A stretch of DNA of 64,000 nucleotides, from positions 3,584,001 to 3,648,000 of the forward strand of contig OZ245011.1 in NCBI GenBank assembly GCA_965223665.1, given 5' to 3'. The notes beneath the pieces were generated by a model. The model was not told the DNA's origin. It did not search any database and saw nothing but the letters and a program-made list of their open reading frames with translations. Below, in pieces: positions 1-64,000 of this stretch. The position numbers were made by a program, and so were the translations under genes. This stretch comes from Nitrospinaceae bacterium. Its GTDB lineage: Bacteria > Nitrospinota > Nitrospinia > Nitrospinales > Nitrospinaceae. Each line of letters begins with the position of its first letter. Position 1 is the first letter of the stretch.

Positions 1-960
1 CCAATGGACTGCTTCTTTGAGGGCTAATTCAACCGGTCTTTGGGGTAAACCTAATTCCCTTACGGCTTTGGAAGCATCAAAATACATGTGATATTTTGCC
101 ATTTTTACACCGTCAAGAGGGACAGCAGGGGGAGTTTGAGTTAATCGGGAAACCACTTCACAAAACCAGCCTGCGGTATAAGCAATGAAGTATGGCATTT
201 TCACTGTAGGGGCGGGTAGACCAGAAATTTTTCCCAATGCATCCAATATTTCTTTTAAGGACATATTCTCATTGCCCAGAATATAGCGTTCTCCGACTTT
301 ACCTTTTTTTTCTGCCAATAAATGGCCACGAGCACAATCATCAACATGTATTAAATTTAAACCAGTATCTAAAAAAGCAGGCATTTTACGGTTCAAAAAG
401 TCTTGAATCAGTTTTCCCGTTGGGGTGGGTTTAATGTCACGAGGGCCTACGGGAGTGCTAGGATTGACTATCACCACCGGTAATCCATTTTTACTGAAGT
501 CAAGAGCAACCTGCTCAGCTTGAAATTTGGACAGTTTATAATCGTTACATAAAATTGAAGGGTTCAAAGGAGTATCTTCATTTGAAGGTGTACTATCTGG
601 ATTCAACCCAATGCAACCCACTGTGCTGGTATAAATTACTTTTGAAATATTGGATTCTTGCGCTGCTTGTAAGACATTTCGAGTTCCACCAACGTTGATA
701 TCAAACATTAACTGCTTATCTTGGCTCCACAGGCTGTAAAAAGCCGCACAGTGATAAAGGGTGAGACAGCCTTTTAGAGCACTTCTAAGGGATTCTGGGT
801 CTCGTAGATCGCCAAAGGAGACTTCAATATCCAATCCCTCGATGTTTGATAAATCGGCACCTTTCCGGACCAAAACTCTCACCGACCGATTATCTTTTAA
901 CAATTCACGGACAATAGCGGATCCCAAAAAACCCGTTGATCCTGTAACTAGAGTTTTCAT
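1..960 (-). CDS. hpnA: Hopanoid-associated sugar epimerase / NAD-dependent epimerase-dehydratase (3' end runs off window)
   Basis: Not in ORF track; translated by hand from ATG at 960: MKTLVTGSTGFLGSAIVRELL (GxxGxxG), YKLSK (YxxxK), NPSTPVGPRDIKPTPTG typical of HpnA. Confidence 0.85.
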   Translation of the reverse strand, partial: MKTLVTGSTGFLGSAIVRELLKDNRSVRVLVRKGADLSNIEGLDIEVSFGDLRDPESLRSALKGCLTLYHCAAFYSLWSQDKQLMFDINVGGTRNVLQAAQESNISKVIYTSTVGCIGLNPDSTPSNEDTPLNPSILCNDYKLSKFQAEQVALDFSKNGLPVVIVNPSTPVGPRDIKPTPTGKLIQDFLNRKMPAFLDTGLNLIHVDDCARGHLLAEKKGKVGERYILGNENMSLKEILDALGKISGLPAPTVKMPYFIAYTAGWFCEVVSRLTQTPPAVPLDGVKMAKYHMYFDASKAVRELGLPQRPVELALKEAVHW

Positions 961-1064
961 ATTTAATAAAAGAGGTGTTGTTGCGGAAATGGTAACAACG
1001 AAATTTTCATTTTAAGGATTTAAGAGTGAAAACAAATTCCAAATTTTGAAGGTTTTTGGAGGAC

Positions 1065-2144
1065 TTATTGATAAAAAATTTCTATATTTGCTTCTTTTCT
1101 TAGCGTCTTTAATTGTTCTTCCCGCTTATTTGCAACGGCCTTTTTAAAAAGAATATTCAGTATGTCTGCTTTAACCTGGTCGAACTCTACCAAGCTTTCT
1201 GGAATTTTTTCTTTAAGTTTCAATATGTGATATCCATAGGAAGTTCTAACAATATCACTGGTTTCTCCGGATCTCATATTTACCATTACCTTGGCCATTT
1301 CGGGAAATACATCTTCAGGAGTAACAGATCCTAATAATCCACCATTTTTCCCGGACCGATCATCCTCAGATAGTTCCTTGGCCAAGGCTTCAAAATCACT
1401 CCCTTCCTTTAATTGAGCCTTAATCTTTTCAATTTTGGTTTTGGCATCCTCATCCATCAAGGCGTGAAAGGATTCCGCCTTTTTTCGTAGATCCGGGTCT
1501 TTTGGGAGTTCTTCGGGTTGTGGTTTTACCGAAACGACAAAAATATGATAAAGCGTAAACTTCTCTGGTTGTTGAAATTGGCTCGAATTTTTTTCATAAA
1601 ACTCTTTTGCTTCATTATCACTAACATTAACATTAGGGGCTACCTGTTTGCGTATATACTCTTCCTCAGCCAGCTGTCGCTCTAAACTTCTTCTTAATAG
1701 TGGAATATTTAAACCCTGTGCTTTGAGGGCAATTTGGAACATTTCTTCTGATGGAAATTGCTGAGTAATTTTTTGAATTTCATCGTCGATGTTTTTAGGT
1801 TCAATCTGAATTTTCATTTTTTGAGTTTCCTGAAAAACGAGTTCTTGATCGACCATTTTTGACAATGCTTCCTTGGCAAACTTGGCTTCTTCTTGTGAAG
1901 TGATTGCGTGACCGCGTTGGCTGGAAACTATACGATAGGTTTGCAGTTGATTTTTTAAAACGGCAGAATCGAGGTTTTTCCCATTAACTGTAGCAACTAC
2001 TTTCGGAACGGATTGACCATTTATAGAAAATGATTCTCCTGAGTCTGCAAATGCAAAAACGGGCAATGCAAATATTATCATCAATAAGTTAACTAGTCTC
2101 ACTGTCAAAACAACAACAGAAGAAACCCTTTTTTGAAAATCCAT
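1065..2144 (-). CDS. SurA/PrsA-like PpiC-type peptidyl-prolyl isomerase, exported
   Basis: Signal peptide, VATVNG SurA-N start, FEALAKELSED..GGLLG, SYGYHILKL rotamase motifs. Confidence 0.85.
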   Translation of the reverse strand: MDFQKRVSSVVVLTVRLVNLLMIIFALPVFAFADSGESFSINGQSVPKVVATVNGKNLDSAVLKNQLQTYRIVSSQRGHAITSQEEAKFAKEALSKMVDQELVFQETQKMKIQIEPKNIDDEIQKITQQFPSEEMFQIALKAQGLNIPLLRRSLERQLAEEEYIRKQVAPNVNVSDNEAKEFYEKNSSQFQQPEKFTLYHIFVVSVKPQPEELPKDPDLRKKAESFHALMDEDAKTKIEKIKAQLKEGSDFEALAKELSEDDRSGKNGGLLGSVTPEDVFPEMAKVMVNMRSGETSDIVRTSYGYHILKLKEKIPESLVEFDQVKADILNILFKKAVANKREEQLKTLRKEANIEIFYQ

Positions 2145-2164
2145 CTAGGTTTTGCCTCCTTAAT

Positions 2165-2662
2165 TTATTGAGGGGGAGCAGGTAAAATTGAATTATACCA
2201 CTTTCCCCATTGAACGGAGGAGACATGGTGTTTAAAGCTTGGATAGGGTTCGTACCAAGCCAAATAATCTCCTGAATATCCTTTTAACCCTTTGTTGAAA
2301 GTCCATTGCTTGGGAGCAAACTGATCTATGTCTTCGATTATTACCGGAGAGTCGTCTTTTTTGTAAACGATTAAATAACCCTGGTTTTTTTCATGATTAT
2401 CCTGTCCGAATATCGTGACAGTAGTACCTGCTTTTCCTAACAAATGCATGTAATAAAAGCCAGTTTGGGAATGTAAGTTATAAGTAGTCAGGTCTTTCAG
2501 ATTTTTGTTTTCAGCTACCGAGAAAAGGTCAGTGCAAGGTTCACAAGGTCCCAATAAAAAAGGGTCTCTTTTAAATAGTTGCAGTTCAGCCTGATTATTG
2601 GCAAATGAGGGAGGAATAAAGAAAAGTATAAAAATTGAGGAAAGCACAAATTGTCTAGTCAT
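2165..2662 (-). CDS. Exported hypothetical protein
   Basis: 165-aa ORF with signal peptide and AGGAG RBS; CEPC motif; no family recognised. Confidence 0.7.
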   Translation of the reverse strand: MTRQFVLSSIFILFFIPPSFANNQAELQLFKRDPFLLGPCEPCTDLFSVAENKNLKDLTTYNLHSQTGFYYMHLLGKAGTTVTIFGQDNHEKNQGYLIVYKKDDSPVIIEDIDQFAPKQWTFNKGLKGYSGDYLAWYEPYPSFKHHVSSVQWGKWYNSILPAPPQ

Positions 2663-2767
2663 TTTGCTTTCTCCTTTAAGAAGTTAGTTTATAGAGTTGG
2701 TATCTCTTAATAACAACCATTATATGATGAGTCAAAGGAGAGAAACAATAAGGAGAGGTAAAAAGAC

Positions 2768-2801
2768 AAAAAAAACCGGAGCGGGGAAACCCCCGCTCCG
2801 G
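2768..2801 (-). terminator. Intrinsic terminator of porin gene
   Basis: CCGGAGCGGGG/CCCCGCTCCGG 11-bp stem followed by T-run on minus strand. Confidence 0.85.
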
Positions 2802-2822
2802 AATAATTCTAAGTAAGAAATA

Positions 2823-4271
2823 TTAGAACTTAACAGTGAACATAACCCATGCCCAATCAGCATCTTGATTGTTTGGGTCGGCTGATCCACCACCAATATC
2901 AAAGCCACTCACTGCATAAAATAACTCGTTGGCAAAATAACGAGAATAACCAGCACTGATTGTAGTGTTGGCACTGTATTTGTAAACAGCGATTAAATCC
3001 AACTCATGGCCTAATGTTTGACCCGTAGATCCACCGAATGGACCAGCGGCAGCACCTATGGTAGCAGCTAATCCTGCATTTGCACTGTCACCTAAATCAG
3101 CGGCGGTTTGGAATAAATGCCAATGTGCTTTTAAGGTCAAGTTAGCCATAGGTTTAATAGACCCTTTAATGGCCCAGTCAATCAATCCTAAGAAAGCAGT
3201 GTTAGCTCCGGCAGGATTCAAATAAGTATCAATTAAACCGTAGAACTTATGGCCAGTATCAAATAGGGTATTAAAAGTTTTATTTGCACCTGCTGTACGG
3301 TCAGCTGCATCGGAACCTGAGAGGTAATCCCACCATAGGGTAATGTTTGGGGACCACATAACACTGGTAAAGGTTTTGCCTACACGAATACCAATTAAAT
3401 AGGCGCTTCGACCTGAACTTCCTGCTGGTGCAAATAGGGAACTGTTACCAAACTGGTAGTAAAATTCACCACGGTAGTCTATTCCTGCAACTTGACCTGC
3501 TTGGCGTACACCTATGGTCCAAATGTCATTATCTGCAACTGGTGGCCCGCCTGCAGTAGTTTGAGTAACATTTCCGGCAGCCCCATTGTCAATATCTGAA
3601 TAAACGAAATATAAGGAAGTAGATGAATTAGCTCCTGGAACAAGCCCTTGAAAATTAGCGAAAACAATCCAATTGGTGAAATCATTATTGTCATTTAACG
3701 ATGTTCCATTAAATGCACCTGGACCTTGACGCGCATTATCTACAGATTTGGAATAAATGGCATGAATAGTATGATTGCCATGTTTATGGGTCAACATAAC
3801 TAAATCATGAGATTGACCACCCTGTGTCCAAATGGTATTACCGAATAATCGATGTCCATCCAGAACCACTTCTTTTCTACCTACTAAAACGTCAATAGGC
3901 ATCCCAAAAAAATCCTTCAACAACATGTAAACCTGATGGAATCCCACATCGTTGGTAATTGAATTTGCTGATGTAGGGTTATGGTCAGTCGGATTAGCTG
4001 GCGTTGCTAACCCTGAACCAAACCGATGGTTGGATTGTAGTTGAAAAAATGCGTGAGTTTTGGAATCAACTTCAACTTTGGCATTGAGCCGCGCCCGCAC
4101 ATTAATAAAAGTAGACGCGTTAGAAGTAGTGTTAAAACCTCTTTGTTCCCAGAGTTCCCAACGGGGGCGAACTAAACCGCCAAATGTTACGTTTGCCGCT
4201 TGCGCTACAACGGTTCCTACCATTAGGAAGGAAACCACGGCCGCGACCACGGTAAAAAATCTCCTCTTCAT
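2823..4271 (-). CDS. Alginate-export-family outer membrane beta-barrel porin
   Basis: Start MKRRFF after GGAGG; signal peptide; GRKEVVLDGHRLFG, TFNTLFDTGHKFYG, LGHELDL motifs; terminal Phe. Confidence 0.85.
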   Translation of the reverse strand: MKRRFFTVVAAVVSFLMVGTVVAQAANVTFGGLVRPRWELWEQRGFNTTSNASTFINVRARLNAKVEVDSKTHAFFQLQSNHRFGSGLATPANPTDHNPTSANSITNDVGFHQVYMLLKDFFGMPIDVLVGRKEVVLDGHRLFGNTIWTQGGQSHDLVMLTHKHGNHTIHAIYSKSVDNARQGPGAFNGTSLNDNNDFTNWIVFANFQGLVPGANSSTSLYFVYSDIDNGAAGNVTQTTAGGPPVADNDIWTIGVRQAGQVAGIDYRGEFYYQFGNSSLFAPAGSSGRSAYLIGIRVGKTFTSVMWSPNITLWWDYLSGSDAADRTAGANKTFNTLFDTGHKFYGLIDTYLNPAGANTAFLGLIDWAIKGSIKPMANLTLKAHWHLFQTAADLGDSANAGLAATIGAAAGPFGGSTGQTLGHELDLIAVYKYSANTTISAGYSRYFANELFYAVSGFDIGGGSADPNNQDADWAWVMFTVKF

Positions 4272-4426
4272 GCTTACCTCCTCCAATAATTCTAGATTAA
4301 ACTAACAAATTGCCAATTATTATATACCTAAAACTAATAAAATCAATAGCTTATTGCAGAATTTTTAAGAAAATAGGGCAGGATTGCGTTTGGCCCTCCT
4401 CCAAACTCCCTATTGGCTCAAGGGAT

Positions 4427-6271
4427 TTACCAAAAATAGGTAAAAATCGTCGTTAATTTTTTTCCTTTAAAAATACCACCAGCATCACTAACAGATGCTA
4501 AATGAAGCTTTTTAGAGTTTTCAGAATCCTGTAATAAAAAAGCGGCTAAATAGCCTTTTTGTTTTTTTGTTTCGTGAATTCTTTCTAAACCATCAGGATT
4601 AACGCTTAACACCACCAGACTACAGTTATTAATCACCACCAGACTGGATAATAAGGAGCCTCCAAACCGGTGATTTTTAGGGAGCAAAAGGAACTTTTGA
4701 TCCTGGTGGCGGGCTAATAGAATCCTTCCTTTAAAGCCAACAGGCTGGGGCTCATCGGGATGGTTGAAAGTGCCATCTACTTGATCCTTAATGGCTACAT
4801 TTATCATCCGCGGGTCATGCCCAAAATACTCGTCGGACTTTACAAGAAGCCTACCGCGGGAAGAATATACCCGCAACTTATAATCCTTGTCAAGCATTAT
4901 TATTTCAGGTCCTGGTTTTGGGTCTAAGTTACTCAAATTTAAACCGTAAACGTTAAAATCGACTCCTCGAATTTTAGGTAAAGGAAGCTCCTTATCCAGA
5001 GAGAATTTTTTGTCCTTATTTTTTACAAGGAACAGTCCTTTTCGGAAGGGGCCATCCATATTCGGCTTTTGAGCAATGAGTTTGGGAGGGCTATCCAAAG
5101 GACGCAACACGCGGAAATACAAATTAACTTCCTTCCATATCATAGAAAGTTTGCTTTGGCCGGGTAGAATTTCCAAAACAAATGAGCTTAATCTTTCGCT
5201 AACATCGTTGGTAACAAAAACTTCGGCTCTTCCATTTTTATTTATATCAGCAACATCTACAGACAAAAAGTTGTTGATTACGGGTTGAAAAACTTTTTGG
5301 CCAATTTTTCGAAATCGATTATTCTCAAAAGCGTAGATCATTACTCTATGATCATCAATAAATACAAAATCTTCTTTACCATCTCCGTTCAGGTCGCCCG
5401 AGTCCATATCAACTAACTCGAAATCAAACTCTTGTTTTGCCAAAAATTTAAAAAATTTATCTTTGGTTCTGAGATCTGTTTGAACACTTTGATCTCTTTT
5501 TGGAGTCGGTTCGAAATCTTTTGGAATGTCTGTTAAGACTTTTGCTTGTTTGGTGATAGTGCTGTCTTTTGTGGAAATTAATTTGTAAGAAAGCGCGGCT
5601 TTGTTTTTGATTTTTTCTATATTTGAAAAAAGAATGTAATCAGGATTGATTTCTCTTTTTAATTGAGACATAGCACTGGGATGTTCAAGGTCTCTGATGC
5701 TAATTCCTTTTTCCAACATCCAAAGTTCTAAATCAAAAGGTAACGCTTGGAGCCTGGGACTCTGGTCTAACAAGGATTCAATTTCTAATCCCAGTCCCTT
5801 AGTATTGATATTTTCATTTTTTCGGCTCTGAATGGGCGCAACGAGAATTTTGATTTTTTTAAATTGACTACGAACAACATCGCCCTTTAAAGGGGTTTGT
5901 TTGGAAGATAGAACTTTGGCTAGGGAGTAATCTCTGCGAATTTCCAAAACCTCAACTTGGCCAATATCAATTTCTTTTTTACCAATTACCTTCTTGGTGA
6001 CAGGGTGGGTTAAGGGTTTACCATAGCGAATTACTTTTAGTTGATCTTTAGGATTTATGGTTTGACCCTGGTTAAGGTCAATGGTCAAAATGTCTCCATC
6101 AACCGAGAGAACATATCCTTCTAAGTATGGAAATAAGGATTCAATTTGTTTTACCATCCGGGATAAATTAGCTTTCGTGGTATGGGACCCTTGTGCAGAA
6201 GACAGGGAGGTTACAAATAAAATAGAAAATATTATTAAGCACAAGGTAAAAAAAAGTGGTTTGGTTTTCAT
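4427..6271 (-). CDS. Exported protein with FG-GAP/VCBS-like repeats
   Basis: Signal peptide; GDLNGDGKEDF and ADINKNGRAEV Ca-binding-type repeats. Confidence 0.7.
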   Translation of the reverse strand: MKTKPLFFTLCLIIFSILFVTSLSSAQGSHTTKANLSRMVKQIESLFPYLEGYVLSVDGDILTIDLNQGQTINPKDQLKVIRYGKPLTHPVTKKVIGKKEIDIGQVEVLEIRRDYSLAKVLSSKQTPLKGDVVRSQFKKIKILVAPIQSRKNENINTKGLGLEIESLLDQSPRLQALPFDLELWMLEKGISIRDLEHPSAMSQLKREINPDYILFSNIEKIKNKAALSYKLISTKDSTITKQAKVLTDIPKDFEPTPKRDQSVQTDLRTKDKFFKFLAKQEFDFELVDMDSGDLNGDGKEDFVFIDDHRVMIYAFENNRFRKIGQKVFQPVINNFLSVDVADINKNGRAEVFVTNDVSERLSSFVLEILPGQSKLSMIWKEVNLYFRVLRPLDSPPKLIAQKPNMDGPFRKGLFLVKNKDKKFSLDKELPLPKIRGVDFNVYGLNLSNLDPKPGPEIIMLDKDYKLRVYSSRGRLLVKSDEYFGHDPRMINVAIKDQVDGTFNHPDEPQPVGFKGRILLARHQDQKFLLLPKNHRFGGSLLSSLVVINNCSLVVLSVNPDGLERIHETKKQKGYLAAFLLQDSENSKKLHLASVSDAGGIFKGKKLTTIFTYFW

Positions 6272-6291
6272 ACTGGAATGAATAAGTTTTA

Positions 6292-7506
6292 TTAAGTATT
6301 CAATAATTGGACTGTAACTTTTTCCCCGTTCTGAATTTCTTCTTTTTCCAGGGGAAAAACTAACAACCCATTTGCATATACAGTAGATTTTAACACGCCA
6401 GAACCTTGCTCTTGAGCTGGAGTGACAATATATTCTCCATTATCCCATGAAACTATAGAGCTAAGAAAGTGGAGGCGTCCAGGTTTTTTGCGGATGGTGC
6501 GGGTGAGTTGGGCTTGTACAGTCCTGGGTTCCAAGTTCGATGCGTGCATCATTTTCTTAAGGGAAGGGCGAACAAATTGTTCAAAGGAAACAAACGAAGA
6601 AACCGGATTCCCGGGTAGGCCAAAGATGGGGGTTTCACCAATTTTCCCAAAGGCTAAAGGTTTGCCAGGCTTCATAGCCACTTTCCAAAAAACCATATCA
6701 TTTCCCATTTTCTTTAAGCTGGCTTTAACCAGATCATAATCACCTACAGAAACTCCCCCGGAAGAAACGATGACATCGCATTGTAAAGCCCATTCAAATT
6801 TTTGCATTAGGTCTGCCTCATCGTCGGAAGCAATTCCCAGGTAGCTCGGAATTCCTCCAGCGGATTTTACTTGAGCGGAAAGCATGTGACCATTACTGTT
6901 ATAAATGCATGGTCCCTGGGGTTGTTCATCCAGTTCAGCAAGTTCATCTCCTGTGGATAAAATGGCAACAGTTGGCCTTTGACCAACAAACACATGAGAG
7001 CGGCCACATACAGCCATCATTCCAATATGAGAAGGCGTTATCGTTACCCCTTTTTCAATGACAGTCTCGCCTTCCTTAACATCCTCTCCAGCCAAACGAA
7101 TATTTTCACCTTCTTCGGCTTTATCTTTTGCAAGAATAAATTGGCCATTTTTTTCTGTATCTTCTTGCATGAGTACTGCATTGGCGCCGGGGGGTATGGG
7201 AGCACCCGTCATGATGCGAATGGTTTGCATTGACTGCAGTTGTTTTTGCGCGATTTCACCCGCCGCAACATTTTCCACTACTTCTAACTTTACTGGATTT
7301 TCCGGGGTCGCTGATTCAATGTCTTTTGCAATTACGGCGTACCCATCCATAGCGGAATTGTCCATAGGAGGATTGGCTCGACGAGCTTTTATGTCCTCGG
7401 CTAAAACTCGATATAGAGCCCTGTCCAAGGGAACTTTTTCAACTCCTTTGGGTTCAATTTTGGATAAAATAGTTTTCAAGGCCTCATCAACCGTAATCAA
7501 TCCCAT
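6292..7506 (-). CDS. moeA: Molybdopterin molybdotransferase
   Basis: SAMDGYA, IMTGAPIP, STGDEL, SGGVSVGDYD, KPGKP, GLPGNPVS. Confidence 0.95.
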   Translation of the reverse strand: MGLITVDEALKTILSKIEPKGVEKVPLDRALYRVLAEDIKARRANPPMDNSAMDGYAVIAKDIESATPENPVKLEVVENVAAGEIAQKQLQSMQTIRIMTGAPIPPGANAVLMQEDTEKNGQFILAKDKAEEGENIRLAGEDVKEGETVIEKGVTITPSHIGMMAVCGRSHVFVGQRPTVAILSTGDELAELDEQPQGPCIYNSNGHMLSAQVKSAGGIPSYLGIASDDEADLMQKFEWALQCDVIVSSGGVSVGDYDLVKASLKKMGNDMVFWKVAMKPGKPLAFGKIGETPIFGLPGNPVSSFVSFEQFVRPSLKKMMHASNLEPRTVQAQLTRTIRKKPGRLHFLSSIVSWDNGEYIVTPAQEQGSGVLKSTVYANGLLVFPLEKEEIQNGEKVTVQLLNT

Positions 7507-7511
7507 TCTAG

Positions 7512-8630
7512 TTAAACCTCCTGTTCTCGTTTTGCTTGGGCAATTTTATATTCTTCCGGGGTGTTTACATTTGTAAAGTTTTCCCGAAGTCCTTCCGGTA
7601 CAGTTACACGTTTGAACGCTAAGTCGGAAATAATTCGGGAAAGGGACAACTCCCGACGCGACATGGCTTCAAAAAGAGGCAAAATAAATTTGGGTTCGTA
7701 GATTGCGCACATGGGTTCCACGCCCAAACGTCCTTTTTTTAAGAAACAAGTTCCATAACGAAAAGGGTCGCGTTGCTCAATAATATATTGGACGTTATTT
7801 CCATCTAAAAAGGGCATATCACAGGCAGCAATTAACCAAGCTTTATCAGGGAATTTTCCCATTAAGGTCGCTAGACCTCCTACAGGCCCCAAACCGTAAT
7901 GCTCATCATTGATACGTTCGCACTGAATGGATAAAGGTTCCAAATCCTGCTCCGGTCTGGCCGAAATGAAAACTTCTTCACAATATTTATTTAAAAGATT
8001 GACCATACGTTCAGATTCGTTCTGACCATTGTAGGAAAGTGTAAATTTTGGGCGACCCATTCGTCGACTCTGCCCTCCAACAAAAACTCCACCGTATAAA
8101 GGGGAAGTTTTGTTATAGAAATATTGTTTTACAAAGTCATAAATTTTGGTGACTTCATCTCTATGAAAATGAGGTACGCCTGCTTCGATCAATTTTTTAT
8201 TATCCACTACGCCTTGGTGAATGATGGCTTGAATTCCCTTTTGGTCATCTGGAATGGGTAGTTTTCCATTGGCATCCAAAAAAACGATTTTATCAAAAGG
8301 GGATTGTTTGTAACCTTCGATAAGGATGCAATCGCATTGCTCCAGGGCATGGGTGATAGTTCTTTTTTTAAAAGGGTTTTCAGCAACCACTGCAAAATGG
8401 GCGGGATCATTAATAGTTACGACACCCGCTCCTGCTTGAGAGCCTCTGAAAGTATCCTTACCTTCTTTATCTATTTGAAAGCGATGGGCGTCATGTTTGT
8501 AATAGCCCACACGAATTTGATCCGCTTTGAACAATTTTATTAAATGTTCCAAAATTGTCGTTTTACCTACTCCTGAAAAACCGGCAAAGCATAAGAAAGG
8601 AGTTTTAAAACGCTCCCAATATCTATCCAT
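7512..8630 (-). CDS. mobAB: MobB-MobA fusion (molybdopterin-guanine dinucleotide biosynthesis)
   Basis: N-terminal GFSGVGKTT, KHDAH, EGKDT, IEGYK (MobB); C-terminal GGQSRRMG..K, GPVGG, ACDMPF, NVNTPEE (MobA). Confidence 0.9.
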   Translation of the reverse strand: MDRYWERFKTPFLCFAGFSGVGKTTILEHLIKLFKADQIRVGYYKHDAHRFQIDKEGKDTFRGSQAGAGVVTINDPAHFAVVAENPFKKRTITHALEQCDCILIEGYKQSPFDKIVFLDANGKLPIPDDQKGIQAIIHQGVVDNKKLIEAGVPHFHRDEVTKIYDFVKQYFYNKTSPLYGGVFVGGQSRRMGRPKFTLSYNGQNESERMVNLLNKYCEEVFISARPEQDLEPLSIQCERINDEHYGLGPVGGLATLMGKFPDKAWLIAACDMPFLDGNNVQYIIEQRDPFRYGTCFLKKGRLGVEPMCAIYEPKFILPLFEAMSRRELSLSRIISDLAFKRVTVPEGLRENFTNVNTPEEYKIAQAKREQEV

Positions 8631-8787
8631 GGCAAATATATGTTTTAGAAATAATTAGTTTTCTGAATGATTTTTTTCAAAGAAAACAAGTTAACTTATT
8701 AAATTTTCAAGAATTATTTGTATTATTTCTAATAAGGCCTAGGGTGTCAATAAAATTTACTTTAACCAAACCTTTCCCTAATGCAAC

Positions 8788-8826
8788 GTTGTAAAATTCA
8801 TTGCAATACCTTTTTGCAATACCTTT
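8788..8826. promoter_or_regulatory. Putative activator binding site upstream of nirK
   Basis: GTTGTAA-N6-TTGCAA plus tandem TTGCAATACCTTT x2 (8801-8826); matches palindrome at 11422-11451. Confidence 0.5.
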
Positions 8827-8913
8827 TAATTCGATCCAATAAACCTCTCATTCGGGTAGAGGCCCAACGCCAATAAAAATAGAGTGTTTCTAAGTTTTAT
8901 CTGTGATGTGAAA

Positions 8914-8930
8914 TAGGTATGAAAATTGAA
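8914..8930 (+). promoter_or_regulatory. Possible sigma54 -24/-12 promoter of nirK (variant)
   Basis: TAGGTATGAAAATTGAA = GG-N10-GA; canonical is GG-N10-GC. Confidence 0.35.
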
Positions 8931-8963
8931 ATAGATATTGTTTTTTTTGGGGAGAATTTTTGA

Positions 8964-9938
8964 ATGAATTTAAGACGTCTGATGATTGGAATTATAGGTT
9001 TTTCATTTTTTTGGGTAAACTCTCTTTATGCGGACTCAGTTTCTTTGACTACGGCTCCAAATGTTCCTCCTCCTCTGAGCCGTTCAGAAGCTAAGACCGT
9101 TGTTATTAAGTTTGAAGCCAAAGAATTTGAGGGCGAGATTGAAGAGGGAGTAAAATATCAATTTTGGAGCTATAATGGGACGGTTCCTGGACCAATGGCA
9201 CGCGTTCGGGTGGGAGACACCGTTGAATTTCACTTATCTAACCCAGAAAGTAATACTCAACCACATAATATAGATATCCATGCTGTAAATGGCCCTGGTG
9301 GGGGTGCGGCAGTCAGTACCGTTTCACCTGGTCAATCCAAGGTTTTTACTTTTAAAGCGCTTTCTCCGGGATTGTATATCTATCATTGCGCCGCAGGTTC
9401 TATCGTGGATCATATATCGAATGGAATGTATGGACTGGTTTTAGTGGAACCCCAAAAAGGCCTTCCCAAAGTTGACCGTGAATTTTATGTAATGCAAAGT
9501 GAGTTTTTTACGACTGAACCCAAAGATGGAGCGGCAGCATTTGATATTACCCGGGGATTAAATGAAAATCCAAGCTATGTTGTATTTAATGGTAAGAAAG
9601 ATGCGCTAATGGGAAAAAACGTTTTGAAGGCAAAAGTGGGAGAAACCATTCGGATGTATTTTGGAAATATTGGCCCTAATAGTGTTTCCTCATTTCATAT
9701 TATTGGAGAAATTTTTGACAAGGTTTTTGTTGAGGGTGGAATTGGCGGAACCATCAATACAGGAATTCAAACAACATTGGTACCATCGGCGGGTTCAACC
9801 ATAGTTGAGTTTAAAGTAGATGTTCCCGGAGCATATACTTTGGTGGATCATAGTATTTTCCGTGTTGCAAAAGGTGCCATTGGCCAATTAGTAGTTGAAG
9901 GAAAGGAAAATTCCGAGATTTATAAATCTGTAAAATAA
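8964..9938 (+). CDS. nirK: Copper-containing nitrite reductase (NO-forming)
   Basis: Signal peptide; HNIDIH, YHC, HISNGMYG, SSFHIIGEIFD, VDHS copper ligands and catalytic motifs all present. Confidence 0.95.
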   Translation: MNLRRLMIGIIGFSFFWVNSLYADSVSLTTAPNVPPPLSRSEAKTVVIKFEAKEFEGEIEEGVKYQFWSYNGTVPGPMARVRVGDTVEFHLSNPESNTQPHNIDIHAVNGPGGGAAVSTVSPGQSKVFTFKALSPGLYIYHCAAGSIVDHISNGMYGLVLVEPQKGLPKVDREFYVMQSEFFTTEPKDGAAAFDITRGLNENPSYVVFNGKKDALMGKNVLKAKVGETIRMYFGNIGPNSVSSFHIIGEIFDKVFVEGGIGGTINTGIQTTLVPSAGSTIVEFKVDVPGAYTLVDHSIFRVAKGAIGQLVVEGKENSEIYKSVK

Positions 9939-9976
9939 TAAATGGCTGCACGGGAAGCCCCTCCTTGTGCATGCCG

Positions 9977-10018
9977 GAGGAAGAGGCTTGGAATTTTCCA
10001 AGTCTCTTCTCTTTTTTT
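9977..10018 (+). terminator. Intrinsic terminator after nirK
   Basis: GAAGAGGCTTGGAA/TTCCAAGTCTCTTC stem plus T-run. Confidence 0.7.
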
Positions 10019-10040
10019 GGTTGGAATTAATTATTGGTTT

Positions 10041-11372
10041 TTATGAAGCTTTTAAGGGAATCTTAAATTCTTTCATCTTACGCCAAAGTGTGATGCGATG
10101 AATATCTAAAACTTTAGCCGCCTGGGATTGGTTTTGACTGCATTGTTCCAGAGCTTCTAGAATTAATTGTTTGTTCAGCCATTTTCGTTTTTTCTTCCTT
10201 TTGGTCACACTTCCCTGCCAGACTTGAAGTGGCAAGGGTAAATCTTCAATTTCAATTAAGGTATTCATACATTTTACGCTGGCATGTTCTATTACGTTCT
10301 CTAATTCACGAACATTTCCCGGCCAATTATAATCCATCAATTTGCGAAGAACTGAATCGCTTAAATTTTTAATGGTTTTAGAATTATTTTGGGTCCATAC
10401 CTTAATAAAATGATCTGCCAATAGGGGAATATCCAGCTTTCTTTCTCTTAAAGGAGAGAGGTAAATAGGAATTACGTTTAGACGGTAAAACAGATCTTCA
10501 CGAAATAATCCTTTTTTAATTTGATGGGAGATATTTTTATTTGTGGCCGCCACAATTCGAATATCCACTTTTCGCGTTTTATTTTCACCCACTCTTTCAA
10601 TCTCTTTTTCTTGTAGAACTCGAAGTAACTTGACCTGAATGTTCAAACTCAAATCTCCCACCTCATCAAGGAATAGGGTACCTCCATTTGCTTCTTCAAA
10701 TCTTCCCACTCGATCTCGAACTGCTCCCGTAAAGGCACCACGGACATGACCAAATAACTCGCTTTCCAGCAAACTATCTGAAAAGGATGAACAGTTTACC
10801 TTTACAAAGTTTTGTTTAGCCCTTGGACTTTCATTATGGATAGCTTGAGCTACCAGTTCTTTTCCAGTACCACTTTCTCCTTGAATGAAAACTGTGGAGT
10901 CATAAAGAGCAACATTTTGAATGGTTTGGAATAGTTCCTTCATTGGCTGACTTTTTCCAATAATTTTTCTGAAAGAGTAATTTTCTTGAACTTTTTTTCT
11001 TAAATCCATTAACTCCGTAATATCCGTTATAGAAACCAGTACTTTGACTTGACCATTTTTATTTCTGCTTAAAAGTCCTCCCCGAAAAAGCCCTATTTTT
11101 CTTTTTCCCTCCTTAGTAAGGAAAGGAGATTGAAATTGAATTTCTTCATTTAAACCTTGTTTCACGGTGAGACACAATTCACAGTTGTTTAGGCATATAG
11201 ATTTATCAAAAATGGACACACATTTTTCCCCCAGTACACTTTCTTTTAATAAACCAGTGGTCCTTTCCGCAGCTTTGTTGAAATAAATTATTTCCATGTC
11301 CTGGTTATAAACGAATACGGCTTCATTCAAGATATTAAGAGCTTGATCTAGGCGATTTAATGGCTGGCTCAT
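10041..11372 (-). CDS. PAS-domain sigma54-dependent transcriptional activator (NtrC/Fis family)
   Basis: N-terminal [33 protein letters not shown]-terminal HTH. Confidence 0.95.
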
Positions 11373-11421
11373 AATAAAATTATTTAGGAAAAAGTTTTTG
11401 AATGATTTTTGGGGGCATAAT

Positions 11422-11451
11422 ATATTGTTGCAATAAGTTTTGCAACAATAT
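11422..11451. promoter_or_regulatory. Perfect inverted repeat, candidate autoregulatory operator
   Basis: ATATTGTTGCAA-TAAGTT-TTGCAACAATAT about 50 nt upstream of the activator gene; no T-run after it on the minus strand. Confidence 0.55.
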
Positions 11452-11523
11452 GGTGTTTTTTTTTAATTAATTTATTCTAAATTTGATGAAATTATTCTTT
11501 AAATTCGGGTTTTTTCTACTCCC

Positions 11524-12630
11524 TTAATTCATGGGTAAAGTAACAACTATTCCACCCATTACATCGAAAAGTTTATAGTTTTTTTTGGGACTGTTGGGAT
11601 GGGAATTATGACAAGTTACACATGAATCTGTTATGGCCAAATCAGGATAAACTGCCTGAAAAAATTGATTCCTTCCAACACGAATTTTTCCAATATAAGG
11701 TCTGACGGAATGGAAACTTATTGTTTCCAGCCCATTACGTTCAAACTCGTTGGCAGGTCCATTTCTCGAATTAATGGGCCATAGGCTGATTAATTGGAAA
11801 TCTAACCCCAGTTTTTTATTTCGAATAAATTCACTTGTGGTCATTAGAAATTGAGCCGGTAGCATTAAAGAGTTTTCCTTTTTCCAATGCTCCTTTGCTT
11901 GAAGAATAGCCAGGTCTTTAAAGCGATCTACTATGTATTTTGAATAAACAGTCCTGTCGGATTCCAAAATTGAATGAATGTAATCAGCTACCACTTCTGG
12001 TGGAAGGGTAATTTTGGAGTGGTCTTTTTTTTGATAACGCCTTCCCAGTGGAAAATCTATAACAATCCCTCCCATGACATCACCTAATTTAAAATCTGTT
12101 TTTGGGCTTTTGGGATGGGAGTTGTGGCATTCAATGCAGGACTCTGTTACGGCCATGTCAGGGTAAATGGCTTGAAAATACCAAAGACCTTCTGTTTGTG
12201 TGATCCAGGTAAAAGGCTCTTCAGGGTTTTTTGCAACGACTTCTAAACCTCTTTTTTCATTTTCGGAGATAGCTCGATTATTTTCATTAATTGGCCAAAG
12301 GCTCATCAATCGATACCTCATGCCTATACCGCGATTATTAGATATTTCCGAAGATTTTCGGAGAAACTCGGCAGGAAGTAACAAAGAGTTTTCTTTTTGC
12401 CAATTTTCTGAAGCGGAAATATGTTTATTTTTTTTAAGTCTATCCACAATTAGTTTGGAGTAGGTGTTTCTTCCTGCTTCGATAACTCCATGAATATATT
12501 CTGCAGCAAGATGTGCGGGAATACCTTCCGGTTTATTAAAGTGATTGGCAAAAGTGTGTGTGGTCAGGAAAAAGTTTAAATTTAAAAATATAAGAGAAAA
12601 AATTTGAAATTTTGTACGGAAAGTTAACAT
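11524..12630 (-). CDS. Periplasmic tandem DUF3365 (Tll0287-like) diheme c protein
   Basis: Start MLTFRTK after GGAGG; two repeated domains, each with LISLWPIN-like motif, CxxCH (CIECH, CVTCH) and DVMGGIV. Confidence 0.85.
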   Translation of the reverse strand: MLTFRTKFQIFSLIFLNLNFFLTTHTFANHFNKPEGIPAHLAAEYIHGVIEAGRNTYSKLIVDRLKKNKHISASENWQKENSLLLPAEFLRKSSEISNNRGIGMRYRLMSLWPINENNRAISENEKRGLEVVAKNPEEPFTWITQTEGLWYFQAIYPDMAVTESCIECHNSHPKSPKTDFKLGDVMGGIVIDFPLGRRYQKKDHSKITLPPEVVADYIHSILESDRTVYSKYIVDRFKDLAILQAKEHWKKENSLMLPAQFLMTTSEFIRNKKLGLDFQLISLWPINSRNGPANEFERNGLETISFHSVRPYIGKIRVGRNQFFQAVYPDLAITDSCVTCHNSHPNSPKKNYKLFDVMGGIVVTLPMN

Positions 12631-12895
12631 AGCTATTTCAACCTCCAATGAGTATGTCGATTGATTCAACCCCAATGGGAAAAAGAAAAAGCCATGATTT
12701 TCTATTGAGGTTTGCCTCAACAAAATAGCTAAAAATCTTATACAATAAAAATAATGAACCTTTTTAAATATAGGTCTTTAATTTAAATCTATCAATGATT
12801 GTGGAAAGGAACCCTTAAAAAAATTTGAATTTAAAAGATCTATAGGACAGGATTGGGTAGTGATTGAAAAGATTAATTATATTTACCGCATAAAA

Positions 12896-13573
12896 TTAAA
12901 ATTGGTATCGCACCCCAAAATTTAATTCGTGTGCCTCAAATGAAACGTCCACGAACTGCCCTCCAGCAGTAAATGGGGCAGCAGCAGTAGGTGTAATGGA
13001 GAAGTCTCCATTGGCTGTATTAAAATAACGGTAACCAAATGAAAAAATCAAATTTGGATTGCTATCAAAACTGGAAGATAACCCTCCCATAAACTGATAG
13101 GAAAAGACGTCATCTTTATCATCGATGGTTTTGATAGAAGTAGGTGTTACATCGAAGAACTTTAAATCCACTCGGGTTACTCCAGCCCCACCACCCAAAT
13201 ATATAGCAAGATTTTTATTTAATTGATGATCGTAAAAAAGATTTCCCATTATGGAGAATGTTTGCAATTCACCATTAGCTGCAAAGTTGCCTCCTAATGG
13301 GACTGGTTGATTGGATCTTATAACTCTATTTAGTTTGTAGTGAAATTCTCCTTCAGCTCGGAAGGCCCCTATTTTAAAGCCTAAAGATGCGGCAGCATTT
13401 ACATTAGACTCGAATTCTAAACTATGGGTTACACCGGAACCGGTATCCAAAAGATCAGAATCAGAAAACTTTGTCATTCCTCCATTAATTGCTATATAAG
13501 GCCCATCTGCAAATGACACTGCAGGGTAAAATCCAAAAAGGGCAACAAGAAGCACAAGGGCTGCCTTTTTCAT
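12896..13573 (-). CDS. Small outer membrane beta-barrel protein (opacity/OmpA-membrane-like)
   Basis: Start MKKAAL; signal peptide; RAEGE, YLGGGAG, YQFMGG, GYRYF, terminal RYQF. Confidence 0.85.
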   Translation of the reverse strand: MKKAALVLLVALFGFYPAVSFADGPYIAINGGMTKFSDSDLLDTGSGVTHSLEFESNVNAAASLGFKIGAFRAEGEFHYKLNRVIRSNQPVPLGGNFAANGELQTFSIMGNLFYDHQLNKNLAIYLGGGAGVTRVDLKFFDVTPTSIKTIDDKDDVFSYQFMGGLSSSFDSNPNLIFSFGYRYFNTANGDFSITPTAAAPFTAGGQFVDVSFEAHELNFGVRYQF

Positions 13574-13622
13574 AAATTCTCCTAAGGTTATAATTAAGTA
13601 TATTAAAAATATTAATTTAATA

Positions 13623-13641
13623 TACATTGAATGTCAATGTA
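13623..13641. promoter_or_regulatory. Inverted repeat overlapping the -35 box of the OMP promoter
   Basis: TACATTGA-ATG-TCAATGTA; on minus strand TTGACA-17-TAATAT. Confidence 0.4.
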
Positions 13642-13742
13642 GTCTATTTTGGGTAGTATTTTTAGTTGGATGGGTTGAAGGTAATCGGGGTTAAAGAGGA
13701 AATTAGGTTAAAATTATTTTTTGGTGTAGCATTATTTTTTGT

Positions 13743-14357
13743 TTAAAACTTGAGCCTGCCACCTATCAATATTTCACTGCTCCCAAATTCAGTATCTACT
13801 CTTAAACCGGCAAAACTGAATGAAGGATCCGTAGTGGATATATGGCGGTAATCCAGGAAAACGTCAACCGTTGGGCTAATGGGTTTGGATACTCCCAAAA
13901 AGAATTGATAAGCAAACACAATATCACTATCACTATTTAAGGCTCCATCCGGGGCTAAGGCCAACCTGGCAAAACCGATTCCAAAACCAACGTAAGGGGT
14001 GAATTCTTTTCTAATATTTATGTCGTAGAAACCGTTTACCATAAAAGCCAATGCACTTAATCCACTGCCAAGAGGTAACCCTGGGACCGGATCAATCGAG
14101 TTGTCTCGAAAAGAAATTTCTCCCTCTACCCTAAAATCATTTAGGAAAGTTCCCACCGCTCCACCCAGTACGTAACCGATATCTGGATCTAATTCTGTAC
14201 CTATTCTTCCAGGTACGGCGGCACCTGAAAGAATGGCATCTGAATTGGCTCTAAAGTTTGGACCAACATGGGCAGAAAAGTACATACCTTGTGCAAAGGC
14301 ATTTTTGGATAAAAATAATAACAAAAATAAAAGTAGGATCTTAGGTGCTTTTTTCAT
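13743..14357 (-). CDS. Small outer membrane beta-barrel protein (paralog 2)
   Basis: Start MKKAPK; RVEGE, PYVGFGIG, AYQ, DYR, terminal Phe. Confidence 0.85.
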   Translation of the reverse strand: MKKAPKILLLFLLLFLSKNAFAQGMYFSAHVGPNFRANSDAILSGAAVPGRIGTELDPDIGYVLGGAVGTFLNDFRVEGEISFRDNSIDPVPGLPLGSGLSALAFMVNGFYDINIRKEFTPYVGFGIGFARLALAPDGALNSDSDIVFAYQFFLGVSKPISPTVDVFLDYRHISTTDPSFSFAGLRVDTEFGSSEILIGGRLKF

Positions 14358-14477
14358 ATATCCCCCGATGGATGAAGGTGAAATTGTAAGGAGGCCTTTA
14401 TTAGAAAATATTTCATCCCATCTTGTCAATATAGAAGTACCTCTAAATGGTTATAAAAGGATAGAATAGAAAAAATA

Positions 14478-15089
14478 TTATTCGAATAGAAAACGAAACC
14501 CGCCATTGATTTGATGACTTTCAAATTCTGCTTCCATTAGGCCTGTAGGGGTCATAAACTCTGGTTCAGAAGTACCAAAATAGCGATATCCCAAAGTAAG
14601 TGAGAAACCATTCCAGACCGGAATTATGAACCCCCCACTTATCTGGTAGGCTAAAACAGTGTCATCCTGGTTTAAAAGGGTTCCAAACACCAAAGCATCC
14701 AGGTTTACTCTGGAAAAACCCACCCCTAATCCCACATAAGGTATTATTGGCCATTCCACATCAAAATCAGTCCATAAATTGAATAAAACATTAGAGGCAT
14801 TCATGGTTGACCTCCCCCCAATTGCAGGATCAAATGAATTTTTTTGAAACCCAATTTCTGTTTCCAGGCGGAGATTATTTTCAAACTTATAGCCTACTGC
14901 AACCCCAAAATTATAGCCTGGATTAAAACTTTGTTGAATAACTGCCATGGTGGAATTATTAGTGATATCAGTTGAAGGACGAACCGATAGACCAATTTGT
15001 CCGGCAATATAAATTCCCCTCTCTGCAAAAAGCACATTTGGAGAGAGTAAAGTTATTAAGAGAAAGAAAATAGGAAGGAAACGATTCAT
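14478..15089 (-). CDS. Small outer membrane beta-barrel protein (paralog 3)
   Basis: Signal peptide; RLETE, PYVGLGVG, AYQ, GYRYF; TTGACA-17-TATGAT upstream. Confidence 0.85.
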   Translation of the reverse strand: MNRFLPIFFLLITLLSPNVLFAERGIYIAGQIGLSVRPSTDITNNSTMAVIQQSFNPGYNFGVAVGYKFENNLRLETEIGFQKNSFDPAIGGRSTMNASNVLFNLWTDFDVEWPIIPYVGLGVGFSRVNLDALVFGTLLNQDDTVLAYQISGGFIIPVWNGFSLTLGYRYFGTSEPEFMTPTGLMEAEFESHQINGGFRFLFE

Positions 15090-15180
15090 AGAAGTAGATT
15101 CAACAATTTGGCCTTTGGAATCATAAATATTAAGTTTAAGATTGTCAATAATTTCAAAGGTATTTAAAACAATTTTGGAG

Positions 15181-17250
15181 TCAAATTTGGTTTACCAGTT
15201 TTACAATATGTTGCTTCTCGGAGGAAGAAATAGAATAGGTACCAAATCGATTCCTTTCATAAAATTGACCAATTTCCTTAACTATTTGAAGTTTTTCCAG
15301 AGGTAGTTTGCTTAGATGAAATAAATACTCATGGTGTGTCCAGTTTTGTTTTTTGGGAAATCCTTGTTTTTCTAATTTATATAGCATCTTCTTATAGGCT
15401 CTTACAGAAAAGGGTGTTGAAGAGTTATCCCAATAGAATTTCCAGAAAGAACTTTTTTTGAGAACCCAAAAAAGGATTAATAAAATTACAAGGACAATGA
15501 TAAAAAAACTAGGGTTACCTAATATTTTTTGAATCCCTTCCTTTTTAAAGGGATCCATTGAATGAAAATCTTTTACAATTTGATTTGTTTTTTCATCAAA
15601 AAACTTAACAATTTTTAATTGGTCGTTAAATGAATATTTTAAAACGTATTTTTGCCAAAGGAACTTAATCCTGTCAAAGTTATGTTCTAAAGAGCTAATT
15701 TCTTCATCAAAGGTACTACCGGCAGAGGGGGTAGGATCAAATACAATCCATCCTTTTCCAGAAATATAAGCTTCCACCCAAGAATGTGCATGAGCTTGTC
15801 TCACCACCATGTAATTTCCCAACTCGTTTCTTTCCACTCCAAGGAAACCGTTTACAATTCTTGCCGGAATACCATTTAGTCTTAAAAGAATTACCATGGC
15901 AGAGGCAAAGTATTCACAATGGCCTTCTTTGTTTACAAAAAGAAACTCATCTAAAGGAGAAAGTTTTGTATGCTTTTTCATATTTAAGGTGTAGCCAAAC
16001 TTGGTTTTGAAAAACTTAAGAATTTTTTCACCTTTTGTATATTCGGAATCTTGAAGCTTCACTAATTTTTTTGCCAGCGTTTTAATTTGGGGGCTTAAGT
16101 TGGGTAATTGCAAATATCGATTTGGAAATAGATGAGTTGAGGGTTTTGGAGTTGTTCTAATAAAACTCTGATTAGTAGAATTTAATTGTGACTTAAAAAT
16201 CCATTTTTGGGGTCCTGAAATAGGTTCGGGAATTTTCAAATTGTAAGATTGATCTCTATTTAACCAACGGATGGGGCCATTAATATAGCTGGGAATTCCT
16301 AGAGTAAAAATAATGGGAGTGTTATGAGATTCAACAAAGACTTCTTGCTCCACTATAGTTTCGGGATCTTGAGGATTGAAAAATACAATACCGTTTTGGT
16401 TTAAATTGATAAATGGATTTATCGAGGGAACAGTGGATAACCAAGATTGCCCATCATAATGATCCAGTGCAACTCCCCTCCAATAAACCTTAAATGGTGG
16501 ATAATAAGGTTTGCCGTTACGTTTAAACATTACTCTCATAACGACTTCATTATTTTGTTTAATACGACCGACATCTCCCAAATGAACATTACTCGAAAAC
16601 CCACTCATGGGACCTTTTGAATTAGAAAAATTAATGAATCCCATACCCAATCGAGGAAATGCTGTGAAGATAACTCCTGTAAGAATTAAGCTCAATAGGA
16701 CCACTCCAGTGGAGATACCAATTAGTGGGAATCCAATAGTTTCATTTTCACCAACGTTTCTAAAATCTTTTGGGGGACTGGAACTTCCCACTCTCTCAGC
16801 AAGTACGTTATAAAAAATGAAACTCCAGCAAAGGGAAAAATAAAACATTAAAAAAAGTGCACCAAAGAAAATATCCTGAACAAAAACGGCTCCCACCAAC
16901 AAACAAATTACTGAAACAAGATACCCATAAAGGTAATCATTGAATTCTGTTTTAAATATAAATCTTGTAATTAACAGAAATAGTGATATTCCGATCAAAA
17001 AACCAATAATAGGAGGCTGAAACAGATAATAGATTAAAGGAAGAATGACCAACCAAAGCTTCCAGGAAGTGAGTCCTATAGGAGGGTTCACTGGAATTTT
17101 TTTCAAAAGTTCTAAAACATAACATAATGCCAAAATTCCCAATAGTGCTAGCCCAGGGAAATAGGATAGAATTTCGGCCATGATGAGACAGGATATACCT
17201 AAACCTGCCAAAACATAGTTAAGTGATATAAAACTGGTCCTGAGGTTCAT
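15181..17250 (-). CDS. TgpA-like membrane transglutaminase (DUF3488 + transglutaminase core)
   Basis: Multiple TM helices; FPR, YWRG, GHCEYFASAM, HAHSWVE, FDPTP. Confidence 0.9.
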   Translation of the reverse strand: MNLRTSFISLNYVLAGLGISCLIMAEILSYFPGLALLGILALCYVLELLKKIPVNPPIGLTSWKLWLVILPLIYYLFQPPIIGFLIGISLFLLITRFIFKTEFNDYLYGYLVSVICLLVGAVFVQDIFFGALFLMFYFSLCWSFIFYNVLAERVGSSSPPKDFRNVGENETIGFPLIGISTGVVLLSLILTGVIFTAFPRLGMGFINFSNSKGPMSGFSSNVHLGDVGRIKQNNEVVMRVMFKRNGKPYYPPFKVYWRGVALDHYDGQSWLSTVPSINPFINLNQNGIVFFNPQDPETIVEQEVFVESHNTPIIFTLGIPSYINGPIRWLNRDQSYNLKIPEPISGPQKWIFKSQLNSTNQSFIRTTPKPSTHLFPNRYLQLPNLSPQIKTLAKKLVKLQDSEYTKGEKILKFFKTKFGYTLNMKKHTKLSPLDEFLFVNKEGHCEYFASAMVILLRLNGIPARIVNGFLGVERNELGNYMVVRQAHAHSWVEAYISGKGWIVFDPTPSAGSTFDEEISSLEHNFDRIKFLWQKYVLKYSFNDQLKIVKFFDEKTNQIVKDFHSMDPFKKEGIQKILGNPSFFIIVLVILLILFWVLKKSSFWKFYWDNSSTPFSVRAYKKMLYKLEKQGFPKKQNWTHHEYLFHLSKLPLEKLQIVKEIGQFYERNRFGTYSISSSEKQHIVKLVNQI

Positions 17251-17394
17251 ATTCCTAGGGTATGCGAATTGACAATCTGGAAAACCTTTTTATACAATGG
17301 CTACAAATTAACCATTCCACTGTTCATCACTTTTTTGACCCACGTCATAAAAGAGAACTGTTTCAATAGTTTAAATTAAATATGGAGAAGACAC

Positions 17395-17949
17395 ATGCGA
17401 AAACTGATTATTTTGGGATTTTCATTCTTTTTTGCGGCGTGGTTCAGTGCTTCAATAGTGTTAGCTAATGAAATCGCGGTCATTGAAACTAAATTTGGAA
17501 ATATTCAAATTGAGTTTTTCGAAGATAAGGCACCAGGGCATGTGAAAAACTTTAAAGATTTGGCCAAAAAAGGAGTTTATGATGGAACGACCTTTCACCG
17601 TGTTATTCCTGGATTTATGATCCAGGGAGGTGATCCTAATTCCAAAAGTGAAGATCGTTCTCAACATGGAATGGGAGGCCCTGGTTACACTATCAAAGCT
17701 GAATTTAATAATGTTCACCATGATAGAGGAATATTGTCTATGGCGAGAGCGGGACATCCTGATAGCGCTGGAAGCCAATTCTTTATTGTGGTAAAAGATG
17801 CTCACTTCCTGGATAAAAAATATACAGTATTTGGGCGTGTGACCCAGGGAATGGAAGTGGCAGATAAAATTGTAAATCAAAAGCGTGACCGCAATGACAA
17901 TCCGCTTGAGCGAATTGAAATGAAGGTTACCATTAAAAATGAAAAATAA
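17395..17949 (+). CDS. Cyclophilin-type PPIase with signal peptide
   Basis: FHRVIPGFMIQGGDP, SMAR, SAGSQFF, YTVFG; N-terminal signal. Confidence 0.95.
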   Translation: MRKLIILGFSFFFAAWFSASIVLANEIAVIETKFGNIQIEFFEDKAPGHVKNFKDLAKKGVYDGTTFHRVIPGFMIQGGDPNSKSEDRSQHGMGGPGYTIKAEFNNVHHDRGILSMARAGHPDSAGSQFFIVVKDAHFLDKKYTVFGRVTQGMEVADKIVNQKRDRNDNPLERIEMKVTIKNEK

Positions 17950-17970
17950 TGTCCCAGTGAGGAGAGTAAT

Positions 17971-18459
17971 ATGTCTAAAGAAATTGCGGTGATTGAAACC
18001 GTTCATGGAAATATAGAACTAGAGTTTTTTGAAGATAAAGCACCTGGCCATGTTAAAAACTTTAAGGACTTAGCAAATGATGGTTTTTATAATGGCACCA
18101 CATTTCATCGCGTTATTCCCGGGTTTATGATTCAAGGTGGGGATCCGAATTCTAAAAGTGAAGACAAATCTCAGCATGGGATGGGTGGACCGGGTTACAC
18201 AATTGATGCAGAATTTAACGACGTCAAACATGATAGAGGTGTGTTATCCATGGCACGGTCACAAGATCCGAACAGTGCGGGCTCACAGTTTTTTATTTGT
18301 GTCAAAGATGCCCATTTTTTAGATGGTCAATACACGGCTTTTGGAAGAGTGGTTAATGGGATGGATGTAGCCGACAAGATTGTAAACGAAGCACGAGACG
18401 GGAATGATAACCCTAATCAAAGAATGGAAATGGTTTCTGTCACTGTTAAAGAAGCTTAA
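17971..18459 (+). CDS. Cyclophilin-type PPIase, cytoplasmic
   Basis: Same motifs, no signal peptide; close paralog of the upstream gene. Confidence 0.95.
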   Translation: MSKEIAVIETVHGNIELEFFEDKAPGHVKNFKDLANDGFYNGTTFHRVIPGFMIQGGDPNSKSEDKSQHGMGGPGYTIDAEFNDVKHDRGVLSMARSQDPNSAGSQFFICVKDAHFLDGQYTAFGRVVNGMDVADKIVNEARDGNDNPNQRMEMVSVTVKEA

Positions 18460-18515
18460 TGTTTACCTACGGAAAAAATTAAAAGAAAATTTTGGAATAT
18501 AAGGGAAATTTAAGG

Positions 18516-18875
18516 ATGGAAAGTGAATTGACCATTAGTGTTTATAAGTTTTTAGGTACTGATTATCCTCAAGGGAGGACTTCTGAAGATGGAAGTCCTT
18601 CCGCTGAAACTCTTAGGGTTCACATTTTAGAGAATTGGGATAAATATGAAAAACTCAACATATCATTAGATTCTATTGTCAAAATGACACGGACATTTGT
18701 GGATGAAGCATTTGCAAAAATTCTTGAGGCTCGGTCTTTAGAAGAGTTTAATAATAAAGTTTATTTTCCTGATGCGAAGGAAGCGATGGTAAAAGAACTG
18801 AATAATGCTGTAAAGCTTCGCCTCAAAATTATTTCATCCAAAAAAGAGCGGGAAAGGGATGAGCTTAGTATATAA
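18516..18875 (+). CDS. STAS-like (DUF4325-type) small protein
   Basis: TRTFVDEAF resembles the SF.DEAF motif; start at MESEL assumed. Confidence 0.55.
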   Translation: MESELTISVYKFLGTDYPQGRTSEDGSPSAETLRVHILENWDKYEKLNISLDSIVKMTRTFVDEAFAKILEARSLEEFNNKVYFPDAKEAMVKELNNAVKLRLKIISSKKERERDELSI

Positions 18876-18895
18876 AGGAAGTTCATCAAATTAGA

Positions 18896-19141
18896 TTATT
18901 TCGTGGTGGGCAACTTTAGTTTTTGGTTTCTACTTAAACCTTTGATTTCGGCTTCGCGTTGGCAGGCAGCCGCTCTATTTTTCTGTTTTTCCTTGTAGAA
19001 TACCCGAAAGGGTCCGCGTCCTTTGGTGTATTTTGCTCCTTTACCCATTCTATGTGCTTCAAGACGCCGATCTAAATCCTTCGTTATTCCTGTATAAAGA
19101 CTCCCATCTGCACATTCTAAAATGTAGACAACCCAACTCAG
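18896..19141 (-). CDS. GIY-YIG nuclease family protein (UPF0213/YhbQ-like), apparent CTG start
   Basis: Not in ORF track; (L/M)SWVVYILECADGSLYTGITKDLDRRLEAHRMGKGAKYTKGRGP...REAEIK; AAGGGA RBS 6 nt before CTG. Confidence 0.9.
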   Translation of the reverse strand: MSWVVYILECADGSLYTGITKDLDRRLEAHRMGKGAKYTKGRGPFRVFYKEKQKNRAAACQREAEIKGLSRNQKLKLPTTK

Positions 19142-19155
19142 AAAAGATCCCTTTA

Positions 19156-19755
19156 TTATTTTAATTTTGTTTCCGAAACAAGCTTGATGACCTCTTCCGC
19201 GAATTCTTCAATCGCTTCCCCACCTTTTGCAGTAACCATTCGTTCATGAACTACCACATCCTGGTCTGAGAGAACTCCAGCAGCTTTTTCAATGGCAGCC
19301 GTAGTGTGCTTGTCGTCTGCCGCGGCAACTTCGGTATTAGCAATTAAATCTGCTTCTCCGAGGCAGGGGGTCCCACTACCAATGGCCCCTACGACCATTT
19401 TACTTTTATATCTATCAGATATAAGAAGGCGGACCAACCGATCATCCCATAAATATTTTCGGGCTCCTTTACCACCTATAATGATGGTTCCATGAAATAC
19501 ACCTTTGACTTGACGTGTTCCTTTGCCAGCCGTTACATAGCTGTCTCCGGTAATACCTTCAATGGCATCCACAATCAGCATATCGGGCATATGTCTGCCT
19601 GTTTTCATTCCAACCGCTTCTTTAAACTTTGAAGAGGCCACTTTAACTTCGGCGCCCTCATTAATTAATATTTCTCTTAAAGGATCTAATTGGCTCTCGT
19701 CATAATAATCTTTAGGAATAATAAGGAGTATATTTTTATCTTCCAAGCGTGGCAT
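19156..19755 (-). CDS. DJ-1/PfpI family protein
   Basis: ILLII, IIIGGKGA, VGAIGSG, VVVHERMVTA fold motifs; nucleophile Cys appears replaced. Confidence 0.8.
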   Translation of the reverse strand: MPRLEDKNILLIIPKDYYDESQLDPLREILINEGAEVKVASSKFKEAVGMKTGRHMPDMLIVDAIEGITGDSYVTAGKGTRQVKGVFHGTIIIGGKGARKYLWDDRLVRLLISDRYKSKMVVGAIGSGTPCLGEADLIANTEVAAADDKHTTAAIEKAAGVLSDQDVVVHERMVTAKGGEAIEEFAEEVIKLVSETKLK

Positions 19756-19844
19756 GGGTTTTCCTTGTTGAAATTGGCTAAAAATTTTTTTTGTTAATTG
19801 TATAAGAGTTTTTTACTATTTGAAGAAAAAATTTTGAATAACCC

Positions 19845-21776
19845 CTATATTTGCGGAAGGTTGGGAGGATTGGGAAGAATCTCAAATAGAAATGACATGT
19901 TTTTTTCAGCCAATTTTTTTGTCCTTTGGTCCAGAAACTGCTTTAAAAGAGTTTGCTGTTCTATAGAAAACGCTGAATTTTTGCCCCATACATACCGAGA
20001 ATCGAACATGAGGTGGGTTACTCCCATTTTATTTAAATTTGCTGCCAAATCCTTGGTTGTGGATATTTCCTGAAGCAATTTCTGCAATGTATGTGCTTCA
20101 AAAACACTGTCACTGATGAAATTTCTTTCAGCTAAATAACCCAAATTTCGCATGAAAATAAATAATACTTTGCTGTTGAGTGGAGTTTTTTGGTTCATCT
20201 CCTGGTAAATGGGGAATCCAGAGATATTTCTTGTCAGATACTGCTCCTTGGTTTCTTTATCAGTCAGAAAGTTTGAAGGATTTATCTTCCACCACATTTC
20301 ACCCACTAAACTGCTATTGTATGAAATTCCAAGTATGATCAGAATATAAACTGTACTACGAATAATGGTCGAAAACTTAAAAAGGTTGACACTTCTAAGT
20401 GTACTTTCCATCCCATAAACCAAGATCAAAGTTAAGAAAGTAAAGGAAATGGTTAGAAATCGTACATATTGGAAATAGAAGAACCAAAAAATTATTAAGA
20501 CACCAAATACTGTTGCCAGTGATTTAATTTTTTGTGAATGGGTTCCCCATAAACCAAATAACATGGGAAAAAGTAAAAAATGTGCTTTACCCACCCAACC
20601 GTCAAACCTCAGGGAATTGGGTTCACTATGAAAGGTTAGGTTGTAAGGTAAAAGAAATAAATCAGTTAGCCCCCGCCCCATCCCAAATGACTTTACATAT
20701 TGATTCATCATTAAGGCACGGTTCGAATCCCAGTTAATATGGTCCGAGCCTCCGAAGAATTGCATAAAAAGTGGAGTAAAAGGATTTCCAGAGTAAAAAT
20801 AATTTCGCATCCACCAAGGGCCCATAAATACTATTACGATTCCTGCAAAGATTCCTATCTGGAATAATACTTTTTTGGGGTCCTGATGACTTTTCCCCTT
20901 CCAGGCAATTCCAAAAATAATTAAGGGTAGAACGATAACAGCCGTAAGTTTGGTGGCTAAAGCTGAGGCGCCAAAAATGATCATTAAATAAAACCATCCT
21001 TTTTGATCGGTAGACACCCAGCGATCCCAAGCATAAAAAGCAAAAAATATTAAAGCTGCTAAAGGGATATCTATATAGGCTGAAGCTGAGATTTCCCAAA
21101 AAGTTGGAATGCAAAAAAACAACACAGGAACCAGTAAATAGAACTTGCCTTTAAGGTGATTTTTATAATAAAGAGACAAACCCGCCAGTAATAAAAATCC
21201 TGCTCCCAAACCTAATAAGGCCGGAAGGCTTTCTACCTCAAAACTCATTGCAAATAGATAAACCATTGAAAACAACATGGGGAAAAAAGAATACATATTG
21301 TTTGGCAGATTAACGATGCCATGAAGTTCAAAGTATTTTTTAGGAATGGCTAAATGGTAGACCAAGGCATCGGTTTTTACTGGTGGGGCTAAAGCGAGGG
21401 TTATTGATAAAAATACAAGTAGAGATAATATGATCCAAAGAAAGCAACTTAAACTCAATGGGATTTTGAATATAGTTTCCCTTTGGAGGAAGGAATTTAG
21501 CCAACGCCGAGATTGGTGAAATAAATGATTAATGGATGGGATCGATGTAAGGAAGATTACTGAAAGTAATATCCAACCCGTTTGCGGAAAAATTAAATGG
21601 AGAAAAGCTAAAAGAGTGGTGATTAACCCTATGGCCACCACACCCAAAAGTGAGGAAAAAGTAAACTTTTCACCAAAGGTATGGAAATCGATATTAATGT
21701 AACTGACCCATTTTTCTCCTAAAAGAAAACAGGCTAAAAAAATAAATGCGGCTAAAACTAAGTCAAATAAAAACAA
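19845..21776 (-). CDS. Polytopic membrane protein, GT-C (ArnT/PMT-like) glycosyltransferase
   Basis: Many TM helices; DALVYHL, TK, PWWMRNYFYSGNP motifs. Confidence 0.7.
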   Translation of the reverse strand: MFLFDLVLAAFIFLACFLLGEKWVSYINIDFHTFGEKFTFSSLLGVVAIGLITTLLAFLHLIFPQTGWILLSVIFLTSIPSINHLFHQSRRWLNSFLQRETIFKIPLSLSCFLWIILSLLVFLSITLALAPPVKTDALVYHLAIPKKYFELHGIVNLPNNMYSFFPMLFSMVYLFAMSFEVESLPALLGLGAGFLLLAGLSLYYKNHLKGKFYLLVPVLFFCIPTFWEISASAYIDIPLAALIFFAFYAWDRWVSTDQKGWFYLMIIFGASALATKLTAVIVLPLIIFGIAWKGKSHQDPKKVLFQIGIFAGIVIVFMGPWWMRNYFYSGNPFTPLFMQFFGGSDHINWDSNRALMMNQYVKSFGMGRGLTDLFLLPYNLTFHSEPNSLRFDGWVGKAHFLLFPMLFGLWGTHSQKIKSLATVFGVLIIFWFFYFQYVRFLTISFTFLTLILVYGMESTLRSVNLFKFSTIIRSTVYILIILGISYNSSLVGEMWWKINPSNFLTDKETKEQYLTRNISGFPIYQEMNQKTPLNSKVLFIFMRNLGYLAERNFISDSVFEAHTLQKLLQEISTTKDLAANLNKMGVTHLMFDSRYVWGKNSAFSIEQQTLLKQFLDQRTKKLAEKNMSFLFEILPNPPNLPQI

Positions 21777-21924
21777 TGTGTTGCGCTCGTTAATCCAGTT
21801 TGTTAAAAAAAATTAATTTTGAAGATCAAGCTTCAAGTGTATATTAGGGGAACTTTCTCTGAGGTTTGCTTCCATAAATTGTATTTAATTAAAATTAGAT
21901 AACCGACTAAGGTTGAAATTTCTA

Positions 21925-21952
21925 TTGACACAACCTAGAGAATGAATATAAT
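21925..21952 (+). promoter_or_regulatory. sigma70-type promoter of cytochrome c gene
   Basis: TTGACA-16-TATAAT. Confidence 0.55.
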
Positions 21953-22091
21953 TTGGCTCTTTTTTTGTCATATTTCCATTATAACGGGTGGATTGCGACT
22001 CGGAACCTGGAATTTGGAATTGATTTTTTACGGTATTTTTTTTGGAACCGTTTATCTTTCATATTAATGTCCTTAAGAAAGGAAAACCACA

Positions 22092-22526
22092 ATGAAGAGA
22101 TCAGTTATTTTTGTAGTATTCATGGTATTGACGTTCTTTTTGGCAAGTCACGCTTTTGCAGGCGCTAAATGTCCGCAACCGCGTAAAACCAAAAAGGCCC
22201 CTGCAAATATTTATAACGCTGACAAAACTGGAAGTGCTGATGCAGCAAAAGGTAAAGCAATTTTTACCAAAAAAGCTAAGCCAATGGCCTGTAAAATGTG
22301 TCATGGTGATAAAGGGGATGGAACTGGTAAATTAGGAAAAGCGTTGAAACCCGCTCCACGTAACTTTGCCTGTGCGGACACCATGAAAGATGTTACACCA
22401 GGACAAATGTTTTGGATTATTAAAAATGGTTCAAAAGGTACCGGTATGGCACCTTTCGGTAAAACTTTGAAAGATAATGATATTTGGGATGTAATCAAAT
22501 ACATCCGTTCTGACTTAATGAAGTAA
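22092..22526 (+). CDS. Periplasmic monoheme cytochrome c
   Basis: Signal peptide; CKMCH; distal Met in GTGMAPF; two extra Cys. Confidence 0.9.
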   Translation: MKRSVIFVVFMVLTFFLASHAFAGAKCPQPRKTKKAPANIYNADKTGSADAAKGKAIFTKKAKPMACKMCHGDKGDGTGKLGKALKPAPRNFACADTMKDVTPGQMFWIIKNGSKGTGMAPFGKTLKDNDIWDVIKYIRSDLMK

Positions 22527-22546
22527 GTTTTTTAGTTAGCTTTCAT

Positions 22547-22584
22547 AAAAGGGATAAAGCGATTTTCGCTTTATCCCTTTTTTT
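22547..22584 (+). terminator. Intrinsic terminator after cytochrome c
   Basis: AAAAGGGATAAAGCG/CGCTTTATCCCTTTT stem plus T-run. Confidence 0.85.
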
Positions 22585-22653
22585 GTGTTTTCTACATTTT
22601 TAAAATGTGGTTATGGTATTTTGGAAAAATTATTGATCCATTTGGAAATTATC

Positions 22654-23547
22654 ATGCCTCGAGTAATCATCGCAGTCTTTTATTTAATTTGTTCTTTAGG
22701 ATTTGTTGGTTCTGCTTCCTTCGCAATCACTGAAAATGAATTAGGAAGTAAAAACCACCCCATTCATATGATGTTTGTCCCCTCCGGTGAAGCACAAATA
22801 ATTTTAGAAGAGGGAGAGGCTATTGCTAAACTTTTGGAAACGGCCACTGGTCTTAAATTCAAATCCTCAATTGCTACTAGCTACTCCGCGGTCATTGAAG
22901 CGATGGGAGCGGAAAAAGTAGATATTGGTTGGTTGGCTTCTTTTTCGTATGTTCTTGCAAAAGATAAATATGATGTGGATTTGCTTTTAATTGTTTCGCG
23001 GTTTGGAAGTCCATTTTATAGAGGACAAATTGTGGCTCGCTCCGATTCTAAAATTAAGTCAATGTCAGACCTAAAAGGAAAACGATTTGCTTATGTAGAC
23101 CCTGCTTCCACATCGGGCCATTTATACCCTAAAGCCTTGTTGACTAAGAAAGGGATAGATCCTGAAAATTTATTTTCTCAAACCGTGTTTGCTGGATCGC
23201 ATAACGCTGTCATATTTTCAATATTAAAGGGTGAAGTTGATGCGGGAGCAACCTATGACGATGCAAGAGCCGCTGTGGCTAAAAGCTTCCCGGATGTATT
23301 TGAAAAAATAAAGGTGATTGCTTACACCCAAAATATCCCCAATGATACCGTTAGCGCCAGGAAAAATTTATCTCCCAAAATTAAAGCGAAAATTAAGCAC
23401 GGATTAAAAAAGGTAGTTAAATCTAAAGAAGGGGGTCGAATTTTGAAAAAACTTTATGGAATAAGTGATTTAATGGATTTAGATGCTTTTTATGATCCTG
23501 TCCGTGATGCAGGTCGATTGTTAAACCTTAATAACACCTCTCCTTAA
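22654..23547 (+). CDS. phnD: Phosphate/phosphite/phosphonate ABC transporter substrate-binding protein
   Basis: YSAVIEAM, DPASTSGHLYP, GSHNA, IPND; signal peptide. Confidence 0.85.
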   Translation: MPRVIIAVFYLICSLGFVGSASFAITENELGSKNHPIHMMFVPSGEAQIILEEGEAIAKLLETATGLKFKSSIATSYSAVIEAMGAEKVDIGWLASFSYVLAKDKYDVDLLLIVSRFGSPFYRGQIVARSDSKIKSMSDLKGKRFAYVDPASTSGHLYPKALLTKKGIDPENLFSQTVFAGSHNAVIFSILKGEVDAGATYDDARAAVAKSFPDVFEKIKVIAYTQNIPNDTVSARKNLSPKIKAKIKHGLKKVVKSKEGGRILKKLYGISDLMDLDAFYDPVRDAGRLLNLNNTSP

Positions 23548-23595
23548 ATATTTTTTGAGTAATAAGGTTGCTTAAAAGAATAAAGAGAATTATTT

Positions 23596-24333
23596 ATGCT
23601 GGAGTTGAAAAATATTTCAAAAATTTATCCCCCCGGAACTACCGCTTTAAATGATATTTCTTTTAAGGTCAGACCTGGAGAATTTATTGTAGTTTTGGGT
23701 AAAAGCGGCTCTGGAAAATCGACTCTATTAAGGTGTATTAATCGTTTGGTAGAACCAACAAAGGGAAAAATTTTTTTTGAAAGTAAAGATGTAACTCAAA
23801 TTGGATCTAAACCTTTAAGAAAACTTCGCCGTGATATTGGGATGGTTTTCCAAAATTTCAACTTGATTCCCCGAGCATCGGTTTTAACCAATGTTTTGAG
23901 TGGTAGACTGGGTTTTTGTTCTCCTTGGGCTGCCTTGTTGAATCATTTTTCAAAGGAGGACAGAGACAGCGCGTTTGAAAAACTGGAGCAATTAGAAATA
24001 TCTGATAAGGCCTTGGCACGAGCAGATAGTTTGAGCGGGGGGCAGCAACAAAGGGTTGGAATAGCCAGAGCATTATTGCAAAGACCAAAATTAATATTAG
24101 CAGATGAACCGATTTCAGCGTTAGATCCGGCTACCTCTAGAACCATTTTAAGTATTTTAAAAAAAATTAACGAGTCTGAAGGAATCACAATTATTTGCAA
24201 TTTGCATCTGCCCGATTTGGCATTGCAATACAGTAATCGCTTAATAGTATTGAAATCAGGGGAGTTAGCCTTCGACGGCTTTCCCAAGGAAATTACAGAG
24301 GAACGTCTTTTAAAATTTTATGGTAGTGACTGA
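23596..24333 (+). CDS. phnC: Phosphonate ABC transporter ATP-binding protein
   Basis: GKSGSGKSTLLRCINRL, NVLSGRLG, LSGGQQQRV, ADEP, CNLH. Confidence 0.9.
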   Translation: MLELKNISKIYPPGTTALNDISFKVRPGEFIVVLGKSGSGKSTLLRCINRLVEPTKGKIFFESKDVTQIGSKPLRKLRRDIGMVFQNFNLIPRASVLTNVLSGRLGFCSPWAALLNHFSKEDRDSAFEKLEQLEISDKALARADSLSGGQQQRVGIARALLQRPKLILADEPISALDPATSRTILSILKKINESEGITIICNLHLPDLALQYSNRLIVLKSGELAFDGFPKEITEERLLKFYGSD

Positions 24334-24444
24334 AATTTTCCTGTTTTTTCTACCTAATTGTGTAATACAATCAGAAAGTAATTTCACCAACAAACTTTAT
24401 TCCTTAGATTTTTAGCGGACCGTCAATTTAAATGGGGGATATTT

Positions 24445-24738
24445 ATGGACGATCCTATACAAAAGATTTCCGGTGTATTAGCTTTCCTTGATTGGAATGA
24501 ATATACAGTTTTGGCATTTCTAATGTCAGTTAACCTTCTTATCTTATGGTTTATTTGGAGAAATAAAGTTTATTCTAAAAGAATCTATGAGCAACTATTG
24601 ATTCAAAACAGATATTTTCTTGCTACTCCAAAGGCTACAAGAACGGCTTTAGAGAAGCCTTCTCTCGAGAAAACTGCCCCAGAAAGTAAAGCACGTGAAG
24701 CTCCCACAAAAGAAAGAGCCTTCAATAAAACCTGGTGA
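24445..24738 (+). CDS. Small single-TM hypothetical protein
   Basis: GGGGG RBS-like sequence, one hydrophobic helix. Confidence 0.55.
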   Translation: MDDPIQKISGVLAFLDWNEYTVLAFLMSVNLLILWFIWRNKVYSKRIYEQLLIQNRYFLATPKATRTALEKPSLEKTAPESKAREAPTKERAFNKTW

Positions 24739-25150
24739 ACGGTAGTCAAAGGGTCCTCGGCATCTCTTCTAATTTTAAAAGCTATTTTTTAATTTTGTTA
24801 GAATAATCGAGAAACCCTGATTTGTTTTAAAATAACTAAACTGTATTTAAAGTTTGGGACTTTGAAATTCAAACGCCGCCTATTTTTTTCAGCAAAATAT
24901 TCCCCAAAAATTTATGAGATTAAGAACGAAGGATATTTTGAGAAGAAGTTCTTATTGATATTTATAGAAAAAACTGATCAAGAACGAATATTTTTATTTA
25001 GAATAACGGATGTGGTGTATTTCAATGGTCAGTAGACTTATTTAACGGCCTTAATTTCTGGAATTTTGGTAATAATTAATACCTTTCCAATGTTTGTATA
25101 ATTATGATAGTTTAAAATAAGAAGATATTATTTAGGTTTCGCTATGGTGG

Positions 25151-25678
25151 GTGGACGGTTTAAATGAGGGCCTTATGAGGCGAACTGCTCCTTTGTTTCT
25201 ATGTGGAATTTTTCTAATTTTATCAGTGGTGTATAACCAGCCACTTCTGGCTGAAGGCTTTCCACAATTGGACCGTCTACCCGATGCCACAAGTAATTTA
25301 ATTCCTAAAGAACCTGGTTGGAAAGATCCCACTTATCGGGGTTGGGAGTTAGTCAGTATTCCAGGACTGATATCTACTTATTATGATTTAAATTTAGATG
25401 GCAAATTAGATTATCAGGTAATTCGAAAAATAATACGCAAGGCTTCTAATGAAGAATTAAGCATTAAGGAAGCAGTAAAAATAGCTAAATTTGACGATTT
25501 AGCAATTTATGTTTCTTATCCGGTAATTTATTTTACAAATAAGAATCCTCTTTTTTATTGTAAGGGTTTAGATTTCCGGAAAAACTGTAACCACATCTGG
25601 ATTGATATTGCAGAGGATGGCCTAAATGGCAATGAAACGTTATATACTTTATCCCGGCCTCGCCCTTTTGTCCGATAA
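25151..25678 (+). CDS. Exported hypothetical protein with DxNxDG loop
   Basis: Signal peptide; YYDLNLDGKLDY and WIDIAEDGLNGNE; start uncertain. Confidence 0.7.
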   Translation: MDGLNEGLMRRTAPLFLCGIFLILSVVYNQPLLAEGFPQLDRLPDATSNLIPKEPGWKDPTYRGWELVSIPGLISTYYDLNLDGKLDYQVIRKIIRKASNEELSIKEAVKIAKFDDLAIYVSYPVIYFTNKNPLFYCKGLDFRKNCNHIWIDIAEDGLNGNETLYTLSRPRPFVR

Positions 25679-27254
25679 AAAACCAATAATCTGGACATTC
25701 CAATTAATTATAATCTTTTGCGGATTCCTGGGATTCGTGGCAACCAATGGTTTTGCGCATTCTAATGAGGAATCAGTATTTAAAGAAGAAGCGACCTCTC
25801 AGGAAAATCATTCCGGACACAGTCATGGAAGTAGAGGAATCTCAAAAAACATAGGTGCAACCGTTTACAAGCATATGTGTGTCTTTTGTCATGGAGAAGA
25901 CGGTAATGGCGGGGGTAAGGCCATGGCTTATTTATATCCCTGGCCGCGAGATTTTCGAAAAGGAGTTTTTAAACATCGGTCCACTCCTTCTGGTTCACTC
26001 CCTTTAGATGAAGATATTATACGAACCATAGCTCGTGGAATTCCAGGAACTGCTATGCCTGCATGGGAAGGGGCTTTGACTGAAGATGAGATGGCTTCAG
26101 TGGTGAGTTATTTAAAAAGCTTCTCAAATCGGTTTGAAACAGAAAAACCAAAAAAACCCGTTGTTCCGGGTACACCTCCTTCTACCACAGATGATGCGAT
26201 TAAACATGGTGAGCAAATTTATAAAGAAATGCGTTGCGCCCGTTGTCATGGTACTGATTTAAAGGGAAGTGGCCCTATGGCTGGCAATCTTTACGATATT
26301 TGGGATCATCGGGCATTTGTCTATGATCTAACTAACCCAAATACCATAAAGTTTGGTTATGCTAAACAAGATATTTATATGACTCTTTCTACAGGCTTAG
26401 ATGGGACTCCTATGAAAGCCTATAGTCATTTGACCGATGAAGAAAGATGGGATCTTGCCACCTATGTGCATTCCAAAATAAAAATTGAAGAATTTCAAGA
26501 AGCAAAATATGAAACTGATTTGTATTCTAAAAAAGTGGATGCAGATGTAAAGATTGAACCTGATGATCCCATTTGGGCGGATGCGCCTAGTCAAAACGTT
26601 CAATTAATTGCTCTTAATGCTCGTAAACAGCAAATCAATCGAATAAAGTTTCAATCGTTGATTAACGATAAAAAAATATTTGTTCGTGTAGAATGGGACG
26701 ATCCTACCCCTAATAAATCTTCCAGCCGCCATCAGGATTTTAAAGATGCTGTTGCTTTGGAGTTTGCCCTTGGAGATGTTCTTCTCCATACCCATGGTCA
26801 CAATGAACCTTTTTTTGGAATGGGGAACCGTGCGAAACCCGTAAATATTTGGCAATGGCGGGCCGATTGGCAACAGGAAATAGAAACGAAAAAAGAATTA
26901 GAATATGCCACTAAAGGAATGGATATGGATGTGATGATTTTTGGTGGCGAAGTCAATCCGGTGGAATCTTTAAACCCTTTCCGAGAGGTTCCTATTGAAG
27001 AGCTCAACGCCGAAGGCTTTGGAACCCTGACTCCCCAACCTAAAACCAAGCAGAATATTACTGGAAAAGGTGTTTGGAAGGATGGCAAATGGAGCGTGGT
27101 TTTTGAAAGATCAATAAAGTCTCTCAATAAATGGGATGTGAAACTTTCCCAAAAACAACCCATATTGATCGCATTTGCGGTTTGGGATGGTGCCCACCAA
27201 GATCGGAATGGCCGAAAAATGGTTTCTATGTGGCAAAGACTTAATTTGCCTTGA
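25626..27254 (+). CDS. Diheme cytochrome c fused to EbdC-like (DMSO reductase type II gamma) heme b domain; alternative NxrC-like
   Basis: CVFCH, CARCH, PRDF, GTAMP; C-terminal DAVALEF, GMG, VNIWQW, AEGFGTL, AFAVWDG..RNGRK; start uncertain. Confidence 0.85.
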   Translation: MAMKRYILYPGLALLSDKKPIIWTFQLIIIFCGFLGFVATNGFAHSNEESVFKEEATSQENHSGHSHGSRGISKNIGATVYKHMCVFCHGEDGNGGGKAMAYLYPWPRDFRKGVFKHRSTPSGSLPLDEDIIRTIARGIPGTAMPAWEGALTEDEMASVVSYLKSFSNRFETEKPKKPVVPGTPPSTTDDAIKHGEQIYKEMRCARCHGTDLKGSGPMAGNLYDIWDHRAFVYDLTNPNTIKFGYAKQDIYMTLSTGLDGTPMKAYSHLTDEERWDLATYVHSKIKIEEFQEAKYETDLYSKKVDADVKIEPDDPIWADAPSQNVQLIALNARKQQINRIKFQSLINDKKIFVRVEWDDPTPNKSSSRHQDFKDAVALEFALGDVLLHTHGHNEPFFGMGNRAKPVNIWQWRADWQQEIETKKELEYATKGMDMDVMIFGGEVNPVESLNPFREVPIEELNAEGFGTLTPQPKTKQNITGKGVWKDGKWSVVFERSIKSLNKWDVKLSQKQPILIAFAVWDGAHQDRNGRKMVSMWQRLNLP

Positions 27255-27397
27255 TCCTTCCCTTTTAATAAGATACGGTATAGAATCAAATTCACAATTT
27301 AAGAATTTCTGGCAATGATGTTTTGAAGTTGAAAGAATTTAAAAATATTGTTTGCTAGATGGTATTGAATATTTTGATTGTTTGGGAGGTCCCTTAA

Positions 27398-28921
27398 ATG
27401 GCTCAAGACCAGTTCGAAAATGAAGACGAGATCATTAAGAATGAAGAAGCACTTGAAGTTGCTGAAAACGATGATCTTGAAGAAGAAATAGAAGAAGATG
27501 CTCTCACTGCAGAAGAAATGGATGAGGTGGATGAGGTTGAGGTGCAGGAAGAAGAACCTGAAGTGGGTGCGATAATGGTTCTAGGGCAAGGTGATTTTTC
27601 TATGCGGGAATCTAATAGAGGGGCGGATGACCCTGGAGATAATACTTTAAGCGAGCCACAATTTGTAACTCGTTTCGGTGATATGGTTTTTGTTTCTGAT
27701 CGTGGAAACCATAGAGTTTTGGTTTGGAATAGTCTTCCAGAAGAATTGGGAGAGCCTGCAAGTATAGTTCTTGGCCAAGAAGATTTTTCGGATTGTTTGG
27801 AGAATAGAGGGATTACTACCACACTGGATGAAATGACATCGGGCCTAGGAGATGAAAACCTGGAAGGTTTTACAATTAGTAAGCCTGAAGAAGATACCCT
27901 GGCTCAGCCTGCAGGAATCGAAGTGATAGATGGAAAGCTTTATGTTTCTGACAGTGGTAATCATCGAGTGTTACGTTGGAATGGATTACCTTCTGATGAT
28001 GGGGAAGAGCCGGGCTTGGTTTTAGGACAGGATAACCTGGAATGTGGTGAAGCTAATCGTCGCGGATTTGTAGGATCTGGTTCTTTATTTTTTCCGTTTG
28101 CTGTTCGTTCCGGAAATGATCAACATGTATTTGTCGCGGATAAAGACAATCATCGAATTTTGATTTGGAATAAAATTCCATTCAATAATGGATGGAATGC
28201 AGACGTTTGTTTAGGACAGGCTGGTTTTGATGAAAGAGAACCAAACCGTGGAGATTTTGATCATGTCACACCGGAAACTTTAAGTTTTCCCACCGGTGTA
28301 TTTTTTGATCCTGAAACAGAAAAAATATTTGCGGTCGATCAGGGAAACAATCGAGTGTTAATTTGGAATAAAATTCCCTCTAATAATGGTGCTCCAGCGG
28401 ATTTGGTTTTAGGGCAACCTGATTTTTATAGTAGGGAGGTAAATGCAGGATTGGGTGAAAAGCGTACCTCTGCAGAAGGAATGTATTTTCCCACCGATGT
28501 TGTTTTTGGTCGTAAAGGACTATTTGTTTCAGACACAGGCAACAGCCGTATATTAGTATGGAAAGAATTTCCTACTGAAAACGGCCAACCTGCTGATTTG
28601 GTTATAGGTCAGGTTAATTTTACAGAGACCAAATTCAATCGTGGTGGTGATTGTACACATGCGACTCTTAATGATCCTTATGGAATGTATTTAGAAGAAG
28701 ATCCAGAAGATGAAGAGGATCCTGGAAAACTCTATATTTGTGATCGGGGCAATTCGCGAGTAGTGGTTTGGCAGGACCTACCAGAACCAAAAGTAGAAGA
28801 GGATGATGTAGAGGAAGGTCAAGAGGTAGAAGATCCCGAACTTCTTATGGGATCCGATGACGACTTTATGGATGACTTTGAAGACGAAGAAGAGGAAGAA
28901 ACTCCGAAAGAAATTGCCTAA
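27398..28921 (+). CDS. NHL-repeat beta-propeller protein with very acidic termini
   Basis: Six [VC][LI]GQxxF/L units alternating with SD/AD.GN.RV..W; D/E-rich N- and C-termini; no signal peptide. Confidence 0.85.
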   Translation: MAQDQFENEDEIIKNEEALEVAENDDLEEEIEEDALTAEEMDEVDEVEVQEEEPEVGAIMVLGQGDFSMRESNRGADDPGDNTLSEPQFVTRFGDMVFVSDRGNHRVLVWNSLPEELGEPASIVLGQEDFSDCLENRGITTTLDEMTSGLGDENLEGFTISKPEEDTLAQPAGIEVIDGKLYVSDSGNHRVLRWNGLPSDDGEEPGLVLGQDNLECGEANRRGFVGSGSLFFPFAVRSGNDQHVFVADKDNHRILIWNKIPFNNGWNADVCLGQAGFDEREPNRGDFDHVTPETLSFPTGVFFDPETEKIFAVDQGNNRVLIWNKIPSNNGAPADLVLGQPDFYSREVNAGLGEKRTSAEGMYFPTDVVFGRKGLFVSDTGNSRILVWKEFPTENGQPADLVIGQVNFTETKFNRGGDCTHATLNDPYGMYLEEDPEDEEDPGKLYICDRGNSRVVVWQDLPEPKVEEDDVEEGQEVEDPELLMGSDDDFMDDFEDEEEEETPKEIA

Positions 28922-28994
28922 AGTTGAATATAGCTAATTTAAATTAGTTTCGTCTTCGTCGCTATTCTTTGTTAAAATTTTTGCACTTTATAAG

Positions 28995-30014
28995 TTAAAT
29001 GCAATAGGGAGGAATTCCTTCCTCCACCCAACCCCCGGCTTGGTTATTTTGCAGATTATGCCGATTTTTTGCGATTCCAGACGCAATTATTTTTCGTGAT
29101 TCCTCAAAGCAGGCTGTTATTTTTTCCGGTGAATCCTTTAATAAATTACCAAAAGTGGGAACGCATTTGAGGTTGCCTACATCACAACAGGGTGTCATAT
29201 TTCCATTTTGTTGTACCGTCAATATATCAATCGATCCGCGAGCGGCCACACATTCTAATAAATAAGGATCGTTCGGAAACGGGTTCGATGTTAATGCCCG
29301 ATGACCGGCTTCATCCATTTTAAATGCAGGAAGAAGGTTAATACCAAAAATAAAGCCATTAGATTGTGCGAAAGCACCCGTATCTCCCATCCGCTGTGTA
29401 TATTGGTTTTCTCGGCAATCAGGTGAATCTTTAATCAAACCTATTATATTGGAATGATATTTCTTTAAGAGAGATAATACTTCAGCGTAACGGTTTCCTA
29501 ATTCTTGAAAACATTCAATTAGAATTTCCAATTGGGTTTTTAAATCCTCTATTGATTCAAAAACTACATTAACCAGCATTCTATTTTGCAGTTCAAGCAA
29601 TTTTATAAATAATGGTTTTTGACTTTTCTCCCATGCTTTAGGGTATAAAGTAATATCCACTCGTCCCTTTAGTTTTATTATTTCCAATAATCGTTTCCAT
29701 CTTGGTGAGTTCTCAGAAGAAATCTCAAGATTAGTATGAATGCAGACATTAGGGCTGATCTTTTGGAAAGCTTTAAATACGTTCACAATTTCAGGATTAA
29801 ATGTGGCTTCTCCCCCTGTCAGATTGATTTCTTGCGTGGCCAATTGTAAAAGTACGTCAACTTGTGAAATCTTTTCTGCCATGGTTTGGGCTTGTTCTGA
29901 GGTGATGTGCCAATCTGATTTTGGCATTTGAGTGAGGGGTTCAAAAACGTGGCAATAAAGGCATTCATCCCGCTCGTATCGATTGCAACTGGCTTCGACA
30001 AATATGCTGAGCAT
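28995..30014 (-). CDS. Radical SAM protein with atypical CX7CX2C motif and twitch/SPASM-like tail
   Basis: CNRYERDECLYC, LTGGE, HTN, GNMTPCC, FGNL. Confidence 0.75.
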   Translation of the reverse strand: MLSIFVEASCNRYERDECLYCHVFEPLTQMPKSDWHITSEQAQTMAEKISQVDVLLQLATQEINLTGGEATFNPEIVNVFKAFQKISPNVCIHTNLEISSENSPRWKRLLEIIKLKGRVDITLYPKAWEKSQKPLFIKLLELQNRMLVNVVFESIEDLKTQLEILIECFQELGNRYAEVLSLLKKYHSNIIGLIKDSPDCRENQYTQRMGDTGAFAQSNGFIFGINLLPAFKMDEAGHRALTSNPFPNDPYLLECVAARGSIDILTVQQNGNMTPCCDVGNLKCVPTFGNLLKDSPEKITACFEESRKIIASGIAKNRHNLQNNQAGGWVEEGIPPYCI

Positions 30015-30099
30015 AGCCCAATAAGTGGTTGAAATTTAAATAATAGGTACTTGCGAATATACTAACATATTTCATAATGAGGCTGGAATTATCTACCAA

Positions 30100-31479
30100 T
30101 TATTGTAGGTTCATATAGCCAAATTGAATGGGAGAGGATGGGGTAAAGAAGGCTTGAGTTAAGTCTTTTTCGCGATATCCCAATTTTCGAAGGGGTTTTA
30201 ATGCCGAAAACACTTCCTCTTTAGTAACATAGGCTACTGTATCGGGGACACCTCGAGGACTGAGTTTTTCTGTAAGCTGCTTAATTAGTTTTCTGGGTTT
30301 CTTCGGAGTTCCTGGCATAGGAGGAAATACCATTTTTTGCAAATAAGGGTTTTTATAAATAGTATTTAACGCATGCAAAGTTTGCAACATGAGGATGTCC
30401 ACATCCCAAGGATCCAATCGAGTAATATTGGGGTGGTTTTGAACTAAATCGACAGCGCTTACTATTTTTTCCCCTAAGTATTTTTCAACAAAAGTTTGCT
30501 GTGATTCAAAGTGAATTTTATTGAAACCAACTTCTCCAGCTATTTCTGCAAGCAAGGGAAAGTTGACCATCGACGTATATTGACCACCATAAATCTTAAA
30601 ATATGGCCGGCCCACCTGGTTTAAATAATCAAGAGAAAGCATCCCGTAATCGAAGGAGCTGTAACCCTGGTTTTTCAAAATTAATAATTCTTTGGCCCAT
30701 TTTATGGTGTTAAAAGCTCCAACATTTATAGGTGTGGGTATTTCCTCTTCAATGTTTTCTAAATGACGGGAGATAGTCTTTGCAAAAGGCCAATCGGTAA
30801 TATCCACCCTTTGAAAGGTCCGCTCCCAATAAATTTGATCTAAAAATGGTGGGAGATTTTTTAAATACTCTAAATTTTTTGAGGAAAACATTTCTACAAA
30901 TTTTTCCCAATCAATATCAAATGGTTTGGGATCTATTAGCGGTTGAATATATTCCTCATATAGGAAACCTTGGTTTTTTAGCAGCACTTTAGTTGCCAGG
31001 TCATCCCAAATTTCATTAGAAATAATTTTAGATATTGAATTTGTCTTGAACCCTTTAAAATTCTCAGCATGAAGGCGGACGGTTTTAAATCGCTCTTTAT
31101 GAGCTTCAAGGTTTGGATTCGAATGGACACCCTTAATTATTTCATCGGAATAATCACAAAGGAGATACAAGACTCTAGGGTAAATATTGTTTTCAATATC
31201 CAACTCCTTTAAATGAGATAAAAACCGTGCCGCCAAATTACCATTACCTACGCCCCATTCCATAATATAAACGGGAGTGGTCTCAGTTTTATCTGCATTT
31301 TGAAAAAAATCATCGGCTAAGGTGTGTGCTAGACGATGGTCTAAGCTGACATAGGTTTGGAAATGATTGTGAATTTCAGGACCTTTAATTCCATAAAAGA
31401 TATCATTGACATGAGTTTGCCATTCGTCGGTGGGTAAAAAATCCCCTAAGGGCAACAATTGATTTTGGGGATATTTCAT
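30100..31479 (-). CDS. SAM-dependent methyltransferase, MidA/NDUFAF7-like
   Basis: EWGVGNGNLA, SNEIWDDL, FDYG motifs. Confidence 0.7.
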   Translation of the reverse strand: MKYPQNQLLPLGDFLPTDEWQTHVNDIFYGIKGPEIHNHFQTYVSLDHRLAHTLADDFFQNADKTETTPVYIMEWGVGNGNLAARFLSHLKELDIENNIYPRVLYLLCDYSDEIIKGVHSNPNLEAHKERFKTVRLHAENFKGFKTNSISKIISNEIWDDLATKVLLKNQGFLYEEYIQPLIDPKPFDIDWEKFVEMFSSKNLEYLKNLPPFLDQIYWERTFQRVDITDWPFAKTISRHLENIEEEIPTPINVGAFNTIKWAKELLILKNQGYSSFDYGMLSLDYLNQVGRPYFKIYGGQYTSMVNFPLLAEIAGEVGFNKIHFESQQTFVEKYLGEKIVSAVDLVQNHPNITRLDPWDVDILMLQTLHALNTIYKNPYLQKMVFPPMPGTPKKPRKLIKQLTEKLSPRGVPDTVAYVTKEEVFSALKPLRKLGYREKDLTQAFFTPSSPIQFGYMNLQ

Positions 31480-31503
31480 TCTTTGTTGGAAGAGGACTCT
31501 GTA

Positions 31504-32610
31504 TTAACTATCCCCAATGGTTTTTCCTGAAGTCGAGACTCCACCTGGAATTCCTGCATGATCAGTTTTAGATTGAGAGGAAGGAGCTTTCGACAACTCA
31601 TTGTAAGTTTCAAATGCTTTAGCAGCGTCTTCATGCCGCCCAATGTCTTTGTAGCAATTATAAAGATTTAACCAGGCACTTGAATCCCCTGGGTTCAAAG
31701 ATGTAGCTTTCTTAAATTCTTTAATAGCAGACTCTACCTTACCCAATGAAGCATATAGACTCCCTAAATTGGTATGGGGTAAGGAAAACTCAGGTTCGAT
31801 TTCATTAGCTTTTTTGAATGCCTCGATGGCTTCTTCCACCATGTTTTTCCCGGCGAAAGCGCTTCCCAGGTTACACCAGGCTTGAGGATCTTTTTCATCC
31901 AATTCCACAACACATTGAGCGCAGGTCAGGGATTCATCAAATTGACCATCTCGAAAATAAGCGTTTCCCAGCGCGGCTCGCAATTCCTTATTTTCAGGAT
32001 CAAACATGAGAACCTTTTTTAAAACCTTGATTTCATCACCAAATCTACTTTGCATATCTAAAGCTGCGGCTAAATTGGCATAAGCAGTAGTGTCGGTCGG
32101 GTTTATATCAACGGTTTTTTGGAATTCAATTGTGGCGCCTTCAAAATAATCCTGCAGCATATAAACACCACCCAAATTAAAATGAATTTCGGCGTCATCC
32201 GGAGAAAGTTCAGCAGCACGATTCAATTCTCGTACGGCTTCATCCTCTTGATCACTTAAGGCGTATGCTGTTCCTAATACTTTTAAAGCTTTTGCATTTT
32301 TGGGGTCCTTATTACTTACTTGCTTTACGACTTTGATAGCTTCATCATAGTTCCCGCCATCAATATACAAAGTCCCCAACTCTACTAACAAATCTGCATT
32401 TTCCGGGTCATCGCGCAACTCTTTTTTTACTTGTCGAGTTTTTTTCATAATGGCCGTTTCAAGTTTAATTTGCTCAGGGTCCCGAACCCCCAACTCTTCA
32501 AAAATCTCGGGATCAATTTTCATTGTTATGTAATCAGATTCTTTTTTACTGTCTTGACGTTGGCGATATCCCTCTACGTCAAAATCTTCATTAACATCTA
32601 TATCAGCCAT
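31504..32610 (-). CDS. Tetratricopeptide repeat protein
   Basis: About 8 TPR units (P.DA.....NLG); acidic N-terminus. Confidence 0.9.
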   Translation of the reverse strand: MADIDVNEDFDVEGYRQRQDSKKESDYITMKIDPEIFEELGVRDPEQIKLETAIMKKTRQVKKELRDDPENADLLVELGTLYIDGGNYDEAIKVVKQVSNKDPKNAKALKVLGTAYALSDQEDEAVRELNRAAELSPDDAEIHFNLGGVYMLQDYFEGATIEFQKTVDINPTDTTAYANLAAALDMQSRFGDEIKVLKKVLMFDPENKELRAALGNAYFRDGQFDESLTCAQCVVELDEKDPQAWCNLGSAFAGKNMVEEAIEAFKKANEIEPEFSLPHTNLGSLYASLGKVESAIKEFKKATSLNPGDSSAWLNLYNCYKDIGRHEDAAKAFETYNELSKAPSSQSKTDHAGIPGGVSTSGKTIGDS

Positions 32611-32735
32611 TAACTTACCTCTCCAAACAAGTGGGTTTTCGTTACCCGATAATATACCAAAAAGCTTTGCTCTTTTTTATTTATGTAGATTGTAGGCAAA
32701 TGTCTTATGGTCTGTCAAACGCAAAAATCACAAGG

Positions 32736-34562
32736 TTAAGTTTGTAAGGTAGGAGACCGAGTCTGGTCCTCAACCATGTTTTGAATTCCTTCTCGTCCGA
32801 AATGGTCTAAATACAACAAAAAGTGTTCGCGAGACAAGTAATTCCATATTTTTCTGGATGGAAAGTTTTCATTTAGAATGTTATCGAATTCCTGATAAAC
32901 ATCCATAACTTCTTCTTTAGGCATTCCTTCTCGGATTTCGTAATCAAACATGATGGCCATATCACGGTCAGGATCCTGAATAATTCGATCAATAGAAAAC
33001 TTTTCGGGATTATGATAAATAGCAGAGTCTTTTTCTAAAGTAAAAATAGATTGACCCACCGAGTGTATTATTCCAGACCCTAATTCACCGTTTCGAGATG
33101 TAAACTGAATGGTATCCTCTGCTTCTTCTCGTTTTTCAGTAGGGAATCCAAAAAACAGGTAAAGGTGATTCCAAATACCGGCTTTTGAGCTATTTTGTAA
33201 TACAATTTGTTCCGTTTTTTGATCACATCCTTTTTCAATTATAGAAAGAATTCGATCATTGGCACTTTCCAAACCAAAGAAAAGCATTATGAATCCTGCC
33301 TCATAAACTTCTCGAAATAGATCTACAGATTCAACGGTATCCGCTTCAAATTTGAGCATCCCTAAAGCGCGCATATCTAATTTTATTTTCGATATTGCCC
33401 TGGACATTCGCTTGAAAGCGTTAGGGGAAATGGCTTCATCGGAAAAAGTAAAATATCTTGTTTTATAACGTTTGCTTAGAAAATCAAGATCTTCCGCAAC
33501 ACGTTCTTCATTTTCTTTTCTATAAAAAGAATCGTAAATATGACTGTGTGTACAAAATGTGCATTTTCCCCAATAACAACCCCGGCTGGCCATGTAAGGT
33601 AAAACTGGGTAGGGCATAAGGTATTTTTCTAACGGCAACTGATCAAAAGTTGGGCGGGTCAATTGCTCATACGGAAGGGATTCTGCACGTGGATTTTGAA
33701 TCACCTTTCCATTTTCCAGGTAAATCAGGTTGGGAACTTCACTTAAACTCCCTCCTGCTTTTAGTTGTTCTACTAAACGAAGTAAGGGTAGCTCTCCTTC
33801 AAAAAGGATAATGCTATGGAAAAACTTTTCAAACAAGGCCCCTTTGGTTTCAATTATATTGAGGTGACGAGTAAATACACTACCACCGATTACTAAGTGC
33901 AAGCCGGGATACTTTTCCCTTAACAGGCGGGCCAAGGTCAGCCCAGGGATCACTTGTCCGACATGGATAATAGAAATTCCCACTAATCCATATTTTCCCC
34001 AATCAGTATGGTTCGATAATTGATTTTGGAAAAGATCTAAATAAGGATTTGTTTCCGGGTTTATGGTTTCAGCCAAAATTCCCTCTAGATTTTCCTCCGG
34101 ATTTCCTCGCATAAAAAAAGATTCCAGATCAATTCGGCTGGGGTAAAAAGCATAAGAAATGAGCTGCATTGCAACTTTTAGTGTTGTATATGCCTGCTTG
34201 TAAACTGGGAATTGAAAAAAGAGTTCCTCGTTTCTTAAAACTTCCTTGGACTCATCGACTGAAGATAAAATTGAATCTAAATACTCGGTGTCATTTAAAA
34301 TTTCTCTATATGTGGATTTTAATTGACTTGCTTCCTGGGTATAAGCAGGTTTTTGCAAACGATTCTGAATTATTTTTAAACATTGTTCCAGGTAAGGGCG
34401 TGACAAGAAAATGTTATAACTTTCAATATTTAAGTCGAATTGATCCACAGAATGACCCTTTTCTTCCAAAAATGCGGTCAATGTTGGTAAAGCCAAATAA
34501 GGTTGGCTTGGAAACCACTGTGGGGGAAAAACTAAGGCCGTTTTCATAAACCAATTAACCAA
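32736..34562 (-). CDS. Cobalamin-binding (class B-like) radical SAM protein
   Basis: PYLALPTL, GISI, IGG, EGE B12-binding region; SRGCYWGKCTFC, FGLES, GFPTE. Confidence 0.9.
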   Translation of the reverse strand: MVNWFMKTALVFPPQWFPSQPYLALPTLTAFLEEKGHSVDQFDLNIESYNIFLSRPYLEQCLKIIQNRLQKPAYTQEASQLKSTYREILNDTEYLDSILSSVDESKEVLRNEELFFQFPVYKQAYTTLKVAMQLISYAFYPSRIDLESFFMRGNPEENLEGILAETINPETNPYLDLFQNQLSNHTDWGKYGLVGISIIHVGQVIPGLTLARLLREKYPGLHLVIGGSVFTRHLNIIETKGALFEKFFHSIILFEGELPLLRLVEQLKAGGSLSEVPNLIYLENGKVIQNPRAESLPYEQLTRPTFDQLPLEKYLMPYPVLPYMASRGCYWGKCTFCTHSHIYDSFYRKENEERVAEDLDFLSKRYKTRYFTFSDEAISPNAFKRMSRAISKIKLDMRALGMLKFEADTVESVDLFREVYEAGFIMLFFGLESANDRILSIIEKGCDQKTEQIVLQNSSKAGIWNHLYLFFGFPTEKREEAEDTIQFTSRNGELGSGIIHSVGQSIFTLEKDSAIYHNPEKFSIDRIIQDPDRDMAIMFDYEIREGMPKEEVMDVYQEFDNILNENFPSRKIWNYLSREHFLLYLDHFGREGIQNMVEDQTRSPTLQT

Positions 34563-34600
34563 ATGATAAATAGTTCTTTTTAGGAAAATTCTTAAAACAC

Positions 34601-34629
34601 ATCATAGAATTACTGATTTGGCATGTCAA
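34601..34629 (-). promoter_or_regulatory. sigma70-type promoter of the radical SAM arm
   Basis: TTGACA-17-TATGAT on minus strand. Confidence 0.6.
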
Positions 34630-34740
34630 TGTGTGGCATGTTTTATTTTATAGATTGATAATTGCTAAACATTTGATCCATTTAAGAAAGGAGATATAGA
34701 TAAAAAGAATCATCTCTTTATTTCTAAGGGCCTAATGCTC

Positions 34741-34770
34741 TTGACACCTTATTAGGGAAACTTATATAAT
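34741..34770 (+). promoter_or_regulatory. sigma70-type promoter of the NHL/DUF1566 arm
   Basis: TTGACA-18-TATAAT. Confidence 0.6.
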
Positions 34771-34877
34771 GCCCGTAAAATCCCAGGAAAAGTTCATAAC
34801 TCCTTACTTCTTAAAGGGTTAAAGAACCGTTTTTTGAGAATTATTTGTGTGTTTGATTAATATAAGGAGAAAATGCC

Positions 34878-35504
34878 TTGAGTGAGCAAGAAACTAAGTC
34901 CAATCCCGAAGAAGAAACACAAATTCCGGAAGAAGGGAAAGGCCCTGAAGAGGATTCTCAAAGATCCGAAGACCCTCTGGGAGACCTTTCTGACCTGGAA
35001 AAAATAAAAAAAGAGCTAGAAGCCGAAAAAGCGAAAGCAGCTAAGGAACTTGAGGAAGGTGAGGAGGAAGAAGAGGATTTACGTGAAGTAGACTTTTTAC
35101 AAAAACTCATCAATTTAGCTGTACAATTTGATCACCATGTAGGGGTTTATTTAATGGCGGGTTATATTGATTGTGGATTAAAATATGACCATAAATTGGC
35201 CGACAGTTATTTAAAGCATCTAGCATCAATTCAGGGTTTTTTAAGGCTCTTGGAAAAAGTAGATGGTGTAACTCGTGAAGCTGTGACAAAAGATTGTATT
35301 ATTCGTCTCAGAAATGTGGTTCAAGAAATCCATAAAAATTTAGTAAAACCGCTTTATAAAGAAGTGGGTCTGATGAAGAAGAAGCCTAAGATGGATAACT
35401 TGGAAGATTTTAAGCGTGAATGGAATGGGCGTTTGGAAGATTTACAAAATGCATGTGACTTTGAATATCAAGTTTTGGATGTAAAGAAGTTTTGGGTTAA
35501 TTAG
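34878..35504 (+). CDS. Hypothetical helical protein with acidic N-terminus
   Basis: AAGGAG RBS, TTG start, E-rich first ~70 aa. Confidence 0.75.
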   Translation: MSEQETKSNPEEETQIPEEGKGPEEDSQRSEDPLGDLSDLEKIKKELEAEKAKAAKELEEGEEEEEDLREVDFLQKLINLAVQFDHHVGVYLMAGYIDCGLKYDHKLADSYLKHLASIQGFLRLLEKVDGVTREAVTKDCIIRLRNVVQEIHKNLVKPLYKEVGLMKKKPKMDNLEDFKREWNGRLEDLQNACDFEYQVLDVKKFWVN

Positions 35505-35635
35505 TCAGATTAAATAAATTGGTCCTCAATAAATTAATAGGGATTTTTTGAATAAAACCACCCAGGCCGGCGTGCTTTTGGGTGGATTTTGTTTTTTTAA
35601 GAAGCCTTTTAGAGGGAATTATTCGAGCAGATAAT

Positions 35636-36658
35636 ATGCAAAATGATTTAGAAAATATTGAAAATGAAGTTGATTCAGAAAAAGAGGAATTAACAGAATC
35701 TGCCTTGGAATTAATGAATCAGGAAACTCTTCCTGAGGAGCAGCCAAAATGGAAAGAGGTCGATCATTCAAAACTTTATATATGGGTTGCGGACTCTGGA
35801 AACGATAGAATCCAAAAGTTCGATGGAAACGGAAAATTTCTTTTTGAATTTGGTCGATCTGCAGGAACGCGTCCTCCTTATGAACCTAGTCATTTTAAAG
35901 GTCCCTTTGGCATAGCAGTAGACCAGGAAGGGAATGTCTGGGTAGCTGATACAGGGTGCCATCGTATCCAAAAGTTTGATTCTGAAGGAGACTTTATTTT
36001 AGAGTTTGGCACTGAGGGTTATGGTCAAGACAAATTTTATTGGCCCGAATCTATAATTGCTGAGCCGGGAGGTACCATTTTAGTAGCGGATACTCACAAC
36101 CACTGTTTAAAAAGATTTGATGAAGACGGTGAATTTTTACTTGGGTTTGGTTTTGCGGGAGACTTCGATGGGTTTTGTAAATTTCCCACAGGGGTTGCGG
36201 TGGATGGAGAGGGTAATATTTATGTTGCGGATAGAGATAACCAGCGGATACAAATTTTTAATGAAGATGGTCAGTTTCTATCGAAGTTTGGAGAATATGG
36301 CTTTGAAGAAGGGCGGTTTAATTTTCCCTGTGACATAACCGTGCGAGGGGACGGTACTTTACTGGTATCTGAAAAAAGTCAAAATAGAGTTCAGATTTTT
36401 GATCGAGACGGGAATTATTTGGGATATTTTGGGGAATATGGAAAAAGAGACGGACAATTCAATTGCCCTATGGCGATTGAAGAAGATCCTTATGGTTTCG
36501 TTTTTGTTGTAGACACTTTAAACCACAGGATCCAAAAGTTTGACCCTGAATTAAACTTTATGTCCAAATGGGGTTCTGTGGGCGGAGAGGAAAAACAATT
36601 TAAAAACCCTTCGGGACTTTGCCTGTCTTGGGAGCCTGATTGGGCGCCGACAGATTAA
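35636..36658 (+). CDS. NHL-repeat 6-bladed beta-propeller protein
   Basis: Repeated F..P.G.AVD..G..WVAD..N.RIQKF; acidic N-terminus; start MQNDLE. Confidence 0.9.
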   Translation: MQNDLENIENEVDSEKEELTESALELMNQETLPEEQPKWKEVDHSKLYIWVADSGNDRIQKFDGNGKFLFEFGRSAGTRPPYEPSHFKGPFGIAVDQEGNVWVADTGCHRIQKFDSEGDFILEFGTEGYGQDKFYWPESIIAEPGGTILVADTHNHCLKRFDEDGEFLLGFGFAGDFDGFCKFPTGVAVDGEGNIYVADRDNQRIQIFNEDGQFLSKFGEYGFEEGRFNFPCDITVRGDGTLLVSEKSQNRVQIFDRDGNYLGYFGEYGKRDGQFNCPMAIEEDPYGFVFVVDTLNHRIQKFDPELNFMSKWGSVGGEEKQFKNPSGLCLSWEPDWAPTD

Positions 36659-36675
36659 ATTATTTTGGAGGGATT

Positions 36676-37305
36676 TTGTTTTTAGAACGAAAACTAAGTG
36701 AGTCGAAATATATTGTTGGAACCATTCTAATGGTTCTGGTTGTTTTTTTATCAAGCACTTCTGTTAGAAGCGAAGATAAGGCCATGGAAAAGGACCCTGA
36801 GTTCATGGGGCAGATTCTTACTTTGACCGAACCTAAAGTTGAAGTAGGAGAATCCAAGAATCCGCGGTTTAAGGACAATCAGGATGGGACGGTTTCTGAT
36901 TTGGATATGAAACTTATATGGGTGAAAGACGATTCTTACCAGCGGTTAAAAAAGTGGATTAACTGGGATATGGCTCAGGATTATATAAAAGAGCTTAATG
37001 ATAAAAAATTTGGTGGAGCAAACAACTGGCGTTTGCCTTCCCGTAAAGAACTGGCCAGCTTGTTTGATGAAAGTGTTTCTATTCCCTGGAATTATTATTG
37101 GACAAAGAATGAGGTGCATCTGGATCCCATTTTTGGTAATAGTCATTGTTGTTATTGGACGGGTGAAGAATATAAAAATGAGATGGCCTGGGGATTTAAC
37201 TTTATTCGGGGAAAAGCATATTTGAGTAAAAAAGGTGGGAATCAATTGTCTTTAACTGTGATCAGAGCGGTTAGAGAATTAGAAATGACAAGCCAAAAAC
37301 AGTGA
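36676..37305 (+). CDS. DUF1566 (Lcl C-terminal) protein with signal peptide
   Basis: RFKDNQDGTVSD, WRLPS..EL, YWT, IRAVR; hydrophobic N-terminus; start uncertain. Confidence 0.85.
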   Translation: MFLERKLSESKYIVGTILMVLVVFLSSTSVRSEDKAMEKDPEFMGQILTLTEPKVEVGESKNPRFKDNQDGTVSDLDMKLIWVKDDSYQRLKKWINWDMAQDYIKELNDKKFGGANNWRLPSRKELASLFDESVSIPWNYYWTKNEVHLDPIFGNSHCCYWTGEEYKNEMAWGFNFIRGKAYLSKKGGNQLSLTVIRAVRELEMTSQKQ

Positions 37306-37327
37306 TTTCATTGTGGTTGACTGATTT

Positions 37328-38143
37328 ATGATTGCAGAGAGCGAAAATAATCCAGAAGAAACTCCTCCTGAGGAGACACCGGAACTCCCGGGAGAAGAAG
37401 AACATTTAAGTAAAAACTTCCAGGAGATGGAAGATGATCCACTTGAAAGAGCGCAAAAAGAAGGTGGGGAAGAAGCGGAGTTTGATCTTTCAGCCCAAAT
37501 TGAAGAATTTCGCAAACAAATAGAAGAGGAACCCGATAACTGTATTCATCATTACAATTTAGGGGAGGCTTTAGAGGAACTTGGTGAGCATGAAGAGGCA
37601 AAGTCTGAATATGAATTAGCCCTCCATTTGGATAAAGAAAAAGAATATCACTCCATCATTCATTATGGATTAGGAAATTTTTATTACGGTACACTCCTTT
37701 CTGGAATTCAATCGGTGGTGGTAAAAAGCTCTGTGGGATTACACTCTTCTCATAAACCTGGGGATAATATTACTGAGGTCAACGATTTAGATTATTCGGT
37801 TCCTATTGAGAATTTGGAAAAAGCTTTAGAGTATCTTCCCTTGCTAAAAGCGGATGATGATATTATTGATTTTATAAACAAGGAAGCTCCGACGCTTTTA
37901 GCAAATATTTATTATAAATGGGCATCGGATTTAATAGATAAGGCTCGGCAAATAGACAAGTATGGCGATGAGATAAAAGATGTAAAGCAAGCGTTACAAC
38001 TTTTAAAGAAATCGATTAATGTTGATCCTAACCATTCACAAGCAAGTATGACAATTAAATATGCAAAAAAAATGTTGGCAGAAGGTTGGAAAGTTTACGA
38101 TGAATATGGTTTTGAGGCTAAGCATATTGAGGGCTTAGAGTAG
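37328..38143 (+). CDS. TPR-containing protein with acidic N-terminus
   Basis: PDNCIHHYNLGEAL, IHYGLGNFY; E/P-rich first ~55 aa. Confidence 0.8.
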   Translation: MIAESENNPEETPPEETPELPGEEEHLSKNFQEMEDDPLERAQKEGGEEAEFDLSAQIEEFRKQIEEEPDNCIHHYNLGEALEELGEHEEAKSEYELALHLDKEKEYHSIIHYGLGNFYYGTLLSGIQSVVVKSSVGLHSSHKPGDNITEVNDLDYSVPIENLEKALEYLPLLKADDDIIDFINKEAPTLLANIYYKWASDLIDKARQIDKYGDEIKDVKQALQLLKKSINVDPNHSQASMTIKYAKKMLAEGWKVYDEYGFEAKHIEGLE

Positions 38144-38168
38144 TTATTCAATTTAGCATTTACATAAT

Positions 38169-38564
38169 ATGGCGGATATAAAAAAATTAATTAAAGATCA
38201 CCTAAGCAAAGATGGGCAGGTTCTCAGTTTAAAGGCAAAGTTTATTCGAGAAGTTGGAGCCAAAGAATTAGCTCAATGTGAGGAATTGTCTAAGTTGAGA
38301 TCCTTGGATTTATCTCAAAACGATATTGGGGATGAAGGTGTTAAGGCTATTGCCGAATCAGAAGTTTTTGAAAATTTAAGAACATTGAATTTAAAGTCGA
38401 ATAAGATAACTGATGAAGGAGCAGAATACTTGGCAAATTCAACAACATTGAGTAATTTAAGAAGTATTCAGCTGGTGGTAAATGACCTAACCGAGGAGGG
38501 AGAACGCGCTCTGATGAACTCCACTCAACTGATTAACCTTACATCATTGAAATTTCAGGTTTAA
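38169..38564 (+). CDS. Small leucine-rich repeat protein (RI-like)
   Basis: L..LDLSQNDIGDEGVKAIA, L..LNLKSNKITDEGAEYLA repeats. Confidence 0.9.
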   Translation: MADIKKLIKDHLSKDGQVLSLKAKFIREVGAKELAQCEELSKLRSLDLSQNDIGDEGVKAIAESEVFENLRTLNLKSNKITDEGAEYLANSTTLSNLRSIQLVVNDLTEEGERALMNSTQLINLTSLKFQV

Positions 38565-38873
38565 TGAATTCACCCTTTTTTTGGCTGGCAATCAATAAAG
38601 TACTTAAAATCAAAGGGTTATAGTTCAGATATTAATAAAAATTTAAGTCTTGACTTAGTTTACGGGTTCTGATAATTTTTGCTAAACCTCGTGAAGGATA
38701 ATGCACTTTGGAGTTGTGTCCGAGCTAGGGGCCTTTTTGAAAAATTAAAGATTATTTGCAAGACTCGCTTTTTCATTTGGAAGGCATTATCAATAAATTT
38801 CAAGTCTAGTTGGCTTTTAATTTATAGTTTAAAAAACTTTTCCATCACCTAAAATTTTTGAAAGGGGGAGCAC

Positions 38874-39365
38874 ATGTTAAAGAAAGCTGTTGCTGTTTTA
38901 GCTGCAGGCTTGGTTCTTGTGGTTTTTAGCTCCATGGCTACTGCCAACGAAACCACTTTGAAAGCAGGAGGGACATCAGTTTGTGAGAATGCTTCTTGGA
39001 TCGCTTATAATACCAGCGAATCAGAGAATACTAAGCTGACATTTAATGTTGGTCCACAAGCTTACCACTGGGGTAAAGACACCACCCGAGAAATTCCTCC
39101 CGGAGGATACCAAGCAAATGCTTTAGAAAGAAAAACTACATTTAAAAATCAAGGTCCAGCAGACGTTGTAGTTAACTGTCAACGACAGCGTTTTGACCGC
39201 CATGACTGGAGAATTGATGCTGGTTCCGGTAAAACCTACCAGAGCAATTATCACATGGATCACGTTCAACCTGGTACATACATTGAGCCCGGAATGGGCG
39301 TACCTACTGGTACAGAGCGTGGTATTGGCGCAGTTTCTGGACATCGATCAGAAGCTAATCGTTAG
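38874..39365 (+). CDS. Exported hypothetical protein
   Basis: GGGGGAG RBS, signal peptide, two Cys, own terminator. Confidence 0.8.
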   Translation: MLKKAVAVLAAGLVLVVFSSMATANETTLKAGGTSVCENASWIAYNTSESENTKLTFNVGPQAYHWGKDTTREIPPGGYQANALERKTTFKNQGPADVVVNCQRQRFDRHDWRIDAGSGKTYQSNYHMDHVQPGTYIEPGMGVPTGTERGIGAVSGHRSEANR

Positions 39366-39387
39366 TTTGAATTAGATTTTTTTTGTT

Positions 39388-39422
39388 AAAGCCGGAAGGG
39401 TTTCCCTTCCGGCTTTTTTTTT
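39388..39422 (+). terminator. Intrinsic terminator
   Basis: GCCGGAAGGG/CCCTTCCGGC stem plus T9. Confidence 0.9.
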
Positions 39423-39481
39423 GAAACTTATCCTTCATGGCTAAATCTAAATTTATAGTCAGTGAAATTTTGGAGGGATGT

Positions 39482-39976
39482 ATGGAAGAACGATATTTAG
39501 ACAACGGGGATGGTACGGTTTCTGATAGCCATTCTAAATTAATGTGGATGAAGAATGATTCTTTTAATGACCTTGGTAAATTCCTTGTTTATAGCCAGGC
39601 AAAGAAGTATGTAGCTAAAAAAAATGAGGAATCATTTGCTGGCTATAATGATTGGCGTTTGCCAGATAAAAAGGAAGCTCATTCCCTGTATTATCTAGAA
39701 AAAGAAAAGTCTATTATCGATAAATACGAATTAGAGTTATTTATTGACCCGGTTTTTACTCCGGGTGGTGGATTCGATACTTGGACAAGCAACACCTTGG
39801 GCAAAATAACGGCTTACGTCTATTCCTTTGGTAGTGGAACTGGAGGCCATAAAGAGGTTGATGATACGCTAAATACCAGTGTAAGACTGGTACGGGGAAC
39901 AATGGACCCAAAGTTTGCGGCAACCTTAACAAAAATCCCCTCTAAAAAAGGAATGATAGTTACCAGTCAAAGGTAA
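39482..39976 (+). CDS. DUF1566 (Lcl) domain protein
   Basis: RYLDNGDGTVSD, LMW, DWRLP, IDPVF..GGG..TWT, VRLVR; GGAGGG RBS. Confidence 0.9.
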   Translation: MEERYLDNGDGTVSDSHSKLMWMKNDSFNDLGKFLVYSQAKKYVAKKNEESFAGYNDWRLPDKKEAHSLYYLEKEKSIIDKYELELFIDPVFTPGGGFDTWTSNTLGKITAYVYSFGSGTGGHKEVDDTLNTSVRLVRGTMDPKFAATLTKIPSKKGMIVTSQR

Positions 39977-40195
39977 ACTCTTGTAATTGGGGAAATTTAA
40001 AGTATGTCCTGTGACTAAATTAAAGTGTTTGCAATCAATGGGTTTAGTGTTGAAAAAAATTAAGGCGAATGATATTGTAGCCTTAATAAATTTTATAAAA
40101 CTATAGGTTAGACCTTTTTAAATCGGGCCGAACCCGTGGTCAGTTTTGGTTTGGAATTTAACCTGCTCCATGGCTGAGCCCTTTTTGTGTTTATT

Positions 40196-40636
40196 ATGGC
40201 TGATTGGAAAGAAATATTTAAGGATAATGGAAATGGAACAATTTCAGACTCTGATTCTGATTTACAGTGGGCAAAAAAGGACTCCAGGCAGGAATTAGGA
40301 AAGTGGCTCAATTGGGATGAAGCGAACTCCTATAAAGATGTCTGTAATGAACAAAAATATTTAGGATTTGATGATTGGAGGCTTCCTACAAAAAGTGAAA
40401 TTCGTGGGTTGGTAAAATTCAAGGAAGCATACTACGAATTATTTATGAATCTCCCTCCTAAAAAGAAACGGAATGTTTCAGATTACCAGCCAGGAGGAGA
40501 ATGGAGCTTGTGGACTTCTGATACGCGTTATGATTCATATGCTTGGAAATGTTATTTCCCTTCCGGTAAGGAAGTTTGTGTTGATCAACAGGTCTCAACT
40601 ACAGGAACGTCTGTTCGTCTGGTCCGTGATGCTTAG
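40196..40636 (+). CDS. DUF1566 (Lcl) domain protein
   Basis: FKDNGNGTISD, DWRLPT, LWTS, VRLVR. Confidence 0.9.
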   Translation: MADWKEIFKDNGNGTISDSDSDLQWAKKDSRQELGKWLNWDEANSYKDVCNEQKYLGFDDWRLPTKSEIRGLVKFKEAYYELFMNLPPKKKRNVSDYQPGGEWSLWTSDTRYDSYAWKCYFPSGKEVCVDQQVSTTGTSVRLVRDA

Positions 40637-40682
40637 AGCCGATGACTCAGGATGTCAAAATTTATTAAGGTGAGGAAGAATT

Positions 40683-41318
40683 ATGTCTGATGAAGAAATC
40701 AATGATGAGGCTGAAGAAAAACCTAAACCCAATGGAGAATTGCCGGTAGAGGATTTGCTTGAAGACGAATCTTACGATGTTGATGAATGGATTGGTGATG
40801 ACTGGGATGATATTGAGGAAGAGGAAGAAGAAGAATTTATTCCGGAAGGCCCCAGGTTTGTGGACAACGGCAATGAAACTATTAGCGATTCCACAAATAA
40901 TTTAATGTGGAAAAGGAGTGATTCTTTTTCTCAATTCAAATATGGAATTAATTGGTACGAGGCCAATGATTATATTGAGGAATTGAATGAAAAGAAATTT
41001 GCCGGTTATGATGACTGGCGGTTATGCAGTTTTGAAGAAGCAAAATCATTATTTATGTTTACCATTTCTAATCGAGATAAAGACGGTGCAGAAATTCATA
41101 TTGATCCTCTTTTTGAAGAGGGCGGGGGGCACAATACTTGGACATATGAAGAAAAGCCGGACTATCAACAATATGCAATGCTATTTAGTTATGTGACAGG
41201 AAATGAAAAATGGGAACATAAAGATAACGAGTATTGCCATGTCCGGGCCGTTCGCGAAGAGCAAAAAGAGGAATGGGAACCTGAGTGGAGAACCGAAACG
41301 AAAAAATTTGATAACTAG
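40683..41318 (+). CDS. DUF1566 (Lcl) domain protein with acidic N-terminus
   Basis: RFVDNGNETISD, DWRL, IHIDPLF, VRAVR; poly-E leader. Confidence 0.9.
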   Translation: MSDEEINDEAEEKPKPNGELPVEDLLEDESYDVDEWIGDDWDDIEEEEEEEFIPEGPRFVDNGNETISDSTNNLMWKRSDSFSQFKYGINWYEANDYIEELNEKKFAGYDDWRLCSFEEAKSLFMFTISNRDKDGAEIHIDPLFEEGGGHNTWTYEEKPDYQQYAMLFSYVTGNEKWEHKDNEYCHVRAVREEQKEEWEPEWRTETKKFDN

Positions 41319-41352
41319 AATTTGTGTCTAAAAATATTTTTAGAGGAATTTA

Positions 41353-41568
41353 ATGGGACACTATATGATTTTCGGGAAAGAAGATTGTCCGCATACAAAA
41401 AAAGCGAGGGATGATTTTAAAAAGAAATGCCGACCATTTGTTTATATTGATGTGGATAAGAATCAGCACGGCCTTAAAAAAATGTTGGAATATTCCAATG
41501 GCGAATATGTGGTCCCGGTGATTGTGGATGTTGATAAAGGTGATGTTGAAATTGGTTACACTGATTAA
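41353..41568 (+). CDS. Small glutaredoxin-like protein (CPHT)
   Basis: IFGKEDCPHT, YIDV, VVPVIVD cis-Pro motif. Confidence 0.75.
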   Translation: MGHYMIFGKEDCPHTKKARDDFKKKCRPFVYIDVDKNQHGLKKMLEYSNGEYVVPVIVDVDKGDVEIGYTD

Positions 41569-41586
41569 TTTAAGAGGAAAATTCTG

Positions 41587-42108
41587 ATGACTGAGGAAGA
41601 AAAGAAATCGCAATCGCTGGAGGCAGTTCCAGAAAATCAAGAAGCAGTTGAAAAAAAGGATGAGGGTCCAAAACGATTTGTTGAAAAGGGTCCTTGGGTT
41701 ATTCATGATACAAAAACAGGGTTGTATTGGTTGAAAAAAGATTCTTGGCAAGAAAAGCAAAAGTTTTTTAATTGGCATGAATCTAAAGAATACGCCCAAA
41801 TGAAAAATGTTAGAAAAATTGGTGGATTTAATGACTGGAGAATGCCGAGTACCGATGAGGCTACTACTTTATTTGATGAAAACCTAAAAAATGTTGCTAA
41901 AGGTGGCGATGAAATTCACATTGATCCGGTATTTCCAGAAGGTTCTTTTAAAGTGCAATGGACTATGGCTGATACATCTACCAAAAGGCCCCGCTTTGAT
42001 TTCACCCAGGGAAAAGTAGTGCATGCTGATGAATATGCTTTTGGCTCAGTGCGAATTTGTAGAAAAGATCCTGTAAAAAAAGATGATCGGCGGCAACGAA
42101 GGAGATAA
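41587..42108 (+). CDS. DUF1566 (Lcl) domain protein
   Basis: DTKTGLYW, DWRMPS, IHIDPVF, VRICR. Confidence 0.85.
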   Translation: MTEEEKKSQSLEAVPENQEAVEKKDEGPKRFVEKGPWVIHDTKTGLYWLKKDSWQEKQKFFNWHESKEYAQMKNVRKIGGFNDWRMPSTDEATTLFDENLKNVAKGGDEIHIDPVFPEGSFKVQWTMADTSTKRPRFDFTQGKVVHADEYAFGSVRICRKDPVKKDDRRQRRR

Positions 42109-42115
42109 GGAAGCT

Positions 42116-43006
42116 ATGACAGCAACCAAAGTTAAACCTCGATATTTAGATAATGGTGATGGAACCATAACCGACCTTCGCAAAAATCTGATGTGGGTTA
42201 AAAACGATACTTGGGTTGAGCTGGGTCGTTTGATCACTTGGTGGGATGGAGCAGATTATGTGAAGGAATTGAACTCTAAAAAGTTTGCCGGGTTTTCCAA
42301 TTGGAGAATACCAAACGCACATGAGGCTAAAGAACTTTATGACCCGGGATTAAGTAATATTGATATGGAGGGATGTGAAATTCATATTGATCCAGTTTTT
42401 TCTTCAGGTTGTGGTTATTCCACATGGACTACTGAAACACGAGGAGCCAAAGCTGCTATGGGCTATGATTACCGAGCTGATTATGAGTTTTGGCTTGCTA
42501 GGGAAAACGATGGGTTCCCAAGTGGATTACGTCCCGTTAGGAGTATAGAAGAAGACGGGAAATTGCCTCGTGAAGAACGTTTTATTGATAATAGAGACGG
42601 AACGGTTAGCGATCTTGAAATGAATTTGATGTGGAAAAAAGATGATTCATTTTTGGATCTTGATAAATGGATTAGTTGGCAAGAGGCAAAAATATTCATT
42701 GGAGAGCTAAATAAAGATAATTTCGCAGGACATTCCGACTGGCGTATGCCATCCCGTAAAGAAGCGCAATCCATTCATGATCCCTCTAGCCCGGTGGAAG
42801 ATACCTATGGGGATACTATTTTTATTGTACCGACATTTTCTCCGGGTGCTGGCCAAACCTCTTGGACTAAAACTTTGCATAAGACTGATGATACGGTGGC
42901 GATTCGATTTAATTTTTATAGTGGAGATTTTAAGTTCCATAAAAAGGGTTTGAGAAGTCACGGTGTTCGACCGGTTAGGGATATTAAGGAAAGCTTGGAG
43001 AATTGA
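42116..43006 (+). CDS. Tandem double DUF1566 (Lcl) protein
   Basis: Two domains: RYLDNGDGT...LRPVR and RFIDNRDGT...VRPVR. Confidence 0.9.
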   Translation: MTATKVKPRYLDNGDGTITDLRKNLMWVKNDTWVELGRLITWWDGADYVKELNSKKFAGFSNWRIPNAHEAKELYDPGLSNIDMEGCEIHIDPVFSSGCGYSTWTTETRGAKAAMGYDYRADYEFWLARENDGFPSGLRPVRSIEEDGKLPREERFIDNRDGTVSDLEMNLMWKKDDSFLDLDKWISWQEAKIFIGELNKDNFAGHSDWRMPSRKEAQSIHDPSSPVEDTYGDTIFIVPTFSPGAGQTSWTKTLHKTDDTVAIRFNFYSGDFKFHKKGLRSHGVRPVRDIKESLEN

Positions 43007-43009
43007 TCA

Positions 43010-43468
43010 ATGAGTCAATCTTCTGCACCGAAATCTCAATCATCAAAGACGTTGCGATTTGCTGAAGCAGATGAGCATTCAGTCATTGATTTAAAGAAAC
43101 GATTAATATGGCTAAAGCAAGATACTCGACAATTGACTGGAAAATGGCTTAGTTGGGTGCAGGCCAGGGATTATGCAAAAGAATTAAATTCTGCAAGTTA
43201 TGGGGGATTCAGGACCTGGAGAATGCCTTCGGTAGAAGAGGCTCGAACTTTATTTGATAAAACTCAATCCAATAAAGACCATATGGGTCAAAAAGCTTTA
43301 ATTCCGGAAGTTTTCCCTGAGGGGTTTGGTTTTTTGTGTTGGACTAAAGATGTGCGAAATAAGGTACAGGCAATCCGTTTCAGTTTTCGAAAAGGAAGTA
43401 TTATGTACGATGATATTTACAGGGTGTCCCGAGGGGCCACTCGATTTGTGAGAGAGATAGAGAAGTAA
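43010..43468 (+). CDS. DUF1566 (Lcl) domain protein
   Basis: LIWLKQD, TWRMPS, CWT, TRFVR. Confidence 0.85.
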   Translation: MSQSSAPKSQSSKTLRFAEADEHSVIDLKKRLIWLKQDTRQLTGKWLSWVQARDYAKELNSASYGGFRTWRMPSVEEARTLFDKTQSNKDHMGQKALIPEVFPEGFGFLCWTKDVRNKVQAIRFSFRKGSIMYDDIYRVSRGATRFVREIEK

Positions 43469-43471
43469 ATC

Positions 43472-43900
43472 ATGGGTAAAAGATTCGTAGACAATGGGGA
43501 TGGGACGGTAACAGATAATGAAACCCAATTAATGTGGAAGCAAACGGATGGCTTTCAAGATGAAAGTATTTTTCACACATGGTTTAAAGCGGAAGATTAT
43601 GTTCGTAAGTTAAATTTAAAAAAGTTTGCCGGGTATAATGATTGGCGTATGCCAACATTAAATGAGGCTGAATCTTTATTTAATGAAGACGATCCAATTC
43701 GTGATTGTGACCGGTTTGAAATTTTCATTGATGATGCTTTTTCTCCAGGAGGGGGTTACACAACCTGGACTTGCGATTTAAAACCTCATAATGGGGCAGT
43801 GATTTTTTATTTTCGATACGGACATGCCAATGTCAATAACCGCGATGATCCGTCAAAAGACTCAATCCGGGCCGTGCGAAATATAATTAATAAAGAGTAA
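43472..43900 (+). CDS. DUF1566 (Lcl) domain protein
   Basis: RFVDNGDGTVTD, DWRMPT, FSPGGGYTTWT, IRAVR. Confidence 0.9.
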   Translation: MGKRFVDNGDGTVTDNETQLMWKQTDGFQDESIFHTWFKAEDYVRKLNLKKFAGYNDWRMPTLNEAESLFNEDDPIRDCDRFEIFIDDAFSPGGGYTTWTCDLKPHNGAVIFYFRYGHANVNNRDDPSKDSIRAVRNIINKE

Positions 43901-43978
43901 GGTAAATCATTATTTTTAAGAAGGAGGTTTGTCATCGAGGGCTATCATGTAATTAATCGAGAGGAAAGCCTCAATGCG

Positions 43979-44770
43979 ATGCTTACATACAGATTCGAAC
44001 AGGAGAATTTTCGTAACCTGTATGTATTGGAGGATTATTATTGCACTAATCCATTTTGCGATTGCAACCATGTGACTATTTCTTTTAGTGATAAGGAGAA
44101 TATTGATAACCGGTTTTCCTTTTTGTTGAACTTTAACAAAAAAACAGGAACATTACCCAACCAACCCGCTCTAACAACCGAACAGAATGCAATTGTTAAA
44201 GAGTTTATCGAAAGTCTTTCAGATGAGTTATTGATCTTATTTAAACAACGATATATGGAAGCAAAGGCTTTTGGGGAAAAGAACCCCATGTCCTATTTGG
44301 TATTTGAACCAGGACGTTATGTGAATTATATTGAAGTGCGCCCTCGGGGTAGCGAGCTTTTAGATTTTTCTTATAAAGGTGAAAAATATTTTGCCGAGGA
44401 TGCTTATGAATTAGATCCACGAAATGACAATAAAAGTGTCCAGCTTACCTTTTATAGATTTGAACAAGAGGATGAGAAAACACCTCCGATATTTGCATAT
44501 AAATTTTACTTTGATGAGAAAGAAAGAGAACAAGAGGACGCAAAACTTGATTCTGACAAAAGTGATATGTTATTAGAATTTAATGGGTTTATTCCTAATT
44601 TGAACGATATATTAAAAAAGCGTTACAAGGAAACAAAGGGAATTGGGAAAGAGCTTTTAAATTCTTCACCTAAATTGGAATTTCAACCTCATAAAATCTC
44701 TAGAAATGACCTGTGTCCTTGTGGTTCAGGAAAAAAATATAAGAAATGTTGTGCGTTAAAAATTAATTAA
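43979..44770 (+). CDS. SEC-C motif protein
   Basis: C-terminal RNDLCPCGSGKKYKKCC; N-terminal DYYCTNPFCDC. Confidence 0.85.
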   Translation: MLTYRFEQENFRNLYVLEDYYCTNPFCDCNHVTISFSDKENIDNRFSFLLNFNKKTGTLPNQPALTTEQNAIVKEFIESLSDELLILFKQRYMEAKAFGEKNPMSYLVFEPGRYVNYIEVRPRGSELLDFSYKGEKYFAEDAYELDPRNDNKSVQLTFYRFEQEDEKTPPIFAYKFYFDEKEREQEDAKLDSDKSDMLLEFNGFIPNLNDILKKRYKETKGIGKELLNSSPKLEFQPHKISRNDLCPCGSGKKYKKCCALKIN

Positions 44771-44850
44771 GAATTTTATTATTCTTGTTATTTAAAAATT
44801 AAAATTTAATTTCAGTAATTGATCACTGATAATTTTAAAGCGAGACCATT

Positions 44851-45405
44851 ATGAGTACCAAAGAGAAAAAAGTTAAAAAAGTCCAGGCACGTCATATTTT
44901 AGTGGCAACCAAAGAATTAGCTGAAGAATTGAAGCAAAAAATTGATGAGGGAGAGGACTTCGCTAAACTTGCTGAACAACATAGCGAGTGCCCTTCGAAA
45001 AAGCGAGGTGGCGATTTAGGTTGGTTTGGAAAAGGTGCAATGGTTAGGCCTTTTGAAGTGGCCGCGTTTTCTGCACAAGAAGGAGATATTGTTGGTCCTT
45101 TAAAAACCGAGTTTGGTTGGCATCTGATCTATGTTTATGAAATCAAAGATGATGTTGACCCTGACTCCGGGCCACCTACTGGCGATGAAGATGCGGATGA
45201 AAAAACGCTACGCTTAGTTGCAGAAAATTATGCGCATGAGTTTTTGATGTTAGGTTACTCTAGTAAAAAAGTTTTGAGTTTGTTTACCAGTACCCATTTT
45301 AAATCTGCAAATGCTGTCTATAATATTTTGGGTGAAGAGGTTATCAATGAAGTTATAGCCAAAGTTTTTGGGCAATCTGGAAAATCTGAAGAGGGAAAAA
45401 AATAG
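44851..45405 (+). CDS. Parvulin (PpiC) fused to an extra C-terminal helical domain
   Basis: ARHILV, HSECPS..RGGDLG.F..G.MV..FE, TEFGWHLI; ~80-aa extension. Confidence 0.9.
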   Translation: MSTKEKKVKKVQARHILVATKELAEELKQKIDEGEDFAKLAEQHSECPSKKRGGDLGWFGKGAMVRPFEVAAFSAQEGDIVGPLKTEFGWHLIYVYEIKDDVDPDSGPPTGDEDADEKTLRLVAENYAHEFLMLGYSSKKVLSLFTSTHFKSANAVYNILGEEVINEVIAKVFGQSGKSEEGKK

Positions 45406-45420
45406 ATTTGATCTTGGTTA

Positions 45421-45464
45421 AAAAATAAATCGCCTAAACCATTAACGGTTTAGGCGATTTTTTT
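45421..45464. terminator. Bidirectional intrinsic terminator
   Basis: AAATCGCCTAAACC/GGTTTAGGCGATTT stem between convergent genes. Confidence 0.85.
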
Positions 45465-45466
45465 AC

Positions 45467-47044
45467 TTAAAGGATCACAGAAAATACTTCTACAACATTT
45501 GAAGTTTCTCGAAGTTCTCTTATGGCTTCACTGGTGGGAGGAGAATCAATATTAATTACTGAGACCGCATTTCCCTTTTCAAGTCTTCCCAAATGAAAAC
45601 CTGCAATGTTAATATTATTCTTTCCTAAAACTTGACCCAAATTTCCAATAACACCTGGGACATCTTTATTGCTTGTAATAAGCATATGCTTTGAAATAAC
45701 TGCCTCAAAAGAATATTCGTCGAAGCCAACAATTCGTGGGTCTCCTTTACCAAATATACTTCCGGTAATTTGACGTTGGCCGCTTTTAGTTTCAACGGCT
45801 ACCTGAATAGTGCTAGTGTATTCCTTAATTTCATTGCTTTTTAATTCCTGAACTTCAATGCCTCTTTCTTTTGCAATAAAGGGGGCATTGACCATATTGA
45901 TGCCATCTATAGTTCCAGTAAAAATTCCTTTTAGGACAGAAATAGTGACTGGTTGTACATTTAGATTAGCAACCTCCCCATTGTACTGAACTTTTACTTT
46001 CGTAATGGGGCTGTCTACCAATTGGGCAACAATCTTCCCCAAATCTTCTCCCAAATTAAGAAAAGGTTTGATTTTTTTCAAAAGTTCTTCATCAATTGAA
46101 GGCATATTGACCGCATTTTGGATGCTACCATATTTTAAGAAATCGATAATTTGATCACACACGGCAATTGCCACCTTATCCTGGGCTTCTCCGGTAGAAG
46201 CGCCTAAATGCGGGGTACAAATTATTTCATCCACATCCAGTAGAGGACTGTCGCCTGGTAATGGTTCTTGATCGTATACATCTAAAGCCGCTTGAGCTAC
46301 TTTTTTATCTTTGACTGCTTGAATGAGAGCCTCCGTATCAATTAGCCCTCCTCTTGCACAGTTAATAATACGAACCCCAGGTTTCACTTGATCGAACTCT
46401 TCTTTACCCAACAAAGGTTTTCCGCCAATTTTTGGTGTGTGCAAACTAATGAAATCAGATCTACTTAACAGATCTTTAAGCTCAACTGCTTCCACCCCCA
46501 TTTTTTCCGCATGTTCTTTAGAAATATAAGGATCATAAGCAAGAACTTTCATATCAAACCCTTTAGCCCGACTTGCGACAACGGAACCAATTCGACCCAG
46601 CCCCACAATCCCTAAAGTTTTGCCAAAAAGCTCTACTCCCATAAATACTTTAGGTGTCCATTTTTTTTCTTTTTTCAGAGAAACGGTGGCTTGAGGAATA
46701 TTGCGAGACATGCTTAACATTAAAGCTAATGCATGTTCAGCAGTTGTGATCATATTTCCATCCGGAGCATTCATAACAATTATGCCCTTTTTACCAGCTG
46801 CATCCAGATCAATATTATCTACACCAACACCAGCGCGGCCAATCACTTTTAATTTGGAAGCCGCTTCAATAACATCTGCAGTGACTTTAGTTGCACTCCG
46901 AACAATTAAACCTTCATAATCGGGGATTACTTTAATCAATTCCTCTTTGGGCATTCCGGTTTTAACATCAACATCGATGCCACTTTCTTTTTGTAATATT
47001 TCAACTCCAAGCTTGGAAAGATTATCGCTAACAAGGACTTTCAT
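45467..47044 (-). CDS. serA: D-3-phosphoglycerate dehydrogenase with ASB and ACT domains
   Basis: [41 protein letters not shown]. Confidence 0.95.
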
Positions 47045-47108
47045 GTTTAAACTCCAAAGGGTATATATTCAATAAAGATGTTGATTTAAATTTTTTAAGT
47101 ATCCATAT

Positions 47109-48254
47109 TTAATAGGCTTCTAATAGAATTTCCTGGGCTGCCGCCACACCTTTTCCCATTTCAACCGGGTGACCAAATTTTTTCAAAGCCATTTCTAAGG
47201 CGGAGATTCCTATAATGGTATCAAAAGTATCAACATAACCAAGGTGTGCAATGCGAATAACTTTTCCTTTCCATTGATCTTGTCCTCCAGCCATTGTGAC
47301 ACCAAATCCATCTCTTAAAGTTTTGACTATTTTCCCACCATCAATTCCTTCGGGAACAAAAACTCCTGTTGCGCTATCTGCAGGAGAATCTGTGGCTATT
47401 ATCTTTAATCCCAAAGCTTTAACAGCTGCTCGAGTAGCTCTTGCTAAACGGTTATGGCGTTTATGGACATTTTCGATGCCTTCTTCCTTAACGCTCTTGA
47501 GTACAGAACGTAAGCCTATGACCAGCGAAACAGCCGGTGTATAAGCAGAAGTTTGATTTTTTAAATTTTTGCGTTCTTTCTTCAAATCAAAATAAAAGTG
47601 TGGGCACTTACTTTGATCAGCAAATTTCCAGGCCTTTTCACTTAAGGCAACCAGGGCCAGTCCCGGAGGAAGTTGTAATGCTTTTTGAGATCCAGTAATT
47701 AACGCATCAATTCCCCATTCATCCATGGGTAATGGGAAAACACCTACACCAGTAATTCCATCCACAACTAATAAAATATCATCTCGGTCTCGTGTCAACT
47801 TAGATAACTCTTCAATTGGATGAGCAGCGGTTGTACTGGTTTCACTTGCTTGAGTTAAAATTCCGCGAATGTCAGAATGTTCTTCTAAGATTTTTTTGAC
47901 TTCTTGAATATCTGCGGATCGTCCCCATTCAACGTTAAGCCATACGGGTTCCATGCCAAACGTTTCGCAGATTTTTCCCCAGCGCTCTCCAAATTTTCCT
48001 CCATTGATTACTAACAATTTATCTCCGGGTGAAAATAAATTTGTCACACAACTTTCCATTCCCCCGGTTCCTGTGGAAGCTAATATCAAAACATCTTGTT
48101 TGGTTTGAAATAAATATTTAGCATCCTCAGCCGCTTCAGCAAATATTTGGCTAAATTGAGGAGTCCGATGGTGAACCATTGGAGCTGCCATATCTAAATT
48201 AACAGTTTCTGGAACTGGAGTAGGACCAGGAGCTAATAAATAAGTCTTCTTCAT
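47109..48254 (-). CDS. Class V aminotransferase (alanine-glyoxylate/serine-pyruvate type), probably acting as phosphoserine aminotransferase
   Basis: PGPTP, HHR, STGTGGME, GSQKAL.LPPG, RIAHLG; adjacent to serA. Confidence 0.85.
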   Translation of the reverse strand: MKKTYLLAPGPTPVPETVNLDMAAPMVHHRTPQFSQIFAEAAEDAKYLFQTKQDVLILASTGTGGMESCVTNLFSPGDKLLVINGGKFGERWGKICETFGMEPVWLNVEWGRSADIQEVKKILEEHSDIRGILTQASETSTTAAHPIEELSKLTRDRDDILLVVDGITGVGVFPLPMDEWGIDALITGSQKALQLPPGLALVALSEKAWKFADQSKCPHFYFDLKKERKNLKNQTSAYTPAVSLVIGLRSVLKSVKEEGIENVHKRHNRLARATRAAVKALGLKIIATDSPADSATGVFVPEGIDGGKIVKTLRDGFGVTMAGGQDQWKGKVIRIAHLGYVDTFDTIIGISALEMALKKFGHPVEMGKGVAAAQEILLEAY

Positions 48255-48284
48255 GTTGTAAAGTTTCCTGTGAAAAATTTTTAA

Positions 48285-48746
48285 TTATGAATTTTGAACC
48301 ACGATTGTTTTAGCCAACTTATCGTGAAAAGTTTGATTATTTTCGTCAAATAGAGCCCAAAGAAACCCAATTCCTAAAGTTAAGAAAGAAATCCAATAAC
48401 CAAAAAATGATCGGATAAATGCTGTGGAATAATTTATGGGAGCTCCATTATCATTTTTAACTAAGATTCCCAGAAGCTTTTTCCCAGGAGTTTGCCCATT
48501 ATTCCCTAAAAAACTAACAAAATAAATAATCCATATAAGAGTATTTAATATAAAAAAAACTCCTAACCAAAGGATAACTTCATTGGGGAAGCCGTTATCC
48601 CAAGAATTTGCGGAAAAAATTTTACCCCAATCCGGAAACTCGTTCCCAATTGCCAAAAGTGGAGTTAAAATTATTCCCAATATTTCCAAAATAGTAATAT
48701 CTACCAAAAGTGCAAGATATCGGCGATACAAACCGGCTTTTTTCAT
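48285..48746 (-). CDS. RDD family membrane protein
   Basis: RRYLALLVD, GQTPGK, HDKLAKT.VV. Confidence 0.9.
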   Translation of the reverse strand: MKKAGLYRRYLALLVDITILEILGIILTPLLAIGNEFPDWGKIFSANSWDNGFPNEVILWLGVFFILNTLIWIIYFVSFLGNNGQTPGKKLLGILVKNDNGAPINYSTAFIRSFFGYWISFLTLGIGFLWALFDENNQTFHDKLAKTIVVQNS

Positions 48747-49028
48747 GGAAGATATCAGAGAATGGATTTTGGGACGATGAAACGACTTCTATTGATTAAA
48801 AAAACTAGTGGCAATCAAAAGCCAACTATTTTTAATCCAAATTGGAGTTTTTATCAGATTTTTCAATGAAAATCACTACAAAATCGGGCTTTTTTGAAAT
48901 TTTTAAACCTAAAGCTTATAATGGATTCTTAAAAAAAAGAAATAGCCCATTAAGTTTCTGTTTAATAAGATATTGGGGTCACAAAAAAGAATTTATAATT
49001 GCAATGGAGGATTTAAGACAGGAAGGGA

Positions 49029-50018
49029 TTATTTTTCTTTACTCTCATCATCTTCGTTCTCTAACTCTAATCCATCCAATTCTAAGGATAGATCATCATC
49101 TGAAGATTCTATAGGGGGAACCTCCTCTATTTTATCTTGAGGTTCAAAATCTAAATTTGAGGACTCAGGTTTTTCTTCTAAATCCATCGTATCCATATCG
49201 AAATTAATTTCATTCTCTTCATTAATTTCCTCAGAGGTGTCACTTTTTTCAGTGGATTCAGTTGTTTCTGTGGCCTCGCTTGTTTCTGTTATTTCATCAT
49301 TATTTTGAGTTGCAGCATCCAATGAATCTTCTTGTAAGGAAATTTCCTCATTTTCATCGGTAAATGAAAAGTCAGAATCATCTGAATCAAGTGAAGTTTC
49401 TTCATCAAAATCTAAGTCCAGATCCAGGTCCCCAGTAATTTCAGAATCTAAATCATCCAGATCAAACCCTAACCCTTCAATATCTTCTGAATCTTGGTCT
49501 GTAGTGACATCTAATGAAACCTCGGGGTCTAAATCGACGTCATCATCAATAGAAACTTCAGGTTCCATTGAGTTTGATTGATTAATTAGAGTTGGTGTGT
49601 CTGCAATTGCTGTCGCCTCAGTAAGGTCTAAATGGAAATCATTTGGGGAGCTTTTATCAAAATCGTCTTCGACATCTTGTAGTTCCGAAACCCCTTCAAT
49701 AGTATCAAGGTAGCCGTCCCCATTTCCATTCCCATTTTCATGAAGATGGTTAGCTTCACTTAAGTCTAAATCAAAATCTTCAGCGGGTTCTGGTTTGGGG
49801 TAATCTAAATCTGCATCTGCAATTGAGGCGAATTCAGATTCTGAGCCATTATTATGACCATTTCCAGATGAAAACTCAGGAATGGGGCCGTCGAATATTG
49901 TAAAACCTACCTCTGCAGCCACTTCTACAGGGAGTTTTGAAGCCGTTTTTGCTTCGTTACAACTCGGACACTTCTTCGATTGCTTGAAGTTAATATAACC
50001 ACAATTTGTACACTGCAT
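49029..50018 (-). CDS. Zinc-ribbon protein with long D/E-rich disordered tail
   Basis: Start MQCTNCG...CPSC; remainder highly acidic; the ORF-track extension upstream is probably not translated. Confidence 0.75.
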   Translation of the reverse strand: MQCTNCGYINFKQSKKCPSCNEAKTASKLPVEVAAEVGFTIFDGPIPEFSSGNGHNNGSESEFASIADADLDYPKPEPAEDFDLDLSEANHLHENGNGNGDGYLDTIEGVSELQDVEDDFDKSSPNDFHLDLTEATAIADTPTLINQSNSMEPEVSIDDDVDLDPEVSLDVTTDQDSEDIEGLGFDLDDLDSEITGDLDLDLDFDEETSLDSDDSDFSFTDENEEISLQEDSLDAATQNNDEITETSEATETTESTEKSDTSEEINEENEINFDMDTMDLEEKPESSNLDFEPQDKIEEVPPIESSDDDLSLELDGLELENEDDESKEK

Positions 50019-50202
50019 ACTTAAAATGTTAAGGGAAGGATAGAATAACGTCAAGAAAAATAAGTAATTAGCGGAGAATTGAATTTGCCCAATATGGAAA
50101 ATTAAAATTTTCTTAAAAAAGATTGAAAAACCCTTACAAATTAGAATATTTTTTTTTGATTCAATAGAAAATAAACTAAAAAAGTCAAAAAATTTTTTTG
50201 TC

Positions 50203-51393
50203 TTATCTGGAAATAATTGGATCTGCATTTCCATCAGGGTCTTTTAAGGCGACTCCGTTTGAATTAGGAAATTCATTGAGTAATAAAACTCCGCAAACAT
50301 GCGGAGCGGACATTGAAGTGCCAGAAAAAATGGTTACGCCTCCTCCCTTTTTTGTGGATAAAACTTGTACCCCCGGAGCAGCAAAATCTACAGGGGTCCC
50401 ATAGTTGGAAAAAGAAGCAAATTCATCGTTACTGTTAATTGCGGAAACTGTGTAAATATTAGGATGATTTATATGCGCTGGTTCGTAGTTATTTGCATCG
50501 TCCGCTTCATTTCCCGCCGCAATGGCAATACGAATTCCCAAATTGGCCAATTTTAAAACACTGTCATGAAGGCTTTGCCAATGGCCTAATATTCCAAAGC
50601 TCATGTTGACGCAATCTCCTGGTTGAGCAAAATTGGAGATATAGTCAATACCCATAATAGCGTCAGAAACTCTTCCTTTACCACTGGGCCCTAAAATGCG
50701 AACGGAATTTATTACCGTTCCTGCTGCAACACCAACAACGTCAATTTCATTGTCTATTGCTCCGATAGTACCTGCTATATGGGTTCCATGTCCGTGAACA
50801 TCACTTCCAGTGTTTTTTCCTGTTTGGGAAAAATTTACGGACAATCCAGTGTTTAAATCAGGGTGAGTGTCATCGACTCCAGAATCCAAAACCCAAGCTT
50901 CCGGACTTTCTTCATTTACGGTGACGGGTCCTCCTACTTTAATTATTCCAATTGGAATTTCCTGAGGTATGTCATTTTTTTTCTTTTTTGATATTGAAAA
51001 TGTATTTTTTTGAGACCCATGGAGAGAGTTTTTGGTCATAGAATCTACCATCCAAATAATTCCATCTCTCTCATAATACTTAATGGACTTTGATTCATTA
51101 GCCAGTTTTGCAGCTGAGGCATCAGACATATTTGCACTAAAACCTTTGATGGAATGTTGATAAATATGGCCAATTTCTCCATTAAACTTTTTTGATAATC
51201 CTTTGGCCAGCCCAGGAACATCTTTGGAATGAATATCATCCGATTCGAAAATAAAAATGAAGTTGTTTTGTGTTTTTTGAATTAAATTTCTGTCTGAAGA
51301 ATTGAACATGGAATCGGATTGTGCATGAGAATTTAAAACTGAAAGAGAAAGGATAAAAATAATAAAGATGAAGTTAATAAATTGAGGAATCAT
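50203..51393 (-). CDS. Exported S8 subtilisin-like protease with I9-type propeptide
   Basis: VLDSG, HGHGTHIAG, AAGN, GTSMSAPHV triad; GFSA propeptide. Confidence 0.9.
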   Translation of the reverse strand: MIPQFINFIFIIFILSLSVLNSHAQSDSMFNSSDRNLIQKTQNNFIFIFESDDIHSKDVPGLAKGLSKKFNGEIGHIYQHSIKGFSANMSDASAAKLANESKSIKYYERDGIIWMVDSMTKNSLHGSQKNTFSISKKKKNDIPQEIPIGIIKVGGPVTVNEESPEAWVLDSGVDDTHPDLNTGLSVNFSQTGKNTGSDVHGHGTHIAGTIGAIDNEIDVVGVAAGTVINSVRILGPSGKGRVSDAIMGIDYISNFAQPGDCVNMSFGILGHWQSLHDSVLKLANLGIRIAIAAGNEADDANNYEPAHINHPNIYTVSAINSNDEFASFSNYGTPVDFAAPGVQVLSTKKGGGVTIFSGTSMSAPHVCGVLLLNEFPNSNGVALKDPDGNADPIISR

Positions 51394-51584
51394 AATTTTA
51401 CTCTGGATAAGGTTGTAGGGGGCAAACCAACTAATAAAAATCAAAGATCCGGAAAACTTGAGATTTGCATCGAAGTTCAATAAATTCCATTATGAGTTGG
51501 AAAGGCAAAAATAATCAATAAAAAACTATTGAAAAATAGGAGGTTAACTAATTTAGGGGGGAGGCTGAAGCCCAATCTCAAAAT

Positions 51585-52781
51585 TTAGCTTTTGGGGGAA
51601 AAGATTTTTTCAACAATGAATTTTGAAAATGGAAGGCAACTTGTAAAGGCTGGTGATACTGCGTTAAGTATGTGCAACGAACGATTATCAACATGCACAA
51701 CAAAATCGGATACTAAACTTTTAGTTTTCAAATTTATGAGTTGGGCTCGAATGCCGTTTAATTCTGATTTATAAAAAGAATTAGAATCTAATCCATAATA
51801 AAGTTTGCTTGCTTTTTTAATTAGTCGAGCTTTGGAAATTTTTCCAATCTCATTTAATGCGATTCGTTTATGATTGAAATCTGAATTGAAAAAAAACTGG
51901 GTTTGTCGCCATAAAATTTCTATAAATTCCTGAAGCTTGAAGTTTTTTAAATTTTTATATTGTTCTCGCCAAAGAGCAGGAATTGCCGTGGGGCCAATTT
52001 TAATGTGTTGATTCACTGTTGAAGTTAAGTGAACCCCCAGAAAAGGATTTTGAGAGGGCGGAACCGGATAAATATGTGTATTTAATTTTGGAACTTTCTT
52101 TTTTGAAATTAAATAAATCCCCTTAAATGGGACAATTTGATATTCCTTGCCAAATCCGAAGTCTTTGGCGATTAAATCTGCGTACAATCCCCCTGCGTTA
52201 ATTACAAAACCCGGAGTGTAATTTCCTTTTGATGTGGAAATAATGTTTCCAGTTTTTTTTAGATATCTAACTTTGGTATGTATTGAAACTCCTTTTTGTT
52301 GTGCATCGGTTTTTAGAGAGTTAAGAATTTCGACAGGATCAATAGTTGATGTTGTGGGTGAAAAAAGTGCCTTCTTAAAAGTCTTAACATTGGGTTCTAT
52401 TGACTTTGCTTCTTGTTCAGAAATTTCTTTTAAATGGACTTCATTAACTTGAGCACGGTTTAAAAGAGTCGCCATTTGATTTAAATCCTTTTGAGATTGC
52501 GCAACAATCAGTTTTCCGCAACGATTAATTTTTAATTTGTTGGAAAGGCAATATTCTGTTAATTGCTGATTGCCAGATTTACAAAATTGTGCTTTTAAGC
52601 TATCAGATGAGTAGTAAAATCCCGCATGCAATACTCCACTGTTACGTCCGCTCGCGTGCTGCCCGCATTGTTCTTCTTTTTCGATAAGAATGATAGAAGC
52701 TTTGGGACTTTGCTTTTTTAATTCTCGAGCAATACAGATCCCATTGATACCTCCACCGATGATTAAAAAATCTGGATTCAA
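51585..52781 (-). CDS. lhgO: L-2-hydroxyglutarate oxidase-like FAD oxidoreductase
   Basis: IIGGGING, HASGRNSGVLHAGFYY, PFLGVH, GIRAQ, NAVSPAFT. Confidence 0.85.
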   Translation of the reverse strand: MNPDFLIIGGGINGICIARELKKQSPKASIILIEKEEQCGQHASGRNSGVLHAGFYYSSDSLKAQFCKSGNQQLTEYCLSNKLKINRCGKLIVAQSQKDLNQMATLLNRAQVNEVHLKEISEQEAKSIEPNVKTFKKALFSPTTSTIDPVEILNSLKTDAQQKGVSIHTKVRYLKKTGNIISTSKGNYTPGFVINAGGLYADLIAKDFGFGKEYQIVPFKGIYLISKKKVPKLNTHIYPVPPSQNPFLGVHLTSTVNQHIKIGPTAIPALWREQYKNLKNFKLQEFIEILWRQTQFFFNSDFNHKRIALNEIGKISKARLIKKASKLYYGLDSNSFYKSELNGIRAQLINLKTKSLVSDFVVHVDNRSLHILNAVSPAFTSCLPFSKFIVEKIFSPKS

Positions 52782-52983
52782 CGCAATATCCCTTTCTTTG
52801 GAAATTTTCTAGAAAACTTTTAAAAGAATGTTCTTTTCGATACAATAATCCTCAAAATGGAAAAATTAAAGTTAAATTAAATTTTTTTGGTCAATTATTA
52901 TCACATTTAAAAGGTTTGAGAAGAGACATTAGTATTAATTTTTAAATTAATTATTTTTGCACAATATTTGATATGGAAAAAAA

Positions 52984-54132
52984 TTGATTAAACGCCAGGA
53001 TATAGAAAAAACAGAAAAAAAATACTTGGCTTCTTATGCAACTAAAAGTGGAGAAAGTTTGGGTAGGAAGTTTCGGGAAAAGGAGCATGCCTATCGTACG
53101 CGGTTTCAGCGAGATCGTGATCGAGTGATTCACTCTTCTGCGTTTCGTAAATTGGAATATAAAACCCAGGTGTTTGTTTATCACGAAGGGGATTATTATA
53201 GAACTCGACTAACACATACATTAGAAGTGGCCCAGATTGCCCGATCCATATGTAAATCATTACAACTTAATGAAGATCTGGCCGAAGCTATAACATTAGC
53301 CCATGATTTGGGGCATCCTCCCTTTGGTCATACCGGACAACGAGTTTTAAACCATCTTATGAAAGATCATGAAGGATTTGAGCATAATAAGCAAAGCCTG
53401 CGTATTGTAAAGTTTTTAGAAAAACGATATCCAAAATTTGATGGTTTGAATTTAACTTGGGAAGTTCAGGAGGGGATTAGTAAGCACTCTAAGGATCCCG
53501 AAAATCCTCTTCTTAAAAATAAAGATTTCAAGTTTCCTACATTAGAAGGACAGGTTGCAGATTTTGCAGACAGTATTGCCTATAACGCACATGATTTAGA
53601 TGATGGAATCACTTCCAACTTACTTGACTTATCTCAACTACGAAAAGTTGAGTTGTGGCGAGAGAATGAAAAAATATTAGATCAAAAATATACTAATTTA
53701 GATTTTGACTTAAAAAAATATCAAGTAGTACGGAGTATCATTAATGATTTGATCACTGATTTTCGTAAGGCGACTCAAAGGAAAATAAAAAAGTACGATA
53801 TTCGTTCTGTGGATGATGTCAGAAAATGTGAGGTGTTATTAGCAGGATTTGGGAAAGAGTACACCGAAAAAAATCAGGAATTAAAAAAGTTTTTATTCAA
53901 GAATATGTACCATCATCGAAAAGTTCGCCGGATGGAGTTTAAGGCGGAACTTTATCTAACCGAGATCTTTAAAGCGTATCTTAAAATTCCGCAACTTTTA
54001 CCGGAAGCTGTTTTGAAAAGTAGGCCACAAGATTCCCTCAAACGTCGAATTTGTGATTATATATCAAGTTTAACGGACCGATCTTCGATAGATGAATATA
54101 AAAAGCTATATAGTCCAGATGAAAATGATTAA
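52984..54132 (+). CDS. dgt: Deoxyguanosinetriphosphate triphosphohydrolase-like HD protein
   Basis: FQRDRDR, KTQVF, RTRLTHTLEV, HDLGHPPFGH, AY..HDLDD. Confidence 0.9.
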   Translation: MIKRQDIEKTEKKYLASYATKSGESLGRKFREKEHAYRTRFQRDRDRVIHSSAFRKLEYKTQVFVYHEGDYYRTRLTHTLEVAQIARSICKSLQLNEDLAEAITLAHDLGHPPFGHTGQRVLNHLMKDHEGFEHNKQSLRIVKFLEKRYPKFDGLNLTWEVQEGISKHSKDPENPLLKNKDFKFPTLEGQVADFADSIAYNAHDLDDGITSNLLDLSQLRKVELWRENEKILDQKYTNLDFDLKKYQVVRSIINDLITDFRKATQRKIKKYDIRSVDDVRKCEVLLAGFGKEYTEKNQELKKFLFKNMYHHRKVRRMEFKAELYLTEIFKAYLKIPQLLPEAVLKSRPQDSLKRRICDYISSLTDRSSIDEYKKLYSPDEND

Positions 54133-54207
54133 GAAATAAAATTTCCGCGTTAAAGTTAAAATTAGAAAAACAGATTATTTATTGTGGGATCAATAAAAGG
54201 AGAAAAC

Positions 54208-54522
54208 ATGATATTGACAAACATCGAAACCATCCCAGGAATGGAAATTGTTCAGCATCATGGTGTGGTTTCTGGAAGTACGGTGCGTGCGAAACATGTC
54301 GGTAAGGATATTTGGGCTGGCATTAAAAATGTTTTTGGTGGTGAGCTTAAGGGATATACAGAGTTGCTATCGGAATCCAGAGAGGAAGCTGTTTCAAGAA
54401 TGAAAAGCCAGGCAAAACAAATGGGAGCTAATGCAGTTTTAAATGTTAGGTTTTCGACTTCATCGGTAGCGGCTGGGGCAGCGGAGTTATATGTTTATGG
54501 AACCGCTGTTACGGTTAAATAA
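54208..54522 (+). CDS. YbjQ/UPF0145 family protein
   Basis: GGELKGY, GANAV, YGTAV. Confidence 0.9.
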   Translation: MILTNIETIPGMEIVQHHGVVSGSTVRAKHVGKDIWAGIKNVFGGELKGYTELLSESREEAVSRMKSQAKQMGANAVLNVRFSTSSVAAGAAELYVYGTAVTVK

Positions 54523-54534
54523 GGAGACATTGTT

Positions 54535-54981
54535 TTGGACAATTTAATAATATTTTTGTTTTTATTATTGCTGGGATATTTCTTTGGGAAACGAGCGGAA
54601 AAGAAACATTACCAAAGTATTATTCAGAGAGAAAAGGCAATGCAAAAACTGCCTACAATTGCATTGAAAAAACCTTTGCCGTCGAGTGCCAGGTTAGTGA
54701 AGTCAGAATTGGTCACGGGTTCAGTGGTAATTTCAATTGACTATTTCAAACGATTACTGGCGGGGTTAAGAAATTTGTTTGGGGGAAATGTTGCTTCATA
54801 TGAAACATTAGTGGATCGTGCCCGAAGAGAAGCAATATTAAGGATGAAGGAAAGTTGCCCTCAAGCAGGTCAAATAATTAATCTAAGAATTGAAACCTCA
54901 TCAATTTCAAAGAATGCCCAAAAAGGAGCGGTTGGAAGTGTAGAAGTTTTGGCTTATGGAACTGCGCTTACCTTCGAGTAA
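54535..54981 (+). CDS. Membrane-anchored YbjQ/UPF0145 family protein
   Basis: N-terminal TM; GSVVISIDYFK, RARREA..RM, YGTA. Confidence 0.85.
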   Translation: MDNLIIFLFLLLLGYFFGKRAEKKHYQSIIQREKAMQKLPTIALKKPLPSSARLVKSELVTGSVVISIDYFKRLLAGLRNLFGGNVASYETLVDRARREAILRMKESCPQAGQIINLRIETSSISKNAQKGAVGSVEVLAYGTALTFE

Positions 54982-54989
54982 TTAAAAAA

Positions 54990-55802
54990 ATGGAATACTC
55001 CGGAAACCTACCTGAATCCAATGATAATGTTACTCATGAATCTCCTCTAAAAGAATTTTTTGTTTTATTGATTGCCTTATTGGTAATTATTTTTGGAGTA
55101 TACTATGCATTAGGTTTCGCGGTGGATTATTCCATAAGGAAGCTTTCTCCCGAAACTGAAATAGCGCTTTTTAAATCTGTAAAAAGTCAATTAACTCAAT
55201 TAAAAACTTCCGATACGCAAACAGAATATCTGCAAAGTATTGTGGATCAATTGCAACGAGACTGCGTTTCTCTACCCTACAAAGTGAAGGTTTATGTGGT
55301 TGAACAATCCATTCCCAATGCGATGGCTATGTTTGGTGGAAATGTAATTGTTTATTCTGGATTGTTACCTCTACTTAAATCAGAAAATGCCCTTTCTTTT
55401 GTATTAGGTCATGAGCTGGGGCACTTCAAAAATAGAGATCATTTGAGAGGCTTAGGTCGATCCTTAGTATTAGTCACTTTGTCGGCCATTATATTTGGTC
55501 CGGATAGTGGGATTAGCGGATTTTTGGCAGGGACCATAAATTTAGCAGAATCTAGCCATTCTCGAAGTCAAGAATCGAAAGCAGATGAAGTTGCTTTAGA
55601 TGCGTTAAATTGTCGCTATGGGCATGTTGCGGGTGCCACAGGATTTTTTGAGGAAATGCTAAAACTGGACAACCTTCCTAAATTTGCAGAATTTATATCG
55701 ACACATCCTCACAACGAAAATCGAATAGAAAAAATAAAGTCTTTAAGTAAATCACTTGGATACAAGAAAAAAACTACTACTCCTTTAAAAAGAAATACTT
55801 GA
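54990..55802 (+). CDS. M48 family metallopeptidase
   Basis: PNAMA..GG, HELGH, E..AD, STHP. Confidence 0.9.
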   Translation: MEYSGNLPESNDNVTHESPLKEFFVLLIALLVIIFGVYYALGFAVDYSIRKLSPETEIALFKSVKSQLTQLKTSDTQTEYLQSIVDQLQRDCVSLPYKVKVYVVEQSIPNAMAMFGGNVIVYSGLLPLLKSENALSFVLGHELGHFKNRDHLRGLGRSLVLVTLSAIIFGPDSGISGFLAGTINLAESSHSRSQESKADEVALDALNCRYGHVAGATGFFEEMLKLDNLPKFAEFISTHPHNENRIEKIKSLSKSLGYKKKTTTPLKRNT

Positions 55803-55806
55803 ATTG

Positions 55807-55833
55807 AAAAAAGGGCCATCGCATTGATGACCC
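55807..55833 (-). terminator. Intrinsic terminator of the small membrane peptide gene
   Basis: GGGTCATC/GATGGCCC stem plus T6 on minus strand. Confidence 0.65.
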
Positions 55834-55867
55834 CCAGACAAAAAAATAAGATTAGGTGAAAAAAGTT

Positions 55868-55972
55868 TTACTCTATATTTTTTCCTAAAAAGAAAATAAA
55901 TGCAATTCCCGCCAGACCTGCCAAGGCGGCCATTAAAAAACTACCTGTTGATCCAATCTCAATCCATTCCAT
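55868..55972 (-). CDS. 34-aa single-TM small protein (not in ORF track)
   Basis: MEWIEIGSTGSFLMAALAGLAGIAFIFFLGKNIE; AGGAGG RBS 6 nt upstream; downstream terminator. Confidence 0.7.
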   Translation of the reverse strand: MEWIEIGSTGSFLMAALAGLAGIAFIFFLGKNIE

Positions 55973-56199
55973 AGGAGACCTCCTAATAAAGGATTTAAAT
56001 TGCAAGACACAGCCCCTGCAATTCTTTTATTATTCCCAAATATGTGGACCAGAAATCATCTTGTCAATACTAGCAAAACTATTGAAAAATAAAAGTTTTG
56101 AAATGTCATGTGTAATTTGAATGTTATGGAAAGGATGAATATTAATAAATGTTGTACTAAAATTATGCTGAATTTAAATTAAGGTAATAGAGTTAATTC

Positions 56200-57264
56200 A
56201 TGAAAAGAAGAGAGAGTTTTTTAATAGTATTCTTCATATTTTTTTTCAGCGGTTCTATCACTTTTGCCCAGTCCGGTTGGGAGAAATTATATCAAGAAGG
56301 TTTGAAGCTTTCTTTAAAGGGATTTTCTCTGGAAGCAGTGCAAAAATACCAGGGGGCCATAGAGTTAAAAGCAGATTACCCGGAAGCGCATCATGCCTTG
56401 GGTGTCTTATATTTTAGAATGGGAAAAGGACCGGATGCCATAACCCATTTCCGTTCAGCAGAGAGCCTTTATTTGGGAAAGGAAGATGACTCTTCTAAAA
56501 AGAATTTAGAGATTGTCCGACGAAATTTAAAAAAAGCATATAAGGCTTTTAAATTAAGTTCAAAAGATTTTGATCAATTGGATTTAATGGCTCACCTTCA
56601 AAGTGACTCGAATTGGGTGAAATCAGGAATTGGTTTTTATATAGGAAATGAAGGTCATTTTCTTACACCGCTCCATGTAATAAATGGCGCAGAAAAAATC
56701 CGATTAACTACGAATAATTCCGGAGAAGTTCCAGCAAAACTGATTGCTTCGTTTATAATTTATGATTTGGCAATACTGAAGGTACAGAATCCCCCCATGG
56801 AAAGGGAAAAAGGTTTGGACTTTGCAGATTCTTCTTCTGTCAGTCTAAAAGAAATGGTTTATACCATTCCGATTCCCCTTCCCAGTTCATCTGACTATCA
56901 CTTGACTCAAGGTTCTCTCCTCAAAATAAACGCTATTGAAAATAATCAAAGAATGTTTTTAATTGATATACCTATCAGTCAAGAAAATGATGGATTACCT
57001 TTGCTGAATGATAATGGAGAAGTATTAGGGATAATATTTTCTAAAGAATCTATAAAGAAAAATTTTCCCAAAATCATTACAAGCCAAGAAAAAGCAAGTA
57101 TGGTTGTAAAATCTAATTATTTTATGAAGTTATGGAAAAATAAATTAAATTTGGATAGTGAAAGTGAAGACAAAGATACTCAGGATAATAAAACAAGGCT
57201 GAATGAAAAGGATTTAAAATCTCATATTCTTCAAAGTGTAGCCATAGTTGAGGTAAAAAAATAA
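56200..57264 (+). CDS. Exported TPR + trypsin-like (S1) domain protein, probably catalytically inactive
   Basis: TPRs; SGIGF, LTPLHVI, YDLAILK; ENDGLPL in place of GNSGGPL. Confidence 0.75.
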   Translation: MKRRESFLIVFFIFFFSGSITFAQSGWEKLYQEGLKLSLKGFSLEAVQKYQGAIELKADYPEAHHALGVLYFRMGKGPDAITHFRSAESLYLGKEDDSSKKNLEIVRRNLKKAYKAFKLSSKDFDQLDLMAHLQSDSNWVKSGIGFYIGNEGHFLTPLHVINGAEKIRLTTNNSGEVPAKLIASFIIYDLAILKVQNPPMEREKGLDFADSSSVSLKEMVYTIPIPLPSSSDYHLTQGSLLKINAIENNQRMFLIDIPISQENDGLPLLNDNGEVLGIIFSKESIKKNFPKIITSQEKASMVVKSNYFMKLWKNKLNLDSESEDKDTQDNKTRLNEKDLKSHILQSVAIVEVKK

Positions 57265-57912
57265 TTGATTTGTATTTTAAAAATGAAACTTTTTAAATTA
57301 GCAACTTTTGTTTTTCCATTGTTGTTGTTGGGTTTGAGTAAGGGATTTTGTGCTCAAGCAACTATTTGGTTAGCTAAGGATGTTAATTATCCTGGTTGGG
57401 TTTCTTGGGAAAGTGATTCTCTAAAAATTGACCATTTATGTTTTTTAGGTAAGTCAGCAAAGGGTTTATTAGATGATAAAAGTCTGGATGTATTGGCTAA
57501 AAATGATATTCCTGAAGGTGAATATATGATTTCCGATTCTATTCCAGAAGAAAAATGGCCAAAATCTCCCTTTGTTAAAAATAGCGCCCTTCGATTTAAA
57601 CCTATTTCTCCACAAGCGGTAAAAGCTTTCAAAAAAGAAACATTTGTGGGATTTACCATACATGGTAAAGATTTTTTTCCGCTCGTTACAATGTATGTGA
57701 AAGATTCAAAAATGATAGAATTTTATAATAAACAATTTTTTAAAAACTTAACTTCCCGTTGGAGAGGATTAAGAATTTCAAATTGGGATATGGATCGATT
57801 GTATGATTTTTGGACCAAAGTAAGTATTCCTCAGAGCCAATGGAAGGTAGAAATAAAGCAGGTTGAGGCTTTAATTTCTGAAAAAAAATGTAAACCTTCT
57901 GCTGTTAAATAA
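57265..57912 (+). CDS. Exported hypothetical protein
   Basis: Signal-peptide-like N-terminus; abuts the previous gene. Confidence 0.6.
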   Translation: MICILKMKLFKLATFVFPLLLLGLSKGFCAQATIWLAKDVNYPGWVSWESDSLKIDHLCFLGKSAKGLLDDKSLDVLAKNDIPEGEYMISDSIPEEKWPKSPFVKNSALRFKPISPQAVKAFKKETFVGFTIHGKDFFPLVTMYVKDSKMIEFYNKQFFKNLTSRWRGLRISNWDMDRLYDFWTKVSIPQSQWKVEIKQVEALISEKKCKPSAVK

Positions 57913-57932
57913 AAATTTAATTTGTTAGAAAA

Positions 57933-58907
57933 TCAAAAATAAAGATCGCTAACCTCACCAGCGTAGCCATTAAATTTTAAGGTTGGAATTTTCCTGTTTT
58001 TTCCTAAATCCAATTCCATCCTTTGATCCCACCTGGCATAGGGTGTGCTTGGATCCACATTAGCCCAAAAATCATATTCTAAAGGAGAAACTGTTTGCCA
58101 AAAAGTTGGAGGTTCATCCCGAGTGAATTCAATTGAGGTTATCGATTTAATACTCTTAAAACCATATTTCCAAGGAATTACCAGGCGAATAGGAGCGCCA
58201 TTTTGGTTTTGTAAAGATTTTCCATACATTCCAGTGGCAACAAATGACAGGCTATGCATTGCTTCCTTTAGGCTTAATCCTTCTGAATAGGGCCAAGGTT
58301 CCCAAAACCGTTGTTTTTGTCCTAATGCAATATTGGGATCAAGAAAAGTTTTGAACTTTATATACCTTGCAGTAGAAAGTGGTTCCACCAGATCAATTAA
58401 AAGTTTTAGTGGAAATCCTTTCCAGGGGATGACCACAGACCAACCTTCGACACAACGCAATCGATAAATCCGTTCTTCTTGAGGAAGATATTTAATCAAC
58501 TGATAAAAATCAAGTACCTGATGATTTTTAACTAAACCCTCGATACGTATTTCCCAGGGATTCGTTTTTAGAGCTTGGGCTTGTTTCCAAATTACACTTT
58601 TGTTCGTACTGAATTCATAAAAGTTGTTGTAATGAGTAACTAGTTTTTTAGAGGTGACTTCTTCCTTTTTGATAAAATTTTGTGGATTGTTTTGGGAATC
58701 GGAAGTTTGGGCGATGGCACTTGAAACCCTGGTCAAAGGTTGCAAAAAAGAAGTGGATATTCCGAATAGTGCCACTTTGCCCAATCCTTTTATAAACTTT
58801 CTTCTGTCGCAGTAAATACTTTCCGGGGTTACTTCTTTCGCAGGAATTTCCCAAGATTTAGGAATTTGTATATTTGGAGATCTATTATTTCTATTTGGTA
58901 GTTTCAT
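57933..58907 (-). CDS. msrP: Protein-methionine-sulfoxide reductase catalytic subunit (Mo, Tat-exported)
   Basis: RRKFIK Tat motif, YNNFYEF, RLRCVEGWS, QNGAPIRLVIPWKYGFKSIKSI. Confidence 0.92.
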   Translation of the reverse strand: MKLPNRNNRSPNIQIPKSWEIPAKEVTPESIYCDRRKFIKGLGKVALFGISTSFLQPLTRVSSAIAQTSDSQNNPQNFIKKEEVTSKKLVTHYNNFYEFSTNKSVIWKQAQALKTNPWEIRIEGLVKNHQVLDFYQLIKYLPQEERIYRLRCVEGWSVVIPWKGFPLKLLIDLVEPLSTARYIKFKTFLDPNIALGQKQRFWEPWPYSEGLSLKEAMHSLSFVATGMYGKSLQNQNGAPIRLVIPWKYGFKSIKSITSIEFTRDEPPTFWQTVSPLEYDFWANVDPSTPYARWDQRMELDLGKNRKIPTLKFNGYAGEVSDLYF

Positions 58908-58922
58908 TAATTGTGGCTATGG

Positions 58923-59678
58923 TTAATTCCCAGGTTTATCAGGAACATCGTAAGCACACCTAAATCCAACTGAATTTAATTTTATTTGAGGAGCTAATTT
59001 AAACCGTCTGCCAACATGAGTATAATAACCAGGGTTGTACCAACTACCTCCACGGACAACCTTTTGTATTCCGGATTTGGGGCCTTTAGGATTTTTTTTC
59101 TCTTTATTTGAGTAAGCTTCATACCAGTCGCCCACCCATTCCCACACATTTCCACTCATGTGATGAAGACCGTATCCATTAGGGGAAAATGTGTCCACCG
59201 GAACCGGACCCGTATCAAAAGACTTCTCAAAATGACCTTTGCTTAACTGAATTTTAGGTCCAAAAGAAAAGTTCCACTTTTTGGGTCCACGAGCAGCTTT
59301 CTCCCACTCAGCCTCCGTGGGGAGCCTTCCACCTTTAAACCGGCAATAGGATTCAGCTTCATACCAACTTACCAACGTTACAGGACAATTTTTGCATTCA
59401 GAATGAATGGAGCTATTTGAAATTTGACGAAATAAATTGAATGCCTGTTTTGAGACTTCAAATTTATCAATATAAAATGCATTCACCCAAACATTTCTAA
59501 TGGGACGCTCCTCCATATTGCCGTCCTTGGTTCCCATTAGAAATTTTCCGGATGGAATAAAAGCAGAATCCGAAGGAATATTTTCCTGAGCTATCGAAGA
59601 ATCTGATTTTGCTAATAAACAAAAGCTAAAAAATATCCATGCTATTTTTAGAAAAAATGGTGATTTATTTATGGTCAT
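58923..59678 (-). CDS. FGE-sulfatase (SUMF1-like) domain protein, exported
   Basis: F.MG, RLPTEAEWEKAARG, PNGYGL..MSGNVWEW, RGGSW, GFRC. Confidence 0.9.
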   Translation of the reverse strand: MTINKSPFFLKIAWIFFSFCLLAKSDSSIAQENIPSDSAFIPSGKFLMGTKDGNMEERPIRNVWVNAFYIDKFEVSKQAFNLFRQISNSSIHSECKNCPVTLVSWYEAESYCRFKGGRLPTEAEWEKAARGPKKWNFSFGPKIQLSKGHFEKSFDTGPVPVDTFSPNGYGLHHMSGNVWEWVGDWYEAYSNKEKKNPKGPKSGIQKVVRGGSWYNPGYYTHVGRRFKLAPQIKLNSVGFRCAYDVPDKPGN

Positions 59679-61230
59679 TTTTTAAAATCATTTGATGCCA
59701 AAAGCTGACTGCTTTTTTTGCATTTTTATCTTCGCGGCTTCCGTCCCAAATGGCAAAACTTATAAGCAAAGGAATATTAATTTGAAATTGAATATCTTTA
59801 TTATCCAAAGTTAATAAGTCACGAACAAATACTACTGTCCATTTCCCGTTCACCCAATTTGCTTTTCCATTTAGAATCTGGCTTTGTAAAGGTTGGATTA
59901 CTAAATTTCCAAGTCCCTCAGCATTTAATTCCTCAACAGAAGTTTCTTTAAATGGATTTACAAACAAAATATTATTTGGTTTGTTCAATGAAAACTTTAA
60001 TTCCTGATTTTTGGCTTTTGCCTTCCAGTGCCAAATATTTACAGGTTTTGAGGGATGACCCATTCCAAAAAAAGGCCCTTTAATCAAAGGTTGGGTGCCT
60101 AAAGCAAACTGAATTGCCGCAGAGTCTATAAAATGTTGGCCTTTTTTAATCGTGTTATCTTCAGAAAGGTCCTCCCAGGTAAGACGGATAGCAATTTGAT
60201 TTTGATTGAAAATAGATTGAATCCAAATAAAATTTATACTTTTCTTCTCTGCTTGCAAAGCTAACATTTTAATTTTTGATTTTGGGATATTATCCCAGAT
60301 TAAATTATTAGGTTGGACAGTAAGTGGTTCCGCAGTCCATTTCGAAATTATAGGAGTAACAAAATCATTAGGGAAGCTTTTTGACAGTTCAGTTATGTGT
60401 TGAGACTGTAAAAAATGAACTAGATGCCAGAGTTCGTCTTCATTTAAAAAATCATAAGCAGACATTGAGGTCCCATCAATTCCTGTTACGAGTGTTTTAT
60501 AAATGTTTTCTGAGGAGGATCCTGCTTTGTATAAGAAGGGATTTCTCAAATCAAAGACATAAGATGTCTCTCCCCAAGTATCATTTAAAGAATCTTCGAG
60601 AATCCCGGATCGTTCTCCTTCTTTACCATGACAACGGCCACATCGCAATTGTCGATATAATTCTCTGCCATAAGAAATCGAATTTCCATCATATGGAAGT
60701 TCAGCATTTATTTTGATTTGGAAATTTGGGATTTCCTGGTCAAACCTAGGGGAAAAAGATTTAATGTAAGTGATAATCGAATCAATATTTTCTTTGGAGA
60801 GGACTTTTCCCATAGCAGGCATCGAGGTTCCTGGTATCCCTTGGTATATGGTATTAAACAAGTCTTCGTTTAATGGTAGAGAATTGTTTTGAGTAGAGTG
60901 AAATTTAAAAATTCCTCGACTGATATCTCTAGGTTTAGGCGTTAAATAATAGGAGGTTGTGCCGTCTCCTTTTCCTTTTTTTCCATGACAATGACTGCAG
61001 AAGCGTTTGTATAGAAATTTTCCGTTTTCAAATTTTTTATTACTTTTTTGGGATTGATGGAGTTTTTCACTATCTGGTAGGGTGTCCTCAATCATTTTTT
61101 CAACCTTACGTGATTCAACAGCTGAAGTAATCGAGGGATAAATTAAAAAGATGGAAAGAAAATATATTACCCAAGGACGGGAGCAAGAAAAAAAAATGAG
61201 AATTTTTTGTTGAGTTGCCCCTTGCATCAA
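59665..61230 (-). CDS. Diheme cytochrome c + EbdC-like heme b domain (paralog of 25626-27254)
   Basis: CSHCH, CGRCH, GTSMP, DSAAIQF, GMG, VNIWHW, AEGLG, FAIWDG. Confidence 0.85.
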   Translation of the reverse strand: MMQGATQQKILIFFSCSRPWVIYFLSIFLIYPSITSAVESRKVEKMIEDTLPDSEKLHQSQKSNKKFENGKFLYKRFCSHCHGKKGKGDGTTSYYLTPKPRDISRGIFKFHSTQNNSLPLNEDLFNTIYQGIPGTSMPAMGKVLSKENIDSIITYIKSFSPRFDQEIPNFQIKINAELPYDGNSISYGRELYRQLRCGRCHGKEGERSGILEDSLNDTWGETSYVFDLRNPFLYKAGSSSENIYKTLVTGIDGTSMSAYDFLNEDELWHLVHFLQSQHITELSKSFPNDFVTPIISKWTAEPLTVQPNNLIWDNIPKSKIKMLALQAEKKSINFIWIQSIFNQNQIAIRLTWEDLSEDNTIKKGQHFIDSAAIQFALGTQPLIKGPFFGMGHPSKPVNIWHWKAKAKNQELKFSLNKPNNILFVNPFKETSVEELNAEGLGNLVIQPLQSQILNGKANWVNGKWTVVFVRDLLTLDNKDIQFQINIPLLISFAIWDGSREDKNAKKAVSFWHQMILKNDHK

Positions 61231-61361
61231 GAAACTCCTAACAAATTTTTTTTATATTAACATACTGGTTTTACTAATTTAGAGAGGAAAATGCCAAGAA
61301 TTTTGGAAAATTGTAAATAAGTTTCTTGAAGGTTAAAATAGGACCAAAATTTTAGATATAA

Positions 61362-61949
61362 ATGATATTTATGGAATCAATTCGATCAGTTTGTGTATTT
61401 TGTGCTTCAAGTAATAGTGTGGATACCAGTTTCTTAAAAATGGCGTTTGAATTAGGTCAACGCTTGGCAAAAGATGGTATTCAATTGATTTATGGAGGTG
61501 CATCCATTGGGCTAATGGGAGAAGTTGCAAGAGGAGTTCATAATGAAGGTGGGAGAGTAACGGGAGTTCTACCAGAGTTTTTTAAAGTCAAAGATATTGA
61601 GTATTCTGAGGCAGATGAATTGATTATTACCCGTGATATGCGAGAACGAAAAGCAGTTATGGATTCTCGATCCGATGCATTTATTGTCTTACCGGGTGGA
61701 ATAGGAACTTTGGAAGAAGCTCTGGAAATATTGTCAATGATACAGCTTCGTATAACTGAAAAGCCTCTGGTTTTTATTAATACAAACCGTTTCTATGATT
61801 CTCTGATGGCACACTTTCAAAGCATGGTGGATTTAAAGTTTGCGAAGGAGGAAACCTTGCAGATGTTCGCCATGTGTCAAACACCTAAAGAAGCTATTGA
61901 ATATTTAAAAAATTATCGTCAGACCCACTTTCACAAGAAATGGCTTTAA
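61362..61949 (+). CDS. LOG family (TIGR00730-like) nucleotide monophosphate nucleosidase
   Basis: VCVFCASS, YGG...GLMG, MRERK, PGGIGTLEE. Confidence 0.9.
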   Translation: MIFMESIRSVCVFCASSNSVDTSFLKMAFELGQRLAKDGIQLIYGGASIGLMGEVARGVHNEGGRVTGVLPEFFKVKDIEYSEADELIITRDMRERKAVMDSRSDAFIVLPGGIGTLEEALEILSMIQLRITEKPLVFINTNRFYDSLMAHFQSMVDLKFAKEETLQMFAMCQTPKEAIEYLKNYRQTHFHKKWL

Positions 61950-62560
61950 GAGGCAGCCATTTCTTGGGTTTGCACCTTTATCTCTTTTCCAAGGGTATCT
62001 TGTAAAAAAGTTTCAATATATTGAAGTGTTCCTGTGGTAGAACTAGGACAAGTCCCACAAGCTCCCTGATAGTGGATATGGACAATGTTTCCTTCCACTT
62101 TTATCAGAGTTATTCCACCTCCGTCATTAGCTAATGCTGGACGAATGGCATGATCCAATAAAGCATCTATGACTTCCTGCTTTTGTTCATTGTTTAGTGA
62201 GGGAAAATCTTCAACATCCACATTGTCCAAAACATTTGAAACTTTGGAAGCAGCTTTTTGGTCCTCATCGCAGGTTTCATAAAAGGTCATATTTTTTTCA
62301 AGTGTATTTTGAATGGGTTCCATTATGGTGGTCCAAGCAACCACCGGAGATTTCGTAATGGTGACAAAGTTTTCCTTAATAAAAATATTTTCTACACCAA
62401 AAATATTAAATAAACTTTCTGCCAACGGATCTCCTTTGGTGTCTTCAGGAGATTGAAATGTCTTGGTTCCTTTTTTAATGACGTCGGCACTCATAATAAA
62501 TTGTGCCGCTTCCGGATTGGGGGTGTGATGGAAGGTCATTACTTTGAATTCCGATCCCAT
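61946..62560 (-). CDS. Nfu/NifU-family Fe-S carrier (Nfu N-terminal + NifU-C)
   Basis: TPNP, FVTITK, IRPALANDGG, GACGTCPSS. Confidence 0.9.
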   Translation of the reverse strand: MGSEFKVMTFHHTPNPEAAQFIMSADVIKKGTKTFQSPEDTKGDPLAESLFNIFGVENIFIKENFVTITKSPVVAWTTIMEPIQNTLEKNMTFYETCDEDQKAASKVSNVLDNVDVEDFPSLNNEQKQEVIDALLDHAIRPALANDGGGITLIKVEGNIVHIHYQGACGTCPSSTTGTLQYIETFLQDTLGKEIKVQTQEMAAS

Positions 62561-62642
62561 AACCTGAATCCTTTAAAGATAAATTATTTATATGTACTTT
62601 GAGATATTATACTTTGGTTTTTCCCATATGGGAAATAAAGTC

Positions 62643-63170
62643 TTAATGAGATATTGAATCTAATTGTTTTTTAAAAGTGTTTAATGTTTCTGAGTCATAG
62701 AGAGCAAAGCAAACTTTTTTTAATCGAGTCTCCTCCTGTAGATAGTTGTAGACCTCTGATAACATTATTTTTGCACATTTCTCTACAGGAAAGCCAAAGA
62801 TACCTGTGCTTATTGCCGGGAAAGTGATTGAGCTTAATTGATGTTCTTCTGCCTTACGAAGAGAATTAAAAGTGGCATTTTTTAACTTAATTTCTTCATC
62901 TCCTTCTCCCATCCGGGGTCCCACCGCATGAATAATAAAATGGGCTTTTAAGTTTCCCCCGGTGGTAAGAACGGCTCCCCCTACAGGACAAAACCCTATG
63001 ATATTACATTCCTTTTGAATATCCGGACCTCCTTTATTTTTTATTGCTCCAGCCACCCCTGCTCCCAAAATCAAACTTGAATTGGCTGCATTGACAATGG
63101 CACTGGTTTCACTTTCTGTAATATCCCCTTGAATAAGCTCAATAATAGAATTTCTGATTCTAAGTTTCAT
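62643..63170 (-). CDS. Macro domain protein (ADP-ribose deacylase type)
   Basis: GDIT, IVNAAN, GAGVAGAI, HAVGP, PAISTGIFGFP. Confidence 0.92.
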   Translation of the reverse strand: MKLRIRNSIIELIQGDITESETSAIVNAANSSLILGAGVAGAIKNKGGPDIQKECNIIGFCPVGGAVLTTGGNLKAHFIIHAVGPRMGEGDEEIKLKNATFNSLRKAEEHQLSSITFPAISTGIFGFPVEKCAKIMLSEVYNYLQEETRLKKVCFALYDSETLNTFKKQLDSISH

Positions 63171-63255
63171 AAAACCACTCCCAAACTTAAATATTTTGTA
63201 CAAAATAATTTTTTAGGAGGAACGGATGGTTAGAGGAAGCTGAATGGAAAAGGAA

Positions 63256-63690
63256 TTACTGAGATTGATCCGTGGAGCCGAATCCACTGCCACCTCGAAC
63301 GGTGGTGTTAAGTTCTGTAACAGTCAAAAAGTTCACAGTCTCAATTTTCTGGATTAGGAGTTGGGCTATTCGATCCCCTTTTTGGATAACAAAATCCTCT
63401 TTGGAATGGTTAAAAAGTAAAACCTTAATTTCTCCTCGGTATCCGGAGTCTATGACACCGGCTCCGGTATCAATTCCTTTTTTTACTCCAAGTCCACTCC
63501 GGGGCCAAACCAGTCCTACATGGTTCTCAGGTAACGCTATTCGTATGCCTGTTGGAATTAGTTTTCTTTCACCTGCGAGGATAATTTGGTCAGTGGATGA
63601 CCTTAGATCAGCACCAGCATCACCTGGGTTGGCGTAGGAAGGTAGGTACTCACCTTGAACTGGACATTTTGACAACTGAGATTTATCCAT
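63256..63690 (-). CDS. dut: dUTP diphosphatase
   Basis: AGADL, PRSG, GVIDSGYRGE, RIAQL, RGGSGFGST. Confidence 0.95.
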   Translation of the reverse strand: MDKSQLSKCPVQGEYLPSYANPGDAGADLRSSTDQIILAGERKLIPTGIRIALPENHVGLVWPRSGLGVKKGIDTGAGVIDSGYRGEIKVLLFNHSKEDFVIQKGDRIAQLLIQKIETVNFLTVTELNTTVRGGSGFGSTDQSQ

Positions 63691-63788
63691 ACGCTCTTTA
63701 AATATAAAAGGCCTTGCTTATACTAACCGAGAGAGCAATAAGAAATTTGTCCTTGGCAAAATAAACTTGGATAAAAATCGAACGTGAG

Positions 63789-63998
63789 CTATAAATAGTA
63801 CAAGCAAGACCTTTGATAACGAAAGGATGGCGGGTCACTTTTTGGTTTTCCAACCCGTGTTGCTGCAACAACCCGGGAAAAGAGCTTCCACTTAACGCCG
63901 CTTGGAATGAGCTGTTTCGCCGAATAAATACGGGGATTTCGGCCGGCGCTCAATACATTTGGGGATTTGGGAAGGGGCTTTAGTCGCACCCAGAAATC
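63789..63998 (-). CDS. 3' end of a probable hypothetical protein entering from the window edge
   Basis: Frame open from the window end to a stop at 63789; no family recognised. Confidence 0.35.
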   Translation of the reverse strand, partial: DFWVRLKPLPKSPNVLSAGRNPRIYSAKQLIPSGVKWKLFSRVVAATRVGKPKSDPPSFRYQRSCLYYL

Positions 63999-64000
63999 TT

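Follow-up and report, generated by a model that had tools for sequence, protein, structure and literature searches.

A gene block conserved throughout Nitrospinales, with predicted domain links to accessory proteins of nitrite oxidoreductase operons

What two divergent arms of genes of unassigned function do in a Nitrospinaceae bacterium, and whether they do it together, is the question raised by this locus. The window analyzed (64,000 nucleotides; positions 3,584,001 to 3,648,000 of contig OZ245011.1, assembly GCA_965223665.1) holds 21 non-overlapping open reading frames between positions 27398 and 45405, here g01 to g21. A first-pass annotation had described this region as a contiguous cluster of named families in two divergent arms, and both Pfam and NCBIfam reproduced its family list. 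The genes are tightly packed, with a divergent promoter region (34601..34770) as the sole interruption. This region shows predicted sigma-70-like sites for g05 on the minus strand (34629-34601, 11 of 12 consensus matches) and for g06 on the plus strand (34741-34770, 12 of 12). The -35 hexamer of g06 is conserved in eight of nine aligned genomes of families f1, f2 and f4, and the -10-like box 3' of it varies between these families. A strong terminator-like hairpin follows g11 (39388..39416, plus strand; a 13-bp stem with eight G-C pairs, then a T run), by which the plus arm is predicted to be split into at least two units, and a bidirectional one (45427..45460) marks the right border of the block, between g21 and the next gene, serA (45467-47044, minus strand). 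As in the first annotation, mobility genes were not observed, whether inside the block or elsewhere in the window. Furthermore, no match to a described system, pathway or defence system was obtained in Pfam, NCBIfam, PADLOC or PDB, and no literature on the cluster was found, which agrees with the first-pass annotation, where it was not recognised as a described pathway.

The minus arm contains g05, g04, g03 and, in some loci, g02. The g05 gene (32736..34562, minus strand) encodes a B12-rSAM-like radical SAM enzyme of 608 residues (Radical_SAM, 44 bits) that resembles the B12 radical SAM methylases of proteins and peptides, aligning over both the B12-like and the radical SAM parts, also to OxsB in the PDB (E 8e-7), and having a second SAM enzyme and a TPR adaptor as neighbours. 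However, it scores far under the cut-offs of the models compared, which are TIGR03975 (RiPP C-methyltransferases, its best NCBIfam match; 109 bits versus 281.85) and TIGR04014 (methyl-coenzyme M reductase glutamine C-methyltransferase; 50 versus 360), and besides TIGR03975 a total of 15 radical SAM models of NCBIfam, 14 of them of B12 type, are matched below cut-off. It also differs from these methylases in its cluster motif, C-x4-C-x2-C, present in 20 of 20 orthologues, and no precursor peptide gene was found. A g05 orthologue is found in 36 of 40 relatives with 65-92% identity, and the other four show it in pieces, broken by short contigs. The g04 gene (31504..32610, minus strand) encodes a 368-residue protein matching many TPR families (e.g., TPR_11, 142 bits) and lies between g05 and g03 in all 20 loci.

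MidA/NDUFAF7 (PF02636) is a protein arginine methyltransferase and complex I assembly factor. The single-copy gene g03 (30100..31479, minus strand) encodes a MidA/NDUFAF7-like SAM-dependent methyltransferase of 459 residues, which aligns to the N-terminal half of PF02636 and retains a glycine-rich SAM motif, invariant among its orthologues; by analogy, its methyltransferase activity would help to assemble a respiratory enzyme. Nevertheless, its score is just under the cut-off (23.1 versus 23.3 bits), the match covers only positions 2-125 of the 249 in the profile, and a profile search against PDB sequences gave no match. PF02636 is matched by 10 of 11 g03 orthologues at E<=0.01, and the gene is present in 89 of the 101 other genomes of the order and in none of 18 outside it. 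The last gene of this arm, g02 (28995..30014, minus strand), encodes a putative atypical radical SAM protein of 339 residues (Radical_SAM, 20.1 bits, below the 29.5 cut-off), with the motifs C-x7-C-x2-C and GGE and a C-terminal Cys cluster; C10, C18, C21, C200, C255, C276, C277, C284 and C338 are invariant among 10 sequences. Its presence is variable (7 of 20 loci), and those of its listed homologues that carry a lineage name belong to Nitrospinota. On the left side of the block, g01 (27398..28921, plus strand) encodes a 507-residue NHL-repeat propeller (NHL, 84.8 bits) with two strongly acidic ends (net charge -86; 24 D/E among the first 50 residues) and no signal peptide. It is only loosely linked to the cluster: it adjoins the minus arm at 11 of the 20 loci (L013-L019, L021, L023, L024 and L031), and at the f3 and f4 loci it is out of reach.

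The plus arm begins with g06 (34878..35504, plus strand), which encodes an orphan 208-residue protein with no Pfam or NCBIfam match. It is predicted to have a disordered, acidic N-terminus and to form a helical bundle, the AF2 model having five helices and a pLDDT of 69. The protein is rare (22 representatives among 1.84 billion), present in 92 of the 101 other genomes of the order, and gave two weak matches in 18 genomes outside it, both the f5 parvulin fusion described below. It is followed on the same strand by g07 (35582..36658; NHL propeller of 358 residues, 122 bits; 64-94% identity across the 21 loci containing it), g08 (36640..37305; DUF1566/Lcl_C protein, 73.9 bits, with a predicted N-terminal membrane anchor or signal), g09 (37328..38143; TPR-containing protein of 271 residues, TPR_17, 27.3 bits), g10 (38169..38564; LRR_6, RNI-like, 131 residues, 63.8 bits; 69-95% identity in every one of the 20 loci reaching it) and g11 (38874..39365; a predicted exported protein of 163 residues with no Pfam or NCBIfam family match). 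Outside the order, g09 gives nothing beyond generic TPR matches. Among the DUF1566 genes of the second half of the arm lies g15 (41353..41568, plus strand), encoding a small glutaredoxin-like protein (Glutaredoxin, 32.2 bits; NF041114, 79.4 bits with a cut-off of 72) with a single invariant Cys, in DCP[HY]T, and, in all 21 sequences compared, a C-terminus without Sec or Cys. The arm ends with g20 (43979..44770, plus strand; 263 residues), with a Cys-rich motif at the N-terminus and a SEC-C zinc motif (42 bits) at the C-terminus, and g21 (44851..45405, plus strand), which encodes a parvulin PPIase (residues 1-100; Rotamase, 86-89 bits) followed by a C-terminal domain (about residues 108-175). 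The SEC-C tail of g20 is not covered in L015, L027 and four f3 loci, and the matches to g20 outside the order are only SEC-C-motif tails, mostly in frames of about 800 residues or more.

DUF1566/Lcl_C domains are encoded by eight plus-strand genes holding nine domains, all over the Pfam cut-off: g08, g12 (39437-39976), g13 (40187-40636) and g14 (40683-41318), the last three with 68.8-70.6 bits, and g16 (41587-42108), g17 (42083-43006, with two domains), g18 (43010-43468) and g19 (43472-43900), with 53-129 bits. Each of the nine domain slots is an old, separate orthologue clade, the tree showing the minimum of 8 label changes, and the clades of g16-g19 have SH-aLRT values of 98-100. The lectin-like fold proposed in the first-pass annotation is consistent with the DUF1566 model, which is C-type-lectin/FGE-like: for the predicted structure of g19 (pLDDT 95.4), the nearest PDB entry was the C-terminal domain of Lcl (8q4e; E 2e-3, probability 1.00), followed by 8oks, EgtB, PvdO, FGE and C-type lectins. 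Six residues (W, D, W, W, R and R) are invariant in a set of 86 DUF1566 sequences, no Cys or His among them, which fits a role in binding rather than catalysis. All nine domains pass the Pfam cut-off just as the adhesin domains of Legionella Lcl (8q4e), Bdellovibrio Bd2740 (8oks) and Leptospira Lsa25 belong to this family; however, those adhesins are fibre tips or lipoproteins, whereas in the block single-domain proteins of ancient divergence form an ordered array, and seven of the eight genes lack an export signal.

The claim that nearly all proteins of the block lack signal peptides held, since a hydrophobic N-terminal segment was found only in g08 and g11 (2 of 21). The pattern is kept in orthologues: the segment is present in 15 of 16 for g08 and 16 of 17 for g11, and absent in all examined orthologues for 18 of the 20 families scored (g17 left out). 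None of 98 orthologues of the six signal-less DUF1566 genes scored (the seventh, g17, left out) has a signal or anchor. In the window, both arms include proteins with acidic tails, also annotated at first; the tails are mostly N-terminal, and are conserved in g01, g06, g07, g09 (18 of 18 orthologues) and g14, whose N-terminus is very acidic.

The block is kept almost gene for gene throughout Nitrospinales, the marine nitrite-oxidising order. In 16 of 20 related loci around g05, both arms are present head-to-head in the same order, and because this order is conserved across an order-level clade the block is more than a chance neighbourhood. Thus, the co-inheritance and synteny on which the first-pass annotation had staked its reading were found across the order. 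However, the arms lie at different places in all four f3 loci, where the plus arm is intact, and therefore they are two neighbouring operons, Nitrospinales-specific and vertically inherited, and not one proven system. The positive link between them is limited to the head-to-head adjacency and to a second copy of g02 within the plus arm in four loci, all of one genus.

Three lines of remote homology (hhalign probabilities of 85-94%, shallow alignments) tie g06 and g21, by predicted domain fusions and by gene neighbourhood, to accessory proteins of nitrite oxidoreductase (NXR) operons. A 275-residue protein of the sister-order genomes G041 and G043 (f5) joins a g21-like parvulin (53% identity) to a g06-like domain (probability 94%, E 1.3e-7); in G041 its gene comes after NxrA-like, NxrB-like, NarJ-like and EB_dh genes and before MoaA. 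In addition, P0134 and P0265 show a g06-like domain (E 9.7e-13; probability 88%) fused to an HExxH/zinc-ribbon family, a member of which opens the G041 NXR operon (40% identity, E 1e-83); at 57 of 80 loci of this family, in several phyla, NxrA, NxrB, NarJ-like or EB_dh genes lie within 7 kb. Finally, the C-terminal domain of g21 resembles an ORF of about 92 residues between nxrA and nxrB at three loci (probability 85%, E 6e-6), and a reverse tblastn search of the small ORF on the whole genome retrieved g21 only (E 3.5e-6).

The one precedent that turned up is NxrX. PMC4786786 places Nitrobacter nxrX in the central nxr cluster with nxrA, nxrB, narJ and nxrC, and describes it as a prolyl isomerase thought to help NXR folding; a position between nxrA and nxrB follows only from the locus-tag order given there. 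The g21 protein is likewise a prolyl isomerase, of parvulin type, and, together with g06, resembles the accessory genes of NXR/NAR-type operons, such as the NarJ-type chaperone, in that their domains recur inside such operons or fused to their accessory proteins. In contrast, g06 and g21 lie about 600 kb from nxrABC (nxrA at G000:C1:3002631), the block has no NarJ-type gene, and the two genes bracket 14 more (NHL, TPR, LRR, DUF1566, glutaredoxin and SEC-C), a set not found in any described maturation system. Nor was the cluster seen next to nxr in any complete relative with coordinates compared. Of 120 genomes of the phylum, only 48 gave an nxrA match at E<=1e-100, and the five of genus g9, which keep both arms, gave none; for that genus assembly loss may be the cause, since four of the five genomes retain the HExxH accessory gene. 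Sister-order G041, despite its NXR-type operon, lacks g03, gives no more than generic matches to g09 and g20, and has six DUF1566 matches that are scattered and form no array, so an NXR-type enzyme does not need the full cluster. Moreover, the links cover g06 and g21 only, which the hairpin after g11 would place in different transcription units.

The first-pass annotation, which drew no link to NXR, had read both arms as one lineage-specific intracellular assembly (scaffold, compartment or sensor array); on this reading, the binding-module proteins would be substrates of the radical SAM enzymes and methyltransferase. The head-to-head arms, the g02 paralogue in the plus arm, the order-wide distribution shared by both arms, the acidic N-termini on both, and the DUF1566 slots kept as separate orthologues, as fixed heteromer positions would predict, all fit this. 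The restriction to Nitrospinales and the near absence of export signals agree with it as well. The single system does not follow, with the arms apart in f3, inserts of 1.4-4.5 kb between them in four further loci, g12 absent from the four complete f3 plus-arm loci and g17 and g18 swapped there; common descent confounds the shared distribution, and the three links of g06 and g21 to NXR are left unexplained. We regard this reading as possible but doubtful, and a compartment or sensor array found no direct support. Somewhat less probable still is that independent genes of families expanded genome-wide (DUF1566, LRR_6, NHL, TPR) have no joint function, with only g06 and g21 as NXR helpers and the minus arm modifying an unrelated target. 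The genome does hold many LRR_6 and NHL paralogues and 26 Lcl_C matches, of which 17 are not in the cluster (11 of these without a signal peptide by eye), g05 paralogues are solitary in mixed neighbourhoods, and a terminator-like hairpin lies within the plus arm. Nevertheless, gene order and the identity of each slot persist across four families at 48-95% identity, a level similar to that of the neighbouring serA (70-97%), and this would hardly be expected unless the arrangement were under selection. The 21 genes are also tightly packed.

Two further readings concern single arms. Non-classical export of the DUF1566 proteins to build a surface or periplasmic structure, with the parvulin and SEC-C proteins as export helpers, is suggested by their nearest solved relatives, the C-terminal domains of Legionella Lcl and Bdellovibrio Bd2740, both parts of extracellular adhesins, and by the predicted export signals of g08 and g11. 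It is very improbable given the signal-less DUF1566 genes and orthologues, the lack of signals in g20 and g21 themselves, and the lack of any secretion-system gene in the block according to Pfam and NCBIfam. Least probable of all is a RiPP or natural-product pathway in the minus arm. Although the best NCBIfam match of g05 is of that kind, it falls far short of the cut-off; a conserved small ORF was not seen in the minus-arm gaps of the window (125, 24 and 85 bp), the inserts of relatives encode unrelated proteins, there is no protease or transporter, and the minus-arm genes occur universally across the order, as single copies.

We tentatively prefer, as the likeliest of these readings yet short of an even chance, that the block encodes cytoplasmic helpers for NXR biogenesis beside a protein-methylating module. 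The plus arm (g06-g21) would supply soluble helpers for an abundant exported enzyme, most likely the periplasmic NXR. The parvulin g21, the helical g06, the monothiol glutaredoxin-like g15 and the SEC-C zinc protein g20 may fold or hold this client, and the NHL, TPR and LRR proteins with the nine fixed DUF1566 lectin-fold domains may be non-catalytic binding adaptors, the genes between g06 and g21 sharing the helper role. The minus arm, with a B12-type radical SAM enzyme, a MidA-like methyltransferase, a TPR adaptor and, where present, a second radical SAM protein, would be a protein-modifying module that could cooperate by acting on the same client or on plus-arm proteins. The link to NXR, which the first-pass annotation did not foresee, is a new lead: this conserved block of Nitrospinales may serve the biogenesis of nitrite oxidoreductase.

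The block at 27398-45405 comprises 21 tightly packed genes (g01 to g21 in coordinate order), and the ORF listing together with Pfam and NCBIfam scans confirmed the gene block and the families reported by the first-pass annotation. The minus arm consists of g05 (32736-34562), encoding a radical SAM (rSAM) protein of 608 aa, g04 (TPR protein), g03 (MidA-like methyltransferase, PF02636) and g02 (atypical radical SAM, 339 aa), and g01 (27398-28921), an NHL gene, is convergent with it. The plus arm runs from g06, an orphan of 208 aa, through g07 (NHL), g08 (DUF1566 with a membrane anchor), g09 (TPR), g10 (LRR_6), g11 (an exported protein of 163 aa belonging to no family), g12 to g14 (DUF1566), g15 (glutaredoxin-like), g16 to g19 (DUF1566, with two domains in g17) and g20 (SEC-C) to g21, a parvulin with a C-terminal extension. 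In the window, four prolyl isomerase genes (1065-2144, 17395-18459, 44851-45405) encode a SurA-like parvulin, two tandem cyclophilins and g21. Two of the 21 window proteins, g08 and g11, show a hydrophobic N-terminus; their orthologues keep such a segment in 15 of 16 and 16 of 17 sequences, and no orthologue in the other 18 families scored (g17 was left out) has one, in agreement with the earlier statement that nearly all the proteins lack signal peptides. Acidic N-termini are found in orthologues of g01 (6 of 9), g06 (17 of 18), g07 (12 of 17), g09 (18 of 18) and g14 (18 of 18). The block is flanked by a cytochrome c/EB_dh protein on the left and by serA on the right. According to Pfam the flanking genes are ordinary chromosomal ones with no mobility genes among them, which extends to the flanks what had been said of the block. 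A second cytochrome c/EB_dh gene (59665-61230) neighbours an FGE-sulfatase-domain gene (58923-59678) and a sulfite-oxidase-like molybdopterin oxidoreductase (57933-58907), and moeA and a mobB-mobA fusion gene, both for the molybdenum cofactor, are located at 6292-8630, about 20 kb upstream of the cluster.

Of 40 related genomes that were searched (four families, 14 genera), 36 have a g05 orthologue with 65-92% identity; the other four contain g05 as pieces only, cut by short contigs. For the synteny comparison, the window proteins were aligned onto about 20 kb around each of 20 g05 orthologues. The genes g05, g04 and g03 are adjacent in all 20 loci, and in 16 of them the plus arm lies head-to-head with the minus arm, gene for gene. 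In the remaining family, f3 (four loci), the minus-arm surroundings hold the trio g05-g04-g03 only, and the plus arm is found at a separate place, intact in four of four further loci, without g12 and with g17 and g18 swapped. Across the order Nitrospinales, g06 is present as a single copy in 92 of 101 other genomes, the misses being mostly genomes less than 90% complete, and it was not found in families f6 to f9 (0 of 14). The methyltransferase gene g03 is present in 89 of the 101 and in none of 18 genomes outside the order. Identities to the window proteins are comparable to those of the neighboring serA. An apparent loss of g03 in the genus labelled g21 is unsafe: in G089 a contig end falls inside g05, and G090 may be a stitched metagenome-assembled genome, in which absences of genes are unsafe. 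The latter (L043 and L044; C1:1390500-1422000) is listed as a single contig; its g06 is intact but flanked by truncated pieces of g05 and g07, and g09 and g10 are found about 17 kb away. In one relative (G002), a membrane protein of 225 aa, by eye resembling a CPBP-type intramembrane protease, is encoded between g05 and g04 (L014, 13840-14517). The block is real, order-specific and strongly conserved, and not a chance neighbourhood; this is the outcome of the synteny comparison that the first-pass annotation had proposed. No description of it was found in Pfam, NCBIfam, PADLOC, PDB or the literature searched, so on that basis the gene block has not been described before, as had been supposed from the sequence.

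The radical SAM core of g05 is present, scoring 44 bits with PF04055 (cut-off 29.5). Its three-Cys cluster motif reads C-x4-C-x2-C in 20 of 20 orthologues, where the usual motif is C-x3-C-x2-C. Its best NCBIfam matches are to B12-binding rSAM families, with 15 such models matching, each below its cut-off, and its nearest solved relative in PDB is OxsB (E 8e-7). For the N-terminal cobalamin-binding domain, PF02310 gave no match to g05 at E<=0.01; three paralogues with 33-35% identity show weak PF02310 matches of 28-34 bits, one of them just above the cut-off of 32.1 bits. Assignment of g05 as a RiPP maturation rSAM C-methyltransferase (TIGR03975) was rejected, with 109 bits against a cut-off of 281.85 and no precursor peptide gene found; the gaps of the minus arm contain no conserved precursor-like small ORF, and the inserts of relatives encode unrelated proteins. 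One g05 paralogue (35% identity) is divergent from a gene for an NHL protein of 752 aa (L039, 7022-11557 within G000:C1:3326000-3345000), which gives this genome two places where a B12-type rSAM is paired with an NHL gene, and small cupin genes adjoin two of the three close paralogues. The window protein g03 reaches 23.1 bits with PF02636 (cut-off 23.3), aligned over positions 2-125 of the 249 in the profile. At E<=0.01 the profile matches 10 of 11 orthologues, with 2.6e-8 as the best value, and the glycine-rich SAM motif is kept. In g02, PF04055 scores 20.1 bits against 29.5; a SPASM/twitch radical SAM was rejected, as the motif is C-x7-C-x2-C instead of C-x3-C-x2-C and no SPASM family matches. 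Six further invariant Cys residues beyond the motif match no model and suggest a putative auxiliary cluster. Neither the g03 nor the g02 profile matched PDB sequences.

The Lcl_C domain (DUF1566, PF07603) is found in eight genes of the block as nine domains, with 53-129 bits against a curated cut-off of 34.9, and a scan of the window's own genome recovered the same nine places. That genome shows 26 Lcl_C matches, 17 of them outside the cluster and 11 of these without a signal by eye, and also carries many LRR_6 and NHL copies. One of its frames, of 378 aa (G000:C1:1079715-1080107), has DUF1566 behind an N-terminal part which by eye resembles a response-regulator receiver; this would fit a cytoplasmic use of the fold in the lineage. 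The model of g19 (pLDDT 95.4) has the C-type-lectin/FGE-like fold: the top Foldseek matches were 8q4e (Lcl C-terminal domain) and 8oks (Bd2740), both with probability 1.00, followed by EgtB, PvdO, FGE and C-type lectin domains, all at E 2e-3 or weaker. Across 86 sequences the invariant columns are W22, D26, W58, W99, R133 and R136. No Cys or His is invariant among them, by which a catalytic lectin-fold enzyme of the FGE or EgtB type was rejected, and from this residue pattern the domains are read as probable binding modules, not enzymes. In a tree of 88 domains built by a quick method and including one fragment row, the nine slots need the minimum of 8 label changes and the slot clades have SH-aLRT values of 98-100, save at g13 and at g08, where one fragment row falls outside the clade, both being artefacts. 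The divergence of the nine domains therefore predates the radiation of the order, and all nine have been retained from then on. Five genomes outside the order have 6-17 DUF1566 matches each, with no array of comparable size seen. The glutaredoxin-like g15 matches NF041114 (UXX-star glutaredoxin-like selenoprotein family 1) with 79.4 bits (cut-off 72) and has one invariant Cys. The C-terminal Sec/Cys-X-X-stop was not found: the window protein ends in GYTD followed by TAA, and 0 of 21 sequences show TGA-X-X-stop or Cys at that place. The best score of g20 in Atlas was 0.75. Known anti-phage defence systems were rejected with PADLOC, which gave weak generic matches only (37.8 bits or less) to TPR, rSAM and SEC-C-like pieces.

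The first-pass annotation had taken both arms as one lineage-specific intracellular assembly, and this remains a live rival to the reading in terms of nitrite oxidoreductase given below. It is favored by the head-to-head adjacency of the arms in three of the four families, seen in 16 of 20 loci, and by a g02 paralogue that four loci of one genus carry within the plus arm, between g08 and g09; g02 itself is variable and present in 7 of 20 loci. However, f3 has the arms at separate places, in four loci they are parted by inserts of 1.4-4.5 kb, and each arm has its own near-consensus sigma-70 promoter, with only the promoter hexamers conserved and no shared operator visible in the divergent promoter region. 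Furthermore, a strong hairpin after g11 divides the plus arm itself. Rfam at E<=1 over 24000-49000 gave two chance-level matches only. We describe the block as two operons that may plausibly cooperate.

Two genes, g06 and g21, link the block to nitrite oxidoreductase (NXR), in both cases by remote homology. The g06 family is very small: 1.84 billion proteins yielded 22 representatives at E<=1e-3. The structural model of g06 gave no Foldseek match in PDB at E<=0.001, generic helical bundles only in the VIA wide search (best Z 10.8, where about 13 is meaningful for bundles) and nothing above 0.80 in Atlas, and the best profile match in PDB had E 0.027. In the sister order, G041 and G043 encode a fusion protein of 275 aa (in G043 at L042, G043:C45, 7-834) with a parvulin, which within the window's genome matches g21 best (53% identity), and a g06-like domain which aligns with g06 at an hhalign probability of 94% (E 1.3e-7). 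In G041 (L037, G041:C104, 1083-12873) the order is HExxH/zinc-ribbon protein, NxrA-like (61% identical to NxrA of the window's genome), NxrB-like, NarJ-like, EB_dh subunit, fusion, MoaA and B12 rSAM; the NXR-type operon ends with the fusion gene, and the last two genes come after it. In addition, two other representatives of the g06 family, P0134 and P0265, show a g06-like domain (probability 88%, E 3e-6) fused to the same HExxH/zinc-ribbon family, which they match with 40% identity over 329 residues (E 1e-83). A g06-like domain was also sought in the HExxH proteins of Brocadiales and Nitrospirota, and none carries it.

This family, of about 320-400 aa, has an HExxH motif and a CxxC...CxxC zinc ribbon, and the members scanned have no Pfam match. 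Of 41 Nitrospinales genomes, 38 have one copy of it; its gene is directly upstream of nxrA in G040 and G022 and adjoins a NarJ-like gene in the window's genome, outside the window (C1:4014084-4017299). Among 80 HExxH/zinc-ribbon loci (L045-L124) from Nitrospirota, Nitrospinota, an anammox bacterium, Methylomirabilota, Chloroflexi, Hydrothermarchaeota and others, one or more of the NxrA, NxrB, NarJ-like and EB_dh genes lie within 7 kb in 57 (27 of 33 Nitrospirota-labelled, 18 of 33 Nitrospinota-labelled and 12 of 14 from other phyla).

The PPIase domain of g21 scores 86.1 bits with Rotamase and 89.1 bits with Rotamase_3. Its C-terminal extension matches a conserved ORF of about 92 aa between nxrA and nxrB (hhalign probability 85%, E 6e-6) in three of these 80 loci, from an uncultured bacterium (L072, 5078-5359), Anaerolineae (L049, 10106-10384) and Methylomirabilota (L098, 8039-8413), and g21 was the sole match when the ORF was searched back over the whole genome. 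The extension was rejected as a g06 homologue (hhalign probability 0.3%). In Nitrobacter, nxrX, which belongs to the central nxr cluster, is described as encoding a prolyl isomerase believed to assist the folding of NXR (PMC4786786). Compared by that description only, g21 is likewise a prolyl isomerase; however, nxrX is in the nxr cluster, whereas g21 and its block are about 600 kb from nxrABC in the window's genome, and a location in an nxr operon is seen solely for the fused sister-order homologue.

From these homologies we tentatively infer that a set of cytoplasmic helpers for NXR biogenesis stands next to a module for protein methylation, a function to which we give clearly less than an even chance. 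We consider unlikely a fuller version, in which the order has its own machine dedicated to maturing NXR as its key energy enzyme. In that version, NXR or its partners would receive radical-SAM and SAM-dependent methylations from one operon, and the other would supply a multi-adaptor holdase/foldase complex, formed by the nine lectin-fold modules, the NHL, LRR and TPR proteins, the parvulin and g06, to escort NXR to export. Several observations weaken the helper reading: its links involve g06 and g21 only, the block is distant from nxrABC, and in G041 an NXR-type operon occurs while the remaining genes of the cluster are missing. At E<=1e-100, nxrA was found in 48 of 120 genomes and in none of the five of the genus labelled g9, though both arms are kept there; four of these five keep the HExxH gene, so nxrA may have been lost in assembly.

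If the NXR link fails, the ordered array of nine cytoplasmic lectin-fold proteins would still be without a described parallel. Three small NXR-linked families are delineated, the g06-like domain, the HExxH/zinc-ribbon protein and the small ORF between nxrA and nxrB, and the database searches made gave no assigned function or source name for them. Much of the nitrite oxidation in the ocean is carried out by Nitrospinales, whose NXR is periplasmic, and a cluster of binding modules is universal in this order and conserved about like a housekeeping gene. Sequence comparison now connects the first and last plus-strand genes of this cluster with NXR operons of several phyla, and a block of hypothetical proteins becomes experimentally addressable in cultured Nitrospina.
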